From NCBI RefSeq assembly GCF_038871235.1, contig NZ_JAVZIN010000006.1, positions 43,316 through 107,315 on the forward strand: DNA of 64,000 nt, read 5' to 3'. The position numbers and the translations under genes were made by a program. The notes beneath the pieces are model-generated. The model saw nothing but the letters and a program-made list of their open reading frames with translations. It was not told where the DNA came from and ran no database searches. Below, in pieces: positions 1 through 64,000 of this stretch. Within the stretch, counting starts at the first letter, position 1; the number at the start of each line of letters is the position of its first letter. Source of the stretch: Candidatus Hadarchaeum sp. Lineage in GTDB: Archaea > Hadarchaeota > Hadarchaeia > Hadarchaeales > Hadarchaeaceae.

Positions 1-30
1 TTCCCTTCCGCATTTGTCGCAGACGGCCAT
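1..30 (-). CDS. 5' end of a zinc-finger/zinc-ribbon protein running off the window edge (MAVCDKCGRE...)
   Basis: ATG at 30-28 with an SD-like AGGTGG upstream; CxxC motif in the first 10 codons; divergent from the CDF gene. Confidence 0.45.
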   Translation of the reverse strand, partial: MAVCDKCGRE

Positions 31-142
31 TTTTCCACCTATCGCTCAAAGAGCCGAGTGTCCGAGGCAATTTATCCTTTTCTGCTCCGCGACTTGGGAA
101 GAATTTATTTTCTGAAAGAACTTTAATTGCAGGGGTAGGGAG

Positions 143-1024
143 ATGGACGAGGCGGGCCTGATTTCCAAGGGCATAAGGGTCACCAAGATATCCATTCTTA
201 CTTTAGTTACCTTGGGATGTCTCATGATCATAGCCGGGTTTCTCTCCGGCAGCGTGGCCTTGAAGGGCAGCGGTGTGGACACCCTCGGTGATGCGTTAGG
301 TTCCGTGATCGTGTTGATCGGGTTACGAATACTGAGCAGGCCACCCGACGAGAGGTTTCAATATGGATATTATAAGGTTGAGACTTTAGTTTCGATGATC
401 GGAGCCATAATTTTATCCTTGATCGGGGTCTGGATTTTTTACGTTTCCGTCTTGGCCTTCTTCTCCCCGAAGGAGCTGGGATATCCCGCGGTGACGCTGG
501 TTTTATCTGCCGTTTCCTCCGCGTCCTTCTTCCTGCTGGCGATTTACAAGGCAAGGACAGCTAGGGAGATCAACTCGCTGTCGCTGAAAACCGATGCGCT
601 GGCCTCGGTGACCTCCGGGATGGCAGCCTCGATCGTCTTCGTCAGCTTGGCTCTTTCCTACCTAGGCATATATCACGCGGACGCGGTTGCGGGGATGATC
701 ATGGCTGCGTTGACCATGGTCCTGTCCTACACCGCGATCAAGGAATCTTCCCTGACGCTGTTGGACGTCTGTACCTGCACTGATGTTAGGGGTAGCATAA
801 AGGAGATCGCCGCAAAAGTGTCCGGTGTTAAGGACGTTCGCGAGGTTTTGCTGCGGAAGTCAGGACCATTCATTATGGGTGAGATGTATCTCCGGGTGGA
901 TGGAAGGCTTTCAGTCGAGAGGGCGCATGAGATAGTTGAAGAGGTTGAAAAATCGGTGAGGAGACACGTACCAGCCTTGAAAAGGCTGACGATAAGAGTT
1001 GAGCCCGCTAAGAGGAGACGTTGA
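143..1024 (+). CDS. Cation diffusion facilitator (CDF/FieF-type) transporter
   Basis: Six TM segments, 'RPPDERFQYGYYKVE' CDF signature, C-terminal dimerisation domain 'LRKSGP...AHEIVEEVE...IRVEP'. Confidence 0.9.
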   Translation: MDEAGLISKGIRVTKISILTLVTLGCLMIIAGFLSGSVALKGSGVDTLGDALGSVIVLIGLRILSRPPDERFQYGYYKVETLVSMIGAIILSLIGVWIFYVSVLAFFSPKELGYPAVTLVLSAVSSASFFLLAIYKARTAREINSLSLKTDALASVTSGMAASIVFVSLALSYLGIYHADAVAGMIMAALTMVLSYTAIKESSLTLLDVCTCTDVRGSIKEIAAKVSGVKDVREVLLRKSGPFIMGEMYLRVDGRLSVERAHEIVEEVEKSVRRHVPALKRLTIRVEPAKRRR

Positions 1025-1094
1025 CCAAGTTTTCGAGTTAATCGATTTTTTCCAGTTCAACATAGCGCAGCCAGAATCCTCCGCACATATGGTA

Positions 1095-1898
1095 CTAAGT
1101 CTCGCTACTGCTCTTGACCGTGTTGAAAATTTCTTGGGCCTCTTTAGGTGTGGCGTTCTCATGGATGATTGCCCTTATCGCTCTGGCCATGGCAACGGGG
1201 TAATCGTGTTGCCAGATGTTCCTCCCTAGGTTGACACCCACGGCACCCTTCTGCAGCGCGTCGTAAACCCAGCTGAAGACCTCGAACTCGGAATCTACCT
1301 TGGGTCCGCCGGCGATGACGATTGGTACCGGACAGCCCTTCACGACCTTTTCAAAGCCCTCCTCACAGTAGTAGGTTTTGACCACGCGTGCGCCAAGCTC
1401 GGCGGCGATCCTGCAGGCCAGAGCAAGGTATCTGGCGTCGCGCTTGCCCAGCTCGGTGCCCACGGCGGTGACTGCCATCGTCGGTATCCCGTAATCCTCG
1501 CACTCGTTAACGAGATTAGCCAGGTTAAGCAAGGACTGGTGCTCGTGCTCGCTGCCCACGAAGATCGACATGGAGACGGCGCAGGCGTTGAGCCGTATCG
1601 CCTCTCTTACCGAGGTCGTGATGCCTTCTTGATCCAGTTCTTCCTTCCGGGCCATACTGGTGCCACCTGAGACCCTCAAAATGATCGGTTTCTGGATGGC
1701 GGGGTCGACGCAAGACCTCAGTATCCCACGGGTGAGCATGATGGCATCCACATAGGGCAGAAGCGGTGAAATGGTTTTGCCCGGTTCCTCGAGCCGGGTG
1801 GTCGGGCCTTGGAAGTAGCCGTGGTCGATGGGCAGAAACATGGCCCTGCCGTCGCGCTGGATGAGCTGGGAGAGCCTGTTTTTCATTCCCCAATCCAC
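1095..1898 (-). CDS. lsrF: LsrF-like class I aldolase/thiolase (DeoC/LacD/FbaB family)
   Basis: N-terminus MDWGMKNRL...DHGYFQGPT, Schiff-base Lys in 'VVKTYY', 'IAGGPK', 'GRNIWQ'. Confidence 0.85.
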   Translation of the reverse strand: MDWGMKNRLSQLIQRDGRAMFLPIDHGYFQGPTTRLEEPGKTISPLLPYVDAIMLTRGILRSCVDPAIQKPIILRVSGGTSMARKEELDQEGITTSVREAIRLNACAVSMSIFVGSEHEHQSLLNLANLVNECEDYGIPTMAVTAVGTELGKRDARYLALACRIAAELGARVVKTYYCEEGFEKVVKGCPVPIVIAGGPKVDSEFEVFSWVYDALQKGAVGVNLGRNIWQHDYPVAMARAIRAIIHENATPKEAQEIFNTVKSSSET

Positions 1899-2015
1899 AA
1901 AATCACCGCCTTTATTTTCCGCCCGTTATTAAATAACCTTTTCCAAATGTCCCATTATTCGGATGGCGGAATGGGTTTATATAAACGGATTGATTTTATC
2001 TAATGAGGTTTGTGC

Positions 2016-2114
2016 ATGAGCGACAGGATTAAAAGAATTCTTTCCCTGATAATCATCCTGCTCTTCCTGCTCTCGTCGGCGATAGCGGTGATCATCAGCC
2101 TGCTCAGCAAGTAG
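2016..2114 (+). CDS. 32-aa single-pass membrane microprotein MSDRIKRILSLIIILLFLLSSAIAVIISLLSK
   Basis: ATG 2016 to TAG 2114, GAGGT SD-like site, TTTATATAAA TATA box at ~1976-1985, basic N-terminus followed by a ~22-residue hydrophobic stretch. Confidence 0.6.
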   Translation: MSDRIKRILSLIIILLFLLSSAIAVIISLLSK

Positions 2115-2149
2115 AAACTTAATTAAGCCGCAGTTAAATTTCATATGAT

Positions 2150-2246
2150 GCGGCCGTGGTCCAGCCTGGTCTAAGCTTTTTAGCTGCCAAGAGGACTCAG
2201 GCCCTCCAAGCCTGTAGCCCGGGTTCAAATCCCGGCGGCCGCACCA
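2150..2246 (+). tRNA. tRNA-Gly(TCC) with a 19-nt D-loop intron (2173-2191) and encoded CCA
   Basis: Acceptor GCGGCCG/CGGCCGC, D stem GTCC/GGAC, anticodon stem CAGGC/GCCTG with TCC at 2205-2207, T arm CCGGG-TTCAAAT-CCCGG. BHB: TGGT/GCCA helix with CTA and AGA bulges. AT-rich TATA-like box upstream. Confidence 0.92.
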
Positions 2247-2406
2247 ACCCTTTTTCAGAAAAAGCGTTGGCGGAAAGAACTATTGTCGATTTGATTTCCC
2301 TTCAAGCTGGAGGATGGAAAATATAATCCGATTTGTGAATTTGATTAAAAATAAGGGATTAACTAAACGAAGCATAACTTAAAATTTTCTGCCATGCTTG
2401 TAAGGT

Positions 2407-2631
2407 TTATGAAATAATTTCGAAACCTTTCTCCTTTAGCTTGCTAATGACTTCGTTTAGATCTTTTCCCTGCCTTTTACAGCCTTGAGGTATCGTGGTT
2501 GCGCGACCAAGCGTTTTTCTAACGATTGGGTTTTTCACACCCAGAAATCCCAATTCATTTAAGATATCTATGAGTTCGGGGTATTCCTCTGTAAGCTCGT
2601 AAACGCTCTTGTTCAAATCAATTTTTTTCAT
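2407..2631 (-). CDS. DUF1858 domain protein
   Basis: 'SVYELTEEYPELIDILNELGF...TLGRATTIPQGC' pattern; typical partner of DUF438, overlaps it. Confidence 0.8.
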   Translation of the reverse strand: MKKIDLNKSVYELTEEYPELIDILNELGFLGVKNPIVRKTLGRATTIPQGCKRQGKDLNEVISKLKEKGFEIIS

Positions 2632-3841
2632 CCATTAACCTTCTTTCCCCTTCTAATTTTTTGATTTCGGTTATATCCTGAACAACTTCCATTGTGCCCA
2701 AATAATTCCGGCTTTCATCCCTAACCGCAAAATATCTTATGTGGACAAATCTGCCTTTATAATTTATCCAGAATTCTGCGACGTTACGGCTTCCCTCCTT
2801 AAATGAGTTTAGGATGGCCTCAACTTTGTCTACACTTTGCGGCGGGTGGCACTGTTGCACTTTTCTCCCTAACACTGATTTCGTTCTGATGAAAATTTTA
2901 GACCCAGTGTTATTGAAGTATCTAACTTTATCATCCTTGTCTACAAAAGTCACGTCCACAGGCAAGGTATTCAACAGGCACATCAATTCTTTTAAAGTTA
3001 AATCACCGGTAGGAAAAGAAATAGTCCCCTTGTCCTTAACGAAGGGCTCCTCAACCAAGGCACTTTTCAATTCCTCTATTAAGGCAGAGGTCTCTTTGGG
3101 CTTTTCGATGTAAACATATCCCACCCCTTCGCTTTCCTTCAGTATCTCCACCCACTCCTCAGGCCTGAGCATTTCCACCGAAGAGGGGAAGAGTATGTTT
3201 TCCTCCTTAAAGATCATTCCCTCAACTTCACTGATCAAAGGGTTTAGAAATTTATCCACGTAATCCTCGCGCAGGCGCTCTTCCGTCGTTTCTATGCTAA
3301 CGATCGCGTTTTTGAGCATATCTCTGATCTCGTTGTCCTTGCCCCACATCACCTTTGAGGGCCCGTAGAACCCATGGCGTTCAAGGTAAGGGAAAAGAAC
3401 CTGTTCTTTTCTCTGGTAGTGCACATCCAAACCTTTAAGATCAGAAAGTTTTTCCCTGATTTTTTCCTTCCAATCCGAAAAGTTGTATTTTTGTCTATTT
3501 TTTATATACTCCTTTATCTCGGCGATGATCTTCTCCACCTCCCTGTTTTCCAATTTAAAGAGGTAAACCGGATGCGCTGGAGATTCCTCTTTAATCACCG
3601 CTTTCTTCAATGCCGACTCAAACAGCAAGGCATGGACGTTGCAGAATTTCTTTATTTCCTCCGGGGTTAATCCGTCATTTATCAGCGATTGCTCGATCTC
3701 TGCAATTTCCATAGAAGTTATACTTCCTATTTCTTTCTCAAACTTTTCCTTCGCTTCCTCCACAGATAGACCTCTGTGAAGATCTAGAATTATTTTTTTG
3801 ATTATTTCCTTTTTCGCACTTTTTGACAAATTTTCGGTCAT
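2618..3841 (-). CDS. DUF438 / hemerythrin-like / PAS domain protein
   Basis: 'FCNVHA', 'HPV..FKLEN', 'HYQRKEQVLFPYLE', C-terminal PAS 'LPVDVTFVD...VQQCHPPQS...EVVQDIT'. Confidence 0.88.
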   Translation of the reverse strand: MTENLSKSAKKEIIKKIILDLHRGLSVEEAKEKFEKEIGSITSMEIAEIEQSLINDGLTPEEIKKFCNVHALLFESALKKAVIKEESPAHPVYLFKLENREVEKIIAEIKEYIKNRQKYNFSDWKEKIREKLSDLKGLDVHYQRKEQVLFPYLERHGFYGPSKVMWGKDNEIRDMLKNAIVSIETTEERLREDYVDKFLNPLISEVEGMIFKEENILFPSSVEMLRPEEWVEILKESEGVGYVYIEKPKETSALIEELKSALVEEPFVKDKGTISFPTGDLTLKELMCLLNTLPVDVTFVDKDDKVRYFNNTGSKIFIRTKSVLGRKVQQCHPPQSVDKVEAILNSFKEGSRNVAEFWINYKGRFVHIRYFAVRDESRNYLGTMEVVQDITEIKKLEGERRLMDEKN

Positions 3842-4234
3842 GTTTTTACCTAATTTATCTTTTTGCAGAGCTTATTAAGACCACTCTCACCTTTTTGTCG
3901 GATCTCTTAGATTGCGCACACGTGTGCATTATTGGGTGAGCCAAATCGTCGTGCTCGTACCATTTCAGCTCTGGGTTTTTGAAGTGTCAACAATTTTCTG
4001 ATCGTGCAAGAACTCTTTTTGTCGAGGTAAACCAAACTACCAACTGGCACCAATTCTCCGAAGCTCCGCACGGATGTTTTTGAGCTACGTGTAGCTGGCA
4101 TGCAAGAATAACTTCAATACCTCGCACAAGCCAAAAATATTCGGAAGTGGCAAAAGCATGCCCTAATGGCCGTTGGTCTGGAAAATGATAAAGGGGATAT
4201 TTTTTAACTCTGGTAGCCAAGTTAACTTGATTTT

Positions 4235-5797
4235 ATGAAAAGCTACGTCCCGGATACCAGCGCTCTCATGGACGCCCATCTCACCCGCTTGGTGAAGAGT
4301 GGCGAGCTTCAGGGTTGTCGAATCTTGGTGCCGAAAGTGGTAGTCGCACAGCTCGAACATGAGGCTAAGTTGGGGAAGGATTCTGGATTCAGTGGGCTCG
4401 CGGAACTAAGAAGGCTCAAGCAGTTTTCTGAGGAGGGCAAGATTGAACTGGAGCTGGTCGGTGACCGGCCAACAGCTGAGGTAATCGCCGCAACCGTTGG
4501 TGCCGGCGTTCGGGAGGTGGCCCGCGCTCAAGGAGCCGTGTTGATAACCAGCGACGAGGTTATGGCAGAGGTTGGACAGATTGAGGGCCTCGAAGTCTGG
4601 CTTATGCGCCCTGTGCTTGCTGAAAGGATGCCAAGGTTGCTAGGATATTTTCGGCCAGGCGTGATGTCAGTTCACCTCAAGGAAAAGGTGCGTCCAATGG
4701 CCAAGGTAGGTCGTCCGGATAATCTGAGGCTGGAGGTGCTGGATGAGAAACCACTGACTGAAACCCAACTCCGGGAGATGATCCATGAGATCATCGAGCG
4801 AGCCCGACAGGATCCAGAGGGCAGGGTTGAGATCGAGCGCTCTGGTGCCACGGTGGTGCAGTTCCACGAGTATCGCATAGCCATTGCCAGACCTCCGTTC
4901 AGTGATGGTCTGGAGATCACCGCCGTCAGGCCCATCGTCAAGGTAACTCTGGATGACTATCACCTTTCCGAGAAACTTAAGGAGCGATTGCGGAAGCGAG
5001 CTGAGGGGGTGTTGATCGCTGGACCGCCAGGGGCCGGTAAGACCACCTTTGCTCAGGCGCTCGCCGAGTTCTACCGCTCACAGGGAAAGATAGTCAAGAC
5101 GATGGAATCGCCGCGGGATCTGCAGGTTAGCGACGAGATTACTCAGTACACAGCGCTGGAGGATGATATGGCGAAGACCGCGGACATCCTACTTATGGTG
5201 AGACCAGATTACACCATCTACGATGAGTTGCGCAAGACCTCTGATTTCCAGATATTCGCCGACATGCGGCTAGCTGGGGTTGGGATGGTGGGTGTGGTAC
5301 ATTCAACCAGAGCCATCGACGCGGTGCAAAGGTTGATCGGCCGGGTTGAGCTGGGAATGATCCCTATGATTGCCGACACGGTAATTTTCATAAAGGAGGG
5401 TCAGATAAAGGAGGTCTATTCCCTGAGCACGAGGGTTGGTGTCCCCCACGGCATGGTTGAGGCTGACCTTGCCCGCCCCATGGTTGAGGTCACCGACTTT
5501 GAAACCGGCGAGCCGGTTTACCAGATCTACTCCTTCGGCGAGGAAGTGGTGGTGATGCCCGTGAGGGGTGAACTATCTCGAAATGAAAAAAGGAAAGCTG
5601 AGATGATAAGGTCCGAGATCAGGCGCTTGGTCGGCGGCGATGTGGAGGTGAAGATGATTTCGGCGGACAGTGCGTTGGTGGTTGCCGACGAGGATGACAT
5701 CTCCAGGATTATCGGACGTGGCGGTCGTACCGTTGAGAGGCTGGAGCGCAAGCTCGGCGTTCGCATCGAGGTCCGGAGCCGGGAGTCGGAGGAATGA
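4235..5797 (+). CDS. PIN-domain ATPase with C-terminal KH domain (PINA family)
   Basis: N-terminal PIN 'VPDTSAL', Walker A GPPGAGKTT, 'IYDELR', KH motif 'IIGRGGRTVERLE'. Confidence 0.92.
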   Translation: MKSYVPDTSALMDAHLTRLVKSGELQGCRILVPKVVVAQLEHEAKLGKDSGFSGLAELRRLKQFSEEGKIELELVGDRPTAEVIAATVGAGVREVARAQGAVLITSDEVMAEVGQIEGLEVWLMRPVLAERMPRLLGYFRPGVMSVHLKEKVRPMAKVGRPDNLRLEVLDEKPLTETQLREMIHEIIERARQDPEGRVEIERSGATVVQFHEYRIAIARPPFSDGLEITAVRPIVKVTLDDYHLSEKLKERLRKRAEGVLIAGPPGAGKTTFAQALAEFYRSQGKIVKTMESPRDLQVSDEITQYTALEDDMAKTADILLMVRPDYTIYDELRKTSDFQIFADMRLAGVGMVGVVHSTRAIDAVQRLIGRVELGMIPMIADTVIFIKEGQIKEVYSLSTRVGVPHGMVEADLARPMVEVTDFETGEPVYQIYSFGEEVVVMPVRGELSRNEKRKAEMIRSEIRRLVGGDVEVKMISADSALVVADEDDISRIIGRGGRTVERLERKLGVRIEVRSRESEE

Positions 5798-5890
5798 GAG
5801 CTGTAAAATTTACTCGGTTAAGCTGATTCTAGGGTTCAAATCCTCAATTTAACGCAAATCTTTTTAACAACGGTTGTTCAGTTAGAGACA

Positions 5891-7279
5891 ATGGCGAGCC
5901 TTCTCATCAAAGATGCCAAATATGTGGTGACGGTTGATTCCAAGCGCCGGGTTATTCGCGATGGAGCAGTAGTCATTGATGGAATGAAAATAGTCGATGT
6001 TGGCAAGTCCTCGGAGCTCAAGCGCAAATACCCGCGAGCCGAGACAATTGATGCCAGAAACAAGATCATTATGCCAGGACTGTTTGACTGTCATGCCCAT
6101 TCCTATCAGAACATGATTCGCGGCATGGCCTTTGTGCTGCCGAGGCGACAGCGTGGAGCTTTTCTTCTGGGACCAACGCTGCGTTTGCAGGGCGTTTACA
6201 CTCCGGAGGATGCCAAAGCCTCGATGGCACTGAACTGTCTGGAGTACATCAAGTCCGGGGTCATCGGTTTCTGTGATTGGGGAATAAACCTGAGGTACAA
6301 GATCGACGGTCTCGCCGAGGTAGTTCGTGATTCCGGGATAAGAGGTGTGCTGGGTAAATCAGTCATGGAATTTCCCGATTATGGTTCATGCAAAAACGTG
6401 ATTGATAAGGGATTGATCGAGGATAAGGATGAGTGCATTAGGGACACGATAAGGGCGATAAAAAAGTGGCATGGTAAAGCCGATGGAAGAATTCAGATCT
6501 GGTTTGGACCTAGAAGCGTCGGTGCCCTATCAGTGGAAACATACAAGGAGATTGCCCTTTTGGTCAAAAAGTACAAGGTCGGCATCACCTACCATCTCGC
6601 TGAACTGGGTGAGCTCGACACGGGTTTTATCTGGAACACCTATGGCATGTCGCCGGTGGAATTTATGAAATCGGTTGGCTGGGTCGGTCCAAACGTGAGC
6701 TTCAACCACTGCCTTTACCTAACCGGGATTGACTACAAGATCCTGATGGAAACGGGTACCAACGTCGTTCATTGTCCGGGAACCGGATTTGACACCCGGG
6801 TGCAGGACATGCTCCAGATGGGTATCAATGTGGCCCTCGGCTGCGATGGCGGACATGAGACCAACGACATCTTTTTGGCCATGAAGCTGGAAAAGGTGCT
6901 TCAGAACAGAACCCCGCGTCGGGATCTGACCATCCTATATCCGGAGAAGCTGATTGAGATGGCCACGATCAACGGTGCCAGAGCTCTGATGTGGGATAAG
7001 GAAACGGGATCTATCGAGAAGGGCAAAAAGGCCGACTTGATCTTGGTGGATCTCAACAGGCCGTCGCTGACGCCGATACTGAATCCCGTTAATGACATCC
7101 CCTCCCGCGTCCTCGGTAGCGACGTTGATACCGTCATCGTCAACGGTGAGATTCTGATGGAGAACCGAATCGTGAAGAGCATGGATGAGGCCAAGGTTAT
7201 CGAAGAGGCAAAGAAACGGGCTGAGGAAGTTAGAGAAAGAGCAGGATATGAAATCGAGTGGCACTGGCCCGAGATTTGA
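5891..7279 (+). CDS. Amidohydrolase, MtaD/AtzA/TrzA-like metal-dependent deaminase family
   Basis: HxH (DCHAH), HxxE (YHLAE), 'LGCDG', 'GSIEKGKKADLILVD'. Confidence 0.85.
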   Translation: MASLLIKDAKYVVTVDSKRRVIRDGAVVIDGMKIVDVGKSSELKRKYPRAETIDARNKIIMPGLFDCHAHSYQNMIRGMAFVLPRRQRGAFLLGPTLRLQGVYTPEDAKASMALNCLEYIKSGVIGFCDWGINLRYKIDGLAEVVRDSGIRGVLGKSVMEFPDYGSCKNVIDKGLIEDKDECIRDTIRAIKKWHGKADGRIQIWFGPRSVGALSVETYKEIALLVKKYKVGITYHLAELGELDTGFIWNTYGMSPVEFMKSVGWVGPNVSFNHCLYLTGIDYKILMETGTNVVHCPGTGFDTRVQDMLQMGINVALGCDGGHETNDIFLAMKLEKVLQNRTPRRDLTILYPEKLIEMATINGARALMWDKETGSIEKGKKADLILVDLNRPSLTPILNPVNDIPSRVLGSDVDTVIVNGEILMENRIVKSMDEAKVIEEAKKRAEEVRERAGYEIEWHWPEI

Positions 7280-7376
7280 GTAAGAGCGATTGATATTTTT
7301 GGCAGACCAGCAGATTGGCTAAGTTGGTTGGTCCATAAATTATGGAATGTTTTAAAAGAGTTGGGCTCAAAGGGGT

Positions 7377-8552
7377 ATGGAGCTGAAAAGTATGAGGGAC
7401 GTAGCCATTATTGGAGCCGGCATGACTAAATTCGGCCGATCTCCCGGCGATCTGATGGAGATTATGGCCGAGGCCTCGTTGCGTGCAATAAAACATGCCA
7501 ACGTGGAAAAAGAGGAATTTGACGCCCTGTATGTTTCGAACATGATGGCAGGAGAAACCTCACACCAGACGGCAGTAGCTAGCTCCTTGGCAGACAGGAT
7601 TGCCTTAGTACCAGCCGCAGCCGACAGAGTCGAGAATGGGCCTGCGTCGGGAGGTTCCGCGATTAAAAACGCCTTTCTGGCAGTTGCTTCAGGTTACCAC
7701 GATTTAGTTCTGGTCACCGGGGGAGAAAAGATGACCACGGCCGACACCGATGTCGTAACCGATCTGGTGGCGACAATGACACACCCCACGGCTGAATACA
7801 TCCATGGGGTTACCCTTCCCGCGATGGGAGGAATGCTTACTCGGCTTTACATGGAAAGATACGGTTTAACAGAGAAGCACTTGGCGATGGTTGCCGTGAA
7901 AAATCACGCCAACGCTCTCAAGAATCCTTATGCCCACATCCAGCGGGCCTGCACTATTGAGGGGGCCATGAGCTCAGGAGTTATAGCCGATCCGCTGCGT
8001 CTTTACTATGTTTGCCCAATCAGCGACGGGGCAGCGTCATTGGTGCTATGTCCGCTGGAGAAGGCCAAGAAATATACCGACAAGCCGGTGAGGATTGCGG
8101 GATTTGGTCAGGCAACCGATGTTCAAGCCCTGCAGGAAAGAGACGATCCAACGGTGCTGAAATCCGTTAGGATAGCTGCCCAGAGAGCTTTCAAGATGGC
8201 CGGGGTTACACCTGATGACATCGACGTTGTTGAGTTGCACGATGCCTTTGAGATACTGGAGATAGCCGAGAGCGAGGACATCGGCTTTTTTGAGAAGGGC
8301 AAAGGTCATTTGGCCGTAGAGAAAGGCACCACCGCCCTGGATGGTGATTTGCCCATCAATCCTTCAGGAGGACTAAAGGCGCGGGGGCATGCGGTTGGTG
8401 CTACCGGGGTTGCCCAAGTGGTTGAGCTGGTCTGGCAGCTGCGCGGAGAGGCCGGTGAGCGGCAGGTCAAGGAGCCGAAGAGGGCCCTGTCTTGCAACTT
8501 CGGTGGCTTCGGAAACAACACCGTGATACACATCTTTGAGAGGGGGTGGTGA
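7377..8552 (+). CDS. SCP2-type thiolase-fold protein lacking the canonical nucleophilic Cys
   Basis: 'IIGAGMTKFG', 'KNHANALKNPYAH', 'SDGAA', 'ELHDAF', 'NPSGGLKARGHAVGATG'; VENGPASG where VExACASG is expected. Confidence 0.88.
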   Translation: MELKSMRDVAIIGAGMTKFGRSPGDLMEIMAEASLRAIKHANVEKEEFDALYVSNMMAGETSHQTAVASSLADRIALVPAAADRVENGPASGGSAIKNAFLAVASGYHDLVLVTGGEKMTTADTDVVTDLVATMTHPTAEYIHGVTLPAMGGMLTRLYMERYGLTEKHLAMVAVKNHANALKNPYAHIQRACTIEGAMSSGVIADPLRLYYVCPISDGAASLVLCPLEKAKKYTDKPVRIAGFGQATDVQALQERDDPTVLKSVRIAAQRAFKMAGVTPDDIDVVELHDAFEILEIAESEDIGFFEKGKGHLAVEKGTTALDGDLPINPSGGLKARGHAVGATGVAQVVELVWQLRGEAGERQVKEPKRALSCNFGGFGNNTVIHIFERGW

Positions 8553-8896
8553 TGGTGGAGCAAAAGTTTGTAGCTTACAAGTGCCGGTCGTGTGGCCGAG
8601 TGATGAACCCCAAGCATGATCGATGTCTCACCTGCAAAGGTATGGAGTTTGACGAGATTGAGCTGCCCAAGGTTGGGAAGCTCGTCACTTACACCAAGCT
8701 TTATGCATTGCCGCAGGGAATTGAGGCGCTGCCGCCTTTGACACTCGGCATAGTTGATTTCGATGGTGTCAGGGTGCTCGGACAGCTTACCACCGACGAG
8801 CCAGCTATAGGGATGTCGCTGAGGCCCGTCTGGGGAAAGATCAGGAAACTAAATGACAAAGATATTTATGGGTTTAAGTTTGAACCTGTAAGCTGA
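8546..8896 (+). CDS. DUF35 Zn-ribbon/OB-fold protein (thiolase partner)
   Basis: CxxC...CxxC followed by OB fold 'GKLVTYT...GIVDF..VRVLGQ'; overlaps the thiolase stop. Confidence 0.88.
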   Translation: MVMVEQKFVAYKCRSCGRVMNPKHDRCLTCKGMEFDEIELPKVGKLVTYTKLYALPQGIEALPPLTLGIVDFDGVRVLGQLTTDEPAIGMSLRPVWGKIRKLNDKDIYGFKFEPVS

Positions 8897-8918
8897 GAAT
8901 AAAAAAGGAGGTAAGATA

Positions 8919-9506
8919 ATGGATTACGACTGGAGCAAAGTGATGAAGCCTTATCCGCCGCGGAGAATAATCCTGCCCAACGGGGACGAGATGATAGTGA
9001 AGAGCATGGAGAAGAGCGAGATCGAGGAAGTCTGCGATGCATTGATTCCAAATCTGAAGATACACAAGGAATGGTTTGACCTAGTTACAGCAGAGATGAT
9101 AACTGAGTTCTATCTCTGGCGTGAGAATAGACCCATGTGGGGTTTGCCAGCTGAGAGTCATTTCAACCTTGTTGGTAGAGTCGATGGTGAGGTGGTCGGC
9201 GTCACCAACGGTGCCCTGAGAGACCCCAAGACAGGTTGCAGCCTGCACACAACCACGCTGAAACGAGGTCTGCAGATCGGTGCTTATCTCTGGCCTTGCA
9301 AACTTGAGATGTATTTTGATGTCTTAGGCGTTGATGTGGTGGAGGCAAGTGCGGAGAGCTTGATCGGTGGTCGAAAGCTGTTTCAGGCCTATGGTTTCAC
9401 CCCACACCCAGACAAAAAGAGCCACTTTGGTACAATGTTACAAACAATGACAAAACAACAGTGGGACAGGATAAAGGCCGGTAAACTTGTAGGCGAGAGG
9501 ATCTAG
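8919..9506 (+). CDS. GNAT-fold-like hypothetical protein
   Basis: Strong SD GGAGG; 'LVGRVDGEVVG', 'KRGLQIG' (motif A-like), 'KLFQAYGF' (motif B-like). Confidence 0.55.
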   Translation: MDYDWSKVMKPYPPRRIILPNGDEMIVKSMEKSEIEEVCDALIPNLKIHKEWFDLVTAEMITEFYLWRENRPMWGLPAESHFNLVGRVDGEVVGVTNGALRDPKTGCSLHTTTLKRGLQIGAYLWPCKLEMYFDVLGVDVVEASAESLIGGRKLFQAYGFTPHPDKKSHFGTMLQTMTKQQWDRIKAGKLVGERI

Positions 9507-9528
9507 GTCTCAGCACATCTTGAAACTG

Positions 9529-9564
9529 GGCGGGCTTCTCTCGGGCCCGCCGTTGTCCCTTTTC
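9529..9564 (+). terminator. GC hairpin plus pyrimidine tract after the thiolase operon
   Basis: GGCGGGC-N9-GCCCGCC stem followed by TTGTCCCTTTT, between convergent genes. Confidence 0.5.
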
Positions 9565-9614
9565 ACCTCAACAGTTTTTATTCAGAAAAATTGTCCAGTT
9601 GTATTGGCCGGGTT

Positions 9615-10214
9615 TTATAGATCATTAGGGGAGTTAATGTTGTTGAACGATTTTAGACTAGGGTCAATTTTTTCCAGATCCTCAGGTGCGATATAGATGA
9701 CGTCGTCTAGAAGATTGATAGCATCAATCATCCGGAATTTATTCTTTTTTCTTGCCTCAATTATTGCGCCGGTCAGTTTCTTTGTTCGGTAGACAGCCTG
9801 AAGGGGCTCTATGTAGCCATTGGGCCATCTAAGAATAGCTCCATCGTGTCCCCTAGCGCGGAAATACAAAAATTCAACTACCTCTGGCTTGATCCAAGGA
9901 CAATCACAGGCGAGGACGGCAACATACTCTGAGCTAACAACGGGGAGCGATGAAAACAAGCCGATCATTGGACCCTCTTCAGAACTTTTATCTACCACAA
10001 CTTTGGCTTCGGGAAATGTCCTCGCGAGATCTTCCTGATATAGTTTGCAGGAGATGATTATTTCACCTGAAAGTTTCTTTATTTTCTCGAAGACGTGTTT
10101 GATCAAGGGTTGTCCATTAACTTCGTAGAAAGCTTTAGGGCAGCCCATTCTTTTGCTGTCGCCACCAGCCAGGATTAAGACGGCAAATTTTTCCCTGAAA
10201 CCATAATTGTTCAT
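9615..10214 (-). CDS. mobA: Molybdenum cofactor guanylyltransferase
   Basis: 'LAGGDSKRMG..KA', 'GPMIG', 'LACDCP', 'EPLQAVY', 'NINSP.DL'. Confidence 0.88.
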   Translation of the reverse strand: MNNYGFREKFAVLILAGGDSKRMGCPKAFYEVNGQPLIKHVFEKIKKLSGEIIISCKLYQEDLARTFPEAKVVVDKSSEEGPMIGLFSSLPVVSSEYVAVLACDCPWIKPEVVEFLYFRARGHDGAILRWPNGYIEPLQAVYRTKKLTGAIIEARKKNKFRMIDAINLLDDVIYIAPEDLEKIDPSLKSFNNINSPNDL

Positions 10215-10375
10215 GCTAACCGATTGGATATTTGTAATGTCTGTTTATGAGTTTAACCGTAAGTTTTCTGATTTATGGCCGCTATGGGTCAAATGATACA
10301 GATCATGGAATTTCATCAAAACTCTTTTAAAGAATCCATCTTAGGATAATAGGAACAAAATCAGAGGGCGAAAAT

Positions 10376-11644
10376 TTGGAGACCATTGAGAAAAAAATCG
10401 ATGAGGCTAACAGACTGTGTGTGGAAAGAATTATGGAATCACATCCTGTTCTGGTAGACATTGATCACGCGATAAATGTGATCCCAGGGATGGAAGAACG
10501 AATGGTTCTGCACAGCGGCCCCCCGCTTTCCAGAGGCTGGGATGAAATGGTTGGCCCCATGAGGGGTGCCGTTATTGGAGCCATGATTTATGAGGGTTGG
10601 GCAAAATCGGAGGCTGAAGCAATCGAACTCATCAGAAAAGGTGAAATAAAGTTTGATTCTACCTCCAACCATAGTGCTGCGGCCCCGATGGCGGGAATAG
10701 TGACACCTTCCATGCCCGCTTTCGTGGTCAAGAACAAAACCTATGGCAACTTTGCCTATTGCAATGTCAACGAGGGACTTGGTAAGGCCCTGAGGTTCGG
10801 CGCCAACGACGAGCAGGTGATAGCACGGCTTCACTGGATAGAGAAGACACTGATGCCGGCCCTGAAAGTGGTGTTGAGGGAGGGCGAAATTGACCTCAAG
10901 GAGCTGATCGAAGCCTCACTGCACCGAGGTGATGAATGTCACAACAGAAACAAGACGGTTTCCCTGTTGTTTTTGAGCGAAATTTTGCCCCGACTCCTTC
11001 GTTCCGATTTGGATAGGAATCAGGTTGCTGAGGTGGTCGATTTCATCCGGGGCAACCCTCACTTTTTCCTAAACCTCTCCATCCCGTCGAGCAAGTCTTC
11101 TCTGGACGCGGCCAACAACATTGAGTACAGCACTGTGGTTACCGGATTCTGCACTAACGGCGTCAACTTCGGCATGAGGGTCAGCGGCATCGGCGACAGG
11201 TGGATTACGGCACCATCCATTCACGCCAAGGGAAAGTACTTCAAGGGCTTTAAGGAGGGCGATGACGCTCCGGTGCTGGGTGACTCATATTACTCCGAAC
11301 CTGCGGGCATTGGCGGCTTTGCCATGGCGGCAGCTCCGGCGATAGTCAGTTTTATCGGCGGGGAGCCAGACTTGGGAATTAAGACCACACTGGAGATGTA
11401 CCAGATAACGGTGACCGAACACAAGTACTTTAAGATCGCCAATTTAGGATATCGGGGTACTCCGCTAGGCATCGACATCAGAAAGGTGCTGAGAACTGGA
11501 ATCTTGCCTGTGATCAACACTGGCATGGCGCATAAGGATCCGGGAATCGGCCAGGTGGGAGCAGGAATAATCAGGGTCCCGATGGAGCTCTTCAGAAAGG
11601 CGCAGATTGAATTCGAAAGAAGATATGGAATAAAAATTGTTTGA
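10376..11644 (+). CDS. DUF1116 protein (YlbE/YahG, AllG-like oxamate carbamoyltransferase subunit family)
   Basis: 'LHSGPP', 'GAMIYEGWA', 'PMAGI', 'NEGLGKALRFGA', 'GDECHNRN', 'INTGMAHKDPGIGQVGAG'. Confidence 0.85.
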   Translation: METIEKKIDEANRLCVERIMESHPVLVDIDHAINVIPGMEERMVLHSGPPLSRGWDEMVGPMRGAVIGAMIYEGWAKSEAEAIELIRKGEIKFDSTSNHSAAAPMAGIVTPSMPAFVVKNKTYGNFAYCNVNEGLGKALRFGANDEQVIARLHWIEKTLMPALKVVLREGEIDLKELIEASLHRGDECHNRNKTVSLLFLSEILPRLLRSDLDRNQVAEVVDFIRGNPHFFLNLSIPSSKSSLDAANNIEYSTVVTGFCTNGVNFGMRVSGIGDRWITAPSIHAKGKYFKGFKEGDDAPVLGDSYYSEPAGIGGFAMAAAPAIVSFIGGEPDLGIKTTLEMYQITVTEHKYFKIANLGYRGTPLGIDIRKVLRTGILPVINTGMAHKDPGIGQVGAGIIRVPMELFRKAQIEFERRYGIKIV

Positions 11645-11721
11645 AACTTCATTTGGAAAATCTAGGAATTTTGAAAATGTATATAAGCACCTCAGGTAAG
11701 TTGTATTCAAAAAGTGATTCT

Positions 11722-12486
11722 ATGAAAAAAATGAAAGTGATTGACCTTACTCAACCTTGGGGAATGAACACGCCGCCGTGGCCGGGAGGAAAAGCGCCAA
11801 CGATAAGATATGTGAACATGATCTCCACTGATGGCTACAGTCAGCAAGAGATCACCTTTACCACCCACATTGGAACCCACCTCGATGGCCCGCTGCACTT
11901 TGACCCAAAGGGCAGGGACCTAGCCAGTTTACCTATGGACAAGCTGGTCGGTGAGGGAGTCGTGGTGGATGTCAGCGAGGTTGGCCCCTTCGGGATTTAC
12001 ACGCCGAAGCACGTGACGAGCAAGGTTGACGTTAAGAAGGGGGACATACTGATTATCCACACCGGTTTCCACAAATACTACGCCAACGCTGAGGAGCCAG
12101 ATGAGGTCGCCTATTTCTACAAGCATCCCGGGCCGCACAGGGAGTTCAGGGACTGGGTGGCGGAGATGAAGTTCAAGTGGATCGGAGTTGACTGCGGTTC
12201 AGCCGATCATCCAATGAACACTGGCCTTCAGAAGCTCAACCCGCTCGTCGCCAAGGAAGCGGAGAAAAAGCTGGGGAAGCCATTGAGCGAGATCTTCCCT
12301 CCAGAGATGGATCACATGATGCACAACACCCTATTCAAGCAACCCCATGAAATAATTCACGTGGAGAACATTGGCGGGGACATCGATAAGGTGCTGAACA
12401 AAAGGATGATAATTGGGTGCTTCCCGCTCAAGACAATCGGCGGTGAATCCACACCCTGCCGGGTTGTGGCATTCCTTTTTGAGTAA
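11722..12486 (+). CDS. Cyclase family protein (kynurenine formamidase/isatin hydrolase-like)
   Basis: 'HIGTHLDGPLHF' metal motif, 'IIHTG', 'GVDCGSADHP', 'HVEN'; start moved to ATG 11722, downstream of a TATATAA box. Confidence 0.88.
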   Translation: MKKMKVIDLTQPWGMNTPPWPGGKAPTIRYVNMISTDGYSQQEITFTTHIGTHLDGPLHFDPKGRDLASLPMDKLVGEGVVVDVSEVGPFGIYTPKHVTSKVDVKKGDILIIHTGFHKYYANAEEPDEVAYFYKHPGPHREFRDWVAEMKFKWIGVDCGSADHPMNTGLQKLNPLVAKEAEKKLGKPLSEIFPPEMDHMMHNTLFKQPHEIIHVENIGGDIDKVLNKRMIIGCFPLKTIGGESTPCRVVAFLFE

Positions 12487-12496
12487 AAGAAAAGAG

Positions 12497-12530
12497 GTGG
12501 CAGCCCGAAGCTGCCACTGTTTTTTATTTT
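12497..12530. terminator. Bidirectional hairpin terminator
   Basis: GTGGCAGC-CCGAA-GCTGCCAC with an A-rich run before and a T-run after, between convergent cyclase and RidA genes. Confidence 0.65.
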
Positions 12531-12911
12531 TCAACGCAGAGCGGCGATGCCATCGATCTCGATCAGCAGATCCTCCATAATGAGGTTCTTGACCGCGATC
12601 AGGGTGCTGGCTGGGGGATCCTTCTTAAAGTACTCCGACCTTATCTGCCTGAATTTAGCCAAGTTTTTGATGTCGGTTAGGTAGATCCTTATCTGAACGA
12701 GGTCGTCGAGGGTTCCACCCTCAGCGGCTAGGATGGTCCGCAGATTCTCGAAAACCTGTCTCACCTGCTTTTCAAAGTCACCCTTGCCGACAATTTCCCC
12801 CTTGGCGTTTTCAGCGATTTGTCCTGAAATAAAGAGAAGGTTGCCCACCCTGATTGCTGGAGAATATCCCGTAGGTTTGGGCAGACCTTCCGGAACGACT
12901 ATTTTTTTCAC
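12531..12911 (-). CDS. RidA/YjgF/UK114 family enamine/imine deaminase
   Basis: 'YSPAIRVGNLLFISGQ', 'QVFENL', 'PPAST', 'IEID'; Ser where the catalytic Arg of 'PAR' is expected. Confidence 0.85.
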   Translation of the reverse strand: MKKIVVPEGLPKPTGYSPAIRVGNLLFISGQIAENAKGEIVGKGDFEKQVRQVFENLRTILAAEGGTLDDLVQIRIYLTDIKNLAKFRQIRSEYFKKDPPASTLIAVKNLIMEDLLIEIDGIAALR

Positions 12912-12947
12912 TTGCTCACCTCCTAAGTGGAACTGTTTTTGTCGGTC

Positions 12948-14426
12948 TTACTCGCGGACCCATTTCAGCTCCCAGACTTCTGGGTTCTTCAGCCATGGCG
13001 CCGTGGGGATAATTTTCTCGCCTATCTTCTGTACCTTGTCGATTACCTTCTCCTCGTTGACGGTCTTAACCACTCCCTTCTCCATGATTATCTTCCCGTT
13101 GACCATCACGGTGTCGCAGGAGTCGCCCTTGCCGTTGTAGACGAAACTGTTTATCACGTTCTCCTTGGTCACCGGAACCCAGTAGATCTTTCTGAGATTC
13201 CACATGACGATGTCCGCCGCCTTTCCGACCTCAAGTGAGCCAATTTCCTTGTCCCACTTCAGCGCCTTGGCACCGTTCACCGTCGCCATCTCCAGCGCCT
13301 TGGGGCTGGGATCGGCGGTTCTCAACATGAAAAGGTCTGGGTCTGGGAATATCATCGGATGCCAGGCTTCGGCGTGCCCGACCGATACCGTCCAGATATC
13401 CCGCACCAAGTCATGCGCCGTGCCGGTGCTGGATTCATCGTTGCCCAGCGCCACGTTGATTCCCATCTTAACCATTATTGGGAACTTGCCTCGCATGGAA
13501 ACTGCAGAATAAACGCCGTGCATGCTTGAGCCAGGAACGTGTACGACGTTGGAGTTGGTTTCCTTCAGCATCAGCAGTTCACCACCGTCAACCCAGGCCA
13601 TGTGGGCCGCCATGAAGTCGGGGCCCAGGACTCCCTGATCGTAGAGGTATTCAATGTCCCTTCGGCCAAATCGCTTGCGGGTCATCTCAACCATGTCGTG
13701 TGAGACTCCGGCATGCGTTAATATGCCCACGTCGTATTTGTTCGCCAGTTCTCTGGTGGCCTTGCACAGCTCAGGGGACACATTGCAGACCTGCTGCAGG
13801 TCCATCCAGGCTTTGAGCCGGCCGTTGGCAGCACCGTTGTACTTCTTGATAAATTCCTCGCTGCGCTTGATACACTGGTCCGTGGTTTCTCTCAACCTGC
13901 TGCAGAGTTCAGTGAAGGCATCGTAAGAGGCATAGGATGATTTGGTCGCCTCGTGGATGTCCATCAAATCTCTGCCCAGAACCGCACGCACCCCAACATC
14001 AGTTACCGCCTTTGCCGCCGAGTCCTCCATTGTCTGAATGGTGCCGCAGTCGCAGAAAGTGGTTGTTCCAGTCTTGAGCCCCTCGATCAGGTTCTTAACT
14101 GCGGCGTAGTAGTAGTTCTCCTTGGTCAGGTTCATGTAGGTCCAGGAGAAATATCGCTCACACCAAGGTACAACCGGAACATCGTCCAACATGCTCTTGT
14201 CGTAGGCAGATTCCAAGTGGATGTGGCCGTTGATCAGTCCCGGGGTCACAAGATAGTTCTTGGCGTCGATTACGCGGTCCGCCCTATATTTCTTTTTCAG
14301 CGCCGCCGTGTTGCCGATGTCGATGATTTTTCCGTCGTCAACGGCAATGGCGGCATTCTCAAGAAGTCTTCTCTTCGGGTCCATGGTAAGGACAAATCTC
14401 GCATTCACGATAAGGGTATCCACCAT
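12948..14426 (-). CDS. Amidohydrolase, AtzA/TrzA/MtaD-like
   Basis: NGHIH, 'GTTTFCD', THAGV (no Glu), 'LGNDE', 'GSLEVGKAAD'; start moved to ATG 14426. Confidence 0.85.
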   Translation of the reverse strand: MVDTLIVNARFVLTMDPKRRLLENAAIAVDDGKIIDIGNTAALKKKYRADRVIDAKNYLVTPGLINGHIHLESAYDKSMLDDVPVVPWCERYFSWTYMNLTKENYYYAAVKNLIEGLKTGTTTFCDCGTIQTMEDSAAKAVTDVGVRAVLGRDLMDIHEATKSSYASYDAFTELCSRLRETTDQCIKRSEEFIKKYNGAANGRLKAWMDLQQVCNVSPELCKATRELANKYDVGILTHAGVSHDMVEMTRKRFGRRDIEYLYDQGVLGPDFMAAHMAWVDGGELLMLKETNSNVVHVPGSSMHGVYSAVSMRGKFPIMVKMGINVALGNDESSTGTAHDLVRDIWTVSVGHAEAWHPMIFPDPDLFMLRTADPSPKALEMATVNGAKALKWDKEIGSLEVGKAADIVMWNLRKIYWVPVTKENVINSFVYNGKGDSCDTVMVNGKIIMEKGVVKTVNEEKVIDKVQKIGEKIIPTAPWLKNPEVWELKWVRE

Positions 14427-14618
14427 GTGTCTCAGTATGCTTAAGAGCCGACCGTTAAAAAGATTTTTGGTCAAAATTCAATTTTACCTTTCCGATAATC
14501 GGCGTTGAGATTATTGATATATACGAAAAACGAACTTTTCAAAAATAGCTTACTAAATACATTAAAGTTGGGCTGGGTTCGGACTGTCTGGCTTATATTG
14601 AACTAACCCGATAATTTC

Positions 14619-15338
14619 ATGATGCTTAAAGATAGAGTCAGGAGGTTAGCCCTAAAACTGGGGGCTGATTTGGTTGGATTTGGGCCCGCTGAGGCCATTG
14701 AGGAGGCGCCCGCCGGACATAGGGCGCAGGATTTTCTCCCTAGCGCCAAAACCGTCTTTTCAACGGCGGCACGCATAAATTATTCCGCTGTTGACGGCCT
14801 CCCCCTGACAAGACGGGAATATATCAATGCCAATGATAGCTCCCGTGCTCTACTCAACGGTGTCATCTGCGGAATCTCGAGATATCTTGAGGAAGAAGGC
14901 TATTCTGCGATACCCTTCCTCCAAGGGACAGATCGTAAGGTGTTGATGGGAGACCTTTCCCTGAAACACGCGGCAGTAGTGGCCGGTCTGGGTGAGTTCG
15001 GATTGAACAATCTACTTCTGACACCTCGTTTTGGACCTAGAGTGCTATTGGGTGCCGTGGTCACAGATGCTTTGATTGTTCCAGATCCACCACTAAGAGA
15101 GCAGCTCTGCGATCTATGTGGGGCTTGCTTGAAAGCCTGCCCTGTTGGTGCGATAAAGGAATTAAAGGATTTTGATAGAAAAAAAGGTGGAGCCATGGAT
15201 AAGTACAAATGTTCTCATTATATAAACGAAATTTTGGAGCCAGAGTACGGCCACCACAGCTGCGGCCTTTGTATCAAAGCTTGCCACGTTGGAAAAGTGG
15301 AAAAGGTGCAAAAAAGTATACAGGCGAAGTTAAAATGA
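14619..15338 (+). CDS. QueG/reductive-dehalogenase-like double [4Fe-4S] protein
   Basis: 'LKHAAVVAGLGEFGLNNLLLTPRFGPR', CxxCxxCxxxCP and 'CGLCIKAC'. Confidence 0.8.
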   Translation: MMLKDRVRRLALKLGADLVGFGPAEAIEEAPAGHRAQDFLPSAKTVFSTAARINYSAVDGLPLTRREYINANDSSRALLNGVICGISRYLEEEGYSAIPFLQGTDRKVLMGDLSLKHAAVVAGLGEFGLNNLLLTPRFGPRVLLGAVVTDALIVPDPPLREQLCDLCGACLKACPVGAIKELKDFDRKKGGAMDKYKCSHYINEILEPEYGHHSCGLCIKACHVGKVEKVQKSIQAKLK

Positions 15339-15402
15339 GGACATGAAGAATATTATGAGCGAGAACGCAAGGAAACTCTACCGAATTTAGCCGTTTAGTA
15401 AA

Positions 15403-16746
15403 TTATTTTTTCTTTGGCTGGTACTGTTTTCTCCTCTCAAGAACCTCCGGAGTGATCTTCGTCGCTAGGTCGATGATTTTCTGCTCGTCAACATTTTTCA
15501 GGACACGATTTTCCATCACAATCTTTCCATCCACGAAAACAGTATCAACATCATCGCCGTGGCAGGCATAGACGAGGTGGGAAATCACATTGAAGAACTC
15601 CCCGAACAGGACGGGCGTGGTGCGCAGCTTATTCAGGTCGACTAGAATCAGGTCTGCTTTTTTGCCTACCTCTAAGGAACCGATTTCCTTGTCCCATCCC
15701 AAGGACTTGGCGCCCTTAATCGTGGCCATCTCGAGAACTTGGTAGGCTGGCAGCACGGTGGCGTCTAGCCTAGTGACTTTCTGTAGTAGCGAGGCGAACT
15801 TCATCACTTCAAACATATCAGCAGTGTTGTTTTCCTTCAGGCCATCTGTGCCCAAGCTTACGTTTGCTCCGTATTCTATCAGCTCCGGTACCGGACAGAC
15901 ACCGTCGGCAAGCTTCTGGTTGCTTACAGAGCAGTGGGCGATGTTGGTCTTGGTTTGACCCAGCAGCCGCCTTTCCCTTTCGGTGAGCCAGCAGGCATGG
16001 GCAATTAACGTGTTCTTGCCCAGCAGACCAAAGTCGGCAAAGGCCTCTATGGAGTGTTTACCGAACCTTTTCATTGCCAGTTCCCACTCGTCCTTCACCT
16101 CGCTGGAGTGAATGTGTATCCCTGTCTTGTATTTCCTGGCGCCCTCGACCACCTTGTGGATGTGATCATCAGAACTGTAGAATGCCCACTCCATCCCAAA
16201 CCACACTCTCACCCTGCCTTGAGCATACCCGTTTCTGGACTTGACCAGTTTTTCATTATCCCCGTACGACTCATATTTGTGAACCGGTGAATCGGCAGCC
16301 ATGGGGGCAAGGACAGCCCGGAGCCCGATTTCCCTTGCGGCGTCGGCGCACCGGTGCATGTATCGGAACATGTCCGCAACACAGGTTGTCCCCGACTTCA
16401 GGGCCTCGGAGTAGGTCAACATGGCAGCAGCATGAGCTATATCTGGAGTGACTACCCAATGCCATGGTGAGATGTAGTAGTCCAGCCACTCGATTAGGGG
16501 CATATCGTCTGCGGTGCCCCTGATCAGATCTGAGTGAATGTGGGTATTTACCAAACCAGGGATGACAGCTTTCTTTCTGGCGTCGATAACCCGATCAACT
16601 TTATACTTCTTTTTCATAATCTCGTAAGTCTTTCCCAAATCAACTATTCTGTCGTCCTTGATGAGTACGGTGCCATCTTCAAAAATTCTTCCGCGTTTGT
16701 CCATGGTGACGACGATACCGTTTTTTATTAGGGTAGTTTCTGACAC
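15403..16746 (-). CDS. Amidohydrolase, MtaD/SAH-deaminase-like
   Basis: NTHIH, 'RGTADDMPLIEWL', 'SGTTCVADM', IHSSE, 'SNQKLADG', 'LGTDG'; GTG start behind GAGGTTGA. Confidence 0.87.
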   Translation of the reverse strand: MSETTLIKNGIVVTMDKRGRIFEDGTVLIKDDRIVDLGKTYEIMKKKYKVDRVIDARKKAVIPGLVNTHIHSDLIRGTADDMPLIEWLDYYISPWHWVVTPDIAHAAAMLTYSEALKSGTTCVADMFRYMHRCADAAREIGLRAVLAPMAADSPVHKYESYGDNEKLVKSRNGYAQGRVRVWFGMEWAFYSSDDHIHKVVEGARKYKTGIHIHSSEVKDEWELAMKRFGKHSIEAFADFGLLGKNTLIAHACWLTERERRLLGQTKTNIAHCSVSNQKLADGVCPVPELIEYGANVSLGTDGLKENNTADMFEVMKFASLLQKVTRLDATVLPAYQVLEMATIKGAKSLGWDKEIGSLEVGKKADLILVDLNKLRTTPVLFGEFFNVISHLVYACHGDDVDTVFVDGKIVMENRVLKNVDEQKIIDLATKITPEVLERRKQYQPKKK

Positions 16747-16882
16747 AGTATCAACCTCAGGTTTCAACAAACATTACTGTTCACAAACTTTTATCGTTGA
16801 CTCTGTCATAAATCAAACCACTCCCGTGTTGCACAGTTGTTTCATAAAAGTTTAATAGCTTCGCCACCCATCCTCAACAGAG

Positions 16883-18133
16883 GTGGATAGTATTAGCGAA
16901 ATCGTGGCAATTGAGAATATAGGTAAGCTAGTTTCTGGAGACATAAATCAACCCATCTTGGATGCCGACACGATATTGATCAAAGATGGGAAAATAGCTG
17001 AGGTTGGATGGAAGGGAGAAGTTGACGTAGAAGCTGCCAAGACGCGCATCGACGCCATGGGACTGGTGGTGACGCCGGGTTTCATCGACCCACACACCCA
17101 CATGGTCATCGGCGATTGGACCCCGATTCAGAAGGCGATCGGCTGGATGGAGGGTGCTCTTCTGGCCGGAGTTACGACGATGATCTCCCAGGGTGAAAAC
17201 AATATCGGCGGTCTACCTATGGACCCAGCGGGCAACAAAGCGCTGGCAATTCTCGCTGCCAAGACCTACAAAAAGTACCGCCCCGGCGGTGCCCTGAAGG
17301 TCCACGGTGGGGCTTTGATGCTGGTCGAGGGGCTGACGGAGCAGGACTTCAAGGAGATGGCCGAGGCCGGCGTCTGGTTGATTGCCGAAATAGGCGGCTG
17401 TGGCCTCTATAAACCGAAAGATGTGGTGCCGATGGTGAAGTGGGCCAGGAAATATGGTTTCAAGGTATCGGCCCATCTGGGACCGGTTTCAATACCGCTG
17501 TCCGCGCCGCTGATGGCTGACGAGATAATTGAGATAAACCCGGATCTGGCCGTACACGTGAATGGCGGCTCAACCTCAGTTCCCTTCGCCGAGGTGAAAA
17601 AACTCGTTGACAACGCTGATTTTCATCTTGAGGCAGTCTTCAACGGAAACCCAAGAGCGGCCGTGGAAATGGTTGATTACATGAGAAAAAAGGATGCACT
17701 GGATAGGCTGGTTATAGGTTCTGACACACCCACTGGAAACGGCATGATCCCGGTGGCGATCCTTCGAATGGTGGTCCAGATAGCATCTCTGAATCGGCTG
17801 CCAGCCGCGGAGGTCATTGCTGCAGCCACGGGAAACACCGCCGATACTTTTGGTTTGAATGTGGGCAAAATTGAGGTCGGCCGGGAGGCGGACATAATAA
17901 TACTGGATCGTCCGGCGGGGTCTCAAGGAAGAGACGCACTGGAGGCCATAGAGATAGGCGACATTCCAGGGACGACCTTGATAATGGTTGATGGTCAGAT
18001 AGTTGCCCTCAGGGGGAGGGATACTAGGCAGACGGCGGGCTGCGTCAAGATCAACGGCGTCGAGAGAAAGATAACCACGATGGAGGATTACCTCTGGGGT
18101 CCATGGAAGTTTGCCATCGACAGGCTGATCTGA
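16883..18133 (+). CDS. Enamidase-like amidohydrolase
   Basis: 'NIGKLVSGDI', 'DPHTH', 'GVTTMIS', 'KALAI', 'KVHGGA', 'HVNGG', 'GSDTPTGNG' match the nicotinate-fermentation enamidase family as I recall it. Confidence 0.8.
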   Translation: MDSISEIVAIENIGKLVSGDINQPILDADTILIKDGKIAEVGWKGEVDVEAAKTRIDAMGLVVTPGFIDPHTHMVIGDWTPIQKAIGWMEGALLAGVTTMISQGENNIGGLPMDPAGNKALAILAAKTYKKYRPGGALKVHGGALMLVEGLTEQDFKEMAEAGVWLIAEIGGCGLYKPKDVVPMVKWARKYGFKVSAHLGPVSIPLSAPLMADEIIEINPDLAVHVNGGSTSVPFAEVKKLVDNADFHLEAVFNGNPRAAVEMVDYMRKKDALDRLVIGSDTPTGNGMIPVAILRMVVQIASLNRLPAAEVIAAATGNTADTFGLNVGKIEVGREADIIILDRPAGSQGRDALEAIEIGDIPGTTLIMVDGQIVALRGRDTRQTAGCVKINGVERKITTMEDYLWGPWKFAIDRLI

Positions 18134-18188
18134 ACGCAGTGAGTGCGCAAGCTATAAATCAAATGGGACTTAGAAAGGTTGTGGTGGA

Positions 18189-20333
18189 ATGGCTGAGGTG
18201 AAGAGAACCATCTGTATGGGTTGCCACTGTGAGTGCGGCGTCTTGGTAACAGTTGAGAATGGAAAGGTAACTAAAATAATTGGTGATCCGGATCATCCCC
18301 AGAATGAAGGGGCCATTTGTGTAAGAGGAATGTCTTATCAGCAGCTTCTTTATCACCCCGACCGGCTGCGCCACCCGATGGAGCGTCAGCCCAACGGAGA
18401 ATGGAAGAGGATCTCTTGGGACGAGGCGATGGATAAGATCGCCAGCAAGTTCAAGGAGCTGATTGACAAATACGGTCCGGAGTCGCTGGCCTTCGTTTTC
18501 TGCGACGGCGACCGGGATAACATAGTCTTCAACGTCGATTGGTTGACAGCGATCCAGAGCCCCCATCTGTTGGGAACCGACGCCCAGTACTGCATTCGGC
18601 CCAACTGGATTGCCGATGGCGTGACGTTTGGCCAGGCGCTGACTTGGGAAAAAGGGCCGGACTACAAGAACAGCAAATGCATCCTGATCTGGGGCGGAAA
18701 CCCGCTTGAGACTCACCTCGGTTCCAAAGGACAGGAGATACTCCAAGCAAAATACAACAGAGGTGCCAAGCTCATAGTTGTCGACCCGCGATTCACCAAT
18801 CTGGCTTCCAAAGCTGACATCTGGCTACAGGTGAGGCCGGCGACTGATGCGGCTCTTGCCTTGGGAATGCTCAACGTTATCATCAACGAGGAACTTTACG
18901 ACAAGGACTTTGTCGCCGAGTGGACGGTGGGATTTGATAAACTTCGGGAGAGAGTTCAGGAATATCCTCCTGATAAGGTTGCTGAGATCACTTGGGTGCC
19001 GGAGGAGAAGATCAAGGAAGCGGCCCGGATGTATGCCACGAACAAGCCCGCTTCAGTACATCACAGAATGGGCGTCACCATGAACACCAACGGGCTCCAG
19101 ACCTGCCGAGCCGTGGACATGTTGATAGCGATCACCGGCAACTTGGATATTCCTGGAGGCAACCTCCTGCCTTTTCCGTCACCCACCAGCAGGGTTAGGT
19201 CGGCCTATGTGGAGTTTCCCAAACTTTACGCGGAAAGATTGCCTAAGGAAGTGAAGCAGAGGAGATACGGGGTGAAGGAGTTTCCCTTCGGTTATGATAA
19301 GGCCAATCCCTGGAACGATTCCCATCCTGTGCTAGCTTTTGACTCAATTCCTCAGGGAGGAATAAGGGGTATGTTTATCGTCAACGATCCAGTAATGGGC
19401 ATGCAGGGGAGCAAGCAGACGGCCAAGGACTTAGAACATCTGGAGTTTCTGGTGGTGATGGACTTCTGGATGACACCCACCGCCAGCTTTGCCAACATTG
19501 TCCTTCCGGCCGCGACTTGGCTGGAGAGGGACTTGGTTCATGAGCTGCACTACCCAAGCTACGTCGGCGTGGCACCCAAGGTAATTGACCCAATCCCCGA
19601 GTGCCGAGACGAAAGGGAGGTTTCGATCGAACTGAGAAAGAGGCTAGGTCTGAAGAGCGCCTATCCGGTGGAAAGTGTGAAGGAATGGAACGATTACCGC
19701 TTGGAAAGGCTGGGCGTGACCTTCGAGGAATTTTATCAGAAATATGGCACAGTTTTGAAGTTCCAGTTTGAGACTGAGAAATATAAGAAGTTCAAAAAGT
19801 TCCCGGGGACTCCCAGCGGAAAGGTCGAGCTGTATTCAAAGACGCTTGAGGAAAATGGAATAGATCCACTTCCCCACCACGAGGAGCCGCCAGTTGGTCC
19901 AGTAACCACGCCGGAGCTGATGGAAGAGTATCCTTTCATCTTCATCTCTGGAAGCAGAAAGGTGCTTTACTTCCACGGCTATGGGAGGCAACTGCCCTGG
20001 CTTCGCGAGATACAGCCGGATCCCGAAGTTGAGATAAACCCTGAGGCCGCCGAGAAGCTAGGAATCAAGGATGGCGATTGGGTCTGGATCGAGACCCCAC
20101 AGGCCAAGGGAGAGCGGGTGAAGTTCAAGGCCAGGTTGACGTGGGGGATTCATCCCAAGGTAGTCAACGCCGATTCCCACTGGTGGTTCCCCGAGCGGAA
20201 GGACGATCCACATCGGGCCTGTTTTGAGTCCAACGTTAACGTGGTAGTGCCCAGATATCCACCCTATGACCCCGTCTTCGGCTGCCCGATCATTCGCGGG
20301 GCCATCTGCAAGATCACAAAGGTGGAGGCGTAA
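18189..20333 (+). CDS. Cytoplasmic bis-MGD Mo/W oxidoreductase catalytic subunit, acetylene hydratase-like clade
   Basis: N-terminal CxxCxxxC..C [4Fe-4S], 'WKRISWDEA', likely Cys ligand 'QYC', 'VVDPRFT..ASKAD', 'ITGNLDIPGG', C-terminal molydop-binding domain; no Tat signal. Confidence 0.88.
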   Translation: MAEVKRTICMGCHCECGVLVTVENGKVTKIIGDPDHPQNEGAICVRGMSYQQLLYHPDRLRHPMERQPNGEWKRISWDEAMDKIASKFKELIDKYGPESLAFVFCDGDRDNIVFNVDWLTAIQSPHLLGTDAQYCIRPNWIADGVTFGQALTWEKGPDYKNSKCILIWGGNPLETHLGSKGQEILQAKYNRGAKLIVVDPRFTNLASKADIWLQVRPATDAALALGMLNVIINEELYDKDFVAEWTVGFDKLRERVQEYPPDKVAEITWVPEEKIKEAARMYATNKPASVHHRMGVTMNTNGLQTCRAVDMLIAITGNLDIPGGNLLPFPSPTSRVRSAYVEFPKLYAERLPKEVKQRRYGVKEFPFGYDKANPWNDSHPVLAFDSIPQGGIRGMFIVNDPVMGMQGSKQTAKDLEHLEFLVVMDFWMTPTASFANIVLPAATWLERDLVHELHYPSYVGVAPKVIDPIPECRDEREVSIELRKRLGLKSAYPVESVKEWNDYRLERLGVTFEEFYQKYGTVLKFQFETEKYKKFKKFPGTPSGKVELYSKTLEENGIDPLPHHEEPPVGPVTTPELMEEYPFIFISGSRKVLYFHGYGRQLPWLREIQPDPEVEINPEAAEKLGIKDGDWVWIETPQAKGERVKFKARLTWGIHPKVVNADSHWWFPERKDDPHRACFESNVNVVVPRYPPYDPVFGCPIIRGAICKITKVEA

Positions 20334-20335
20334 AG

Positions 20336-20836
20336 ATGGCAAAATACAAACTGCAGGCCGACGTAAAGAAGTGTATCGGCTGTCATTCCTGTGAGATCGC
20401 CTGTAAGCAGGAGTTCAACCTGCCTGTGGGCCCAATGCCCATCCGCGTGGTTAAGATAGGGCCAAGGAAGATCGATGGCGGGCTCAGGACTGATTATGTG
20501 CCTGTTTTCTGCAAACATTGTGAGGACGCCCCGTGTATCAAAGCTTGTCCTGAGCACGCGCTGTACAAGAGACCTGATGGCATTGTTATGGTGGACAAGG
20601 AAAAATGCATCGGCTGTCAGCTTTGCATTGATGTCTGTCCGATAAACGCCCCCCAGTTTAATCCTGAGCTGGGGAAGATTGAGCTCTGTAATCTCTGCGC
20701 CCACAGAATTGACCGCGGCGAGAAACCTCTCTGCGTTTTGGTCTGTCCAGCCAGGTGTCTTTACTTCGGCGAAACAACGGAGATCAACAAAAAGATGCAG
20801 GAGATAAAGGTGAAGGACACCCTCGCCATTGAATAG
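20336..20836 (+). CDS. DmsB/NrfC-type 4x[4Fe-4S] electron-transfer subunit
   Basis: CIGCHSCEIAC, CKHCEDAPCIKAC, CIGCQLCIDVC, CNLC..C..CP. Confidence 0.9.
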   Translation: MAKYKLQADVKKCIGCHSCEIACKQEFNLPVGPMPIRVVKIGPRKIDGGLRTDYVPVFCKHCEDAPCIKACPEHALYKRPDGIVMVDKEKCIGCQLCIDVCPINAPQFNPELGKIELCNLCAHRIDRGEKPLCVLVCPARCLYFGETTEINKKMQEIKVKDTLAIE

Positions 20837-20858
20837 TCAAGTGATTTAGACGGTCGGT

Positions 20859-21419
20859 TCATTCCAATAAAAGCAGCACAAAGCTCTTGTAGGGTTCTCT
20901 ATCCTTTATCACGTTGATTTCAAACCCTGCTTTTCTCGCCGTCTTATAAACATCGATTCCAACGGCTTCCATTGATGGCCTAGCTTTCCGCGGATACAGA
21001 CAATCGGCCTTGCTCAATAGGCTGCGGTTCTCCGACTTTTCCGCCACACAAGGGTTGCAGTATCTGCACGGTCCTGAGACGAGCAGCAAAGCCCGGTAGA
21101 AGCCCATAAAGAAGGCTTCCCTCTCCAGCTCCAAGCTTTTTTCGTGGACCTGCCTCTGGTCTTCTTCATCTTTCATGTTTCTAAACTCCATGAGCAGACC
21201 ATATTTGTAGCCCCTCAACCACTTTCTGGTTTCTTCAGGGGTTGGTGTGTGGGGCGGGCAGGTGAGGCGAATTCCGTACATCCTGCAACCGTACTGGCAT
21301 TTTATTCTTACATAATCCTCGATGAAGACATTGTCAGTTGAGATCATTTTGACGGAGCTTGCCCCCGTTTCCTTTGCCCTTTCAATCAACACCTGCAATG
21401 GCTCTGTAACATCTGCCAT
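20859..21419 (-). CDS. DUF2284 metal-binding protein
   Basis: 'KCQYGC..YG..LTCPP', 'GPCRYC..C', 'ARPSMEAVGIDV'. Confidence 0.85.
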   Translation of the reverse strand: MADVTEPLQVLIERAKETGASSVKMISTDNVFIEDYVRIKCQYGCRMYGIRLTCPPHTPTPEETRKWLRGYKYGLLMEFRNMKDEEDQRQVHEKSLELEREAFFMGFYRALLLVSGPCRYCNPCVAEKSENRSLLSKADCLYPRKARPSMEAVGIDVYKTARKAGFEINVIKDREPYKSFVLLLLE

Positions 21420-21490
21420 ATGGAATCTACCAGCTGCCAAAAATCATCATCGGCCCTTGATAAAAATCTTGTCCTGAAAGTGCTGGGAAT

Positions 21491-22849
21491 TCATTGGTAC
21501 TGTCTGGGGTAAAATCTTCCGAAGCCCTCCCTGCCCCAGAAACTTCCCTCTCTTGCCACTATTTCTCCTCTGAGCATAGTCAATCTGGGAATGCCCTTGA
21601 CCTTGAAACCTTCGAACGGTGACCAGTCGGCCCTATGGTGTAGCTTCTCAGCCCTTATCGTCATTTCCTCGTTCAAATCGATTATCGTGAGGTCGGCGTC
21701 TGATCCTATCTGAATCGCACCTTTAGCGGGATAGAGTCCGAATATCTTCGCTGGCATGGTGGAGATTACTTCGACTATCCTCTCCAATGGTAGTTTTCTC
21801 CTGTGATAGCCCTCGCTGATCATCAGCATGACTCTAGTTTCAACTCCTGGGACTCCACCCTCGACCTCCCAGATGTTTTCCCAGCCCTTTTCTTTCTCTG
21901 CCTGCAGCGGTGCATAGTGATCCGTGACTAGCACGTCCAAAACTCCATCAGCCAATGCCTTCCACAGCGCTTCAGAATCGGCCTTGGTCCTTAGAGGCGG
22001 GTTTACCTGAAGATAGGGGCCGAATTTTTTCAGATCTTCTTGGTTAAAGATGAGATGGTGGGGGCAGGTTTCCCCGGACACCGGTAATCCCATTTTTTTA
22101 GCCCCTCTGATTAAGTCTGCCCCGGGACCAGACGAGACGTGGAAAATGTGGAGCGGCGTGCTCGTTTCCGAGGCCAGAAGTATTGCTCTAGAGATGGCCT
22201 CGACCTCAGCAATGATCGGTCTAGATAGTGCGTGTGCGATGGGATCGCTTCTTCCCAGTTTCTTGAGTTCATTCATCTGACGGAGTCTAATGCTTTCATT
22301 TTCGGCGTGAACGGTGGCCAATGATTTGGCTTCTCTGATTTTTCTGAAGGAATCAAACATAATCCCGCTGTCCAAGGGCTGCAGACCATCAGGGTTGGCC
22401 ATGAAATGTTTGAAGGAAACGGCACCCATTTTTGAAACATCAGGTATTTCTTCGATGTGTTTTTCCAGACAAATGGCAGCGTGAAGGGCGAAATCTATTG
22501 CACACATTTTTTCCCCATCTGCTTTCATCTGGACAAATGTTTTTTCCAACTCGCCCTTTCTAGGTACGGCAAAATCGATGACCGTGGTAGTTCCCCCAAT
22601 TGCGGCCGCTTTAGTACCGTTGGCAAAGTCTTCCCTGTGCAGGCTACCCGGTATGTGTAGATGAACGTGAGCATCCACGGCACCAGGGATTACTATGTTC
22701 CCTTTCGCGTCGATTTTCTCATCGGCTGGTGGTAGGCTGGGTTCCTTGGCTATCGAGATAATTTTGCCCGCGTCGATGGCTAGACCGGCTTCAAAGAAAT
22801 TCCCTTGACTGAAGATTTTTCCATTGATCACAACGGTATCTACCGTCAT
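21491..22849 (-). CDS. Cyclic amidohydrolase (dihydropyrimidinase/hydantoinase/allantoinase family)
   Basis: DAHVH, 'AAAIGGTTTVIDF', carbamylated-Lys 'SFK', VHAE, FHVS, 'ETCPH', 'NPPLR', TDH; ATGA overlap with the upstream gene at 22846-22849. Confidence 0.88.
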   Translation of the reverse strand: MTVDTVVINGKIFSQGNFFEAGLAIDAGKIISIAKEPSLPPADEKIDAKGNIVIPGAVDAHVHLHIPGSLHREDFANGTKAAAIGGTTTVIDFAVPRKGELEKTFVQMKADGEKMCAIDFALHAAICLEKHIEEIPDVSKMGAVSFKHFMANPDGLQPLDSGIMFDSFRKIREAKSLATVHAENESIRLRQMNELKKLGRSDPIAHALSRPIIAEVEAISRAILLASETSTPLHIFHVSSGPGADLIRGAKKMGLPVSGETCPHHLIFNQEDLKKFGPYLQVNPPLRTKADSEALWKALADGVLDVLVTDHYAPLQAEKEKGWENIWEVEGGVPGVETRVMLMISEGYHRRKLPLERIVEVISTMPAKIFGLYPAKGAIQIGSDADLTIIDLNEEMTIRAEKLHHRADWSPFEGFKVKGIPRLTMLRGEIVAREGSFWGREGFGRFYPRQYQ

Positions 22850-23856
22850 CGTTGTAGCCTCTTTGATGATGCTACCCCAGCAAGCAGATATAATATGGTC
22901 CAAGTGGTGATCCAGTAAAGGGGCCAAGCAGGCAACTGGTAGGGCTGCCAAGCCGGGGTCGGGATCCACTCTACGTTGAAAGCGGTCACCATATTTTTGC
23001 CGACTTCATGGACGATTTTGAGCAGATCGGTTGTAGTGATTCCCAGTGGCTCATCAAGTCCTGGGGCGGCCCCGAGATCCAAGACGTCCAGATCCAAGTT
23101 GAGGAAGAGGTGATCAACTCCTGCCCCTGCTTTTTTAATAGCTTCTCCAGTGATAGCTATGATTCCATTTTTTTCTATTTCAGTGTAAGTATATACAGTA
23201 GCTCCCTTCTTACGGTACCATTCCATCTGTTCCCTGAAGTTCCTCGGCCCCCTCATACCGATCTGGATAAAATTTTTCATGTTCACTCCATCTAGCTCTG
23301 ACACACGGGCTACCCAGCAGGCGAGAGACCATTTACTATTTTGGTGAGATTCCATGTTGTCAGCGTGGGCGTCCAGATGGATGATGCCTAAATTACCACC
23401 AAGCCGGCATATGGATTTTGCAACAAGGTACGGGTGTGCCCCGACTGTCAGCGGGATGCATCCGGCTTCCAAAATTTCGAAAATTCTCTTCTCCGCAAGT
23501 TGAAAGTATTCTTCGATGTCCACCTGGTCTAAGGGATAAAATCCGGTAACGTCGCCGCAATCGACAAGGTTAACCTGGCCGAGGACATCCATGTCAAGTT
23601 CGGGCAGATACCCTCCATATTTTATAGAGGCCTTTCTCAAGCGCATGGTGTCCATTATATTTACGCCAACTTCCCTACCGACCAGCATCTCGGCGCCTTG
23701 AGATGGCAAGCCTAAAAATGCCGCATCTGCACCCTTCAGCTCTCCCTTCTTCCTTGCTGCTGGAACCCCAAGAAAAGTTGGAACATCGCCGTAAATGGTG
23801 GGGATGAGCATTTTTTGAAATTTTTCCATGGATTTCCTATACTTGATTTTACTCAC
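22846..23856 (-). CDS. Ureohydrolase (agmatinase/arginase superfamily), atypical
   Basis: 'PTFLGVP', 'DCGD', HLDAHAD, 'QIGMRG', DLDVLD..APG. Confidence 0.82.
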   Translation of the reverse strand: MSKIKYRKSMEKFQKMLIPTIYGDVPTFLGVPAARKKGELKGADAAFLGLPSQGAEMLVGREVGVNIMDTMRLRKASIKYGGYLPELDMDVLGQVNLVDCGDVTGFYPLDQVDIEEYFQLAEKRIFEILEAGCIPLTVGAHPYLVAKSICRLGGNLGIIHLDAHADNMESHQNSKWSLACWVARVSELDGVNMKNFIQIGMRGPRNFREQMEWYRKKGATVYTYTEIEKNGIIAITGEAIKKAGAGVDHLFLNLDLDVLDLGAAPGLDEPLGITTTDLLKIVHEVGKNMVTAFNVEWIPTPAWQPYQLPAWPLYWITTWTILYLLAGVASSKRLQR

Positions 23857-23960
23857 AAAACCACGCCTTAATTTTGGGCGGTTATCATAAAAGTTTTCAG
23901 TTTTAAGCCGAATGTTTAAAGATACCTTAGTTAGAGTTAATTCTCAGGAGTGAGATTTTT

Positions 23961-24263
23961 ATGCAACAGATAGAGGTGTCAGTAGTTTACCTGTCTTTTT
24001 TCCAGGAGCTCACAGGGACAAGAGAGGAAAGAGTGAAGGTTCAGAAGGGGATGACGCTAAGAGAGTTTCTGGAACTACTGTGCGTCAGACACGGTGAAGT
24101 CTTTAGAAAAACCATTTTTGATCCGAAGACCGGTCGTGTTTTCAGTCATAACCACATAACTCTGAACGGGCAGCTGGCCCATCTCTTGGATAAAAACCTC
24201 GGAGTTAACCTGAGAGAGGGAGACCGCGTGGTTATAGCCCACGCTGTTTCTGGCGGCGAGTAG
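23961..24263 (+). CDS. MoaD/ThiS (SAMP-like) sulfur carrier ending in GG-E
   Basis: Beta-grasp pattern, 'LREGDRVVIAHAVSGGE'. Confidence 0.85.
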   Translation: MQQIEVSVVYLSFFQELTGTREERVKVQKGMTLREFLELLCVRHGEVFRKTIFDPKTGRVFSHNHITLNGQLAHLLDKNLGVNLREGDRVVIAHAVSGGE

Positions 24264-24270
24264 TCCCGGT

Positions 24271-26196
24271 TCAAAATGGAATTTTGCCCAGCTTTTCCAG
24301 CTCTTCAGCCACATAGTCCAAGGCGAGTTCTTCCAGCTTTTTCCGGGGGATAAAACCAGTTTTCGGATCCCATCCTCTCAGGTTATAGTATTCATCTAAC
24401 ATTTTATCCAGTTCTACCACGTGCCCTTTGCTTACACCCTCCGGGGCAGGCGTTTTCGTAAATCTTTCAGGCAGAGTGTCGTCCTCCTTGCTCAAACCTT
24501 CTCGGATATTGAAGGCCCTTTGGAGGTTGACTATCCTCTCGCCAATTCTTCTCAAATCCCCGCCGTTTACCTTCATCCCAGTAGCCAGCCTCAGGATTTT
24601 AGCCATATCTTCAAAATAAATCTGCCCCGTGTACAGCGGCAGGCAGGTTCCGGAGCTTTTGCATAGCGATAAACTGTCGCAGAGGGCGCAGAGTTCCTCG
24701 CCGTCTTTTACTTCGTAGGCCTTGTATTTAGGGCTCAGCGGCCGGGCCATCTCGGGAAGATATTTTTCGCCGAACCTTGCCTTGATTGGCTCCTCCCTGC
24801 CGAGTTCGTCCAGCAACGGAAAGGCCTTGAGATGATCGCCCCCACGATTGGCAACCGCGTGAGCCAGACCCATAGATTTCTGAGCCCTGCCATCCTGTGC
24901 GGCTATTTCCAGCTTTTTCACGGTCATCAGATATTTTTCCGAGCCACGGCCAATTTTTTGTGCCGCCCGGTAACTGCCCTCGGCTAGAAGGGCGCCAAAT
25001 CCTTCCCTATGAGCAATTTTAGGAATCAACTTAATCACTGCCTCGTAGTTACCCCAATTCAGCTCTATGCCATCGGTGTCCTCTTTGGTGAGAATGCCAT
25101 TTTCGTAGCATTCCATGGCCCAAGATATAGTTCCTCCAGTGGAGATGGTATCTAAGCCCAGCTCATCGCAAAGCTCGTTAGCATAGATAATCGCATCCAA
25201 GTTTTTGATCCCCAACCTAGCGCCCAATGCTGATAGGGTTTCATACTCTGGCTGTTTACCATATATTCCAGCGTAAGGCGGGTTTTTGACACGAACCGGT
25301 TTTTCACAGGTGGCCCAGCAACCGAACCCGCCCCGATCCTTTATCCGGTACTCCTTTCTGATCCTTTCCCCGCCGATTTCCTTGGCGAAGGGAAATACAC
25401 CGGTTTGAAAGTTCCTTACAGGCCACCGAGCGATCTCGTTCATCAGCTCCACAAGAATGGGAGTGCCGAATTTTATTCTGTCGAGAATGTAAAAGTCGTT
25501 CTTATAAACTTCGATAATACTTTTCATGAATTCATAAAACTCTACTGGATTTTCCGTTTTCACATCTTTTGTGCCTCTAACCGCAACGGCTTTTAAGTTC
25601 TTAGATCCCATCACAGTGCCGAGCCCGCAACGAGCCGCGGCCCTTCTCTGGCTGATAATTGAGGCATACTTGACCAGATTTTCGCCAGCGGGTCCGCAGC
25701 AAGCAACTTGAATTCTGTAGTCACCAAGGTCCTTTCTTATTATCTCCTCAGCTTCGCCGGTGGTCTTGTTCCAGATATCTTCAGCGTCCATGATCTTGAC
25801 GTTGTCATCGTCAATCCAGAGATAAACAGGGCTACTGGCTTTCCCTTGAAAGACGATGGCGTCGTAACCAGCAAACTTTAGTTCCGGACCCCAGTGGCCG
25901 CAGCAGCTGGAGTCGCCGTAAATCCCGGTAAGCGGGGACTTGGCGCCGACCTCAAATCTGCAGCTGACTGGCCAGCCCGTGCCGCAAAGCGGTCCCACGG
26001 CAAAGATGAGCCGATTTTCAGGGGAGAGTGGATCGATAGCTGGGCCGACTTCATCCCACAAAATCTTGGTGACGAATCCCGCACCACCGAGAAAGCTTTC
26101 GGCAAGTCCAGCATCCAAAGGCTGCTTGGTGACCACTTTGTTCGTCAGGTCCACCCGGATTATTTTTCCCCCATAGGCTTTGTACTTAAAGCTCAT
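24271..26196 (-). CDS. aor: Tungsten aldehyde:ferredoxin oxidoreductase family protein
   Basis: 'KSPLTG', 'GPELKFAGYD', 'GPAGENLV', 'VMGSKNLKA', 'EYET', 'DELGLD', 'NRGGDHL', 'YYNLRGWD'. Confidence 0.92.
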   Translation of the reverse strand: MSFKYKAYGGKIIRVDLTNKVVTKQPLDAGLAESFLGGAGFVTKILWDEVGPAIDPLSPENRLIFAVGPLCGTGWPVSCRFEVGAKSPLTGIYGDSSCCGHWGPELKFAGYDAIVFQGKASSPVYLWIDDDNVKIMDAEDIWNKTTGEAEEIIRKDLGDYRIQVACCGPAGENLVKYASIISQRRAAARCGLGTVMGSKNLKAVAVRGTKDVKTENPVEFYEFMKSIIEVYKNDFYILDRIKFGTPILVELMNEIARWPVRNFQTGVFPFAKEIGGERIRKEYRIKDRGGFGCWATCEKPVRVKNPPYAGIYGKQPEYETLSALGARLGIKNLDAIIYANELCDELGLDTISTGGTISWAMECYENGILTKEDTDGIELNWGNYEAVIKLIPKIAHREGFGALLAEGSYRAAQKIGRGSEKYLMTVKKLEIAAQDGRAQKSMGLAHAVANRGGDHLKAFPLLDELGREEPIKARFGEKYLPEMARPLSPKYKAYEVKDGEELCALCDSLSLCKSSGTCLPLYTGQIYFEDMAKILRLATGMKVNGGDLRRIGERIVNLQRAFNIREGLSKEDDTLPERFTKTPAPEGVSKGHVVELDKMLDEYYNLRGWDPKTGFIPRKKLEELALDYVAEELEKLGKIPF

Positions 26197-26662
26197 TTTT
26201 TTCCTCCGTTATCTCCTTAAGTTTCAACGCACGTTTTATTCCTGTTTCATAGGCAATGTCGTTAGGATCAACAAATCTCAACTTCCCCGGGGGGCAGTGT
26301 TTCACGCAGTTTCCGCACTGATCGCACTTTATCGCTGTTCCCTTGTCCGGGTGAAGCCAGATGGCACCGAAGGGACATTCTTGAACACAGACGCCGCAGC
26401 CGATACACTTTTGGGAGTCGACCACCCACACCCGGCCTCTTCTTTCTATGGCGTCCACCGGGCAGCTTTGGGCGCAGGGCGCGTTCTCACATTGCCGGCA
26501 GACGATCGGGTTGTCGTAGGCGGCGCCGATTCTGACGACGCGTATTCTGGATTTCTGAGGATTCATCAGACCTTCCTTGATGTAGCTGCAGGCTATCTCG
26601 CAGTTTCTGCATCCGGTGCATTCGAGCGGGTCTATATACAATATTCTCCTTGACATTTTCAA
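26186..26662 (-). CDS. Polyferredoxin-type 4Fe-4S subunit associated with AOR
   Basis: Four Cys clusters (CTGCRNCEIAC, CRQCENAPC, CIGCGVC, CDQCG.CVKHCP); overlaps the aor start. Confidence 0.88.
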   Translation of the reverse strand: MKMSRRILYIDPLECTGCRNCEIACSYIKEGLMNPQKSRIRVVRIGAAYDNPIVCRQCENAPCAQSCPVDAIERRGRVWVVDSQKCIGCGVCVQECPFGAIWLHPDKGTAIKCDQCGNCVKHCPPGKLRFVDPNDIAYETGIKRALKLKEITEEKNEL

Positions 26663-27742
26663 TCAACTCAAATTTATCGCGTTGACTGGGCAAAGCGTGG
26701 CGCAGAGACCGCAGCCGAAGCAGGCAGTTTCATCCACCCTCGCCACGCCACCTTGCACTTTTATCGCCGCATAGGCACAAGCCCGTTGGCAGAGACCGCA
26801 ACCGTTGCACAGATCGTGATTAATGCTTGGAATTATTCGGGAAAATAACGGTTCTTCATTGAGAAGTTTCAATGATAAGCCTCGAATTTCCTCCAAACTA
26901 TTATAACCAAGCGCTTTGATTACCTCACTAATTTCTTCTACTATTTTTGAGAAAACCCCCAATCCTCTGAGGATTGCCGCGGTGTGAAGGTGAATGCAGG
27001 TGGCTCCCGCCATCAGGAATTCGATTGCGTCCTTACCGTTGCTGATGCCCCCACCCCCGACAACAGGTATTCTTACACTTTTGGCCATTTCAGCGACGCA
27101 TCTCAGCGCCAGCGGTTTTATGGCTGGTCCGGAGAGATAGCCGTACCCGAATTTTGAGCCCAGCAATGGTCTGCCCGTCCTCGCGTCGATGGCCAGCACC
27201 GGCCCCAGCGTGTTGATTCCGGAGATATAGTCTGCCCCAGCTCTTTCAATCCCCTTAGCGTATCGCGGGATGTCTGATATATTTGGGCCAATTTTGACTC
27301 CGAGGGGGATGACAACCGCTTCCTTGATTTTGCGGATGTTTTCCTGTAGCTGTTCAAGCGAGGGGTTGCTGATGGGCAATTCCAGCATGTCGGCGCCGGC
27401 CTCTTCCAGAAGCTTGGCCATTCTCACTTCCTCATCAATGTCACCAAGAATGCTGACTATTACCGGCTTCTTTCCCTCTTTGGCGATCTTCATCTGTCTG
27501 CAAATCTGTTCGGCGCTGAGGGCGGACCAATCGTGATTGATCATGGTACCTCCTTGGAGAGCAATCATGCAAGGTCGGGGGGTATCCTCCTCTCTTGGAT
27601 ACACAGTTTTAGCCACGATTGCTCCGATGCCATAATGTTCCGCGGCCCTCTTGATCGCAGGACCATCCTTGCTCAAAGGTCCCGGTGCCAGAACGGTTGG
27701 GAATTCCAGCCTTAGGTCCGCGAGTTTTACCGTAAGATCCAG
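26663..27742 (-). CDS. PreA/dihydroorotate dehydrogenase-like FMN enzyme with C-terminal 2x[4Fe-4S]
   Basis: Frame extends upstream of the ORF-track start to LDLTVKLADLRLEFPTVLAPGP; 'VAKT', 'GINT', 'LSGPAIKP', 'GGGGIS', two ferredoxin motifs; probable CTG start. Confidence 0.82.
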   Translation of the reverse strand: MDLTVKLADLRLEFPTVLAPGPLSKDGPAIKRAAEHYGIGAIVAKTVYPREEDTPRPCMIALQGGTMINHDWSALSAEQICRQMKIAKEGKKPVIVSILGDIDEEVRMAKLLEEAGADMLELPISNPSLEQLQENIRKIKEAVVIPLGVKIGPNISDIPRYAKGIERAGADYISGINTLGPVLAIDARTGRPLLGSKFGYGYLSGPAIKPLALRCVAEMAKSVRIPVVGGGGISNGKDAIEFLMAGATCIHLHTAAILRGLGVFSKIVEEISEVIKALGYNSLEEIRGLSLKLLNEEPLFSRIIPSINHDLCNGCGLCQRACAYAAIKVQGGVARVDETACFGCGLCATLCPVNAINLS

Positions 27743-27755
27743 CGTTTTTTCACCC

Positions 27756-29147
27756 TCAGCGCTCGGGCAGTGTCCAGACGGGATTTATCGGCGTTTCGAT
27801 GGCGCGCCTCTGATACTTCTCTGCTTGGCGCTGTGCTCTTTCGAGCAGTTTTTCCTCATCGACGGTTAGAATCTTTTTGTTGTCCACCACAATTTTACCA
27901 TCCACGATGACGGTATCAACATCAGAACCTCGGCAACTAAAAGCTAAAACTTCAAGCTTGTTCAGAGCCGGAGTCAGTTTTGCCTTACCAGAAAAATCAA
28001 CGATAATTATGTCGGCTTTCTTGTTAGGTTCCAAGGATCCGATTTCCTTCTCCCGGCCCAGAACCTTGGCGCCGCCCATAGTGGCCAGATGGAGGGCTTG
28101 TGTAGCTGGCAAGAGCCCGTCGTCGAGGTAGTAAAGACGGAGCATGGCCATCGAGAAGGTCATCAGCTCAAACATGTCATAGATGTTGACGCCGTCTATA
28201 CCGAGGCCGACTTTGCCGTTCCTTTTGATCAGCTCCACAGCCGGGGCCAGCCCATTGGCGTAAAAGGCATTACTTTTGATGTTGAAGGACAGGCCAACGT
28301 TGTTTCGCCGCCAGATCTCCAGTTCATTCTTAGAAATGTAGATTCCGTGGGCGGCATCAACGTCCGAACCCAGAAAGCCGATTGAGTCGAGAAACTCAAC
28401 TGAGCCACCAACTTGGTATTTCTTTTTTATCATCTCAACCTCATAGGTGCTCTGGGCGATGTGAATCTGGATACCACAGTTGTGCTTATCAGCTATCTCC
28501 CGCGCTTTTTTCAGCGTTTCCGGAGTGCAGGAGAAGCAGGTGTGTACCCCCATCATTCCTTGGACGCGGGCGTCTTTCTTGTAATTTCTTTTTTTGATGA
28601 AATTTTCATTTTCCTTGAGTCCCATTTTCCCTTTGGCGAGACTTACCCGGTCGGTGGTTTCAAAGGAAAGGAAGGCTCGAATTCCGGCTTCGTCGCAGGC
28701 CCTGCCCGCCGAGTCAAGCGCCCCAGGAAGAAGATTCTGTCCTTCTTGAAGATCCGCGGTGCAGGTAATTCCATTTTTCAGCATCTCCACCGAGGCGAGG
28801 AGGATTCCGGTGTAGACATCCTCCTTGGTGCATGTATCCTCAATTTTAGGCCACCACCAGCGCGTGAGAAGGCTGCCGAAATCAGAAGCTATCTCTGGTG
28901 GTAAAGGGATATTCATGTAACGGGTTAAAGAGTTATACATGTGGTTGTGAGGTGTTACGAAACCGGGCATTATTGCTTTACCCTTGGCGTCAATAATTTC
29001 TTCAGCATGATATTTTTTCTTGATCTCCGAAGTCGTACCCACGGCCAAGATTCGGTTTCCCTCAACGACCAAAGCGCCGTCTTCTATAACCCTGTTCATC
29101 TGATCCATGGTGACCAAAAATCCATGCTCTATGATGAAATCTGCCAT
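27756..29147 (-). CDS. SsnA-like amidohydrolase
   Basis: 'PGFVTPHNHMY..L.R', 'DF..LL..WWW', 'GVHTCFS', IHIAQ, 'LGIDG'; start moved to ATG 29147. Confidence 0.82.
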   Translation of the reverse strand: MADFIIEHGFLVTMDQMNRVIEDGALVVEGNRILAVGTTSEIKKKYHAEEIIDAKGKAIMPGFVTPHNHMYNSLTRYMNIPLPPEIASDFGSLLTRWWWPKIEDTCTKEDVYTGILLASVEMLKNGITCTADLQEGQNLLPGALDSAGRACDEAGIRAFLSFETTDRVSLAKGKMGLKENENFIKKRNYKKDARVQGMMGVHTCFSCTPETLKKAREIADKHNCGIQIHIAQSTYEVEMIKKKYQVGGSVEFLDSIGFLGSDVDAAHGIYISKNELEIWRRNNVGLSFNIKSNAFYANGLAPAVELIKRNGKVGLGIDGVNIYDMFELMTFSMAMLRLYYLDDGLLPATQALHLATMGGAKVLGREKEIGSLEPNKKADIIIVDFSGKAKLTPALNKLEVLAFSCRGSDVDTVIVDGKIVVDNKKILTVDEEKLLERAQRQAEKYQRRAIETPINPVWTLPER

Positions 29148-29254
29148 AGTTCCTGTTGAATATAAGCAAAATTCAATAAAAACTTTTTGAAAATCAGCAT
29201 CTATGAATAATTGGTCAGAACCTGTGTTGTATCGAAAGATAGTGTTCAAACAAA

Positions 29255-29296
29255 AAAGTAAAAAAATCCTCTAGAGGTTAGAATTTTCTCTAGAGG
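29255..29296 (-). terminator. Hairpin plus T-tract terminator after the BMP gene
   Basis: Minus strand CCTCTAGAG-N11-CTCTAGAGG followed by T runs. Confidence 0.55.
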
Positions 29297-30327
29297 GTGA
29301 TGCTCTGGACTAGTTCTTTTACATTTATTTTGCCGGATATGATGTCCTGTTTTGCCTGTTCCATTTCATCCAGAACGGTTTGTGGTATTTTGTCCTTGAG
29401 GGCATAGAACGGAGTCAACGTGACACCACCTGTCTTTAGATCAGCCGGGTAAATCGACTTGAATTGACCTGCTTTGATATCGAGCATTATTGTCTTGTAG
29501 TGTGAGTATGAGTCCCATATTGCGCTGGTCACGATAATGTTGGGGTTGATTGAGTGGGTGTCTCCTTCACAGCCAAAGACATAAGCCTTACCAGTTTCTT
29601 GCGCGGCCATGATGGCTCCCAGCACCGGACCGTCGGTCATGGGGGCGAGAAAGTCCGCACCTGATTCGATCTGCGCCATTGCTGCTTCCTTACCCAGAGT
29701 TGCGTCCATGAAGCTACCGGTGACTGCATAGAGGACGGTAGCGTGCGGGTTCACGCTTAGGACCCCTGCCTTAAACCCTTTAGACCATTCGACGATTCCC
29801 GGAACTTCAAGTGGACAAAGGGTGCCGACAATATTGGTCTTGGTCATTCTGCCTGCTAGAATTCCAAGCAGGTAGTAGGCCTCTTCCAAGTATGACCAGA
29901 CAACCGAAGCATTTGACGGGAAATCCGGAGCCAGCAAAGCCGTGGTGACAAAGTACGAATTGGGGTATTTTTGGGCAGCTTCTCTAGTGGTGTCAACAAA
30001 CTGAGCGCCATGTTGGATTATCAGATCATAGCCTTCCGCAGCATATCCGCTTGCAATTCTCACGGCGTCTGGTACCGCAACCTGTTCCGTGTAGGAGAAT
30101 TTGTCAGCTACTCCCTCGGCCACCAGCCTCGAAACGGCCTGGTAAGCAGGACCGTTCCAGGTAAGATCGGTTATCACGTCCGGCAGCAGTAGGGCTATTT
30201 TCCACTGCTTGGTCGGTTGCGAAGTTGTGGTAGTAGTGCCTCCGGGCTGGGTTGCAACGTAAGCGGCTGCCACTGCGATAATTGCTATCACTAAAATAAC
30301 TCCGGCAATCATTCCAGTTTTTGGCAT
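29290..30327 (-). CDS. BMP/PnrA-family ABC substrate-binding protein (nucleoside/nucleobase type)
   Basis: N-terminal anchor and Thr-rich linker, 'D.TWN', 'GYDLII.HG', 'YLLGILAGRMTKT', 'GFKAG', 'GAD'. Confidence 0.88.
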   Translation of the reverse strand: MPKTGMIAGVILVIAIIAVAAAYVATQPGGTTTTTSQPTKQWKIALLLPDVITDLTWNGPAYQAVSRLVAEGVADKFSYTEQVAVPDAVRIASGYAAEGYDLIIQHGAQFVDTTREAAQKYPNSYFVTTALLAPDFPSNASVVWSYLEEAYYLLGILAGRMTKTNIVGTLCPLEVPGIVEWSKGFKAGVLSVNPHATVLYAVTGSFMDATLGKEAAMAQIESGADFLAPMTDGPVLGAIMAAQETGKAYVFGCEGDTHSINPNIIVTSAIWDSYSHYKTIMLDIKAGQFKSIYPADLKTGGVTLTPFYALKDKIPQTVLDEMEQAKQDIISGKINVKELVQSITL

Positions 30328-30500
30328 TCTTAACCTCCACCTGGAAACTTAAAGTTAAGTCAATATAAATGTTTGGCTAATTTTTAATTTCAGCAACATG
30401 GGTTAGTTAAGTTGGTCTATTTGCAAGTAGCTTTTGAGCTGGGATTAGACTAGAAAGTAATCGTTTATTAGCATGTGGAAGAGTAGATAGGGGGTGAATC

Positions 30501-30899
30501 GTGTTCAAAAATATGGTTCTCTGCATAACCGAAGCGACACCGGAGGAAGTGGTCCAGGTTGCCATAAAGCTCTCTTCAAAGGAAACTAAAGTTTACGCGT
30601 TACATGTGGTGCGGCTCCTGACTGAGTTCTCCAAAAAGGAGGCCCTTGAAAGATTTTCTTGGGTCATCGATGCCTTTGAGAAGAAGGGATTGAAGAGCCA
30701 GCTGGAAATTATTGAGTCCACGGACGTTGGCCGGGCCATCGTTTCCTTTGCCAAGAAAAACTCATGTGACGTGATCGTTACCGGTACCATTCCAAAGAGA
30801 GGGCTGCTCGGCGCTTTTTCCGAGAGCATTTCGGATTATATAGTAAAGTATGCTCCCTGCACTGTGATATTAGTGAGAAAAGCAAGCCTCCCGGTATAG
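30501..30899 (+). CDS. Universal stress protein
   Basis: 'LHVV', 'IVSFA..DVIVTG', 'ESISDYIVKYAPCTVILVR'. Confidence 0.85.
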   Translation: MFKNMVLCITEATPEEVVQVAIKLSSKETKVYALHVVRLLTEFSKKEALERFSWVIDAFEKKGLKSQLEIIESTDVGRAIVSFAKKNSCDVIVTGTIPKRGLLGAFSESISDYIVKYAPCTVILVRKASLPV

Positions 30900-30934
30900 T
30901 TATAACTTGATGATGACCAACAGCAGGTAATCTT

Positions 30935-32305
30935 ATGAACTTGCTTTCGATAGCGCCCATCTTAGTCTTTGCTGCAACAATTTTTCTTGTCTTCAAACAT
31001 CCCATTGTCAGAATTCCCTTTACTCGGAGGCATATCCACATAGATTATGGTTTGGCCCCGCTGCTGGGTGTGCTTGTTTTATTGGTGGTTGGTTCCATCA
31101 ATCTCGATACCATTTCTCGAGGAATATTTGGCTCGGATATGGTGACTCCGTATGCGATAATAATACTGATCATCACGCTGTCCTACATCTGCGTTTCCTT
31201 GGACTATACCGGGCTTTTTGAATACGTTTCGCTTCACTTCGCTCGCGCTTCAAAGGGATACGGAAGGAGGCTCTTCATCTATTTTTTCCTCCTCAGCAGT
31301 TTGCTCACCTTGGTAACCGACAATGATATAGTGATACTGACAATGACGCCGATAATATTTTACTACAGCCAGCGCGCAAGAGTGAATCCGGTTCCCTATC
31401 TCATCGCTCAGTTCTTTGCCGCGAACATCCTGAGCATGACTTTATACATCGGCAACCCGGCCAACATCATAGCAGCCGATTCCGTAGGGGTGACCTTCTT
31501 GGAGTTTTCAAAATGGATGCTGATTCCTTCGGTTGTGGCGATGATTACCTGCTTGGCTTTCCTGGTCTTGGTTTTCTGGAAGAATCTACCGGTGAAGACG
31601 GAGATGCCCGATGTAGACCCAAAGTTGGCCATAAAGAACAAGTGGGGAGCAATTTTTGGCACGGTTCTGTTTATCACCACCATTGTTTTGATGAGCATCC
31701 CTACCAGTATTCTTAGGATGCCGCTGTGGGTATTAACTTCTATCTCAGCAGGAATAATGGTTCTCTTTGACATTTTGTACTATCATTTCGTTGGACCTAA
31801 TATGGCTGGGCATCGATCCAGCATTTCCATCATAGGTTCAAGGATGCCTTGGAAGACGATACCATTTGTCCTAGGCCTGTTCATAATTGTTGAGGATCTG
31901 GTTTCAAAAGGGTGGACAGATTTCCTCGCCTCACAGTTTACTCCGTTCACCGGAAACCTGTTTGCTTCAGTAGTGGGGTTCATGTTTTTGACATCCTTTG
32001 CCGCGAGCTTCATGAACAATCATCCGATGACCATATTTTTTGTAAGGATATTCCAGAGTTCTTCATTCAACGGTTCAGCCGTGGCGCGGATGGGGTCAAC
32101 CTTAGCATTGATAGCCGGGGCCAATTTTGGTGCCAATTTGACGTTGGTGGGGGCGCTCGCAGGAATCATGTGGGTCAGCATTTTATCTGAAAAGGGCATC
32201 CAGATTTCATTTTCACAGTTCTCCAAATACGGTGTTTTGGTGATGCCATTTGTCATCTTTTCAGCAGGATTGGCCCTGGCTCTTGAACTAATGTTGTGGA
32301 CTTGA
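30935..32305 (+). CDS. ArsB/NhaD-family ion transporter
   Basis: Multi-TM; 'TDNDIVILTMTP', 'IGNPAN', 'MNNHP', 'NFGANLTLVGALAGIMW'. Confidence 0.85.
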   Translation: MNLLSIAPILVFAATIFLVFKHPIVRIPFTRRHIHIDYGLAPLLGVLVLLVVGSINLDTISRGIFGSDMVTPYAIIILIITLSYICVSLDYTGLFEYVSLHFARASKGYGRRLFIYFFLLSSLLTLVTDNDIVILTMTPIIFYYSQRARVNPVPYLIAQFFAANILSMTLYIGNPANIIAADSVGVTFLEFSKWMLIPSVVAMITCLAFLVLVFWKNLPVKTEMPDVDPKLAIKNKWGAIFGTVLFITTIVLMSIPTSILRMPLWVLTSISAGIMVLFDILYYHFVGPNMAGHRSSISIIGSRMPWKTIPFVLGLFIIVEDLVSKGWTDFLASQFTPFTGNLFASVVGFMFLTSFAASFMNNHPMTIFFVRIFQSSSFNGSAVARMGSTLALIAGANFGANLTLVGALAGIMWVSILSEKGIQISFSQFSKYGVLVMPFVIFSAGLALALELMLWT

Positions 32306-32435
32306 TTATCATCGGTGTGCTAGCGGTAGCAGGGCATCACGAAGCAGGGTAATATTTTATATACTATTTCGCAATTTGGCAGTTGAAAATTTGCCTTGTT
32401 TTAAACACGTGTTGTTCAAATTTTTGGCGGGTGTG

Positions 32436-32816
32436 ATGTCCTCTGGTTTGGCAGCGTCCGATGTTGTAAGGGCAATGATGCGAGCCGGTTATCAGCGAGG
32501 GGAAATATACGATTTGTTGGTTGAAACTGGTTTAAAAGGGGAACAGGCCCAGCTCTTGATAGAAAGGGTAGCGGTTGAGCTTCATCAAACAAACATAGAA
32601 TCTAGGCCATCACGCATCGCAGCGGAGGTAAGCAAGTTGTTTTTGGATTCATTTAATAACTTTGTCCAAGAAACACGATCTCGGGATGACTTATTTTCAC
32701 TAAAGCAGGACATAATAAAAAATGAGTTAGAGAAACTGGAGCAAGCCTTAACCCAGCTAGCGCAACGAGCGCGGAAGAAAAATCGAAAGAGAACGAAAAA
32801 ACCAGCGAAAAGATAA
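32436..32816 (+). CDS. Hypothetical coiled-coil protein
   Basis: ATG behind GGGTGTG; helical protein with basic C-terminus; no recognised motif. Confidence 0.55.
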   Translation: MSSGLAASDVVRAMMRAGYQRGEIYDLLVETGLKGEQAQLLIERVAVELHQTNIESRPSRIAAEVSKLFLDSFNNFVQETRSRDDLFSLKQDIIKNELEKLEQALTQLAQRARKKNRKRTKKPAKR

Positions 32817-32828
32817 CAGGAGCCATGT

Positions 32829-34007
32829 TTATAGGACAATTATCAGAAAAGGTTCGGGACTGACGATGGTGATGACGGTGGTAAACTTCTTTTCTGAGAA
32901 TACCCAGCGATAAGCGAGTGGAAGGTGGGCACAAAAACTACCGTAAATAACGGGGATGGTTGGGTAATCAAAGTCGAATATTTCCTCGATCGGTTCTTCC
33001 TCGGTTTCAAGGGTAATTTCCCATTGGCCCCACCAGACAGTGGCTCCAGAGGTTCCCAGAGGAATTGGCGTGGCGGTGGGCAAGCCCATCAATCCTGCAG
33101 GGTCTTGGCGTTGAAAGATAATGTCCTTGGACCTGAGGTCGCGGTAAACCGATATTCCTGGAATTTCTTTCAACGGAGCAGGTGGTAAGAGTTCGTAGAT
33201 ATTTTCACGGCAAAGGATTCCAAAATTATCACCACGCCCCGCCGACGAATCGATGCCAGTCAGGATTTCAGTGAACACCGTTGCCCAGTAGTCGGTTGAT
33301 CCAAAGGTTTCGAGTTCTTGAATGGCCCAAGCGGCTTCAAACGCCGTTTTGGTTTTGGAGCGGTCAAGTACTACTTTTTTAGATAAGATTAAATCAGTCA
33401 AAACTTTGGAGTACTCCAGCGTTGTCCAGAGTCCAATGAGGTTTCCTTTTTTCTTGACAAATTCATCCATCTTTCGTGCCAAAAGAAAATATCTTGAGTC
33501 CACCAGAAGATCAACATTATCAAATGGAATTGAAATCTTGGCGTTGCTGTCCCACGTAGTAATTTTTATCCTCGCCTCTTTGGGCAGAGAGACCGTGGCG
33601 TGCACGAAGCCACCAGCGGCCTCTGAAATTTTTACCAGAGACCGCTCCGCTTCTTCAGGGACAATGAGTTCAATTCTGGCGTCATGTTCACTGAATTTAA
33701 TCTCCGATATTAGTGTGTGAAAATATTTTGTCGCCCGGATTTCGATTTCCTGCAGCCTGTTTTCGGGGTAATCACTGGCTACCTTGCTTACCTCCCATAG
33801 GGCTTGATAAACCGCACGTTTGGCAATCAATTGCAGATTGCCGTGAATCTCCGCGGCAGTCGTAACAAGGAAGGACAGCGAGGAGTCATAGGCGATGCCC
33901 AGCGATTCTTGATGCCGGAAAAACTCTGCCTGAGCAACTACAGCGATGATGACAATCACTATGATTGCCCCAGCAGCGCTGAAGGGGACGAAGCCCTTTT
34001 CTTTCAT
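32829..34007 (-). CDS. Class III signal-peptide-like surface protein (large minor pilin/adhesin-like)
   Basis: N-terminus MKEKG|FVPFS followed by a hydrophobic stretch; last gene of an overlapping operon. Confidence 0.65.
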   Translation of the reverse strand: MKEKGFVPFSAAGAIIVIVIIAVVAQAEFFRHQESLGIAYDSSLSFLVTTAAEIHGNLQLIAKRAVYQALWEVSKVASDYPENRLQEIEIRATKYFHTLISEIKFSEHDARIELIVPEEAERSLVKISEAAGGFVHATVSLPKEARIKITTWDSNAKISIPFDNVDLLVDSRYFLLARKMDEFVKKKGNLIGLWTTLEYSKVLTDLILSKKVVLDRSKTKTAFEAAWAIQELETFGSTDYWATVFTEILTGIDSSAGRGDNFGILCRENIYELLPPAPLKEIPGISVYRDLRSKDIIFQRQDPAGLMGLPTATPIPLGTSGATVWWGQWEITLETEEEPIEEIFDFDYPTIPVIYGSFCAHLPLAYRWVFSEKKFTTVITIVSPEPFLIIVL

Positions 34008-34678
34008 CAGGACCAAAGCTCCAGTTTAACTTCGATGGTGGTGTCCGTTTCCAGCGGCAATGATAAGGTGAACCCAACCCTATTCCTGAGTAGATTCATC
34101 AGCTCAGCCCCTGAAACGGGCAGTGAAAGCAGCACGGTTTCGGAGCATAGTCTGACCCCAGATGGGGAGAGGTTCTCGATAGTGAGGTTAAAATCAAGCC
34201 CGAAAAGATAAGCTTCTGCTGGCTTGGCTGCTGCCGAAAATCGATATCCAAATCTCTTGCCCACGATGTTGTCGAGCGTAGATTTAAGAAAAGCGGTCAG
34301 CAGCTGGTGCATACCTTCGTTGGACCAAATGGTGACAGTAGTTTTATCACCGATTCTCAGTTGCATGTTTAGCATGACATCTTCGATTAGCAATTGGCCG
34401 ATGCTTTTGTGGCGAAATTTTTTCAGGATTAAATGTTGGATCATCGGTAGCTCCGGTTCCGGGTGCTGGAAACCGGCACGGTAGCTGAATCCTCCGAATT
34501 GATCAGCGGTACAATTCAGCAGGGCGAGAAGAGTATTTCGGGCAAAGCTGGCAGCATATCTTTCTGTAATTATTCCAGCATCCGCTTGGTTGAAGTTTAA
34601 TAGGATCACAAAGGACAATGAGACCAAAATCGCGAATATTAACAAGTCGGCGGTATATCCCAGTCCCTGCTCTTTCAG
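34007..34678 (-). CDS. Pilin-like protein
   Basis: (M)KEQG|LGYTADLLIFAILVS; probable CTG start behind GGAGG (ORF-track start 34747 overlaps the upstream gene). Confidence 0.6.
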   Translation of the reverse strand: MKEQGLGYTADLLIFAILVSLSFVILLNFNQADAGIITERYAASFARNTLLALLNCTADQFGGFSYRAGFQHPEPELPMIQHLILKKFRHKSIGQLLIEDVMLNMQLRIGDKTTVTIWSNEGMHQLLTAFLKSTLDNIVGKRFGYRFSAAAKPAEAYLFGLDFNLTIENLSPSGVRLCSETVLLSLPVSGAELMNLLRNRVGFTLSLPLETDTTIEVKLELWS

Positions 34679-34679
34679 G

Positions 34680-35114
34680 TTATTCCCTCCTGAAGTGAAC
34701 AACCATTTCGCAGAGCTGCACTGATTCATTATCGCAGTAAAGGGCAACTGGAATACTTACATTTAGTTTGAAATTTCCGTTCAGTCCTTGGGATTGATGC
34801 TTTTTGGGATAGAGCAATTCACCAGTAAGTGAGCGGATCTCGACCTGTATCTCTACACCTCTTGAAGATAAAATTTTTGAAAAGTTTTCTAGGCGTTCTG
34901 GTAAAACTGCGATTAGGCCGGGGCTGTTTTCAGGTGCAGCCAGAACGCTGCTGATGAGCGTTTCCGCCGTGTTCAGCGCCAGTTCGAAGTCTTCAATTTC
35001 TTGCCTTTTTTCCGAATAGTTTTGATATGAATTGATCATCGCTGTCGTCAGCATTAGCAGCAACATGGTGGTGAAAAGGGTGGAGATTAAATCCTCATCC
35101 ACCTGAAGGGTCAT
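34680..35114 (-). CDS. Pilin-like protein
   Basis: N-terminal Q..EDL followed by a hydrophobic helix; overlaps the upstream gene in the operon. Confidence 0.55.
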   Translation of the reverse strand: MTLQVDEDLISTLFTTMLLLMLTTAMINSYQNYSEKRQEIEDFELALNTAETLISSVLAAPENSPGLIAVLPERLENFSKILSSRGVEIQVEIRSLTGELLYPKKHQSQGLNGNFKLNVSIPVALYCDNESVQLCEMVVHFRRE

Positions 35115-35539
35115 CCAACCAACTCTAGCTCCACCACATCAGATTTTCGGATGATAATCCCCTGAGGGCTTCGCATCGAGAGATGAAAGTTCCCATTGTT
35201 GACGGTTGAGCTTAGGACAAGTGAGCGCTCAATTTTATCCACTGAGATGAGTTGAACGGAGATCATTTGGAGACCGTCGATTAGCTCTCCAGTAATTGAA
35301 ACTTCAACTTCTTTCGCAACTTGGGGAAGTTCTCGGTAACACTCCGTCTCGCCGGGAAAATCAGCTATTTTTTCTATAGTGTTAGTCAAGGTTTTTGCGA
35401 TCAACTCCAGATCTTCCCTGTCAGTCAATCGACCGGCAGCCGAGCCTATCGCGAGGGCAAAACCGATGAAAGCGATGGCGGCAAAACCGATGCCCACCTT
35501 ACCTAGAAGAAAGACGACCGATGATCCATTCCTTTCCAT
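35111..35539 (-). CDS. Pilin-like protein
   Basis: MERNG|S followed by a hydrophobic stretch. Confidence 0.6.
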   Translation of the reverse strand: MERNGSSVVFLLGKVGIGFAAIAFIGFALAIGSAAGRLTDREDLELIAKTLTNTIEKIADFPGETECYRELPQVAKEVEVSITGELIDGLQMISVQLISVDKIERSLVLSSTVNNGNFHLSMRSPQGIIIRKSDVVELELVG

Positions 35540-35540
35540 T

Positions 35541-35951
35541 TCAGACCGCCTCAATTTTTATAAAGAAAACTCCGTTCTGTTGACAAATTCTTAAAAGGTA
35601 ACTGCCGCTCCTGAGTTCATTTTCTCCCCCAAATATTGGGAGCGGTAGCAGCTCGGTCCTGACCGTTCCTTCAATGAAAAGCTGAACCAGATTTCCCTTT
35701 AGCGCGATTTTTCCATCCCCCAGTTCTATTTCAACCAACCTTGAGTCACTCAGTCCGCCAGCGCAGAGGAGACGGCATTGTTCCACGAAGAGATCGAAGC
35801 TTTCAACTGCCCGCTGGAAGTGAGATATGCGTTGCGCCCTGCTAATTGTCTCAATTCCAAGAGCAACAGTGCCTGCGGCCATGATGGCCCCGAGCATCAC
35901 AACCACCGGCAGAGATTCCACACCACGACTCTCTTTCCCATGATGGATCAT
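35541..35951 (-). CDS. Pilin-like protein
   Basis: SRG|VESLP followed by a hydrophobic stretch; ATGA overlap. Confidence 0.65.
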   Translation of the reverse strand: MIHHGKESRGVESLPVVVMLGAIMAAGTVALGIETISRAQRISHFQRAVESFDLFVEQCRLLCAGGLSDSRLVEIELGDGKIALKGNLVQLFIEGTVRTELLPLPIFGGENELRSGSYLLRICQQNGVFFIKIEAV

Positions 35952-36325
35952 CTTACCGCGACCTGACCTTGCCAAGGAATGTAACCGTTTCTGGTGACCT
36001 GGACCGTGACGAGGACGACCTTAGCGCCGTTCATCGGGATGGTGAAGGTGTATTGGTTGGTTTCCTTTCCCAGTGTGCGGGCGTCAGTTCCTCCGGGATA
36101 CTTCAACACAATCGTCACACCGCCCAGCGCATCACCGCTGGCTGCATCGTAGACCTTCACCGTGAGCTTTTTGCCGGAAATTGAGAATCGGACATCCATG
36201 TCACGGAACACGTTTCGTTCCGCCGTGCCGACGAACTGCATCAGGATACTCATCGTCATCGCTCCGATTACGAGCGCCATAATCAATTTGATCGGGACGC
36301 CCATCAGCTGACCTTTTTCCTCCAC
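35948..36325 (-). CDS. Pilin-like protein with a beta-sandwich domain
   Basis: MEEKG|QLMGVPIKLIMALVIG; 'VKVYDAASGDALGGVTI...GY' carboxypeptidase-regulatory-like pattern. Confidence 0.7.
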   Translation of the reverse strand: MEEKGQLMGVPIKLIMALVIGAMTMSILMQFVGTAERNVFRDMDVRFSISGKKLTVKVYDAASGDALGGVTIVLKYPGGTDARTLGKETNQYTFTIPMNGAKVVLVTVQVTRNGYIPWQGQVAVR

Positions 36326-36454
36326 CTAACCCGCCGGTCAGTTGCGGGCAGCTTCTTTATATCAAAATAAAAATCGTGGCTCAAAATCACAGCGGAGGTC
36401 GCAATTGGGGTTTGTTTTTATAAGGAGGTAATTTTGTTTTTAGAAGTGAGCACG

Positions 36455-36718
36455 ATGGCAAAGACATACTATGTGTATATACTGCGGAGCCTGAAGGACG
36501 ATAACTTCTACACGGGACACACCGCCGACCTCAAGGAGCGATTGGCCCAGCACAACCGTGGCGATGTCCGATCGACTAAGGCGAGAAGGCCGCTGGTCCT
36601 GATCTACTGGGAATCTTTCAAGACGCGCAGCGAGGCGATGAAACGGGAGCGCAAGATAAAGTCGATGTGCCGTGAAGCCAAGTTGAGGCTGATCGAGAAT
36701 TTCAAGAAATTGGAATAG
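36455..36718 (+). CDS. Small stand-alone GIY-YIG nuclease (UPF0213-like)
   Basis: 'YYVYIL...FYTGHT..L.ERL.QHN.G...T', 'AMKRE'. Confidence 0.88.
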   Translation: MAKTYYVYILRSLKDDNFYTGHTADLKERLAQHNRGDVRSTKARRPLVLIYWESFKTRSEAMKRERKIKSMCREAKLRLIENFKKLE

Positions 36719-36756
36719 TCTTTTTAGTATCTTTATTATAGCTTTATTGGGATTTA

Positions 36757-37257
36757 ATGCGAGATGGAGCGCTGAAGTGGTCGTTGAGGCTGCTAGGAAT
36801 CGCTCTGGTGGTGGTCCCGATACTCGTGGCCTTTTCTGCCAGCAATTGGGACCCTAAGGAGGCGGTGCTGCCCAGCGAGCAGGAACTAAACCAGATTTCA
36901 GGAAGAGTAGGTGAAATCTTCGGCGGCGGATTCTCTGAGGATACCATAGTTCTTGGTCAACCTACTTTTAGCGGAAATAGCGTCAGCGTCCCAGCGACTT
37001 TCAAATCTCCCTTCAAAGTGCCGGTTAAGCTTGAGGAGTTCACCCTGACAGTTTCTGATCAGGGTATGCAGCCCATTAAGCTTCAGATGGAGGAGGACGA
37101 GTTGGAGATCCCAGCGAACGGGACGGTTACTTTCACGCTGGTTGGGGCCATTCCAACGACTCCGCCAAGTAATCCACGAGTGACTGCCGTCAGCGTTACC
37201 CTTGAGATTTATGGAGTCATTATAAACTTTAGCCGAGGTTCGGGAGGCCAGCTATGA
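36757..37257 (+). CDS. Hypothetical membrane-anchored protein
   Basis: N-terminal TM segment followed by a beta-rich domain. Confidence 0.6.
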   Translation: MRDGALKWSLRLLGIALVVVPILVAFSASNWDPKEAVLPSEQELNQISGRVGEIFGGGFSEDTIVLGQPTFSGNSVSVPATFKSPFKVPVKLEEFTLTVSDQGMQPIKLQMEEDELEIPANGTVTFTLVGAIPTTPPSNPRVTAVSVTLEIYGVIINFSRGSGGQL

Positions 37258-37868
37258 AGCCCAGCAGTACTTCAGCCACGCGTTCCATGAATTTCATCGG
37301 CCTAGCTGCCGGGGTTCTGATGGTGGCTCTTCCTTTTCTCGGTCCATGGTGGATGGCCACCGTGGGAACAGGGGCGATGGAGATAGCCCTTTCTCCATTT
37401 GATTTATCGATATCGGTACTGGGACAGCCCATTCACTCGCAGCTGGTGGACCTCTTTCTGCTGGCGAGCAAGATAGCTATGATAATCGCTGGGGCCTTCT
37501 TGGTCTTGGGGTCGCTGTTTCCGAACAGCTGGTGGTCCAGTCGCCTGGTGAGGTTTGGAGTGATGAAGCCTTTCTGGGCGGTTGTAGGAATAGTTGTTGT
37601 GCTGATTGTGGGGTCGTTTTTAGTTAATAATGTTCTGCCCCACCTGCTGGCCAACATCATCCCTGATGGAGCCTCAGTGGAGATAATGGTTCCTTACCTA
37701 GTTGGCTCAGCAAGTGCTACAATTCAGATAGGTTCGCAGGCATCAATAGTTGCCCCCATCAATCTATCGTTAACGCCTGCTTTCTGGGTAGCCATTGTCG
37801 CCGCGGTGCTAGGCATCGCGGCTAGGATCAGTTACCGTCGCTTCAAAAAGCATAGAGAGCAGCAGTGA
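37254..37868 (+). CDS. Hypothetical multi-pass membrane protein
   Basis: About four TM segments; ATGA overlap with the upstream gene. Confidence 0.65.
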   Translation: MKPSSTSATRSMNFIGLAAGVLMVALPFLGPWWMATVGTGAMEIALSPFDLSISVLGQPIHSQLVDLFLLASKIAMIIAGAFLVLGSLFPNSWWSSRLVRFGVMKPFWAVVGIVVVLIVGSFLVNNVLPHLLANIIPDGASVEIMVPYLVGSASATIQIGSQASIVAPINLSLTPAFWVAIVAAVLGIAARISYRRFKKHREQQ

Positions 37869-38065
37869 ATAACGGCCCCCCACGGCTTTTACTGTGGATT
37901 TTTGTGGTGCTAGTTTAAGTCCGGCTAGTTGATTATTTCAGGTTTTAAATCGATTTCGCTGTGTAAGAAGATTTTATTGTAGTAGATTCAGTGTGAAATC
38001 TTCTTCAGATTTCAACCGAATCGAATTCACAAGTTATTTAAATAGAATATAGTAAGAAAATCTGT

Positions 38066-39238
38066 ATGACTAAAATTTCTCAGGAAGCTGAACAAGAGCG
38101 CTGCGTGGTACAAGAGAATTCAACTAAAAATTTATTTAACTTTCATATCAAAATTCCCAATCCATTTTTAAGACATGATAAAAGCGGTGAGGGTGGAGAT
38201 GGCAAGGGCAGATTTCGGATAGTTAGTTCTCGTAGATCAAGAATCGTTTTCCCCGTGTTATCAGTAGTGGGCGCACTTCTATTGGGAGCATTTTTCATCG
38301 CTCTGTCGGGCCATGATCCGGTGGCGGCCTACGCCTCGCTGTTCATGGAGGCCTTTGGGAGCGTAAATGGTATAACCGACACATTGGTTAAAGCAGCCCC
38401 GCTGTTGTTGGCCGGAGTTGGTCTGGTAGTGGCCTATAAATCGTCCATCTGGACTATAGGTGCCGAGGGTCAGATTTTATTTGGAGCGCTTGCGGCCGTC
38501 TGGTTAGGCCTGAACTTTAAAGGAGTTCCGAGTTTTCTGCTGATTCCCACTATCATGGTGGCCAGTTTTTTGGCGGGAGCGGGGTTGGCTATGATAGCCG
38601 GAGTGCTCAAGGCAAAGATAGGTGTTAACGAAATTATCACCACGCTCATGTTGAACAACATCGCTTCTTACTTCATCCTTTACTTGGTCAGCGGTCCAAT
38701 GAAGACTCCGGAAGTCGGTTACAACCAGACCCGGATTATCACCTCCGAGGCCTTTTTGCCGATATTAGTTCAGGACACGAGGCTACATGCAGGAGTCTTG
38801 CTGGCAATTCTGGCTGCTATCTTTGTTTACATTCTGGTAGAAAAGACATCTTTGGGTTACAAGATTAAGGCCGTCGGACACAGCCCCAAGGCAGCCAAGT
38901 ATGCAGGGATTAGCATGTCGCGGAATATCTTAATAGTAATGTTTGTGAGCGGAGGTCTCGCCGGCCTAGCAGGCATGGGCGAGGTCTTGGGCGTCCACCA
39001 CCTGCTGATGCTCGACATCTCTCCTGGCTATGGTTACACCGCCATTCTGGTGGCCCTGCTGGCTAGGTTGAACCCCATCGCAACCATTGCCTCGGCCTTT
39101 CTCTTTGCCGGGCTGCTGAACGGCTCGGTGGCCATGCAGCGTGGGGCTGGGGTACCGTCTTCTCTGGTACTGATTATTCAGGCCCTAGTCGTCGTATTTG
39201 TGCTGGCGAGCGAATATGCGACTCGGGAGAAAAGGTGA
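38066..39238 (+). CDS. Nucleoside-type ABC transporter permease (BPD_transp_2); true start uncertain
   Basis: 'IGAEGQ', 'NEIITTLMLN', 'LHAG', 'SGGLAGLAG', 'GYGYTAI'; the N-terminal ~55 aa look spurious. Confidence 0.85.
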   Translation: MTKISQEAEQERCVVQENSTKNLFNFHIKIPNPFLRHDKSGEGGDGKGRFRIVSSRRSRIVFPVLSVVGALLLGAFFIALSGHDPVAAYASLFMEAFGSVNGITDTLVKAAPLLLAGVGLVVAYKSSIWTIGAEGQILFGALAAVWLGLNFKGVPSFLLIPTIMVASFLAGAGLAMIAGVLKAKIGVNEIITTLMLNNIASYFILYLVSGPMKTPEVGYNQTRIITSEAFLPILVQDTRLHAGVLLAILAAIFVYILVEKTSLGYKIKAVGHSPKAAKYAGISMSRNILIVMFVSGGLAGLAGMGEVLGVHHLLMLDISPGYGYTAILVALLARLNPIATIASAFLFAGLLNGSVAMQRGAGVPSSLVLIIQALVVVFVLASEYATREKR

Positions 39239-39247
39239 GGTGGGCAG

Positions 39248-40183
39248 ATGGTCACTGAGGCAGAAATCATCACCGGGCTCTTGTCGAGCGCGGTGAAGCT
39301 GGCCGTACCCCTGCTGCTGGCAGCCATTGGTGAAATTTTCTCCGAGCGTTCCGGTGTCCTTAATCTCGGGATGGAGGGGATGATGCTGGGTGGAGCCTCG
39401 GCCGCCTTCATCGGAGCCTATTTCTTCAACTTGTGGGTCGGTCTGCTGCTGGGGATGCTGGTCGGCGGAATCATCGGAGTGATCATGGCTTTCATGAGCG
39501 TAATCCTGAGGCGGAACCAGATTGTGGTCGGCGTGGTGCTGACGATTTTCGGCGCTGGGTTGAGTTCTTTCTTGTTTCGAATGTGTTTTGGTACCGCGAC
39601 TTCCTATCCTACCATAAGCGGCTTTCAGGGAGTGGAGATACCGGTTCTGGGCCAGATACCTTGGCTGGGCCCGATTCTCTTCCAGAACAACATCTTGGTT
39701 TACCTGGCCCTTTTAGCGGTGCCCGTGGCGGGAATTTTCCTTTACAAGACGACGCACGGCTTGAGGATCAGGGCGGTTGGTGAGAACCCGAGGGCCGCCG
39801 ATTCCCTCGGCGTGAACGTGGTTCGGATCCGCTTCATTTGCGTCGTCTTCGCCGGCGTGATGGGCGGGTTGGCTGGGGCTTATCTCTCCATAGGGCACAT
39901 GAATATATTTCGGGAGGGAATGACCGCGGGCAGGGGCTACATCGTCCTCGCCCTGGTCATCTTTGGAACTTGGTCTCCCTACCGGGTTTTGGCGGGCTCA
40001 CTGCTCTTCGGAGGAATAGATGCGCTGGGCTCACGCTTTCAGATTTTCAAAGTGGGTATTCCCTACCAGTTTGTGCTGATGTTGCCCTATGTGTTCACCA
40101 TCATCGTTCTCATTCTCGTCTCGTTGAGAAAGGGCCTGACCAGAGGTGCACCGGCGGCCCTAGGAACTCCCTACGAACGTTGA
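39248..40183 (+). CDS. Nucleoside-type ABC transporter permease
   Basis: 'ERSGVLNLGMEGMML', 'GLRIRAVGENP', 'AGRGYI', 'PAALG.PY'. Confidence 0.9.
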   Translation: MVTEAEIITGLLSSAVKLAVPLLLAAIGEIFSERSGVLNLGMEGMMLGGASAAFIGAYFFNLWVGLLLGMLVGGIIGVIMAFMSVILRRNQIVVGVVLTIFGAGLSSFLFRMCFGTATSYPTISGFQGVEIPVLGQIPWLGPILFQNNILVYLALLAVPVAGIFLYKTTHGLRIRAVGENPRAADSLGVNVVRIRFICVVFAGVMGGLAGAYLSIGHMNIFREGMTAGRGYIVLALVIFGTWSPYRVLAGSLLFGGIDALGSRFQIFKVGIPYQFVLMLPYVFTIIVLILVSLRKGLTRGAPAALGTPYER

Positions 40184-40218
40184 GGGAAAGTTTTATTGTA
40201 ATGGATGATTTCCGGTAT

Positions 40219-40473
40219 CTATAGATTGGCATGCTTTTTCTCATACCTTATCTCTCCACATACCTCGATCTTGATAATTCTATGATAGGGGATGTAGGTC
40301 TCGCCTTCGGGCATCATTACTTTCATGAATCCGGAGCCCAGCTCTATGATGTTCTTTCCGTGAATTTCACGCCTGTTTTCGGGTGCGCCGCGGTGGATGA
40401 TTGTTATCCTGACATCACCGAGTTTTTCCTTACCAGCCCATTTGATTTTATTTAGAACTTCTCTGGCCCCCAT
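40219..40473 (-). CDS. DUF504/UPF0248 (MJ1316-type) putative RNA-binding/repair protein
   Basis: 'REVLNKIKW', 'HRGAP', 'IPYHRI'. Confidence 0.85.
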   Translation of the reverse strand: MGAREVLNKIKWAGKEKLGDVRITIIHRGAPENRREIHGKNIIELGSGFMKVMMPEGETYIPYHRIIKIEVCGEIRYEKKHANL

Positions 40474-40497
40474 AGGATCACCCGGGCACTGCTAGTT

Positions 40498-41142
40498 TCA
40501 AATCAATTCAATAGCTGAAAGGATCACTTCGTGGGCACCGTCATCCGCGGACGGGCCGTGTCCTGGATAGAGACTTTTTGGTCTTAGCTCGGCCAGCTTT
40601 TTCAGAGACTTGGCGAGGGCACGGTAATCCCCTGTGGGCAGGTCGGTTCTACCCACATCTCCGTAGAAGACGGTGTCTCCGGAGAAAAGTGCGCCGAGGC
40701 GGGGCTCGTATAAGCAGATGCTGCCCTGCGTGTGGCCGGGAGTGTGGATAACCTCGAGCACAGAGCTTCCCAGTTCTATCCTATCACCATCGTGGAGTTC
40801 CCGCGCTACCTCCAGTGGTTCGGGATGGACGCCAAAAAAGTGAGCCATTGTGACATGCCGGTCCCCCTTCCGAAGCAAAGCGGCTTCGGATTCATAGATG
40901 GCTATCTCGCATCCCGCCTTGAGGAAATCCACATCCCCTCCAGTATGATCAAAATGACAGTGGGTATTGATCAGGAGCTCGATATCGCTCGGCTTCAATC
41001 CCAGTTTCTCCAGATTTTGGCGGACGATTTTAAAGTTCTGTCCCGTCCCGGCATCTATTAAGGTGACGACATCATCGATAATCAGGTACATGTTGGAGTC
41101 ATAACCTAGGCCGCCAATTTGATGCAACATCATAGAAATCAT
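40498..41142 (-). CDS. MBL-fold metallohydrolase (glyoxalase II-like)
   Basis: THCHFDH, HTPGHT.GS, FSGDT, PGHG. Confidence 0.9.
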   Translation of the reverse strand: MISMMLHQIGGLGYDSNMYLIIDDVVTLIDAGTGQNFKIVRQNLEKLGLKPSDIELLINTHCHFDHTGGDVDFLKAGCEIAIYESEAALLRKGDRHVTMAHFFGVHPEPLEVARELHDGDRIELGSSVLEVIHTPGHTQGSICLYEPRLGALFSGDTVFYGDVGRTDLPTGDYRALAKSLKKLAELRPKSLYPGHGPSADDGAHEVILSAIELI

Positions 41143-41337
41143 CTTTGATCATCGCCAGTAAAAATAAACTCCACGAGATAAAAAATCAATCGGGCAGCAA
41201 GTTGATGAGATCGTGGGACTTGCAGAGAGGACAAAAACGAGGGGCAGGTAATCCACATCTCTATGAGTGATAGCTGTATCTTCTGCGGTCTTCCTCTAAA
41301 TGTAGCCCAAAAACAAGGCAAATAGAGAGGATTGCGA

Positions 41338-42441
41338 CTAAGTGATCACGTTTTTCAGACCAACTTCTTCGGCAATTCCCAGCGCTTTGGAGAATTCTTC
41401 CCGCGTCAGATGTCTGTTTATTTCTTCAAACTGATCAGCACGGTAGCAAGGTCGATATTGATCCATGATATTGACTCTGACCATGGAGCCCAAGTTGTCG
41501 GCGATCCATTTTAAAACTGGCCGGGTGCAGCATTCGAGATGGTTGGGTAGCACGAGGTGGCGGATGATTAACTCCGCATCCTTAAAGGCCAGCCGGTGAT
41601 TGCGTGCCACGATTTCAAAGTAGCGAGGAACTTTTGAGTAGCGTTGGGCACATTTATCGTTGCCATACTTGAAATCTGCTAAATAAATGTCCTGGGTCCC
41701 GGAGAGAAGTTCCATTGATTCAAGGGAGAGATACATGTTTGAGTTCCACACGCTCGGGATATTAGCTTGGCAAAGTTTCAGCGCCTCTAAGATGGTGGGT
41801 AGGTTTGGGGTTGGTTCTCCTCCTACAAAGTTTACGTTTCTGGCTCCCTCTTCAGCGGCATTTTCGATCAGCCTAGCTACAGAAGTTGGCGAAACCGGTA
41901 CTCCCTCCTCCGGATACTGTGAGATGTCCCAGTTCTGGCAGTACTGGCATTTGAAGGTACAACCGTTAAAGAAGATGGTGTAGCTTGGTACAAGCTCCGG
42001 CTCCTCACCATGGTGCATGAATTCTGAGGAGATTCGAGAAGTTTCACCGACACCACAGGTTCCCTTTTCCCCAGCAACTCTATTGGCCTCGCATCTTCGC
42101 TCGCAGAATCTGCAGGATTTCAGAATTCTGCGGGCCAGCTCTATTTTTAGGTCCAGAAGTGAAATCTTCGGCTTGTTCAGAGTTTCCAATTCCAGCTGGT
42201 TTGAGTCTAACTTGGACAGGATAGCACGCAGTTCCTTCAATCCTTGGGCGTGGGCCTGCCAGAGATCATCCGTGTCTGAGGAGAGATCCACGCCAACATC
42301 CACGTGTTTACAAACTTGGAACCTAGCGGGAAGCTTTTTTTCCATCACGGCAAAATAGCGGTGCAGCGCTGACCTCGCTCTCTCGTCCTTGAGCACCTCG
42401 ACAGCATCAGGTCGAAGAATGCGCCACAAAGGAGCCACCAA
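41338..42441 (-). CDS. Radical SAM protein, PflX-like
   Basis: CTFKCQYC, 'H.GEEPEL', 'VGGEP', 'IRHLVLP', 'MDQYRP'. Confidence 0.88.
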   Translation of the reverse strand: MVAPLWRILRPDAVEVLKDERARSALHRYFAVMEKKLPARFQVCKHVDVGVDLSSDTDDLWQAHAQGLKELRAILSKLDSNQLELETLNKPKISLLDLKIELARRILKSCRFCERRCEANRVAGEKGTCGVGETSRISSEFMHHGEEPELVPSYTIFFNGCTFKCQYCQNWDISQYPEEGVPVSPTSVARLIENAAEEGARNVNFVGGEPTPNLPTILEALKLCQANIPSVWNSNMYLSLESMELLSGTQDIYLADFKYGNDKCAQRYSKVPRYFEIVARNHRLAFKDAELIIRHLVLPNHLECCTRPVLKWIADNLGSMVRVNIMDQYRPCYRADQFEEINRHLTREEFSKALGIAEEVGLKNVIT

Positions 42442-42488
42442 TTAGCATTAAATAAGCTACAGTGTTAAAGAATTTCGCAGAGGATGAT

Positions 42489-43355
42489 ATGATCGTCATA
42501 TCCGGTTCTGCCTCGCCAAAGCTCTCGGCAAAGGTGGCGGACCTGCTCGGCGCCGAGTTGGTCAGTGCTGAGGTTAGACGTTTTCCTGATGGAGAAATTT
42601 ACGTTAGGGTGGATGCGGAGCTGAGGAGAAAGCCGGTAGCGGTCATCCAGTCGACCTGCCCACCCCAGAACGATAATTTGATTGAACTGCTGCTTCTGCT
42701 GGACGCTGCTAAGGATCTCGGAGCGAAGAGGATCATAGCGGTCGTGCCCTACCTCGCCTATTCCCGTCAGGACAAACGGTTCAAGCCCGGGGAGGCCATA
42801 AGCCTGCGCACGGTGAGCAAGTTAATTAGCCAGTCTGGAGCGGAGGAATTGATCACCGTGGATATTCACCAGGAGGAGACGCTCGGCAATTTCTCCATTC
42901 CGGCGTTCAACCAGAGCGCCATGCCCTTGATTGGACGTTACCTGAGGGGTCTGAATCTCAAGAACCCACTCATCATCGGTGCCGACCAGGGATCCATAAA
43001 GCGTGCTACTAAAGTTGCGCTTGAGCTGGGGGCCGAGCATTATTTCCTAGAGAAGCGGAGGATCTCGCCAGAGAATGTGGTGGTTTATCCCAAGAATCTG
43101 GAAGTTCAGGGACGTGATGTCGTGATGGTCGACGATATTGTCAGCACTGGCGGAACCATAATCGGCGCGGCCAAGATTCTCCAAGAACAAGGAGCCCGAG
43201 ATGTTTACGTTGCCTGCGCGCACCCGGTCTTGGCTGGAAATGCTGCGCAGAGGTTGAGGGAGGCCGGCATTAAGCAGATAATCGCCACCGACACCATAGA
43301 GAAGGATGTGAGCGTGGTTTCGGTTGCGCCCTTGATCGCAGAGCTTTTGAAGTAG
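42489..43355 (+). CDS. prs: Ribose-phosphate pyrophosphokinase
   Basis: 'FPDGE', 'PYLAYSRQD', 'VDDIVSTGGT'. Confidence 0.95.
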   Translation: MIVISGSASPKLSAKVADLLGAELVSAEVRRFPDGEIYVRVDAELRRKPVAVIQSTCPPQNDNLIELLLLLDAAKDLGAKRIIAVVPYLAYSRQDKRFKPGEAISLRTVSKLISQSGAEELITVDIHQEETLGNFSIPAFNQSAMPLIGRYLRGLNLKNPLIIGADQGSIKRATKVALELGAEHYFLEKRRISPENVVVYPKNLEVQGRDVVMVDDIVSTGGTIIGAAKILQEQGARDVYVACAHPVLAGNAAQRLREAGIKQIIATDTIEKDVSVVSVAPLIAELLK

Positions 43356-43364
43356 GGTTTTTGG

Positions 43365-44396
43365 ATGTCAAGACTAATGTTCGTGCTCTCCGGTGAGCAT
43401 AGGACGTTGCCGGCGGCGGAGGTTGAGGCAGCCATCAAGGCCGAGCGCAGGTCTTTCAAGGAGGTGGAGCAGCTTGATCAGGTCCTCGTGCTGGAAACGA
43501 AGGCAAAGCCGGAAATCTTGGCGTCGCGTTTGGCCCTGTGTCGCGAGATCTGCTACCACCTTTGCACCTCTGGAGCCGCCGAGAAGGAGATACTGGAGGC
43601 GGTGGGTAGCTCTGACATAGTCGACCTCCTTCCCCATGGAAAGAGCTTCGCGGTCAGGATTGAGCGGGTGAAGCGAAGTGCCCCATCAATTGACACAGTT
43701 GAGCTGGCAAAAAAAGTTGCTGGCATGATTGCTGCGGAGATTGATTTCAAGGTTGATCTACTCAACCCTCAGCTGGAGCTACTTGGTGTGTTAACCGAGG
43801 ATTCCTGTGTTTTCGGAATTACTGTAGCGGCGGTGGATAGGAGACAGTTCACCAAGAGAAAACCCACGGCAAGGCCAGCTTTTCATCCAGGCACGCTAAA
43901 GCCAGCGTTGGCTAGATGCATGGTGAACCTAGCCCGTACACCCAGAGGCGGAACCTTTTTGGATCCCTTTTGCGGTGTTGGCGGCATATTGCTTGAGGCA
44001 GGCATCATCGGCGCTAGGCCCATTGGTGTGGATATTGATGGAGAGATGGTCAATGGGGCTAGGGCCAACCTTGAGTCCATGGGCATCAAGGATTTTCAGC
44101 TCATGGTTGGTGATGCCCGCAAGCTGCCGGCACTGGAGGCGGATGCTGTCGCGACCGATCCTCCATACGGTCGTCAGTCAAGCACCGCCGGGATGAAGCT
44201 TGAGGAGCTCTACCGCGAGGCGCTGCCATCGATCGCCGGGGCGCTGAAGGAGCGTGGATACTTATGCATAACCTCGCCTGCCGGACTTGAGCTGAATGAT
44301 CTAGCTGCAAGCGCTGGTTTGGTTGAAGTGGAGCAGCATGAGCAGAGAGTACACCGTAGCCTGACGCGGCAGATTTATGTTTTCAGAAGAAAGTAG
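43365..44396 (+). CDS. trm11: tRNA m2G10 methyltransferase (THUMP + MTase)
   Basis: THUMP-like 'SFAVRIER', 'DPFCGVGG', 'DPPYG'. Confidence 0.85.
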   Translation: MSRLMFVLSGEHRTLPAAEVEAAIKAERRSFKEVEQLDQVLVLETKAKPEILASRLALCREICYHLCTSGAAEKEILEAVGSSDIVDLLPHGKSFAVRIERVKRSAPSIDTVELAKKVAGMIAAEIDFKVDLLNPQLELLGVLTEDSCVFGITVAAVDRRQFTKRKPTARPAFHPGTLKPALARCMVNLARTPRGGTFLDPFCGVGGILLEAGIIGARPIGVDIDGEMVNGARANLESMGIKDFQLMVGDARKLPALEADAVATDPPYGRQSSTAGMKLEELYREALPSIAGALKERGYLCITSPAGLELNDLAASAGLVEVEQHEQRVHRSLTRQIYVFRRK

Positions 44397-44441
44397 CCGT
44401 ACCTATTTAGCCCTATGCCGCGCTTTAATTTTCAGGTAGCC

Positions 44442-45359
44442 ATGAAGTTAATCTTTTTGGGAACCAGCGGTAGCATCCCGACTTCGAGGCGCAACATTCC
44501 ATCGATAGCTTTGAAGATGAACGGAGAACTGTTGCTTTTCGACGTTGCCGAGGGAACGCAGCGCCAGATGGCCATTGCCCATCTCAGCCCCATGAAGGTA
44601 TCCTCAATTTTCATTACACACCTTCACGGCGATCACTTCCTTGGACTGGCTGGCTTGGTGCAGACGATGGCACTACTCTTTCGTAGCGATCCGTTAGAGG
44701 TCTATTGTCCAGCGGGAGAGCGGGAGAGACTGGAGACTTACCTGAGCATACCACACTATACCCTTACTTTCGATGTTATCGTTCGGGAGCTTAACCCGGG
44801 TGATGAAATCCGCCGCAGAGGCTACCGGATACTGACCTCCGAAGTCGACCATCCTGTGCCTTCCTTGGCTTATGCGGTAGTCGAGGATGACCGCCCTGGC
44901 CACATTGATGTTAAAAAGGCAGAGGCGTTGGGGCTGAAACCCGGCCCGGATTTTGCGCGTCTGAAGGCGGGACAGAGCGTTAGGTTGAAGGACGGAACAG
45001 TAGTGAAACCGGAACAGGTGGTGGGACCACCCCGTCCCGGCAGGAAAATCGTGTATACTGGAGACACTAAACCGACCGAACGAATAGTCAATTTAGCTAG
45101 GGGGGCCGATGTTCTCATTCATGACTGCACTTTGGACGATGAACTCGCGGACAAAGCCGAGGAGAATTCCCACTCGACTCCGAGCCGCGCGGCCGAGGTG
45201 GCCAAGCGCGCTGGAGTCAAGCTGCTAATTTTGATGCACATCAGCCCGCGGTATGAGGATGATTCTACCTTGCAGGAGCAGGCAAAAAAGATCTTTCCGA
45301 ATACATTGGTGGCACGTGATCTAATGGTTATTGAAGTCCCGTTTCACAACAATACTTAG
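44442..45359 (+). CDS. rnz: Ribonuclease Z
   Basis: 'FLGTSGSIPT..RN', THLHGDH, GP-rich exosite, 'YTGDT', 'HST', 'HISPRY'. Confidence 0.95.
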   Translation: MKLIFLGTSGSIPTSRRNIPSIALKMNGELLLFDVAEGTQRQMAIAHLSPMKVSSIFITHLHGDHFLGLAGLVQTMALLFRSDPLEVYCPAGERERLETYLSIPHYTLTFDVIVRELNPGDEIRRRGYRILTSEVDHPVPSLAYAVVEDDRPGHIDVKKAEALGLKPGPDFARLKAGQSVRLKDGTVVKPEQVVGPPRPGRKIVYTGDTKPTERIVNLARGADVLIHDCTLDDELADKAEENSHSTPSRAAEVAKRAGVKLLILMHISPRYEDDSTLQEQAKKIFPNTLVARDLMVIEVPFHNNT

Positions 45360-45506
45360 GCAACCTCGTTTTTAGGGACAATTTTTTCAATGGGGTAACT
45401 TTATATGCTGGCAGCTTAAATAAAATGAGAAGTTCTAGGATGTTGCGGGAAAAGTTTTTGGAGGGCCTTTCTACCGTTTTTGATTTTCTAGAACTTGGTG
45501 AGAAGT

Positions 45507-47873
45507 ATGAAAAGCAGAAGAACAGGGGGCACAGGCAAGCAGTCCGGTTTACCTTTAGTTCTGAATCTCATAAAGACTACGCCGCTGTCCATCGTAGTCC
45601 ATGATCCCAAAGGGAAAATCGTGGCATGGAGCCGGGGAGCTGAAAAGCTTTTGGGTTACTCGGCAAATGAAATGGTTGGCACCAGTTTTTACAACCTTCT
45701 CTCCAGCGATGCTGGAGTGAAAGAAGAAAAGATTGTCGCTAAGATGTCATGTGGCGAACTGGGTCGCTGTGAGTCTCGATTGGTTACAAAGGATGGCCGC
45801 ATTCTTGACGTATGGACAATAGTTTCACCTTGGTGCGACGTTTCAGGTCAAGTGATTGCTATCTTTAGGTTTATCGAGGACATCAGCGAGCGCAAGGAAA
45901 TTGAGAGTAAAATTATGATGTCCGAGAAGGAAAAACGTTTGATTCTAGACGGAATTCAAGAACTGATTGCTTACCAAGATCTGGATAACCGCGTTCTTTG
46001 GGTAAACGCGGCGGCGGCTAGATCGGTTAGCCAGACGTCAGAAGAATTGGTGGGAAGGTTCTGTTACGAGATATGGCACCAGCGAAAGGCGCCCTGTGAG
46101 GGCTGTCCTGTGGTGATGGCCAGAGTAACAGGACGGCCACAGGAGGCCGAAATAGCTTCTCCCGATGGTAGGTTTTGGCACATCCGTGGCTATCCGGTTC
46201 AGGATAAAAGCGGCCAAGTTTCTGGAGTGATTGAAATTACATCGGAAATCACCGAGCGCAAGCTGGCTGAAAGGGAACGTCACGAATTTGAGAAAAGGTA
46301 TCGGGACATCATTAACGGCACTTCAGATGTCGTGTTACAGATAGATTTGGAGGGCAACTTTATCTACATGAATAAAAGCTTCGAAACGGAAACCGGTTAT
46401 TCCTTTGAGGAGATTAGAGGCAGAAATATCAAAGAGTTCCTCGTTGGGGAATCTTATCAAAAAGCGATGGAAAGATTGGAGAAGAGGAAAAAGGGAGAGA
46501 AGTCTTTGCCTCCATTTGAAGTGCAGGTAAAGGCCAAAGACGGCAGGATAATATTTTTCGAATTAAACACCTCACCAATATTTAAGGAAAAAAAGCTTGT
46601 TGCTATAAATATCGTAGCCAGAAATATCACTATGCGCAAAGAGATGGAGGAAATGTTGCGCGTGAGCGAAGAGAAATACCACTCTTTGATCGAATCGTCA
46701 GGCGATCCGATATTTCTGCTCGACAGGGAGCTAAAATTTCTTTACGCCAACAAAGCATTTTTGGCTCGTTTGGGCCTTTCGTGGGACGAAGTAGTAGGCA
46801 GATCCTTTGCTGACCTTTACCCAGCCCAAGCGGTGGAAAGACTTAGTGAGGCCGTAAACAATATCTTGGAAACGGGAAAGCTGGTACAACAGGAGTTTTG
46901 GAGCGAGAAACTTCAAGGAGTTTTCCTCCGGACGATTAGTCCGGTTAAGAATCCAATGACGGACGAAATCACAGCATTTACCGTTGTTTCTAAGGACATA
47001 ACAGCACTCAAGACGATGGAGGCTTCCCTGCGCGAGTACGGGGAAAAATTGAGAGCGATAGTCGATTTCTCCCCTGATGGCATTCTGATCACTGATTTAA
47101 GGCATAAGATAATTGATTGCAACCGAGCCGCGCTCAAAATGCTTGGAATTACAAATAGGGATGAGCTGATCGGTAAGGATATTCTGGACATGATCTCACC
47201 AGAGACAAAAAATAAGATGGAAGGCGATATTGAGGAAACCAAAAAATTGGGAATTAAACGAGATATGAGGTATGGTTTAATGAACGGCATTGAAATCCCT
47301 GCCGAGATTTCCATTTCCACTATCCCCGATTCAACAGGCAAACCGCAGTCCCTATTGTTCGTGATAAAGGACATCACGGAACGGCTGAGAATGGAGGAGA
47401 GGATGAGGGAGTTTATCTACAAGGTGAACAACATCTTGCCCGGAGATCTTTGCCTTCACAGCTCCCATAGAGCGACCTACAACATCTTCACGCAATTAGT
47501 GATGCATGGAATCGCTGGGCTCTGTTTTACTAGAGAGAAACCTGATGAATTAGTCAACTATGGCATCCCTAAGGATAAGATCATAGTTATCTCGACGATT
47601 CCTGTGCAAGGGTATGAGAACGTTGATGGACTTCAGCAGGTTAGTCTGAGGATTTCTGAATTTCTCAAGGAACATGAAAATTCCGTGGTCTTGCTAGATG
47701 GCCTTGAGTACTTGGTTAGTAGGTCGGGATTTGATTTGGTTTATCGGTTCCTACAGGAAAAGCGCTTCAACTTCCTAGAGAGCAAATCAGTAATGCTCAT
47801 TCCTGTTAACCTATCCGTTTTCACCGACAAGGAACGTGCTCTCATTTCTGCCGAGGCCAACATAATCGGATAG
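45507..47873 (+). CDS. Five tandem PAS domains fused to C-terminal DUF835
   Basis: Five PAS/PAC units ending DISERK, EITERK, NITMRK, DITALK, DITERL; C-terminal 'GLCFTRE.P', 'VVLLDGLEYL'. Confidence 0.85.
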   Translation: MKSRRTGGTGKQSGLPLVLNLIKTTPLSIVVHDPKGKIVAWSRGAEKLLGYSANEMVGTSFYNLLSSDAGVKEEKIVAKMSCGELGRCESRLVTKDGRILDVWTIVSPWCDVSGQVIAIFRFIEDISERKEIESKIMMSEKEKRLILDGIQELIAYQDLDNRVLWVNAAAARSVSQTSEELVGRFCYEIWHQRKAPCEGCPVVMARVTGRPQEAEIASPDGRFWHIRGYPVQDKSGQVSGVIEITSEITERKLAERERHEFEKRYRDIINGTSDVVLQIDLEGNFIYMNKSFETETGYSFEEIRGRNIKEFLVGESYQKAMERLEKRKKGEKSLPPFEVQVKAKDGRIIFFELNTSPIFKEKKLVAINIVARNITMRKEMEEMLRVSEEKYHSLIESSGDPIFLLDRELKFLYANKAFLARLGLSWDEVVGRSFADLYPAQAVERLSEAVNNILETGKLVQQEFWSEKLQGVFLRTISPVKNPMTDEITAFTVVSKDITALKTMEASLREYGEKLRAIVDFSPDGILITDLRHKIIDCNRAALKMLGITNRDELIGKDILDMISPETKNKMEGDIEETKKLGIKRDMRYGLMNGIEIPAEISISTIPDSTGKPQSLLFVIKDITERLRMEERMREFIYKVNNILPGDLCLHSSHRATYNIFTQLVMHGIAGLCFTREKPDELVNYGIPKDKIIVISTIPVQGYENVDGLQQVSLRISEFLKEHENSVVLLDGLEYLVSRSGFDLVYRFLQEKRFNFLESKSVMLIPVNLSVFTDKERALISAEANIIG

Positions 47874-48037
47874 AAGAAACATGAAGTACTGGGCGGGCTC
47901 AGGCTGAAGTTTCCGTTCATTATTTTCACGTAACCCTCTTTTCTTCATCGCCCATTGTTATTGAAACTTAGTTATTTTTTAGCATTTTGATCAATTTTCT
48001 TGGCGGTTTACTCTGGATAAGGGATTCAGATAAAGCG

Positions 48038-50328
<2,291 letters not shown>

Positions 50329-50399
50329 TGTTGGTAATTAAAAGTAAACGATGCACGAGATGCTTTAAATTTTATGCTTGCGGTGGGGCCCGAGTTTTA

Positions 50400-50816
50400 T
50401 TAGTGGATATCTCCGCTGTTTAGCTCCTGGACTGGCTTTCCTTCGCGAGTGCGCGGGGCGAGATAATCGATGAGCCGTTCAATGTCCGAAGCTTCGAGGT
50501 GAACTTTGATGGGTCCAAGGGGCGACTCCCCGTCGGTAAAGCTGATTTTGCCGACAAAGGCGACCTGTTTGTTCAGCAGGAATTCAGTGGTATTGTCCTT
50601 TCTGTTTGCAAACATGGTTGCTCTGGCCGTGTCTAGTATGGCTTGCTGTCTCAGCAGCTGGTGGAGCTTGGAGAGGGCCGTGACGTCGGTGGATTCTCCT
50701 ATCAGTTTTCGCCCGACCAGCTCTAACTTCAGGGTCGGAAATATGTTTTTTACTGCAGCTTCAACCTTTTCGCGTGACTCGGTTGCCCTGACCTCGGTCT
50801 CCACCCGAAGTTTCAC
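50400..50816 (-). CDS. UPF0201/DUF54 putative RNA-binding protein
   Basis: 'TES.EKV..AVKNIFP', 'ILDTAR', 'LNKQVAFVG', 'SPLGPI'. Confidence 0.85.
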   Translation of the reverse strand: MKLRVETEVRATESREKVEAAVKNIFPTLKLELVGRKLIGESTDVTALSKLHQLLRQQAILDTARATMFANRKDNTTEFLLNKQVAFVGKISFTDGESPLGPIKVHLEASDIERLIDYLAPRTREGKPVQELNSGDIH

Positions 50817-51379
50817 AGGCTTTCCCCCAAGATCTTTTTTAATAATTCTTCTGCTTTTTTCTGCAGCTCTTGGAGGCTGCCTTCATTCACGATGAGGAAG
50901 TCAGCCAGAGCGAGGGCATCGCCTAAGCCCCAGCCCAATTCTCGTTTATCCTTCTGGTGAAAACTTTTGATGTCGACGGTGTCGTCCTCTCTTCCTCGGG
51001 ACGATGTTCTCAGATATCTGGTCCTTTGGCTTGACCAGCAACCGATGAGATGAAAATTTTTACCGAAGGATTTTCGAAATACCTCAACCTCAGCCATGCC
51101 TCTAATACCGTCAACGATGACTGCCCGCTGATCCTTTCCTATTCTTTTGATGACGGGAATACAGCGCTTGGCGATAGTTCCCATGCCTTCCCTCTTACGC
51201 AGCTCGTTGGAGAGCCTAGCAACGTTCCGCTCAGTTATCCTTTTTCCGCGGTTCCTCAATTCCTCCCAAACGACATCCCCCATCCTAACACTGGGAACGC
51301 CGAGTTTGGCAAACACCTTGGCAACTTCAGTCTTACCTGATCCTGGCAGGCCGACAATGCCGATTACTTGCGGAGCCAT
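50813..51379 (-). CDS. UPF0200 P-loop nucleotide kinase-like protein
   Basis: GLPGSGKT, 'MGDVV', 'VDGIR', 'RGREDD', 'RELGWG'. Confidence 0.85.
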   Translation of the reverse strand: MAPQVIGIVGLPGSGKTEVAKVFAKLGVPSVRMGDVVWEELRNRGKRITERNVARLSNELRKREGMGTIAKRCIPVIKRIGKDQRAVIVDGIRGMAEVEVFRKSFGKNFHLIGCWSSQRTRYLRTSSRGREDDTVDIKSFHQKDKRELGWGLGDALALADFLIVNEGSLQELQKKAEELLKKILGESL

Positions 51380-51612
51380 TACAATTCGACCACGATCAGC
51401 GTAGTGGTATTAGTAACACCAGGGATGCTTCGGATGTCACCGAAGATGGCCTTCGTCAGCTTTTCCAGCGAGTCGACTTCAATCCTAGCCACAATGTCGT
51501 AGGGGCCGGCGACGGCTTCGGCCTTCTTCACCCCTTCAATGAGCTTTACCTTTTTGAAAACTTCGGCAGTCTTTCCAGGCTCCGCCGAGATCAGGCTGTA
51601 TGCGTTTACCAT
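51379..51612 (-). CDS. Stand-alone Lrp/AsnC ligand-binding (RAM) domain
   Basis: 'GPYDIVARIE', 'IRSIPGV..TTTLI'; no HTH. Confidence 0.88.
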   Translation of the reverse strand: MVNAYSLISAEPGKTAEVFKKVKLIEGVKKAEAVAGPYDIVARIEVDSLEKLTKAIFGDIRSIPGVTNTTTLIVVEL

Positions 51613-51673
51613 TTCGATACCTCCAATTTATATCTTCACATTTTCCTTAAAAAAGCCAAGGGAAAATTTCCAT

Positions 51674-53032
51674 CTATGCTTTCAGGTATTCTTTGATCTT
51701 TTTCAGTACGATTTCCCTAAGCCTCTCCAGTTCCGCTTCGTCGCGTCCCTCAACAACCAAGCGCGCCTTGGGCTCGGTCCCAGAGGTTCTGACGAGGATC
51801 CAGCTGCCGTTTTTCCTGTTGATCCTGACCCCGTCAACTTCCACGACTTCATGAATTTCGTCCACGCTGGACAAAAGGTAATCGCGCATCTCATGCATGA
51901 ATTCATCCTTAATCTCGTCGGGGCATTCGAAGTCGTTGTAGTATGTTGGGTAATTAGGGACTCTTTCCGCGATTATCTCCGACAACGGCTTCGACTCGGT
52001 AGACAGCAATTCCAGTAGCTTGGCAGCGCTAAAGACACCATCCGCCCATGGCCCAAGCTCCAGAAAGACAAGCTTCCCGGGCTCGGCGGCAAAGCAGGCG
52101 TGGCGCTCCAGCATGGCTTCGGTGAAATCACCTAGCCCAGTTCTATAGACCTTACCACCCGCCCTCGCCACCACCTCGTCAATGGCCACGGAGGTATTGA
52201 TGCTCGTCACCACCGTTCCACCGTTTGATCGCGCCACGGCAAGTTCTGCAAAAAGGGCGATAATCGTGTCAGCTTTCACAAAGTTTCCCTGTTCATCAAC
52301 TACAGCAATCCTGTCAGCATCACCATCGTGCGCCAAGCCGATGTCGGCATTAGCCTCACGCACCGTGGCCATGAGGTCGGTCAGGTTCCATGGCTGCGGC
52401 TCCGGAGGCCTGCCTGGGAAGTGACCGTCCGGATGGGCGTTGAGCGTAACAACCTTGCAGCCCAGCTCGCGCAAAAGCCGCGGCGTTACCAGAGAACCAG
52501 CCCCGTTAGCGCAGTCAACTACCACCTTAAGACCGGGCCTCACTTTCACCAATTTTTTGATGGCGTTGAGGTAGGGGGTAATCGGCTCGTATCTTCGCAC
52601 AGTGCCAAGTTCATCCCACTTGGAAATCTTACCCCCACTCCCGAAGAATATCCGCTCTAGGGAGACCTCGTCTTCGGTTAGAAATTCGGTTCCGTCCGAG
52701 CGGTAGAAGGCGATGCCGTTGTCCTCGGGCGGGTTGTGGGAGGCGGTGATGATGGCACCGGCTCCAGCTCCCAGAGATCTGGTGGTGAAGGCTAGGCAGG
52801 GCGAAGGAACAGTGCCAATTTCAATGACATTCGATCCACCCGAGATGAGGCCGGCGGTGAAGGCACGGGTCAACATCTCGCCAGAGGTCCGCGTGTCCCA
52901 TCCGACCACCACCTCTCCACCGTTAACGTATTCCGCTAGGGCGCAGCCAAGCCTCAGCATGAGTTCCGGGGTTACCTTTGTTGATAGCGGCCCACGGATG
53001 CCCCTAGTGCCGAAGAGCTTTTTCCCGATCAT
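51674..53032 (-). CDS. glmM: Phosphoglucosamine mutase / phosphohexomutase
   Basis: 'FGT.GIRG', TASHNP, DGDADR, 'R.SGTEP'. Confidence 0.88.
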   Translation of the reverse strand: MIGKKLFGTRGIRGPLSTKVTPELMLRLGCALAEYVNGGEVVVGWDTRTSGEMLTRAFTAGLISGGSNVIEIGTVPSPCLAFTTRSLGAGAGAIITASHNPPEDNGIAFYRSDGTEFLTEDEVSLERIFFGSGGKISKWDELGTVRRYEPITPYLNAIKKLVKVRPGLKVVVDCANGAGSLVTPRLLRELGCKVVTLNAHPDGHFPGRPPEPQPWNLTDLMATVREANADIGLAHDGDADRIAVVDEQGNFVKADTIIALFAELAVARSNGGTVVTSINTSVAIDEVVARAGGKVYRTGLGDFTEAMLERHACFAAEPGKLVFLELGPWADGVFSAAKLLELLSTESKPLSEIIAERVPNYPTYYNDFECPDEIKDEFMHEMRDYLLSSVDEIHEVVEVDGVRINRKNGSWILVRTSGTEPKARLVVEGRDEAELERLREIVLKKIKEYLKA

Positions 53033-53208
53033 GGTTCGTCCTACAAACCTTCTGCAACCTTAGTTATTCTTTCTTTCGTTTTACATTATATAGCTCCAGG
53101 CGACCATGTGTTATGGGCAAAGATCTTGAGCGGCCGGGTTGTGAACGCAATTCTTTTTAAAAGCAAATCCTGCTCAGCAAAGCGGAAAGGAAAATTATCT
53201 CTGAGATT

Positions 53209-53613
53209 ATGGGCTGGGATGAGGAACTGAAACAGATAAGGGAGAAAAAACTTAAGAAACTGATGGGAAGGGCGGGCAAGGGTGGACAGAAGGCGATGCC
53301 GGGTAAACCGATGGAACTTAACGCGACTTCTTTCAGGGAACTGATTAGGGCTCACCCTATTGTGGTGGTAGATTGCTGGGCCTCCTAATGCACCCCGTGT
53401 CGCTTGATCGCATCAATTGTTGAGGAATTGGTCCAGAAGTAGGGAGAATAACCTTCGGGAAATTCAACGTGGATGAGAATCCAGAGATCGCCTGAGTTCC
53501 AGATAATGGGAATCTCCATACTATTGGTGTTTAATCAGGGTAAGCTGGTCGATCGCATCGTCGGGGCCATGCCAAAGAATGCCTTGGAAGTTAGGATTGT
53601 CCGCCTGCTCTGA
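53209..53613 (+). pseudogene. trxA: Thioredoxin pseudogene
   Basis: MGWDEELKQIREKKL...VVVDCWAS*CTPCRLI; in-frame TAA at 53386-53388, TAG near 53440, two frameshifts; downstream FGKFNVDENP and LLVFNQGKLVDRIVGA remain recognisable. Confidence 0.88.
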
Positions 53614-53622
53614 AGCGGTCCT

Positions 53623-54564
53623 TCAGCTCCGGTAGTGGTAGGGCCTTTTGATATAGCCGAAAGCGTCAATAGTGGCTATGATCGCCTGACCCACCGCCAC
53701 GCCAACCTGCTTAACCGGTGCCGCGGTCACATCACCGGCAGCATAAACGCCAGGGATATTGGTCCTCTGCCGGCTGTCGACGATAATGTAACCGTGTTCG
53801 TCAACCTTAACTCCCGCTTCCTTGGCTATCTGGCTGTTTGGGATCTCCCCTACTTGAATGAAAACGCCATCAATTTTCAACTCGCTGGTCTCGCCGGTTT
53901 TGTTGTTGAACAGAACCACGCTTCGGACTGAGGTGTCTCCTTTTATCTCCTTTACCTCAGTATTCCACAGTATTTCCACGTTTTTGTTCAGCAGATCTCT
54001 CACGTAGGCTTCCTCAGCCCTCAGCCTGTCCCGCCGGTGGGCCAGCTTGACGTTAGCGGCGATGTTTGATAGGTAGAGGGCGGAAACAGCTGCCGAGTTG
54101 CCTCCACCCACGACCAAGACGTTTTTTCCACGGAAGAAAGCGCCATCGCAGAGGGGACAATAGCTCACACCCTTACCACGGAACTCACTTTCCCCCGGCA
54201 CACCGAGTTCTCGAAGGCTGCAGCCCGAGGCGACGACGACGGCCTTGGCCTCGTATTCTCCACTTTCAGTCTTAATCCGCTTTTTTTCACCCGCCAAGTC
54301 AAGCGCAATAACCTTTTCAAACTGTTTGATGGGAACGCCAAATTTTTGGCAGTGTTCCGTCATCCGGGCCATCAGCTCCTGACCGCTGATGGAGGGGAAG
54401 CCCGGGTAGTTTTCTATCAACGGAGATTCAGCGGCAGTGCCTCCAGGAATTTTCTCCTCTATGACCAGTGTTTTAAGCCCGCTGCGAACCCCGTAGAGGC
54501 CGGCGGTCAACCCAGCTGGCCCGGCGCCTATTATCACCAGCTCCCATTGCTCCATTTTTATCAC
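53623..54564 (-). CDS. trxB: Thioredoxin-disulfide reductase
   Basis: GAGPAG, 'IENYPG', CPLC (CxxC), 'GGGNSA', 'T..PGVYAAGD'. Confidence 0.93.
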   Translation of the reverse strand: MIKMEQWELVIIGAGPAGLTAGLYGVRSGLKTLVIEEKIPGGTAAESPLIENYPGFPSISGQELMARMTEHCQKFGVPIKQFEKVIALDLAGEKKRIKTESGEYEAKAVVVASGCSLRELGVPGESEFRGKGVSYCPLCDGAFFRGKNVLVVGGGNSAAVSALYLSNIAANVKLAHRRDRLRAEEAYVRDLLNKNVEILWNTEVKEIKGDTSVRSVVLFNNKTGETSELKIDGVFIQVGEIPNSQIAKEAGVKVDEHGYIIVDSRQRTNIPGVYAAGDVTAAPVKQVGVAVGQAIIATIDAFGYIKRPYHYRS

Positions 54565-54607
54565 TTTAATCTCACATTATCTCGTCATGAATGTTGAACA
54601 GATTCAT

Positions 54608-55174
54608 TTATTTTATTAGCGCCTCAGCCAGGATGAGCACCCCGATAATTAGAAACACCGCACTGGTGATTATTTTAAGATATCTCTTCGGCATGAACTT
54701 CATCAGCCTGTAGCCTATCAATACCCCCAATCCCATGAGAAGGGCAAATGCGGCCGCCATCCCCACAAAAATGAACAATGGGGTGTTGTATTTGATGGCC
54801 AGCGCGATCACCGAGAATTGTGTTTTATCACCAAGCTCCAGCAGAGCCAGCATCGAGAATGAGGTCAGCAATGCCGGCTTGCTTTTTTTAACATCTATTT
54901 TTTCCTCGTCGTTCGGGATTAGATTTTTTATGCCGAACGAAATGAAGATGGCCGCGCTGATCAGTTTCAAAAGCTGAAGGGGAAGCAACCCTGCCAGCGC
55001 TGTGCCTATCAGTATGCTTATTCCATCTATGGCGATAACGGCCAGCATGGCGCCGACAAAAACCGACAGGGGGCGATATCTGCAGGACAGCGTTATGACG
55101 GCGAGCTGGGTCTTGTCGCCCAATTCTGCCAGCGCTATTATGCCAAAGGTTGTTACTAATGGTGTTAGGTCCAT
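54608..55174 (-). CDS. TMEM165/GDT1 family cation transporter
   Basis: Two ELGDKTQ motifs. Confidence 0.93.
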   Translation of the reverse strand: MDLTPLVTTFGIIALAELGDKTQLAVITLSCRYRPLSVFVGAMLAVIAIDGISILIGTALAGLLPLQLLKLISAAIFISFGIKNLIPNDEEKIDVKKSKPALLTSFSMLALLELGDKTQFSVIALAIKYNTPLFIFVGMAAAFALLMGLGVLIGYRLMKFMPKRYLKIITSAVFLIIGVLILAEALIK

Positions 55175-55260
55175 TTAAATCTCAATAATATACACACAAC
55201 GGCAATAAAACCGTTTAATCTCTTCTTGTACACGAAATATTTTAATGATTGACCTCGTTC

Positions 55261-55599
55261 TTATTCTTTCAGCTCGTTTTGGATTTCCTCAATGGATTTG
55301 TCGATCCCGAATGTGCGCAGCAGACTGTTCATCTCTTGGTTCGCTTTTTCTCTGGCGGATTTTTCGTCAACTCCGGAGTTGATGAGTTCCTCTTCAATCA
55401 GGTCGCGGTAGATGGCAACGTTGGCCATGAAGTCCTCAGGGCTAATGCTACCGATGGCGATCCCAGCGTGGATCATGACCAGCTGTCCCGGAGAAATGCC
55501 CTCAAAGCCGACCAATACACCCCTCCTCACGCCGCCGAGGTCCACTGTGGCTATCTGGCCACTTACGCTGATCACTTTAGCAGGTACTCCCCAGCACAT
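55261..55599 (-). CDS. hypC: Hydrogenase maturation chaperone HypC with a C-terminal extension
   Basis: MCWGVP, 'VMIHAGIAI'. Confidence 0.9.
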   Translation of the reverse strand: MCWGVPAKVISVSGQIATVDLGGVRRGVLVGFEGISPGQLVMIHAGIAIGSISPEDFMANVAIYRDLIEEELINSGVDEKSAREKANQEMNSLLRTFGIDKSIEEIQNELKE

Positions 55600-55600
55600 G

Positions 55601-56782
55601 TTAGCCACCTCTTCCCTGCCTAGCCCAGACGTTGCAGGTGCCTTCTGAGGATACCATACATGGGCCCCATGGCTTGGTCGGTGAACAGCCCTTCATGAAC
55701 ATCGGACACTCCACTGGCTTTGAGATGCCGACAACTACCTCGCCGCACCTGCACCCAGCTGGTAGATCATCCCCGGTTCCATCGGGGACATTCGACTTTA
55801 GTTTTAGTTCGGGTAGGCCGAAGTATCTTATTGCATCAAACCTGTCGAAGAATTCACCTTTTAGCCTCAGCCCGCTCTGCGGTATGGTTCCTAGCCCCCT
55901 CCACAAGGCATCAGTTTTTTCAAAGACAGACTCGATGGCGTCTTTAGCGTAGAGGTTCCCTTCCCACTTAACCAGCCTTTTGTACTCTATCCTTGTTTCC
56001 GCGCGCTTTTCTTTAATCATGAGCAATAGCTGGGCCACGGCCATGAGCACATCGATGGGTTCAAATCCGGCCACAACGGTAGGTAAGTGGTGTTCCTTCG
56101 GAAGAAAATCCCATGCGGAGGCCCCTGTTATTGCTGAGACATGTCCGGGCGCAATTATCCCGCGGATGGGGAGCAATCCTCTATTCTGGTGGAGCTTAAT
56201 GGTATATTTCATGGCCGGAGGTGTCAGCCTGATGGCATTGAGAAATTTTAGGTTTTCCGGGACCAAACCCTCCTTGAAGGACAACGCATAGCTCGGAGCA
56301 GTGGTTTCGAACCCGATCGCGAAGAAGATGCTGTCCCTGCCGCTTTTACCTGCGTCGGCAACGGCATCGAGGTAGCTGTAAACGACCTTGACCTCGCCGC
56401 CGCAGGATTTGGCTTCCTCCAGACTGCTTGGATATCCAGAACTAGGTCCCCGAAGCTTCAGGACGTCCCCATAGGTGTAGACTCTCACCCCTTCCATCGC
56501 CAGTTTAATAGCGGCCTCAACATAGTGGGCAGGGGTCACGCAGACGGGGCAACCCGGTCCAGCCACTAGGTCCAAATAGGGCGGCAATAGTGACCTAATT
56601 CCATACCTCGTGGTGGTCCACTCGTGAGTACCGCAGAAATTCATTATTTTTATCGATTCAACATTTTCCCTTGTTTTGATTTCCCGGGCATGGGCATGTA
56701 TGGTTTCCTTGAGCTTTTCAGCTAAGGACAGGTTTTGTCTGAATATCTGTCTTATCCGATCTTGGTTAAAGGACGAAACCAT
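55601..56782 (-). CDS. hypD: Hydrogenase maturation protein HypD
   Basis: CGTHE, GPGCPVC, GFETT, PGHVS, 'GPCMVSSEGTC'. Confidence 0.95.
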   Translation of the reverse strand: MVSSFNQDRIRQIFRQNLSLAEKLKETIHAHAREIKTRENVESIKIMNFCGTHEWTTTRYGIRSLLPPYLDLVAGPGCPVCVTPAHYVEAAIKLAMEGVRVYTYGDVLKLRGPSSGYPSSLEEAKSCGGEVKVVYSYLDAVADAGKSGRDSIFFAIGFETTAPSYALSFKEGLVPENLKFLNAIRLTPPAMKYTIKLHQNRGLLPIRGIIAPGHVSAITGASAWDFLPKEHHLPTVVAGFEPIDVLMAVAQLLLMIKEKRAETRIEYKRLVKWEGNLYAKDAIESVFEKTDALWRGLGTIPQSGLRLKGEFFDRFDAIRYFGLPELKLKSNVPDGTGDDLPAGCRCGEVVVGISKPVECPMFMKGCSPTKPWGPCMVSSEGTCNVWARQGRGG

Positions 56783-56946
56783 GCCGCAGCACCATCTGGC
56801 TTATCTAGGCAGCGGTTAATAAAAGAGCACACCCATTGTATCTCGTGGCAGATGAGTCATTTTTCCTTTTTTTAAATTTGATGGCAAGGTTTAAATTCAC
56901 TCGTTCATTAGTCTGAAAGAAGTGGACCTGTCTTGGTGGTGAAAGT

Positions 56947-57993
56947 TTGGAAAAATACCTGGTGGCAAAGACGAGCTTCCTCAAACGAATAGACCAAGAG
57001 ATCAGGGAGGGCAATGAAGTTGTGGCACCGGTGAGGCAGGAGAACCAGGCTAATTTCAGGAGGTTAAAGTCAACCGAAGAAATTCTCTGGGGAGGCCCGC
57101 AGACGGTTATTTCGGCCAAGTCGTTTGTTTTTCCCCAGAAGGAGGAGTTACTCAGGTATGAGATGAATGATGAGATTAAGGTTCAGCCCAAGGTTGAGGC
57201 GAGACCGCTGATCCTGCTGGGCGTGCATCCCTGTGACATCAATGGGATCTCGCTTTTGGATAAGGTTTTCACGGAGAAGAATTTGGATGAGAATTATATT
57301 AAGAAGCGAGAAAATCTGACTATCATCGGTGTCGAATGCTTGGAACCCTGTAGTCCGGAATCTTTCTGCTACCGCAAGGGTTCCGTGGTTCCATCGGATG
57401 GTTTTGATCTCTTTCTGACGGATATGGGTAGGAACTTTTTCGTTGAAGTTGGTTCCTCAAGAGGAGAATCATTTATCTCTGGCTTGGGAAAGAAAGCCAC
57501 GCAGGCCGATTTGGAGAAGGTTAAAAAGATCAGAAGGGAAAGGGACGCGCTGTTTGACCGAGAACAGCGGAAATTAAAGCCCAAGCTTTCGGAATTACCC
57601 CTGTTGCTGAAGGAAAACTACGATTCAGCTGTGTGGGCCGAGCGCGGGGTCAGATGCTTTGGATGCGGCTCTTGCAACATGGTCTGTCCCACCTGCTATT
57701 GTTTTGACGTTAGGGACTGCGTCGAGCTAGATCTGAGACACGGCAGCCGTTTGAGGTGGTGGGATGGGTGCATGCTCACCGATTTCACTAGGGTGGCCAC
57801 CGGCGAAATCTTCCGGGAGGATCGGGGGGCAAGACTTCGCCACCGAACTTATCGCAAGGATTGTTATCTGTTTGAAAAGTGGGGGAGAAGCTTTTGTACC
57901 GGGTGTGGCAGGTGCGGGAAGGCCTGCCTGACAAAGATCGTTGATCCCTTGGACATCGCCAACGAGATCTATGAGAGGAGCCGATCAAGATGA
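56947..57993 (+). CDS. hydB: Group 3b hydrogenase (sulfhydrogenase) beta Fe-S subunit
   Basis: 'GVHPCD', 'CFGCGSCNMVCPTCYCF', 'WDGC', 'CTGCGRC..AC'. Confidence 0.88.
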   Translation: MEKYLVAKTSFLKRIDQEIREGNEVVAPVRQENQANFRRLKSTEEILWGGPQTVISAKSFVFPQKEELLRYEMNDEIKVQPKVEARPLILLGVHPCDINGISLLDKVFTEKNLDENYIKKRENLTIIGVECLEPCSPESFCYRKGSVVPSDGFDLFLTDMGRNFFVEVGSSRGESFISGLGKKATQADLEKVKKIRRERDALFDREQRKLKPKLSELPLLLKENYDSAVWAERGVRCFGCGSCNMVCPTCYCFDVRDCVELDLRHGSRLRWWDGCMLTDFTRVATGEIFREDRGARLRHRTYRKDCYLFEKWGRSFCTGCGRCGKACLTKIVDPLDIANEIYERSRSR

Positions 57994-58805
57994 CGATATA
58001 CAAACCAGAAATTGCTGTGATAAAAAAGGTGGCGACGCTGACCGAGACGGAAAAGCTGTTTGATCTGGAGATGCTCTCAGGAAAAGGTCTGAACCACAGG
58101 CCGGGCCAGTTCATAGAGTTGTCCGTCTTTGGCGTCGGTGAGGCCCCGATTTCCATCTCCTCAGCTCCCTCTGAGGCCCCGACCTTTCAACTCTGCGTCA
58201 GGAAAATTGGGAATGTGACCACGGCCATGCACGGAAAGAAGCCCGGCGACAAGGTCGGGATTCGAGGACCTTTCGGCAACGGCTTTGATTTAGAGGAGTT
58301 CAAGGGTTGGGATGTGATGTTGATCGGAGCTGGTCTCGGCTTGGCCCCGCTACGTTCGCTCATCTGGGCGGTTCTGAATTCAAGGAAGGACTTTGGCAAT
58401 GTTTATATCATTCATGGTGCTAGGAGCCCCCAGCTGCTTCTCTTTAAGGATGAGCTGAAGGAATGGGAGGAGAGGAGCGACGTTGAGTTTTACTCAACGG
58501 TTGATGTGGCTGATGAAACTTGGCAGGGTCACGTCGGAGTCATCAGCACAATTATACCTCAGGTGAAATTCGATCCCGAGAACACCCAAGCCGTGATTGT
58601 GGGCCCTCCCGTGGTCTACAAATTCATCATTAAAGAACTGAAGAACCGAGGCATGGCGGATAAAAATATCTGGGTGGATCTCGAGAGAAAGATGAAATGT
58701 GGGGTTGGCAAGTGTGGGCACTGTCAGATAAACAACCTCTACGTCTGTCAGGACGGTCCAGTTTTTCGATACGACCGGATTAGAAACCTACCGGAGGCGA
58801 TATGA
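57990..58805 (+). CDS. hydG: Group 3b hydrogenase gamma FAD/NAD(P) subunit
   Basis: 'GVGEAPISI', 'RGPFGNGF', 'MKCGVGKCGHC', 'VCQDGPVF'. Confidence 0.9.
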   Translation: MTIYKPEIAVIKKVATLTETEKLFDLEMLSGKGLNHRPGQFIELSVFGVGEAPISISSAPSEAPTFQLCVRKIGNVTTAMHGKKPGDKVGIRGPFGNGFDLEEFKGWDVMLIGAGLGLAPLRSLIWAVLNSRKDFGNVYIIHGARSPQLLLFKDELKEWEERSDVEFYSTVDVADETWQGHVGVISTIIPQVKFDPENTQAVIVGPPVVYKFIIKELKNRGMADKNIWVDLERKMKCGVGKCGHCQINNLYVCQDGPVFRYDRIRNLPEAI

Positions 58806-59551
58806 TGGTGAAACCAAAGGTCGCTTTCTTTGACTTTACCTGCTGTGAGGGATGCCAGCTGACCGTGTTGTCTATTGGTGATAAGCTTCTGGACCTCTTT
58901 GAGTCGGTTGAGGTGGTGAACTTTAGGGAAGCTTCCAGTTACAAAGGACAGGATTATGACATCGCCTTCGTTGAGGGGTCGATTGCCACCCCGAAGGACA
59001 TCGAGAGGATCAAGGAGATCAGAAAGAAGGCTAAGGTGGTGGTCGCTCTTGGCGCCTGCGCCCACATCGCTGGCGTCAACGCGATCAGAAATTTCCACAA
59101 CCAGCAGGAGATCAAAAAGATGGTCTATGGGGACAAGGCCTGGGTCTTCGATTCAATATTGGCCCAGCCGATTGACGCCATCATTAAGGTTGACTATTAT
59201 ATCCCTGAATGCCCGATCGACAAGGAGGAGTTCATCCGATTCGTCTCCCAGCTCCTGAACAACATGAAGCCATTTATCCCGGATTATCCCGTCTGCGTTG
59301 AATGCAAGATGAAGGGAAATGTCTGCAATTATCACAAGTCGAATCCAATCATCTGTATGGGCCCGGTGACAAGGGGAGGTTGCGGAGCAATCTGTCCCTC
59401 GGCTGGTAATGCCTGCGAGGGCTGCCGGGGTTTAGTCCCGGATGCCAATCTGGAGGCGATGGAATGGCTCCTGAATGAATACGGTATTTCCGTGGAGGAC
59501 AAATTCAGGTTCTATCGTATGTACAACGGCCTGATGGGGATGAAAAAATGA
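58802..59551 (+). CDS. hydD: Group 3b hydrogenase delta (small) subunit
   Basis: 'CCEGC', 'VEGS', 'GACA', 'PVCVEC', 'CMGPVTRGGCGAICP'. Confidence 0.9.
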   Translation: MMVKPKVAFFDFTCCEGCQLTVLSIGDKLLDLFESVEVVNFREASSYKGQDYDIAFVEGSIATPKDIERIKEIRKKAKVVVALGACAHIAGVNAIRNFHNQQEIKKMVYGDKAWVFDSILAQPIDAIIKVDYYIPECPIDKEEFIRFVSQLLNNMKPFIPDYPVCVECKMKGNVCNYHKSNPIICMGPVTRGGCGAICPSAGNACEGCRGLVPDANLEAMEWLLNEYGISVEDKFRFYRMYNGLMGMKK

Positions 59552-60879
59552 GCGACAAAGACCTAGACATATATGTCCATCATATCACCAGGGTGGAAGG
59601 GCACGGTAACATCGTGGTAGACGTGAAGAAAGGAGAGTTGAAGGAAGTTAAGCTGGAGATCATAGAGTCACCAAGGTTCTTTGAGGCAATGCTGGTCGGC
59701 CGGCGCTTCCCTGAGGCGGTCCACATCGCTTGCAGAATTTGCGGTATCTGCTCCATCTCACACACGGCTGCCTCGATAAAGGCAGTTGAGGATGCACTGG
59801 GAATTAAGCCGACTTGGCAAACGGAGACACTAAGAAAAATACTGATGGATGCCGAGATGCTGGACTCACACGCCTTGCATGTCTTCTTCCTCGCCGCCCC
59901 TGATTTCTTCGGAGTTCCCTCAGTTATCCCGATGGCCTCTACCCATCCCGATATCATTAAAACCGCGATTAACCTCAAGAAGCTGGCCCATGATATTTGT
60001 GATGTTATAGTGGGCCGGCATACTCACCCGATTTCAATGGTGGTTGACGGCTTTACCAATCTGGTGACTGAGGAACAGATGGAGGAGTTGCTGGCGAAGA
60101 TAAAACAGGCGCAGAGGGAAGATGTCCCTCGGATGCTGGATTTCTTCTCTAAGCTGAAGTTTCCTGATTTCCAGAGAAAGACCAACTATAACTGTTTGGT
60201 CAGCCACGAGGAGTATCCATTTTATGATGGGATGATAAAATCCTCCGAGGCTGGTGTCTACAAGCCCCGGGATTACAAACAAAAAATTGCCGAGCGCGTT
60301 GTGGAGCACTCCACGGCCAAGCATGCCTTTGGTCCGGTGAAACCGTACATGGTCGGAGCACTGGCTAGGTTTAACACCAATTACAAACAGTTGCTACCGG
60401 AGGCTCAGAAGGCCGCCAATCTCTTAGGGCTGGAGGCACCGAGCTATAACCCATACCACATAACCTTGGCCCAAGTGGTTGAGATCGTTCACGCTTTGGA
60501 GTCGATGTCTTGCCTCATCGAGCAGCTTTTATCCCGTGGTATCAAGGATGAGAGAACCGAGAGGCCGCCGCTCGCGGGCTGGTCGGCTAAGCTCCCCGCT
60601 GTTAAGAGGAGCTGGGGCGTTGGAGTGGTCGAGGCACCGAGGGGCTTATTGATTCATGAGTACCGGATCAACGGAAACGGCGCAATCGATGCAGCTAACT
60701 GCATCATACCCACAGCCCAGAACTTGGCTAACATCGAGGCTGACATGAGGGAATTGGTGCCTCAGATCCTCGATCGGCCAAAGGATGAAATCGTCAAGCT
60801 TCTGGAGATGTTGGTCAGGTCCTATGATCCCTGCATTTCCTGTTCTTGTCACCTGTTAAAGGTAGATTTTGTTGGTTGA
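59548..60879 (+). CDS. hydA: Group 3b [NiFe] hydrogenase alpha (large) subunit
   Basis: 'RVEGHG', L1 RICGIC, 'EAPRG', L2 DPCISCSCH with a cleavable tail. Confidence 0.93.
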   Translation: MSDKDLDIYVHHITRVEGHGNIVVDVKKGELKEVKLEIIESPRFFEAMLVGRRFPEAVHIACRICGICSISHTAASIKAVEDALGIKPTWQTETLRKILMDAEMLDSHALHVFFLAAPDFFGVPSVIPMASTHPDIIKTAINLKKLAHDICDVIVGRHTHPISMVVDGFTNLVTEEQMEELLAKIKQAQREDVPRMLDFFSKLKFPDFQRKTNYNCLVSHEEYPFYDGMIKSSEAGVYKPRDYKQKIAERVVEHSTAKHAFGPVKPYMVGALARFNTNYKQLLPEAQKAANLLGLEAPSYNPYHITLAQVVEIVHALESMSCLIEQLLSRGIKDERTERPPLAGWSAKLPAVKRSWGVGVVEAPRGLLIHEYRINGNGAIDAANCIIPTAQNLANIEADMRELVPQILDRPKDEIVKLLEMLVRSYDPCISCSCHLLKVDFVG

Positions 60880-61330
60880 GAGGAAACTCGTCGTCGGTCT
60901 GGGGAACATCCTTCTTAAGGATGATGGTGTTGGGGTGAGATGCGTCGAGTATCTGAGGAGCCAAGGACTGGTCAGGGACTTTAAAGTGATTGAGGGAGCC
61001 ACGCTGGGGTTTGATCTTCTGGAGGAGATGAAAGAATTTGATCGCGTGGTTTTGGTCGACGCCGTGGATATGGGCAAGGAACCGGGATACATAGCCAGCT
61101 TCGGGGCCGAGGAGCTGCTAAAAATTGTCGGCGAAAAAAAATTTTCTTTGCACGAGTTCAGTCTGGTTGATGTAATCCAGCTGGGCAAGCAGCTGGGCTA
61201 TCGCTTGGATAAGGTGAGGATCGTCGGCATTCAACCCAAGGAGATCGGTCACGGCGATCGTTTGAGCAAGACAGTTGAGGAGAAATTGTCCGAGCTGGCA
61301 GGTAGAGTTTTAAGCGAGATAAAAGATTAA
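60869..61330 (+). CDS. Hydrogenase maturation protease
   Basis: 'GLGNILLKDDGVG', 'VDAV', 'SLH'. Confidence 0.92.
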   Translation: MLVERKLVVGLGNILLKDDGVGVRCVEYLRSQGLVRDFKVIEGATLGFDLLEEMKEFDRVVLVDAVDMGKEPGYIASFGAEELLKIVGEKKFSLHEFSLVDVIQLGKQLGYRLDKVRIVGIQPKEIGHGDRLSKTVEEKLSELAGRVLSEIKD

Positions 61331-61344
61331 AATTTGGTGGCTAA

Positions 61345-61803
61345 ATGGCGGTAAAGCCGGAAGTCCTGAAGGGAATGGATATTTTTGAGTTTTTGAAGCG
61401 CGATGAGCTGAAGGACATCGCCGAGATGACGGAAGTAGAAGAGTTTGAGCAGGGTGACCTCATCTTTAAGGAAGGAGATCAGGCCGAGAAGATCTACATG
61501 GTGTTGGAAGGAAGGGTTTCGATTGAGCTGGAGGCTGGAGCTGGCAAGAGGATTTCAGTTTACACGTTGACTAAGGGCAGATTTTTCGGCTACCCGGCGC
61601 TGCTCCGCACCAAGAGGTACACCACCTATGCCCGCTGTTTGGATAAGGTCAAAGTCGCCGCCATAGTCGCCGATGAACTGGTCAACAAAGTCTTTAAGAA
61701 GGACTGCAGGCGGGGCTACCTCGTTATCAAGAAGGTGGCTGAGATAATTGCCAACGAGTTGTCCGACACCCGCGTACAGCTCTTATTCTTGGCCCAGCTC
61801 TGA
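61345..61803 (+). CDS. Stand-alone cyclic-nucleotide-binding domain protein
   Basis: 'IFKEGDQAEKIYMVLEGRV', 'GRFFG'; no HTH. Confidence 0.85.
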   Translation: MAVKPEVLKGMDIFEFLKRDELKDIAEMTEVEEFEQGDLIFKEGDQAEKIYMVLEGRVSIELEAGAGKRISVYTLTKGRFFGYPALLRTKRYTTYARCLDKVKVAAIVADELVNKVFKKDCRRGYLVIKKVAEIIANELSDTRVQLLFLAQL

Positions 61804-61854
61804 AAGGCTAGGGAAAAGGATAATATTACAAATGTTTTGATTTGTGGTGGAGGC

Positions 61855-62025
61855 ATGGCGAGGGATCCTGTCTGCGGGATGTTTGTGGATGAAAAAAAGG
61901 CAAAGTTTAAGTCGAGCCATGAGGGCAAGGAGTACTTTTTCTGTTCATTTGGATGTAAGAACAACTTTGACAAAAACCCGGACAGGTATCTAAAGGGTAC
62001 TCTGGCTGGTTGTTGTAGGGACTAA
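61855..62025 (+). CDS. YHS/TRASH domain metal-binding protein
   Basis: MARDPVCGM...YFFCS..C...F..NPDRY. Confidence 0.88.
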   Translation: MARDPVCGMFVDEKKAKFKSSHEGKEYFFCSFGCKNNFDKNPDRYLKGTLAGCCRD

Positions 62026-62076
62026 GCAGTAAGGTAAAATAGCAGTTGAGCCGATTCATCAAAATATGGTGTAATC

Positions 62077-62676
62077 ATGAGGATCGGCGTCATCGGTCTT
62101 CAAGGTGCGGTCAGCGAGCACATCGAAGCGGTCAAGCGAGCCCTTGCCGGGAGCGGTCTACGAGGAGAGGCCATCTGGGTGGCCCGGCCCCAGCAGCTTG
62201 AAGGGGTAGACGGCATTATCATCCCCGGCGGCGAGAGCACCACCATCGGTAAGCTCATGAAGATCACAGAGATCTTCGACATCGTGAAAAGGTTGGCCGA
62301 GTCCGGGGTGCCGGTGCTGGGGACCTGTGCCGGGATGGTAGTTCTGGCCAAGCGCGGTGATGAGCAGGTAATGAGAACTAAACAACCGCTGTTGGGTCTA
62401 ATGGATATTTCTGTCGTGAGAAACGCCTTTGGTCGACAGCGCGAGTCCTTTGAGGCAGATATTCAAATCCGGATCTTGGATGAAAGACCATTTCCCGGGG
62501 TTTTCATCAGGGCGCCTGCGGTCAAGGAGGTCTGGGGGGATGCCGAGGTCATTGCCGAGTTTATGGGTAAGATAGTGGGGGTTAAACAGAAGAACATTAT
62601 CGCGGTGGCTTTTCATCCCGAGCTGACATCGGATACTAGACTCCATGAATATTTTTTGAGAATGTGTTATGAATAG
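62077..62676 (+). CDS. pdxT: PLP synthase glutaminase subunit
   Basis: 'GLQG', PGGEST, GTCAG, RNAFGRQ.ESF, FIRAP, FHPE. Confidence 0.95.
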   Translation: MRIGVIGLQGAVSEHIEAVKRALAGSGLRGEAIWVARPQQLEGVDGIIIPGGESTTIGKLMKITEIFDIVKRLAESGVPVLGTCAGMVVLAKRGDEQVMRTKQPLLGLMDISVVRNAFGRQRESFEADIQIRILDERPFPGVFIRAPAVKEVWGDAEVIAEFMGKIVGVKQKNIIAVAFHPELTSDTRLHEYFLRMCYE

Positions 62677-62684
62677 CCCTTGGG

Positions 62685-62877
62685 GAGGTGCAAAATTCGT
62701 CTGTTTTCTGCCACTAATGGTCGCTCATGCAGGAAGCGGTCGAATTGGCAAGGCCAGTTAACAATAAGACCGTCGTATCCGAGTGAAGGAGAAGTTGAAG
62801 AGGTTACGGTGCGCGGTCGATCGGCACCTACGCAAAACAGCTTAGGCTTTTGATACCTATTTAATTTTGCACACCTC
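62685..62877. repeat. Imperfect inverted repeat bracketing ~190 bp of non-coding DNA (possible MITE)
   Basis: GAGGTGCAAAATT (62685-62697) versus AATTTTGCACACCTC (62863-62877); 10-bp perfect core GTGCAAAATT. Confidence 0.35.
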
Positions 62878-63011
62878 TATATATTAAGAAATTTAACATA
62901 ATTACCTATCAAAATAGTCGCGTTTTATAAAATGAGGAAGAGAGCAAATACTTTCGGTGACCCCTTTGGCAAAATCGCTTAAAGACATCAGAAGATTTTC
63001 ATTTAAATCCT

Positions 63012-63776
63012 ATGAAAAGGCTAAATGCTACTCAAATTAGTGAGGTTATTAAAGGTGCACAAACAGGCGCTTCATTGAGTCAATTAAGCACAAAGTTTGG
63101 GCTCCGCAAGACAACGATCTACTATCATGTCAGAGGCTACTGCCGCAAAATGGGAAAATTTGACGGAAGCCGATTGTCTGAGTGGGAAAAGGGATATCTC
63201 GTCGGGGTTTTCGTCGGCGATGGCTGTTTTAACTTTAGACAAAAGTACTATTCATACATGACTAAACTCACCTTAAACGCTAAAAGCGAACAACCAATCG
63301 TGGATTTATTAATTACTATTTTACGAAAAGCAAACACGAAACCATGGATTACTATAAATGAGAATAGATTTGAAGTTCGCGTATCCTCAAAGGGTTTTTG
63401 CTCATTTTTAAAAGGATATGCTGGTTACGGAAGTGAAAAAGGCAAATTGCGCAAGCGGCTTTTCTTAAGAGAGGGCCACGCAGAAAATTTTTTGTTCGGT
63501 GTTTTGGCTGGCCTGATAGATAGTGACGGGTGCGTCGCATTTGATAGGAAAAAGTACCTTCGTGCCATGATATCAACTAAGTCAAAAGTCCTAGCCACCA
63601 CCATGCTTCAATTGGTAAATATATTAGAAATCCACGCTACAGTTCATAGATCCTCGGGTTTCACTGTCCGTATTTCAGCACCGTTCTTAAAGACGAATGC
63701 GCAAAATATACGGTCATTGAAGTTGAAACAAAAATTTAATTGGGGGTCGCACCAAGTAGGAATGGTGGGCCCATAG
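63012..63776 (+). CDS. Free-standing HTH + two-motif LAGLIDADG endonuclease-like protein
   Basis: N-terminal HTH 'SLSQLSTKFGLRKTTIYYH', motif 1 YLVGVFVGDG, motif 2 VLAGLIDSDG; AT-rich; stop codon lies inside the tRNA. Confidence 0.85.
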   Translation: MKRLNATQISEVIKGAQTGASLSQLSTKFGLRKTTIYYHVRGYCRKMGKFDGSRLSEWEKGYLVGVFVGDGCFNFRQKYYSYMTKLTLNAKSEQPIVDLLITILRKANTKPWITINENRFEVRVSSKGFCSFLKGYAGYGSEKGKLRKRLFLREGHAENFLFGVLAGLIDSDGCVAFDRKKYLRAMISTKSKVLATTMLQLVNILEIHATVHRSSGFTVRISAPFLKTNAQNIRSLKLKQKFNWGSHQVGMVGP

Positions 63777-63883
63777 CTCAGCGGCAGATTGAATGCTAAA
63801 ACATTCAAGCCGAAAGCGTTCGCTTCGCATGGGCGACCTGAAAGGGCGAAAGGTCGCGGGTTCAAATCCCGCTGGGTCCACCA
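63767..63883 (+). tRNA. tRNA-Ala(CGC) with two introns (63788-63814 in the D arm; 63830-63844 at canonical 37/38)
   Basis: Acceptor GGGCCCA/TGGGTCC with G3:U70; both introns form BHB motifs; anticodon stem TTCGC/GCGAA with CGC at 63826-63828; T arm GCGGG-TTCAAAT-CCCGC; encoded CCA. Confidence 0.92.
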
Positions 63884-63919
63884 GAATTTTATACTTCAAA
63901 ACTTGATTTTCAAATAGTA

Positions 63920-64000
63920 GTGATAGTGATCGTGGTAGGGGCAGCAGTTTGGATTGTAGGTCAACCGTCACCAGCGGCAGAGAAACCATCGAGCATTATC
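63920..64000 (+). CDS. Possible 5' end of a membrane-anchored (binding-protein-like) gene, partial
   Basis: Frame VIVIVVGAAVWIVGQPSPAAEKPSSII is open to the window end and resembles an N-terminal anchor plus linker; start uncertain. Confidence 0.35.
   Translation, partial: MIVIVVGAAVWIVGQPSPAAEKPSSII

Follow-up and report, generated by a model that had tools for sequence, protein, structure and literature searches.

The window analyzed here is a 64,000-nt stretch of the forward strand of Candidatus Hadarchaeum sp. (GCF_038871235.1, NZ_JAVZIN010000006.1, 43,316–107,315), an uncultured hot-subsurface archaeon. All 23 open reading frames that the initial annotation had placed contiguously at 5891–30327 are present, and Pfam and NCBIfam profile searches bear out the gene families that it described (Table 1). 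The hydrolases comprise four MtaD/SsnA-type amidohydrolases, an enamidase homolog, a hydantoinase-type enzyme, a ureohydrolase, a PF04199 cyclase and RidA. The redox enzymes are a PreA-like DHODH-fold protein with 2×[4Fe–4S], an AOR-family enzyme accompanied by a four-cluster ferredoxin, and a bis-MGD enzyme that has a DmsB-like subunit. The set is completed by MobA, MoaD, AllG/DUF1116, a thiolase with DUF35 and a BMP binding protein anchored in the membrane.

Table 1. Features of the island and two nearby permease genes (window coordinates).
Feature	Position	Strand	Basis or remark
MtaD-type amidohydrolase A1	5891..7279	+	HxxE intact
Second (non-housekeeping) thiolase, DUF35, 195-aa putative GNAT-like protein	7377..9506	+	Profile searches
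MobA (−), AllG/DUF1116 (+), PF04199 cyclase (+)	9615..12486	mixed	Genus-level neighbors
Amidohydrolase A2, then RidA	12531..14474	−	A2 at 12948..14474; HAGV replaces HxxE
Small Fe–S protein, weak QueG/reductive-dehalogenase likeness	14619..15338	+	TIGR02486, TIGR00276
MtaD-type amidohydrolase A3	15403..16770	−	HxxE intact
Enamidase homolog (A4)	16883..18133	+	Enamidase 2vun, 357.5 bits, 380 residues aligned
Cytoplasmic bis-MGD oxidoreductase (714 aa), DmsB-like Fe–S subunit (166 aa)	18189..20836	+	PF04879/PF00384/PF01568
DUF2284 metal-binding protein	20859..21440	−	PF10050, 147.9 bits; last in ureohydrolase–HyuA operon
Hydantoinase/dihydropyrimidinase-type cyclic amidohydrolase (HyuA-like)	21491..22969	−	TIGR02033, 382.8 versus cutoff 393.25
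Arginase-fold ureohydrolase	22846..23856	−	PF00491, 121 bits
MoaD/ThiS-fold protein, C-terminal GG, adjoins AOR	23961..24263	+	PF02597
AOR-family pterin oxidoreductase	24271..26196	−	PF02730, PF01314
AorA-type ferredoxin, four [4Fe–4S] clusters	26186..26662	−	Cys motifs
UacX-type PreT-less ring reductase	26663..27745	−	DHODH-fold FMN domain, C-terminal 2×[4Fe–4S] domain
SsnA-related amidohydrolase, rare HxxQ clade	27756..29249	−	Below SsnA profile cutoffs
BMP/PnrA-family substrate-binding protein	29290..30327	−	PF02608, 137 bits; first gene of core operon
Two BMP-type ABC permease genes	38066..40183	+	NF047929, 218.9 versus cutoff 400; PF02653, 134.7 bits

The SsnA-related hydrolase scores well below the NCBIfam cutoffs for SsnA (NF005540, 308.8 versus 444; TIGR03314, 300.1 versus 455.5). 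Its start is likely at 29147, giving 463 residues, the length of the database gene calls. The HxH/H/H/D ligands are retained, and Gln stands in place of Glu in the catalytic HxxE motif. In our tree, the HxxQ sequences are monophyletic (SH-aLRT 100) and sister, inside a branch with SH-aLRT 99, to a group that contains E. coli SsnA and a second SsnA of this genome, located on C5. Solved relatives include a chain deposited as an 8-oxoguanine deaminase and others that we take to be pterin-type deaminases.

The reductase matches PF01180 (116.6 bits) and Fer4, falls short of the PreA cutoff (NF006183, 171 versus 335) and lacks the Cys of the catalytic loop of DHODH/DPD. Its gene probably extends beyond the naive open reading frame to an ACG start at 27745, encoding 360 residues; a conserved N-terminus continues in frame without ATG, GTG or TTG, and this ACG, 3′ of GGTGA, matches the position of the ATG in G004. 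The ferredoxin carries four CxxCxxCxxxC groups, whose 16 Cys are invariant, and among solved chains it comes closest to partner subunits of AOR (9mqx_E, 114.5 bits; 8c0z_C, 102.6 bits). The AOR aligns with Pyrococcus furiosus AOR (1aor) at 494 bits and retains the catalytic Glu and His positions. Its CxxCxxxC cluster motif has lost the first Cys and is accompanied by a CC pair, both in the window and in 5/5 orthologs from the loci; the altered motif occurs in 11 of 120 database matches and could reflect chemistry beyond plain aldehyde oxidation. The enzyme had been labeled W-AOR; sequence bears out the family but cannot reveal the metal. MoaD (TIGR01687, 44.9 versus cutoff 49.5) also adjoins AOR in G002, G003, G004, G007, L065 and Candidatus Hecatella orcuttiae.

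The ureohydrolase retains the DxHxD and DxD metal ligands, and among solved structures it lies nearest to 7esr/9fek (82 bits; deposited as agmatinase 2), to guanidinobutyrase and to metformin hydrolase. It is found wherever HyuA adjoins a Q-type SsnA (the window, G002, G003, G004, G007, G011, Hecatella, L065 and L069/70) and is missing from the C5 module of this genome and from the E. coli cluster. The HyuA-like protein, whose true start is probably near 22845, matches E. coli HyuA (36%) better than any other protein of the genome does; it aligns with the L-hydantoinase 1gkr at 302 bits and retains HxH, Lys, His, His and Asp. DUF2284 follows HyuA in G002, G004, G007, L064 and L065. The altered catalytic residues of the initial annotation are thus confined to HxxQ in the SsnA-like hydrolase, HAGV in A2, the UacX loop without a Cys and the cluster motif of AOR; the ureohydrolase and hydantoinase have intact metal ligands.

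Members of the BMP family bind nucleosides. The island's BMP protein is anchored in the membrane at its N-terminus and contains a Thr-rich linker, and its gene adjoins the SsnA-like gene in G001, G002, G004, G006 and L065; the BMP-type permeases outside the island are possible partners. A4 and the bis-MGD enzyme move as a block in G004, and in L065 A4 lies co-directionally downstream of HyuA–DUF2284. Enamidase yields an aldehyde. The bis-MGD enzyme is closest among solved structures to acetylene hydratase (2e7z, 365 bits), with the Cys ligand position retained and a His where, we presume, Asp13 of that enzyme would lie. The housekeeping HMGCS–thiolase–DUF35 trio is located on C8. The 195-residue protein of the island trio may be GNAT-like, a lead from the ESM Atlas.

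The core consists of the SsnA-like hydrolase, the PreT-less UacX-type reductase, the four-cluster ferredoxin, AOR, MoaD, the ureohydrolase and the hydantoinase. The 24 kb do not form a single conserved unit; the complete gene order occurs only in close congeners. The core itself is co-conserved, reshuffled, in other Hadarchaeum lineages, a Bathyarchaeota genome and metagenome contigs. Its genes surround the Q-type gene in the window, G002, G007, G004 and G003 and recur in Hecatella (Bathyarchaeota) at 47–70% identity; kin genomes do not count as independent samples. On metagenome contigs, other island families are present at 7/7 Q-type loci versus 2/73 E-type loci. The thiolase/DUF35/GNAT-like trio has an independent link to the core: on the L069 contig, an orthologous trio (thiolase 60%) runs in one co-directional string with genes for ureohydrolase, for an amidohydrolase and for SsnA(Q) and HyuA. 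The L069/L070 lineage has the hydrolases with no reductase or AOR inside the flanks, so the redox pair is not obligatory for them. In G011 and L066, the AORs next to Q-type genes share only 31–39% identity with the one in the window and carry the usual Cys motif; the link is therefore to AORs in general and not to a single clade. An XDH gene adjoins the core in G003 and L065.

The 1.2-Mb genome holds at least nine MtaD-type, five cyclic amidohydrolase, seven AOR and seven PreA-like genes, with three of the seven AOR genes adjoining PreA-like genes, and many further modules of the reduce-then-hydrolyze kind. One of these, on C5, is canonical (HyuA, SsnA(HxxE)–UacX ... XdhC, MocA), which makes the window module a paralog and not the sole route. 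The window contains no XDH, as the initial annotation had noted; this means little, because the genome has five XDH-family loci, XdhC and MocA at other locations and XDH stands beside the core in two relatives. PreT had also been listed as missing, and a homolog is in fact present in the window at 48038–49480, of NfnB/GltD type and paired with an NfnA-like subunit. Neither YgeX nor a nitrilase-type beta-ureidopropionase was found in the genome.

Among known systems, the nearest is one that the initial annotation had not mentioned, the reductive uric-acid (2,8-dioxopurine) pathway of bacteria published in 2025, which combines a PF01180 reductase (UacX), proposed to be ferredoxin-dependent, with SsnA and HyuA. 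The island has the same three components, so its enzyme set is not as wholly unfamiliar as first thought. It differs in that its SsnA-like enzyme belongs to the rare HxxQ sister clade, which is always accompanied by the ureohydrolase, that the genome lacks YgeX and nitrilase-type ureidopropionase, and that the AOR clade is short of one cluster Cys and has acquired a CC pair.

An island for the anaerobic breakdown of purine-like nitrogen rings is real in this archaeon, and the reduce-then-hydrolyze route for N-heterocycles proposed initially is supported by co-conservation of the core across two archaeal phyla and metagenome contigs and by the similar modules in the genome. Of the original purine/pyrimidine/pyridine mix, which sequence cannot resolve, comparative support extends to the purine-type analogy only. 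We consider it about as likely as not that several operons for anaerobic breakdown of purine-type N-heterocycles have gathered here, specifically in Hadarchaeum, and that the core at their center moves laterally and forms a paralogous variant of the bacterial reductive uric-acid route. The families of the genes, the states of their residues, synteny and co-occurrence are observed directly; all substrates, the sequence of the steps and the path of the electrons are inferred. The BMP protein, with the permeases 8 kb away, would import a base or nucleoside; the UacX-type flavo-iron–sulfur enzyme would reduce the ring; and the HxxQ hydrolase and the hydantoinase would open the six-membered and five-membered rings, respectively. 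The ureohydrolase may then remove an amidino, guanidino or formimino unit, the step at which the bacterial route removes ureido groups with YgeW/UacY and YgeY. AOR and its AorA-type ferredoxin are the putative low-potential redox partner of UacX, which would stand where AorABC-type enzymes have an FAD/NAD subunit. AOR would oxidize an aldehyde, probably one formed when the ring opens, by analogy with enamidase, and hand the electrons to UacX. RidA fits enamine or imine intermediates, and the extra thiolase trio might process the carbon skeleton as a thioester.

Instead of a purine, the substrate could be a pyridine or a different N-heterocycle that bears an amidine or guanidine function; candidates include a pterin, a 2-aminopyrimidine, a creatinine-like cyclic guanidine or, through the enamidase and bis-MGD block, a nicotinate-type ring. 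The structural neighbors of the ureohydrolase point that way, as do the HxxQ change that separates the hydrolase from SsnA, its 8-oxoguanine and presumed pterin-type deaminase relatives, the tie of the enamidase homolog and bis-MGD enzyme to the HyuA operon in L065 and the missing YgeX. We nonetheless find this unlikely, given that the purine route is still the nearest characterized system in gene content, that two relatives have XDH genes adjoining the core and that the binding protein belongs to a family of nucleoside binders. Also unlikely is that AOR itself acts as a ring (de)hydroxylase in the role of the molybdenum enzyme XdhD, for instance by taking an oxo group off the purine or putting one on ahead of the reduction, the known pathway with tungsten for molybdenum. 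Its position next to UacX and SsnA, which XdhD holds in bacteria, and the clade's odd cluster motif would suit such a role, but the aldehyde-oxidizer Glu/His positions and strong similarity to P. furiosus AOR argue against it, as do the AORs of other clades that fill the position in G011 and L066. The genome, moreover, keeps its XDH-family loci, XdhC and MocA, and relatives have XDH beside the core; in view of these loci and the C5 module, AOR is probably not a simple XDH substitute.

The reductive pyrimidine route generates an aldehyde, and an ordinary uracil/thymine pathway would make the PreA-like protein a ferredoxin-type dihydropyrimidine dehydrogenase, the HyuA-like enzyme a dihydropyrimidinase and malonate semialdehyde the AOR substrate. 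We judge this improbable: the PreA-like fold is present and the HyuA-like score falls barely below the dihydropyrimidinase cutoff, but E. coli PreA has its best match in this genome on C12 (41%, versus 28% for the window reductase), a nitrilase-type beta-ureidopropionase was not found in the genome and the SsnA-related hydrolase and ureohydrolase would have no role. Chance adjacency is easier in a 1.2-Mb genome so rich in amidohydrolases, AORs and PreA-like genes, and the outer genes are retained only in close congeners. That the island reflects no pathway at all is nevertheless very improbable, and for the core this reading is already disfavored by its recurrence in changed order in another phylum and on metagenome contigs and by the contrast between Q-type and E-type loci.

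Outside close congeners, no link to the core was seen for AllG–cyclase, MobA, A1, A2–RidA or the QueG-like gene. The MobA/AllG/cyclase group adjoins the island only in G002; AllG shares 41% identity with E. coli YlbE, and neither FdrA nor YlbF was found beside it. The matches behind the QueG-like label are weak and far below cutoff (TIGR02486 (RDH), 57.8 versus 160.35; TIGR00276 (QueG), 49.2 versus 200), and this small Fe–S gene is retained in G002 and G007 only. The A2–RidA pair is retained in G002, G004 and G007, and A1 adjoins it in G004 and the thiolase in G001, G002 and G007. HxxE amidohydrolases resembling A3 (33–42% identity, a likeness that does not imply orthology) adjoin SsnA(Q) in Hecatella, G011, L066 and L069.

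The island comprises 23 ORFs in a scan of the window (C6:43316-107315) and belongs to a 1.205-Mb host genome that is in 16 contigs and 94.75% complete. Pfam and NCBIfam searches over these ORFs matched the list of enzyme families that the initial annotation had drawn up, and its identification of A4 as enamidase-like was borne out by a full-length alignment to enamidase (PDB 2vun; 357.5 bits over 380 residues, 9-388 against 5-383). The call of a QueG-like gene stood as a likeness, albeit a weak one. None of the island hydrolases reached an NCBIfam equivalog cut-off; the nearest was the HyuA-like hydantoinase (TIGR02033, 382.8 versus 393.25), which has a complete binuclear site and is the genome's top match to E. 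coli HyuA (36% identity).

Layout of the island, and locations of other features in the window and on other contigs (C) of the host genome
Feature	Location	Strand	Content
Island	5891-30327		23 ORFs
Thiolase operon		+	A1 (MtaD-type amidohydrolase, 5891-7279), thiolase, DUF35, 195-aa protein
MobA		-	
AllG operon		+	AllG, cyclase
A2 operon		-	A2 (MtaD-type amidohydrolase, 12948-14474), RidA
QueG-like gene		+	
A3	15403-16770	-	MtaD-type amidohydrolase
A4 operon		+	A4 (enamidase homologue, 16883-18133), bis-MGD enzyme, Fe-S subunit
Ureohydrolase operon		-	Ureohydrolase, HyuA-like, DUF2284
MoaD		+	
SsnA-like operon		-	BMP, SsnA-like (27756-29249), PreA-like (26663-27745), ferredoxin, AOR
ACG behind GGTGA	27731-27745	-	Candidate start of the PreA-like gene
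AOR module	C6:13.5-19 kb		M20, PreA, AOR, ferredoxin
AOR module	C16		AOR, ferredoxin, MoaD, M20, RidA, amidohydrolase
AOR module	C3:107-113 kb		Cyclic amidohydrolase, AOR, PreA
Second module	C5:33334-39379 (L043 8335-14374)		HyuA-like (-), SsnA HxxE and 362-aa UacX-like (+), DUF5698/DUF2179, XdhC, MocA
XDH-type and AOR-family genes	C8:72015-75219		
HMG-CoA synthase	C8:13686-14711		
DUF438-hemerythrin-PAS protein	2618-3841	-	
ORFs matching no Pfam family	32376-32816; 32829-34016; 34007-36325; 36757-37868		One; one; five; two ORFs
BMP-type ABC permeases	38066-40183	+	Two genes
NfnAB/SudAB-type pair	48038-50328	-	GltD-like subunit, FAD/NAD-binding subunit
HypD and [NiFe] hydrogenase large subunit	55601-56782; 59548-60879		

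To examine the conservation of this arrangement, we searched 41 Hadarchaeales genomes with the window SsnA-like protein and obtained loci for 30. The best match was a close orthologue (62-100% identity) in 8 of these 30 (the host genome G000, with G001-G004, G006, G007 and G011; the named relatives are Candidatus Hadarchaeum, among them H. yellowstonense YNP_45) and a paralogue of at most 43% identity in the other 22. Only G002 and G007 retain the complete gene order. G003, G004 and G011 hold a subset, which we call the core: the SsnA-like hydrolase, the PreA-like ring reductase, a ferredoxin, an aldehyde oxidoreductase (AOR), MoaD, the ureohydrolase and the HyuA-like hydantoinase. The block of A4, bis-MGD enzyme and Fe-S subunit has been relocated as one unit in G004, and the core of G003 adjoins xdhABC, a second xdhA and another amidohydrolase. 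All seven core genes are also present in Candidatus Hecatella orcuttiae (Bathyarchaeota), reordered and at 43-70% identity, together with an amidohydrolase of the HxxE type and a BMP protein that is only distantly related.

A scan of metagenome contigs with an alignment of 14 proteins of the SsnA-like clade, in which the HxxE motif of related amidohydrolases reads HxxQ, left 80 loci, 7 of them Gln-type (from five lineages) and 73 Glu-type; other island families were present at 7 of 7 Gln-type loci versus 2 of 73 Glu-type loci. One Gln-type locus (L065, 75% identity) carries xdhA and, further along, BMP, SsnA(Q)-PreA-ferredoxin-AOR, MoaD and ureohydrolase-HyuA-DUF2284-A4-bis-MGD. Two others (L069 and L070, 47% identity) encode, in a single co-directional string, a homologue of the 195-aa protein, thiolase (60% identity), DUF35, ureohydrolase, an HxxE amidohydrolase, SsnA(Q) and HyuA, with both reductase and AOR absent from their flanks; this string therefore ties the thiolase trio to the hydrolases independently of Hadarchaeum. 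Across the Hadarchaeales genomes and metagenome contigs, we found no tie to the core beyond close congeners for AllG-cyclase, MobA, A1, A2-RidA or the QueG-like gene, and the link between A4 and the core is confined to Hadarchaeum lineages. In synteny with other genomes, one of the checks that the initial annotation had proposed, the core recurs in reshuffled form and the full order is limited to two relatives.

The SsnA-like protein falls below the SsnA cut-offs (TIGR03314, 300.1 versus 455.5; NF005540, 308.8 versus 444). All five MtaD-type proteins of the window, A4 included, retain their metal ligands (HxH, His, His and Asp), and the catalytic HxxE position reads HIAQ (SsnA-like protein), HAGV (A2) and HLGP (A4). 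The window protein and all seven of its orthologues from the loci share the Gln. Among the best 120 matches in a collection of 5.8 billion proteins, 27 carry Gln, 92 Glu and 1 Asp, the Gln carriers being all matches of at least 43% identity plus one partial protein. A quick IQ-TREE search over 65 rows placed the Gln-type proteins in one monophyletic clade (SH-aLRT 100), which is, inside a branch of 99, sister to a group with E. coli SsnA and the SsnA of the C5 module; the placement of E. coli SsnA within the tree is uncertain because of its long branch. A1, A2 and A3 fall outside. One HxxQ-clade protein, P0147, has Tyr and Asn in place of His ligands and is probably an inactive paralogue.

Directly downstream of the SsnA-like gene lies that for the PreA/UacX-like protein, a DHODH-fold enzyme (PF01180 plus two [4Fe-4S] clusters) with neither an FAD/NAD domain nor a PreT partner and with no Cys in its catalytic loop. 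It scores 171 versus 335 against the PreA equivalog (NF006183) and is 28% identical to E. coli PreA; the window's sole PreT homologue, encoded at a distance of 20 kb, is of NfnB type. The conserved N terminus is encoded in the same frame 5' of the first ATG, GTG or TTG. An ACG behind GGTGA is found there in the window, G002, G006 and G007, with ATG at this position in G004, and the gene seems to start at this ACG.

The AOR (PF02730, 268.5 bits; PF01314, 445.2 bits) has P. furiosus AOR (PDB 1aor; 494 bits) as its closest relative, and two positions that we take to be its catalytic Glu313 and His448 are conserved in the alignment. Unlike 1aor and the tungsten enzyme AorABC (8c0z), it lacks the first Cys of the four-Cys cluster site (CxxCxxxC plus a distal Cys), which is replaced by Gly or Ser, and it has gained a conserved CC pair in the N-terminal domain. 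This state is shared by five of five orthologues from the loci and by 11 of 120 database matches, all at 69% identity or more. In a large clade of AORs at 50-54% identity (within P0016-P0121), the first-Cys position is occupied by Asp; source names on some of these proteins are Asgard, Korarchaeota and Thermoproteota. The partner ferredoxin has 16 invariant Cys for four [4Fe-4S] clusters, and its nearest chains are AOR partner subunits (9mqx_E and 8c0z_C). The window resembles AorABC in having an AorA-like four-cluster ferredoxin, with a MoaD-like gene adjoining, but its operon has no AorC-like FAD/NAD subunit, and the ring reductase gene adjoins instead. A complex prediction for the UacX-like protein and this ferredoxin scored 0.00 from shallow alignments (7 and 6 rows) and no controls, and is uninformative both ways.

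The closest known counterpart of the core is the reductive uric-acid (2,8-dioxopurine) pathway of anaerobic bacteria. In the sections of two preprints that set out this pathway (bioRxiv 10.1101/2025.05.19.654654 and 10.1101/2025.04.24.650524), XdhD converts urate to isoxanthine, a reduction carried out by either YgfK or the ferredoxin-type UacX is coupled to SsnA opening the ring, HyuA follows, cutting of the ureido groups falls to YgeW/YqeA or UacY together with YgeY, and YgeX acts last; a C. difficile-type cluster encodes XdhD, UacX, SsnA, HyuA, UacY, YgeY and YgeX. Measured against the pathway as those sections give it, the window shares the reduce-then-hydrolyse logic and the placement of a PF01180 FMN reductase, without an FAD/NAD(P)H partner, beside an SsnA-related hydrolase and a hydantoinase. 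The reductase was matched to UacX by domains and position rather than by comparison with a UacX sequence. XDH-family genes are also present in the host genome, and adjoin the core in two relatives (G003 and L065). On the same basis, the window differs in that its hydrolase belongs to the HxxQ sister clade, it encodes no XdhD, YgeW, UacY or YgeY, and its core is linked to a ureohydrolase, an AOR with four-cluster ferredoxin, MoaD and the thiolase/DUF35 trio.

We queried the whole genome by tblastn with the proteins of the E. coli ygeW-uacT cluster, the all cluster and preTA, and mapped its gene families. The 1.2 Mb hold seven AOR, seven PreA-like and five XDH-family loci, five cyclic amidohydrolases and at least nine MtaD-type amidohydrolases; contigs with AOR, PreA-like, XDH or amidohydrolase genes are C1, C3, C4, C5, C6, C8, C11, C12 and C16. 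Three of the seven AOR genes adjoin PreA-like genes. The initial annotation's finding of no XDH, YgeW or YgeY holds within the window, but all five XDH-family loci lie on other contigs and its absence of PreT is qualified by the NfnB-type homologue. C3 carries OTCase-like and carbamate-kinase genes, and M20 genes are on C16 and at C6:13.5 kb. YgeX gave no tblastn match at 1e-5 in this 94.75% complete genome (best TIGR01747 score 22.9 bits versus 274), and a nitrilase-type hydrolase is absent from the whole genome. A more canonical module coexists with the core on C5, where the HxxE SsnA is the genome's top match to E. coli SsnA (30% identity versus 27% for the window protein). An in-frame TGA flagged in this gene in several genomes is its stop codon, with a second stop after it, and so does not encode selenocysteine. 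An ADP-forming acyl-CoA synthetase pair lies ahead of the C5 module. On C8, genes for XDH-type FAD and [2Fe-2S] subunits are followed by an AOR-family gene at the contig end, an odd pairing with no XDH large subunit in view.

Of the remaining island enzymes, the ureohydrolase conserves the binuclear metal ligands (His, DxHxD and DxD) of the arginase fold and scores 73.9 versus 174.3 against agmatinase (TIGR01230); its nearest, remote relatives are 7esr/9fek (deposited as agmatinase 2), guanidinobutyrase and metformin hydrolase. Enamidase acts in the nicotinate fermentation of Eubacterium barkeri, opening a reduced N-ring to yield an aldehyde. A4 would fit a corresponding logic of reduction, hydrolysis and then oxidation, but neither a nicotinate dehydrogenase nor a 6-hydroxynicotinate reductase was identified among its neighbours, and it is paired instead with a cytoplasmic bis-MGD enzyme. 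The nearest relative of that enzyme is acetylene hydratase (2e7z). It was ruled out as an acetylene hydratase by a His, in the alignment, at the catalytic Asp beside the cluster Cys (presumably Asp13) and by its Fe-S partner subunit. The window thiolase/DUF35 pair is not the housekeeping mevalonate pair, because the only HMG-CoA synthase gene (HMGCS, 585 bits) adjoins another thiolase/DUF35 pair on C8. The 195-aa protein shows a GNAT-type resemblance in language-model features only. AllG (272.8 bits; 41% identity to E. coli YlbE) functions in oxamate carbamoyltransferase AllFGH as one of three required genes, with AllF and AllH, in the part of the published account that treats this enzyme (PMC11326118). 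Neither AllF (FdrA) nor AllH (YlbF) is encoded beside it here, the genome tblastn giving only weak FdrA-like and YlbF-like matches on other contigs, so AllG is unsupported as a marker of oxamate metabolism.

Because the core exists alongside both XDH genes and a canonical module, we read it as a putative paralogous route whose substrate would be a related one, rather than as the known route with tungsten substituted for molybdenum. The cluster described by the initial annotation is confirmed as an observation, and its interpretation as a catabolic island is supported in part only. Within the paralogous route, the AOR would oxidize an aldehyde and supply the ring reductase. We favor this role on comparative grounds because the aldehyde-type active site is kept, the ferredoxin is an AorA-type wire, and an enamidase homologue and RidA are encoded nearby. 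A wider reading, which we regard as unlikely when taken as a whole, would make the AOR, four-cluster ferredoxin and PreT-less reductase an 'aldehyde:heterocycle oxidoreductase' in an internal redox loop, the aldehyde from one opened reduced ring paying for reduction of the next. It would further posit an undescribed route that has the HxxQ hydrolase and the arginase-fold enzyme as its defining members and fused pyrimidines with an amidine or guanidine group as its substrates, and would have fermentation of necromass nucleobases, rather than CO oxidation, as the main Hadarchaeum way of life, because seven AOR, seven PreA-like and five XDH-family loci occupy a genome of this size. CO oxidation has been inferred for Hadarchaeum from its XDH/Cox-like genes. 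The XDH-family large subunits on C1, C3, C5, C11 and C12 carry the CoxL signature, in the patterns that we assumed for it, in none of five cases, with a GGGFG stretch in four of five; judged from these motifs, the five proteins resemble hydroxylases more than CO dehydrogenases.

Our literature searches turned up no published account of purine clusters with an AOR or of purine catabolism in Hadarchaeota, and Barba et al. 2013 (PMC4016543) nowhere uses the words tungsten, aldehyde, arginase or agmatinase. For gut bacteria, how purines are broken down anaerobically was worked out only in 2025, and several paralogous versions of the reductive purine route appear to operate in deep, hot-subsurface archaea. 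The HxxQ SsnA-like hydrolase, the arginase-fold enzyme and the PreT-less reductase encoded beside AOR and ferredoxin form a discrete, rare set that offers handles for biochemistry. If the proposed wiring is true, the AOR family would gain an electron-acceptor module of a new kind, and the amidohydrolase and arginase superfamilies would each gain a new reaction. Hadarchaeota metabolism would then also have to be reread, with a large share of a 1.2-Mb genome devoted to such modules.

Several further features lie elsewhere in the window. A distance of 8 kb separates the BMP binding protein from the two BMP-type permease genes, beside which no ATPase gene was recognized. A run of ORFs of 125-395 aa, and two further ORFs, matched no Pfam family at 1e-3 or 1e-4. 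The NfnAB/SudAB-type pair, whose GltD-like subunit scores 622 bits against TIGR01316, likely links the ferredoxin and NAD(P)H pools. The DUF438-hemerythrin-PAS gene sits within a stretch of low G+C content (0.417 versus about 0.50 elsewhere), and HypD and the large subunit of a sulfhydrogenase-type [NiFe] hydrogenase are encoded downstream.
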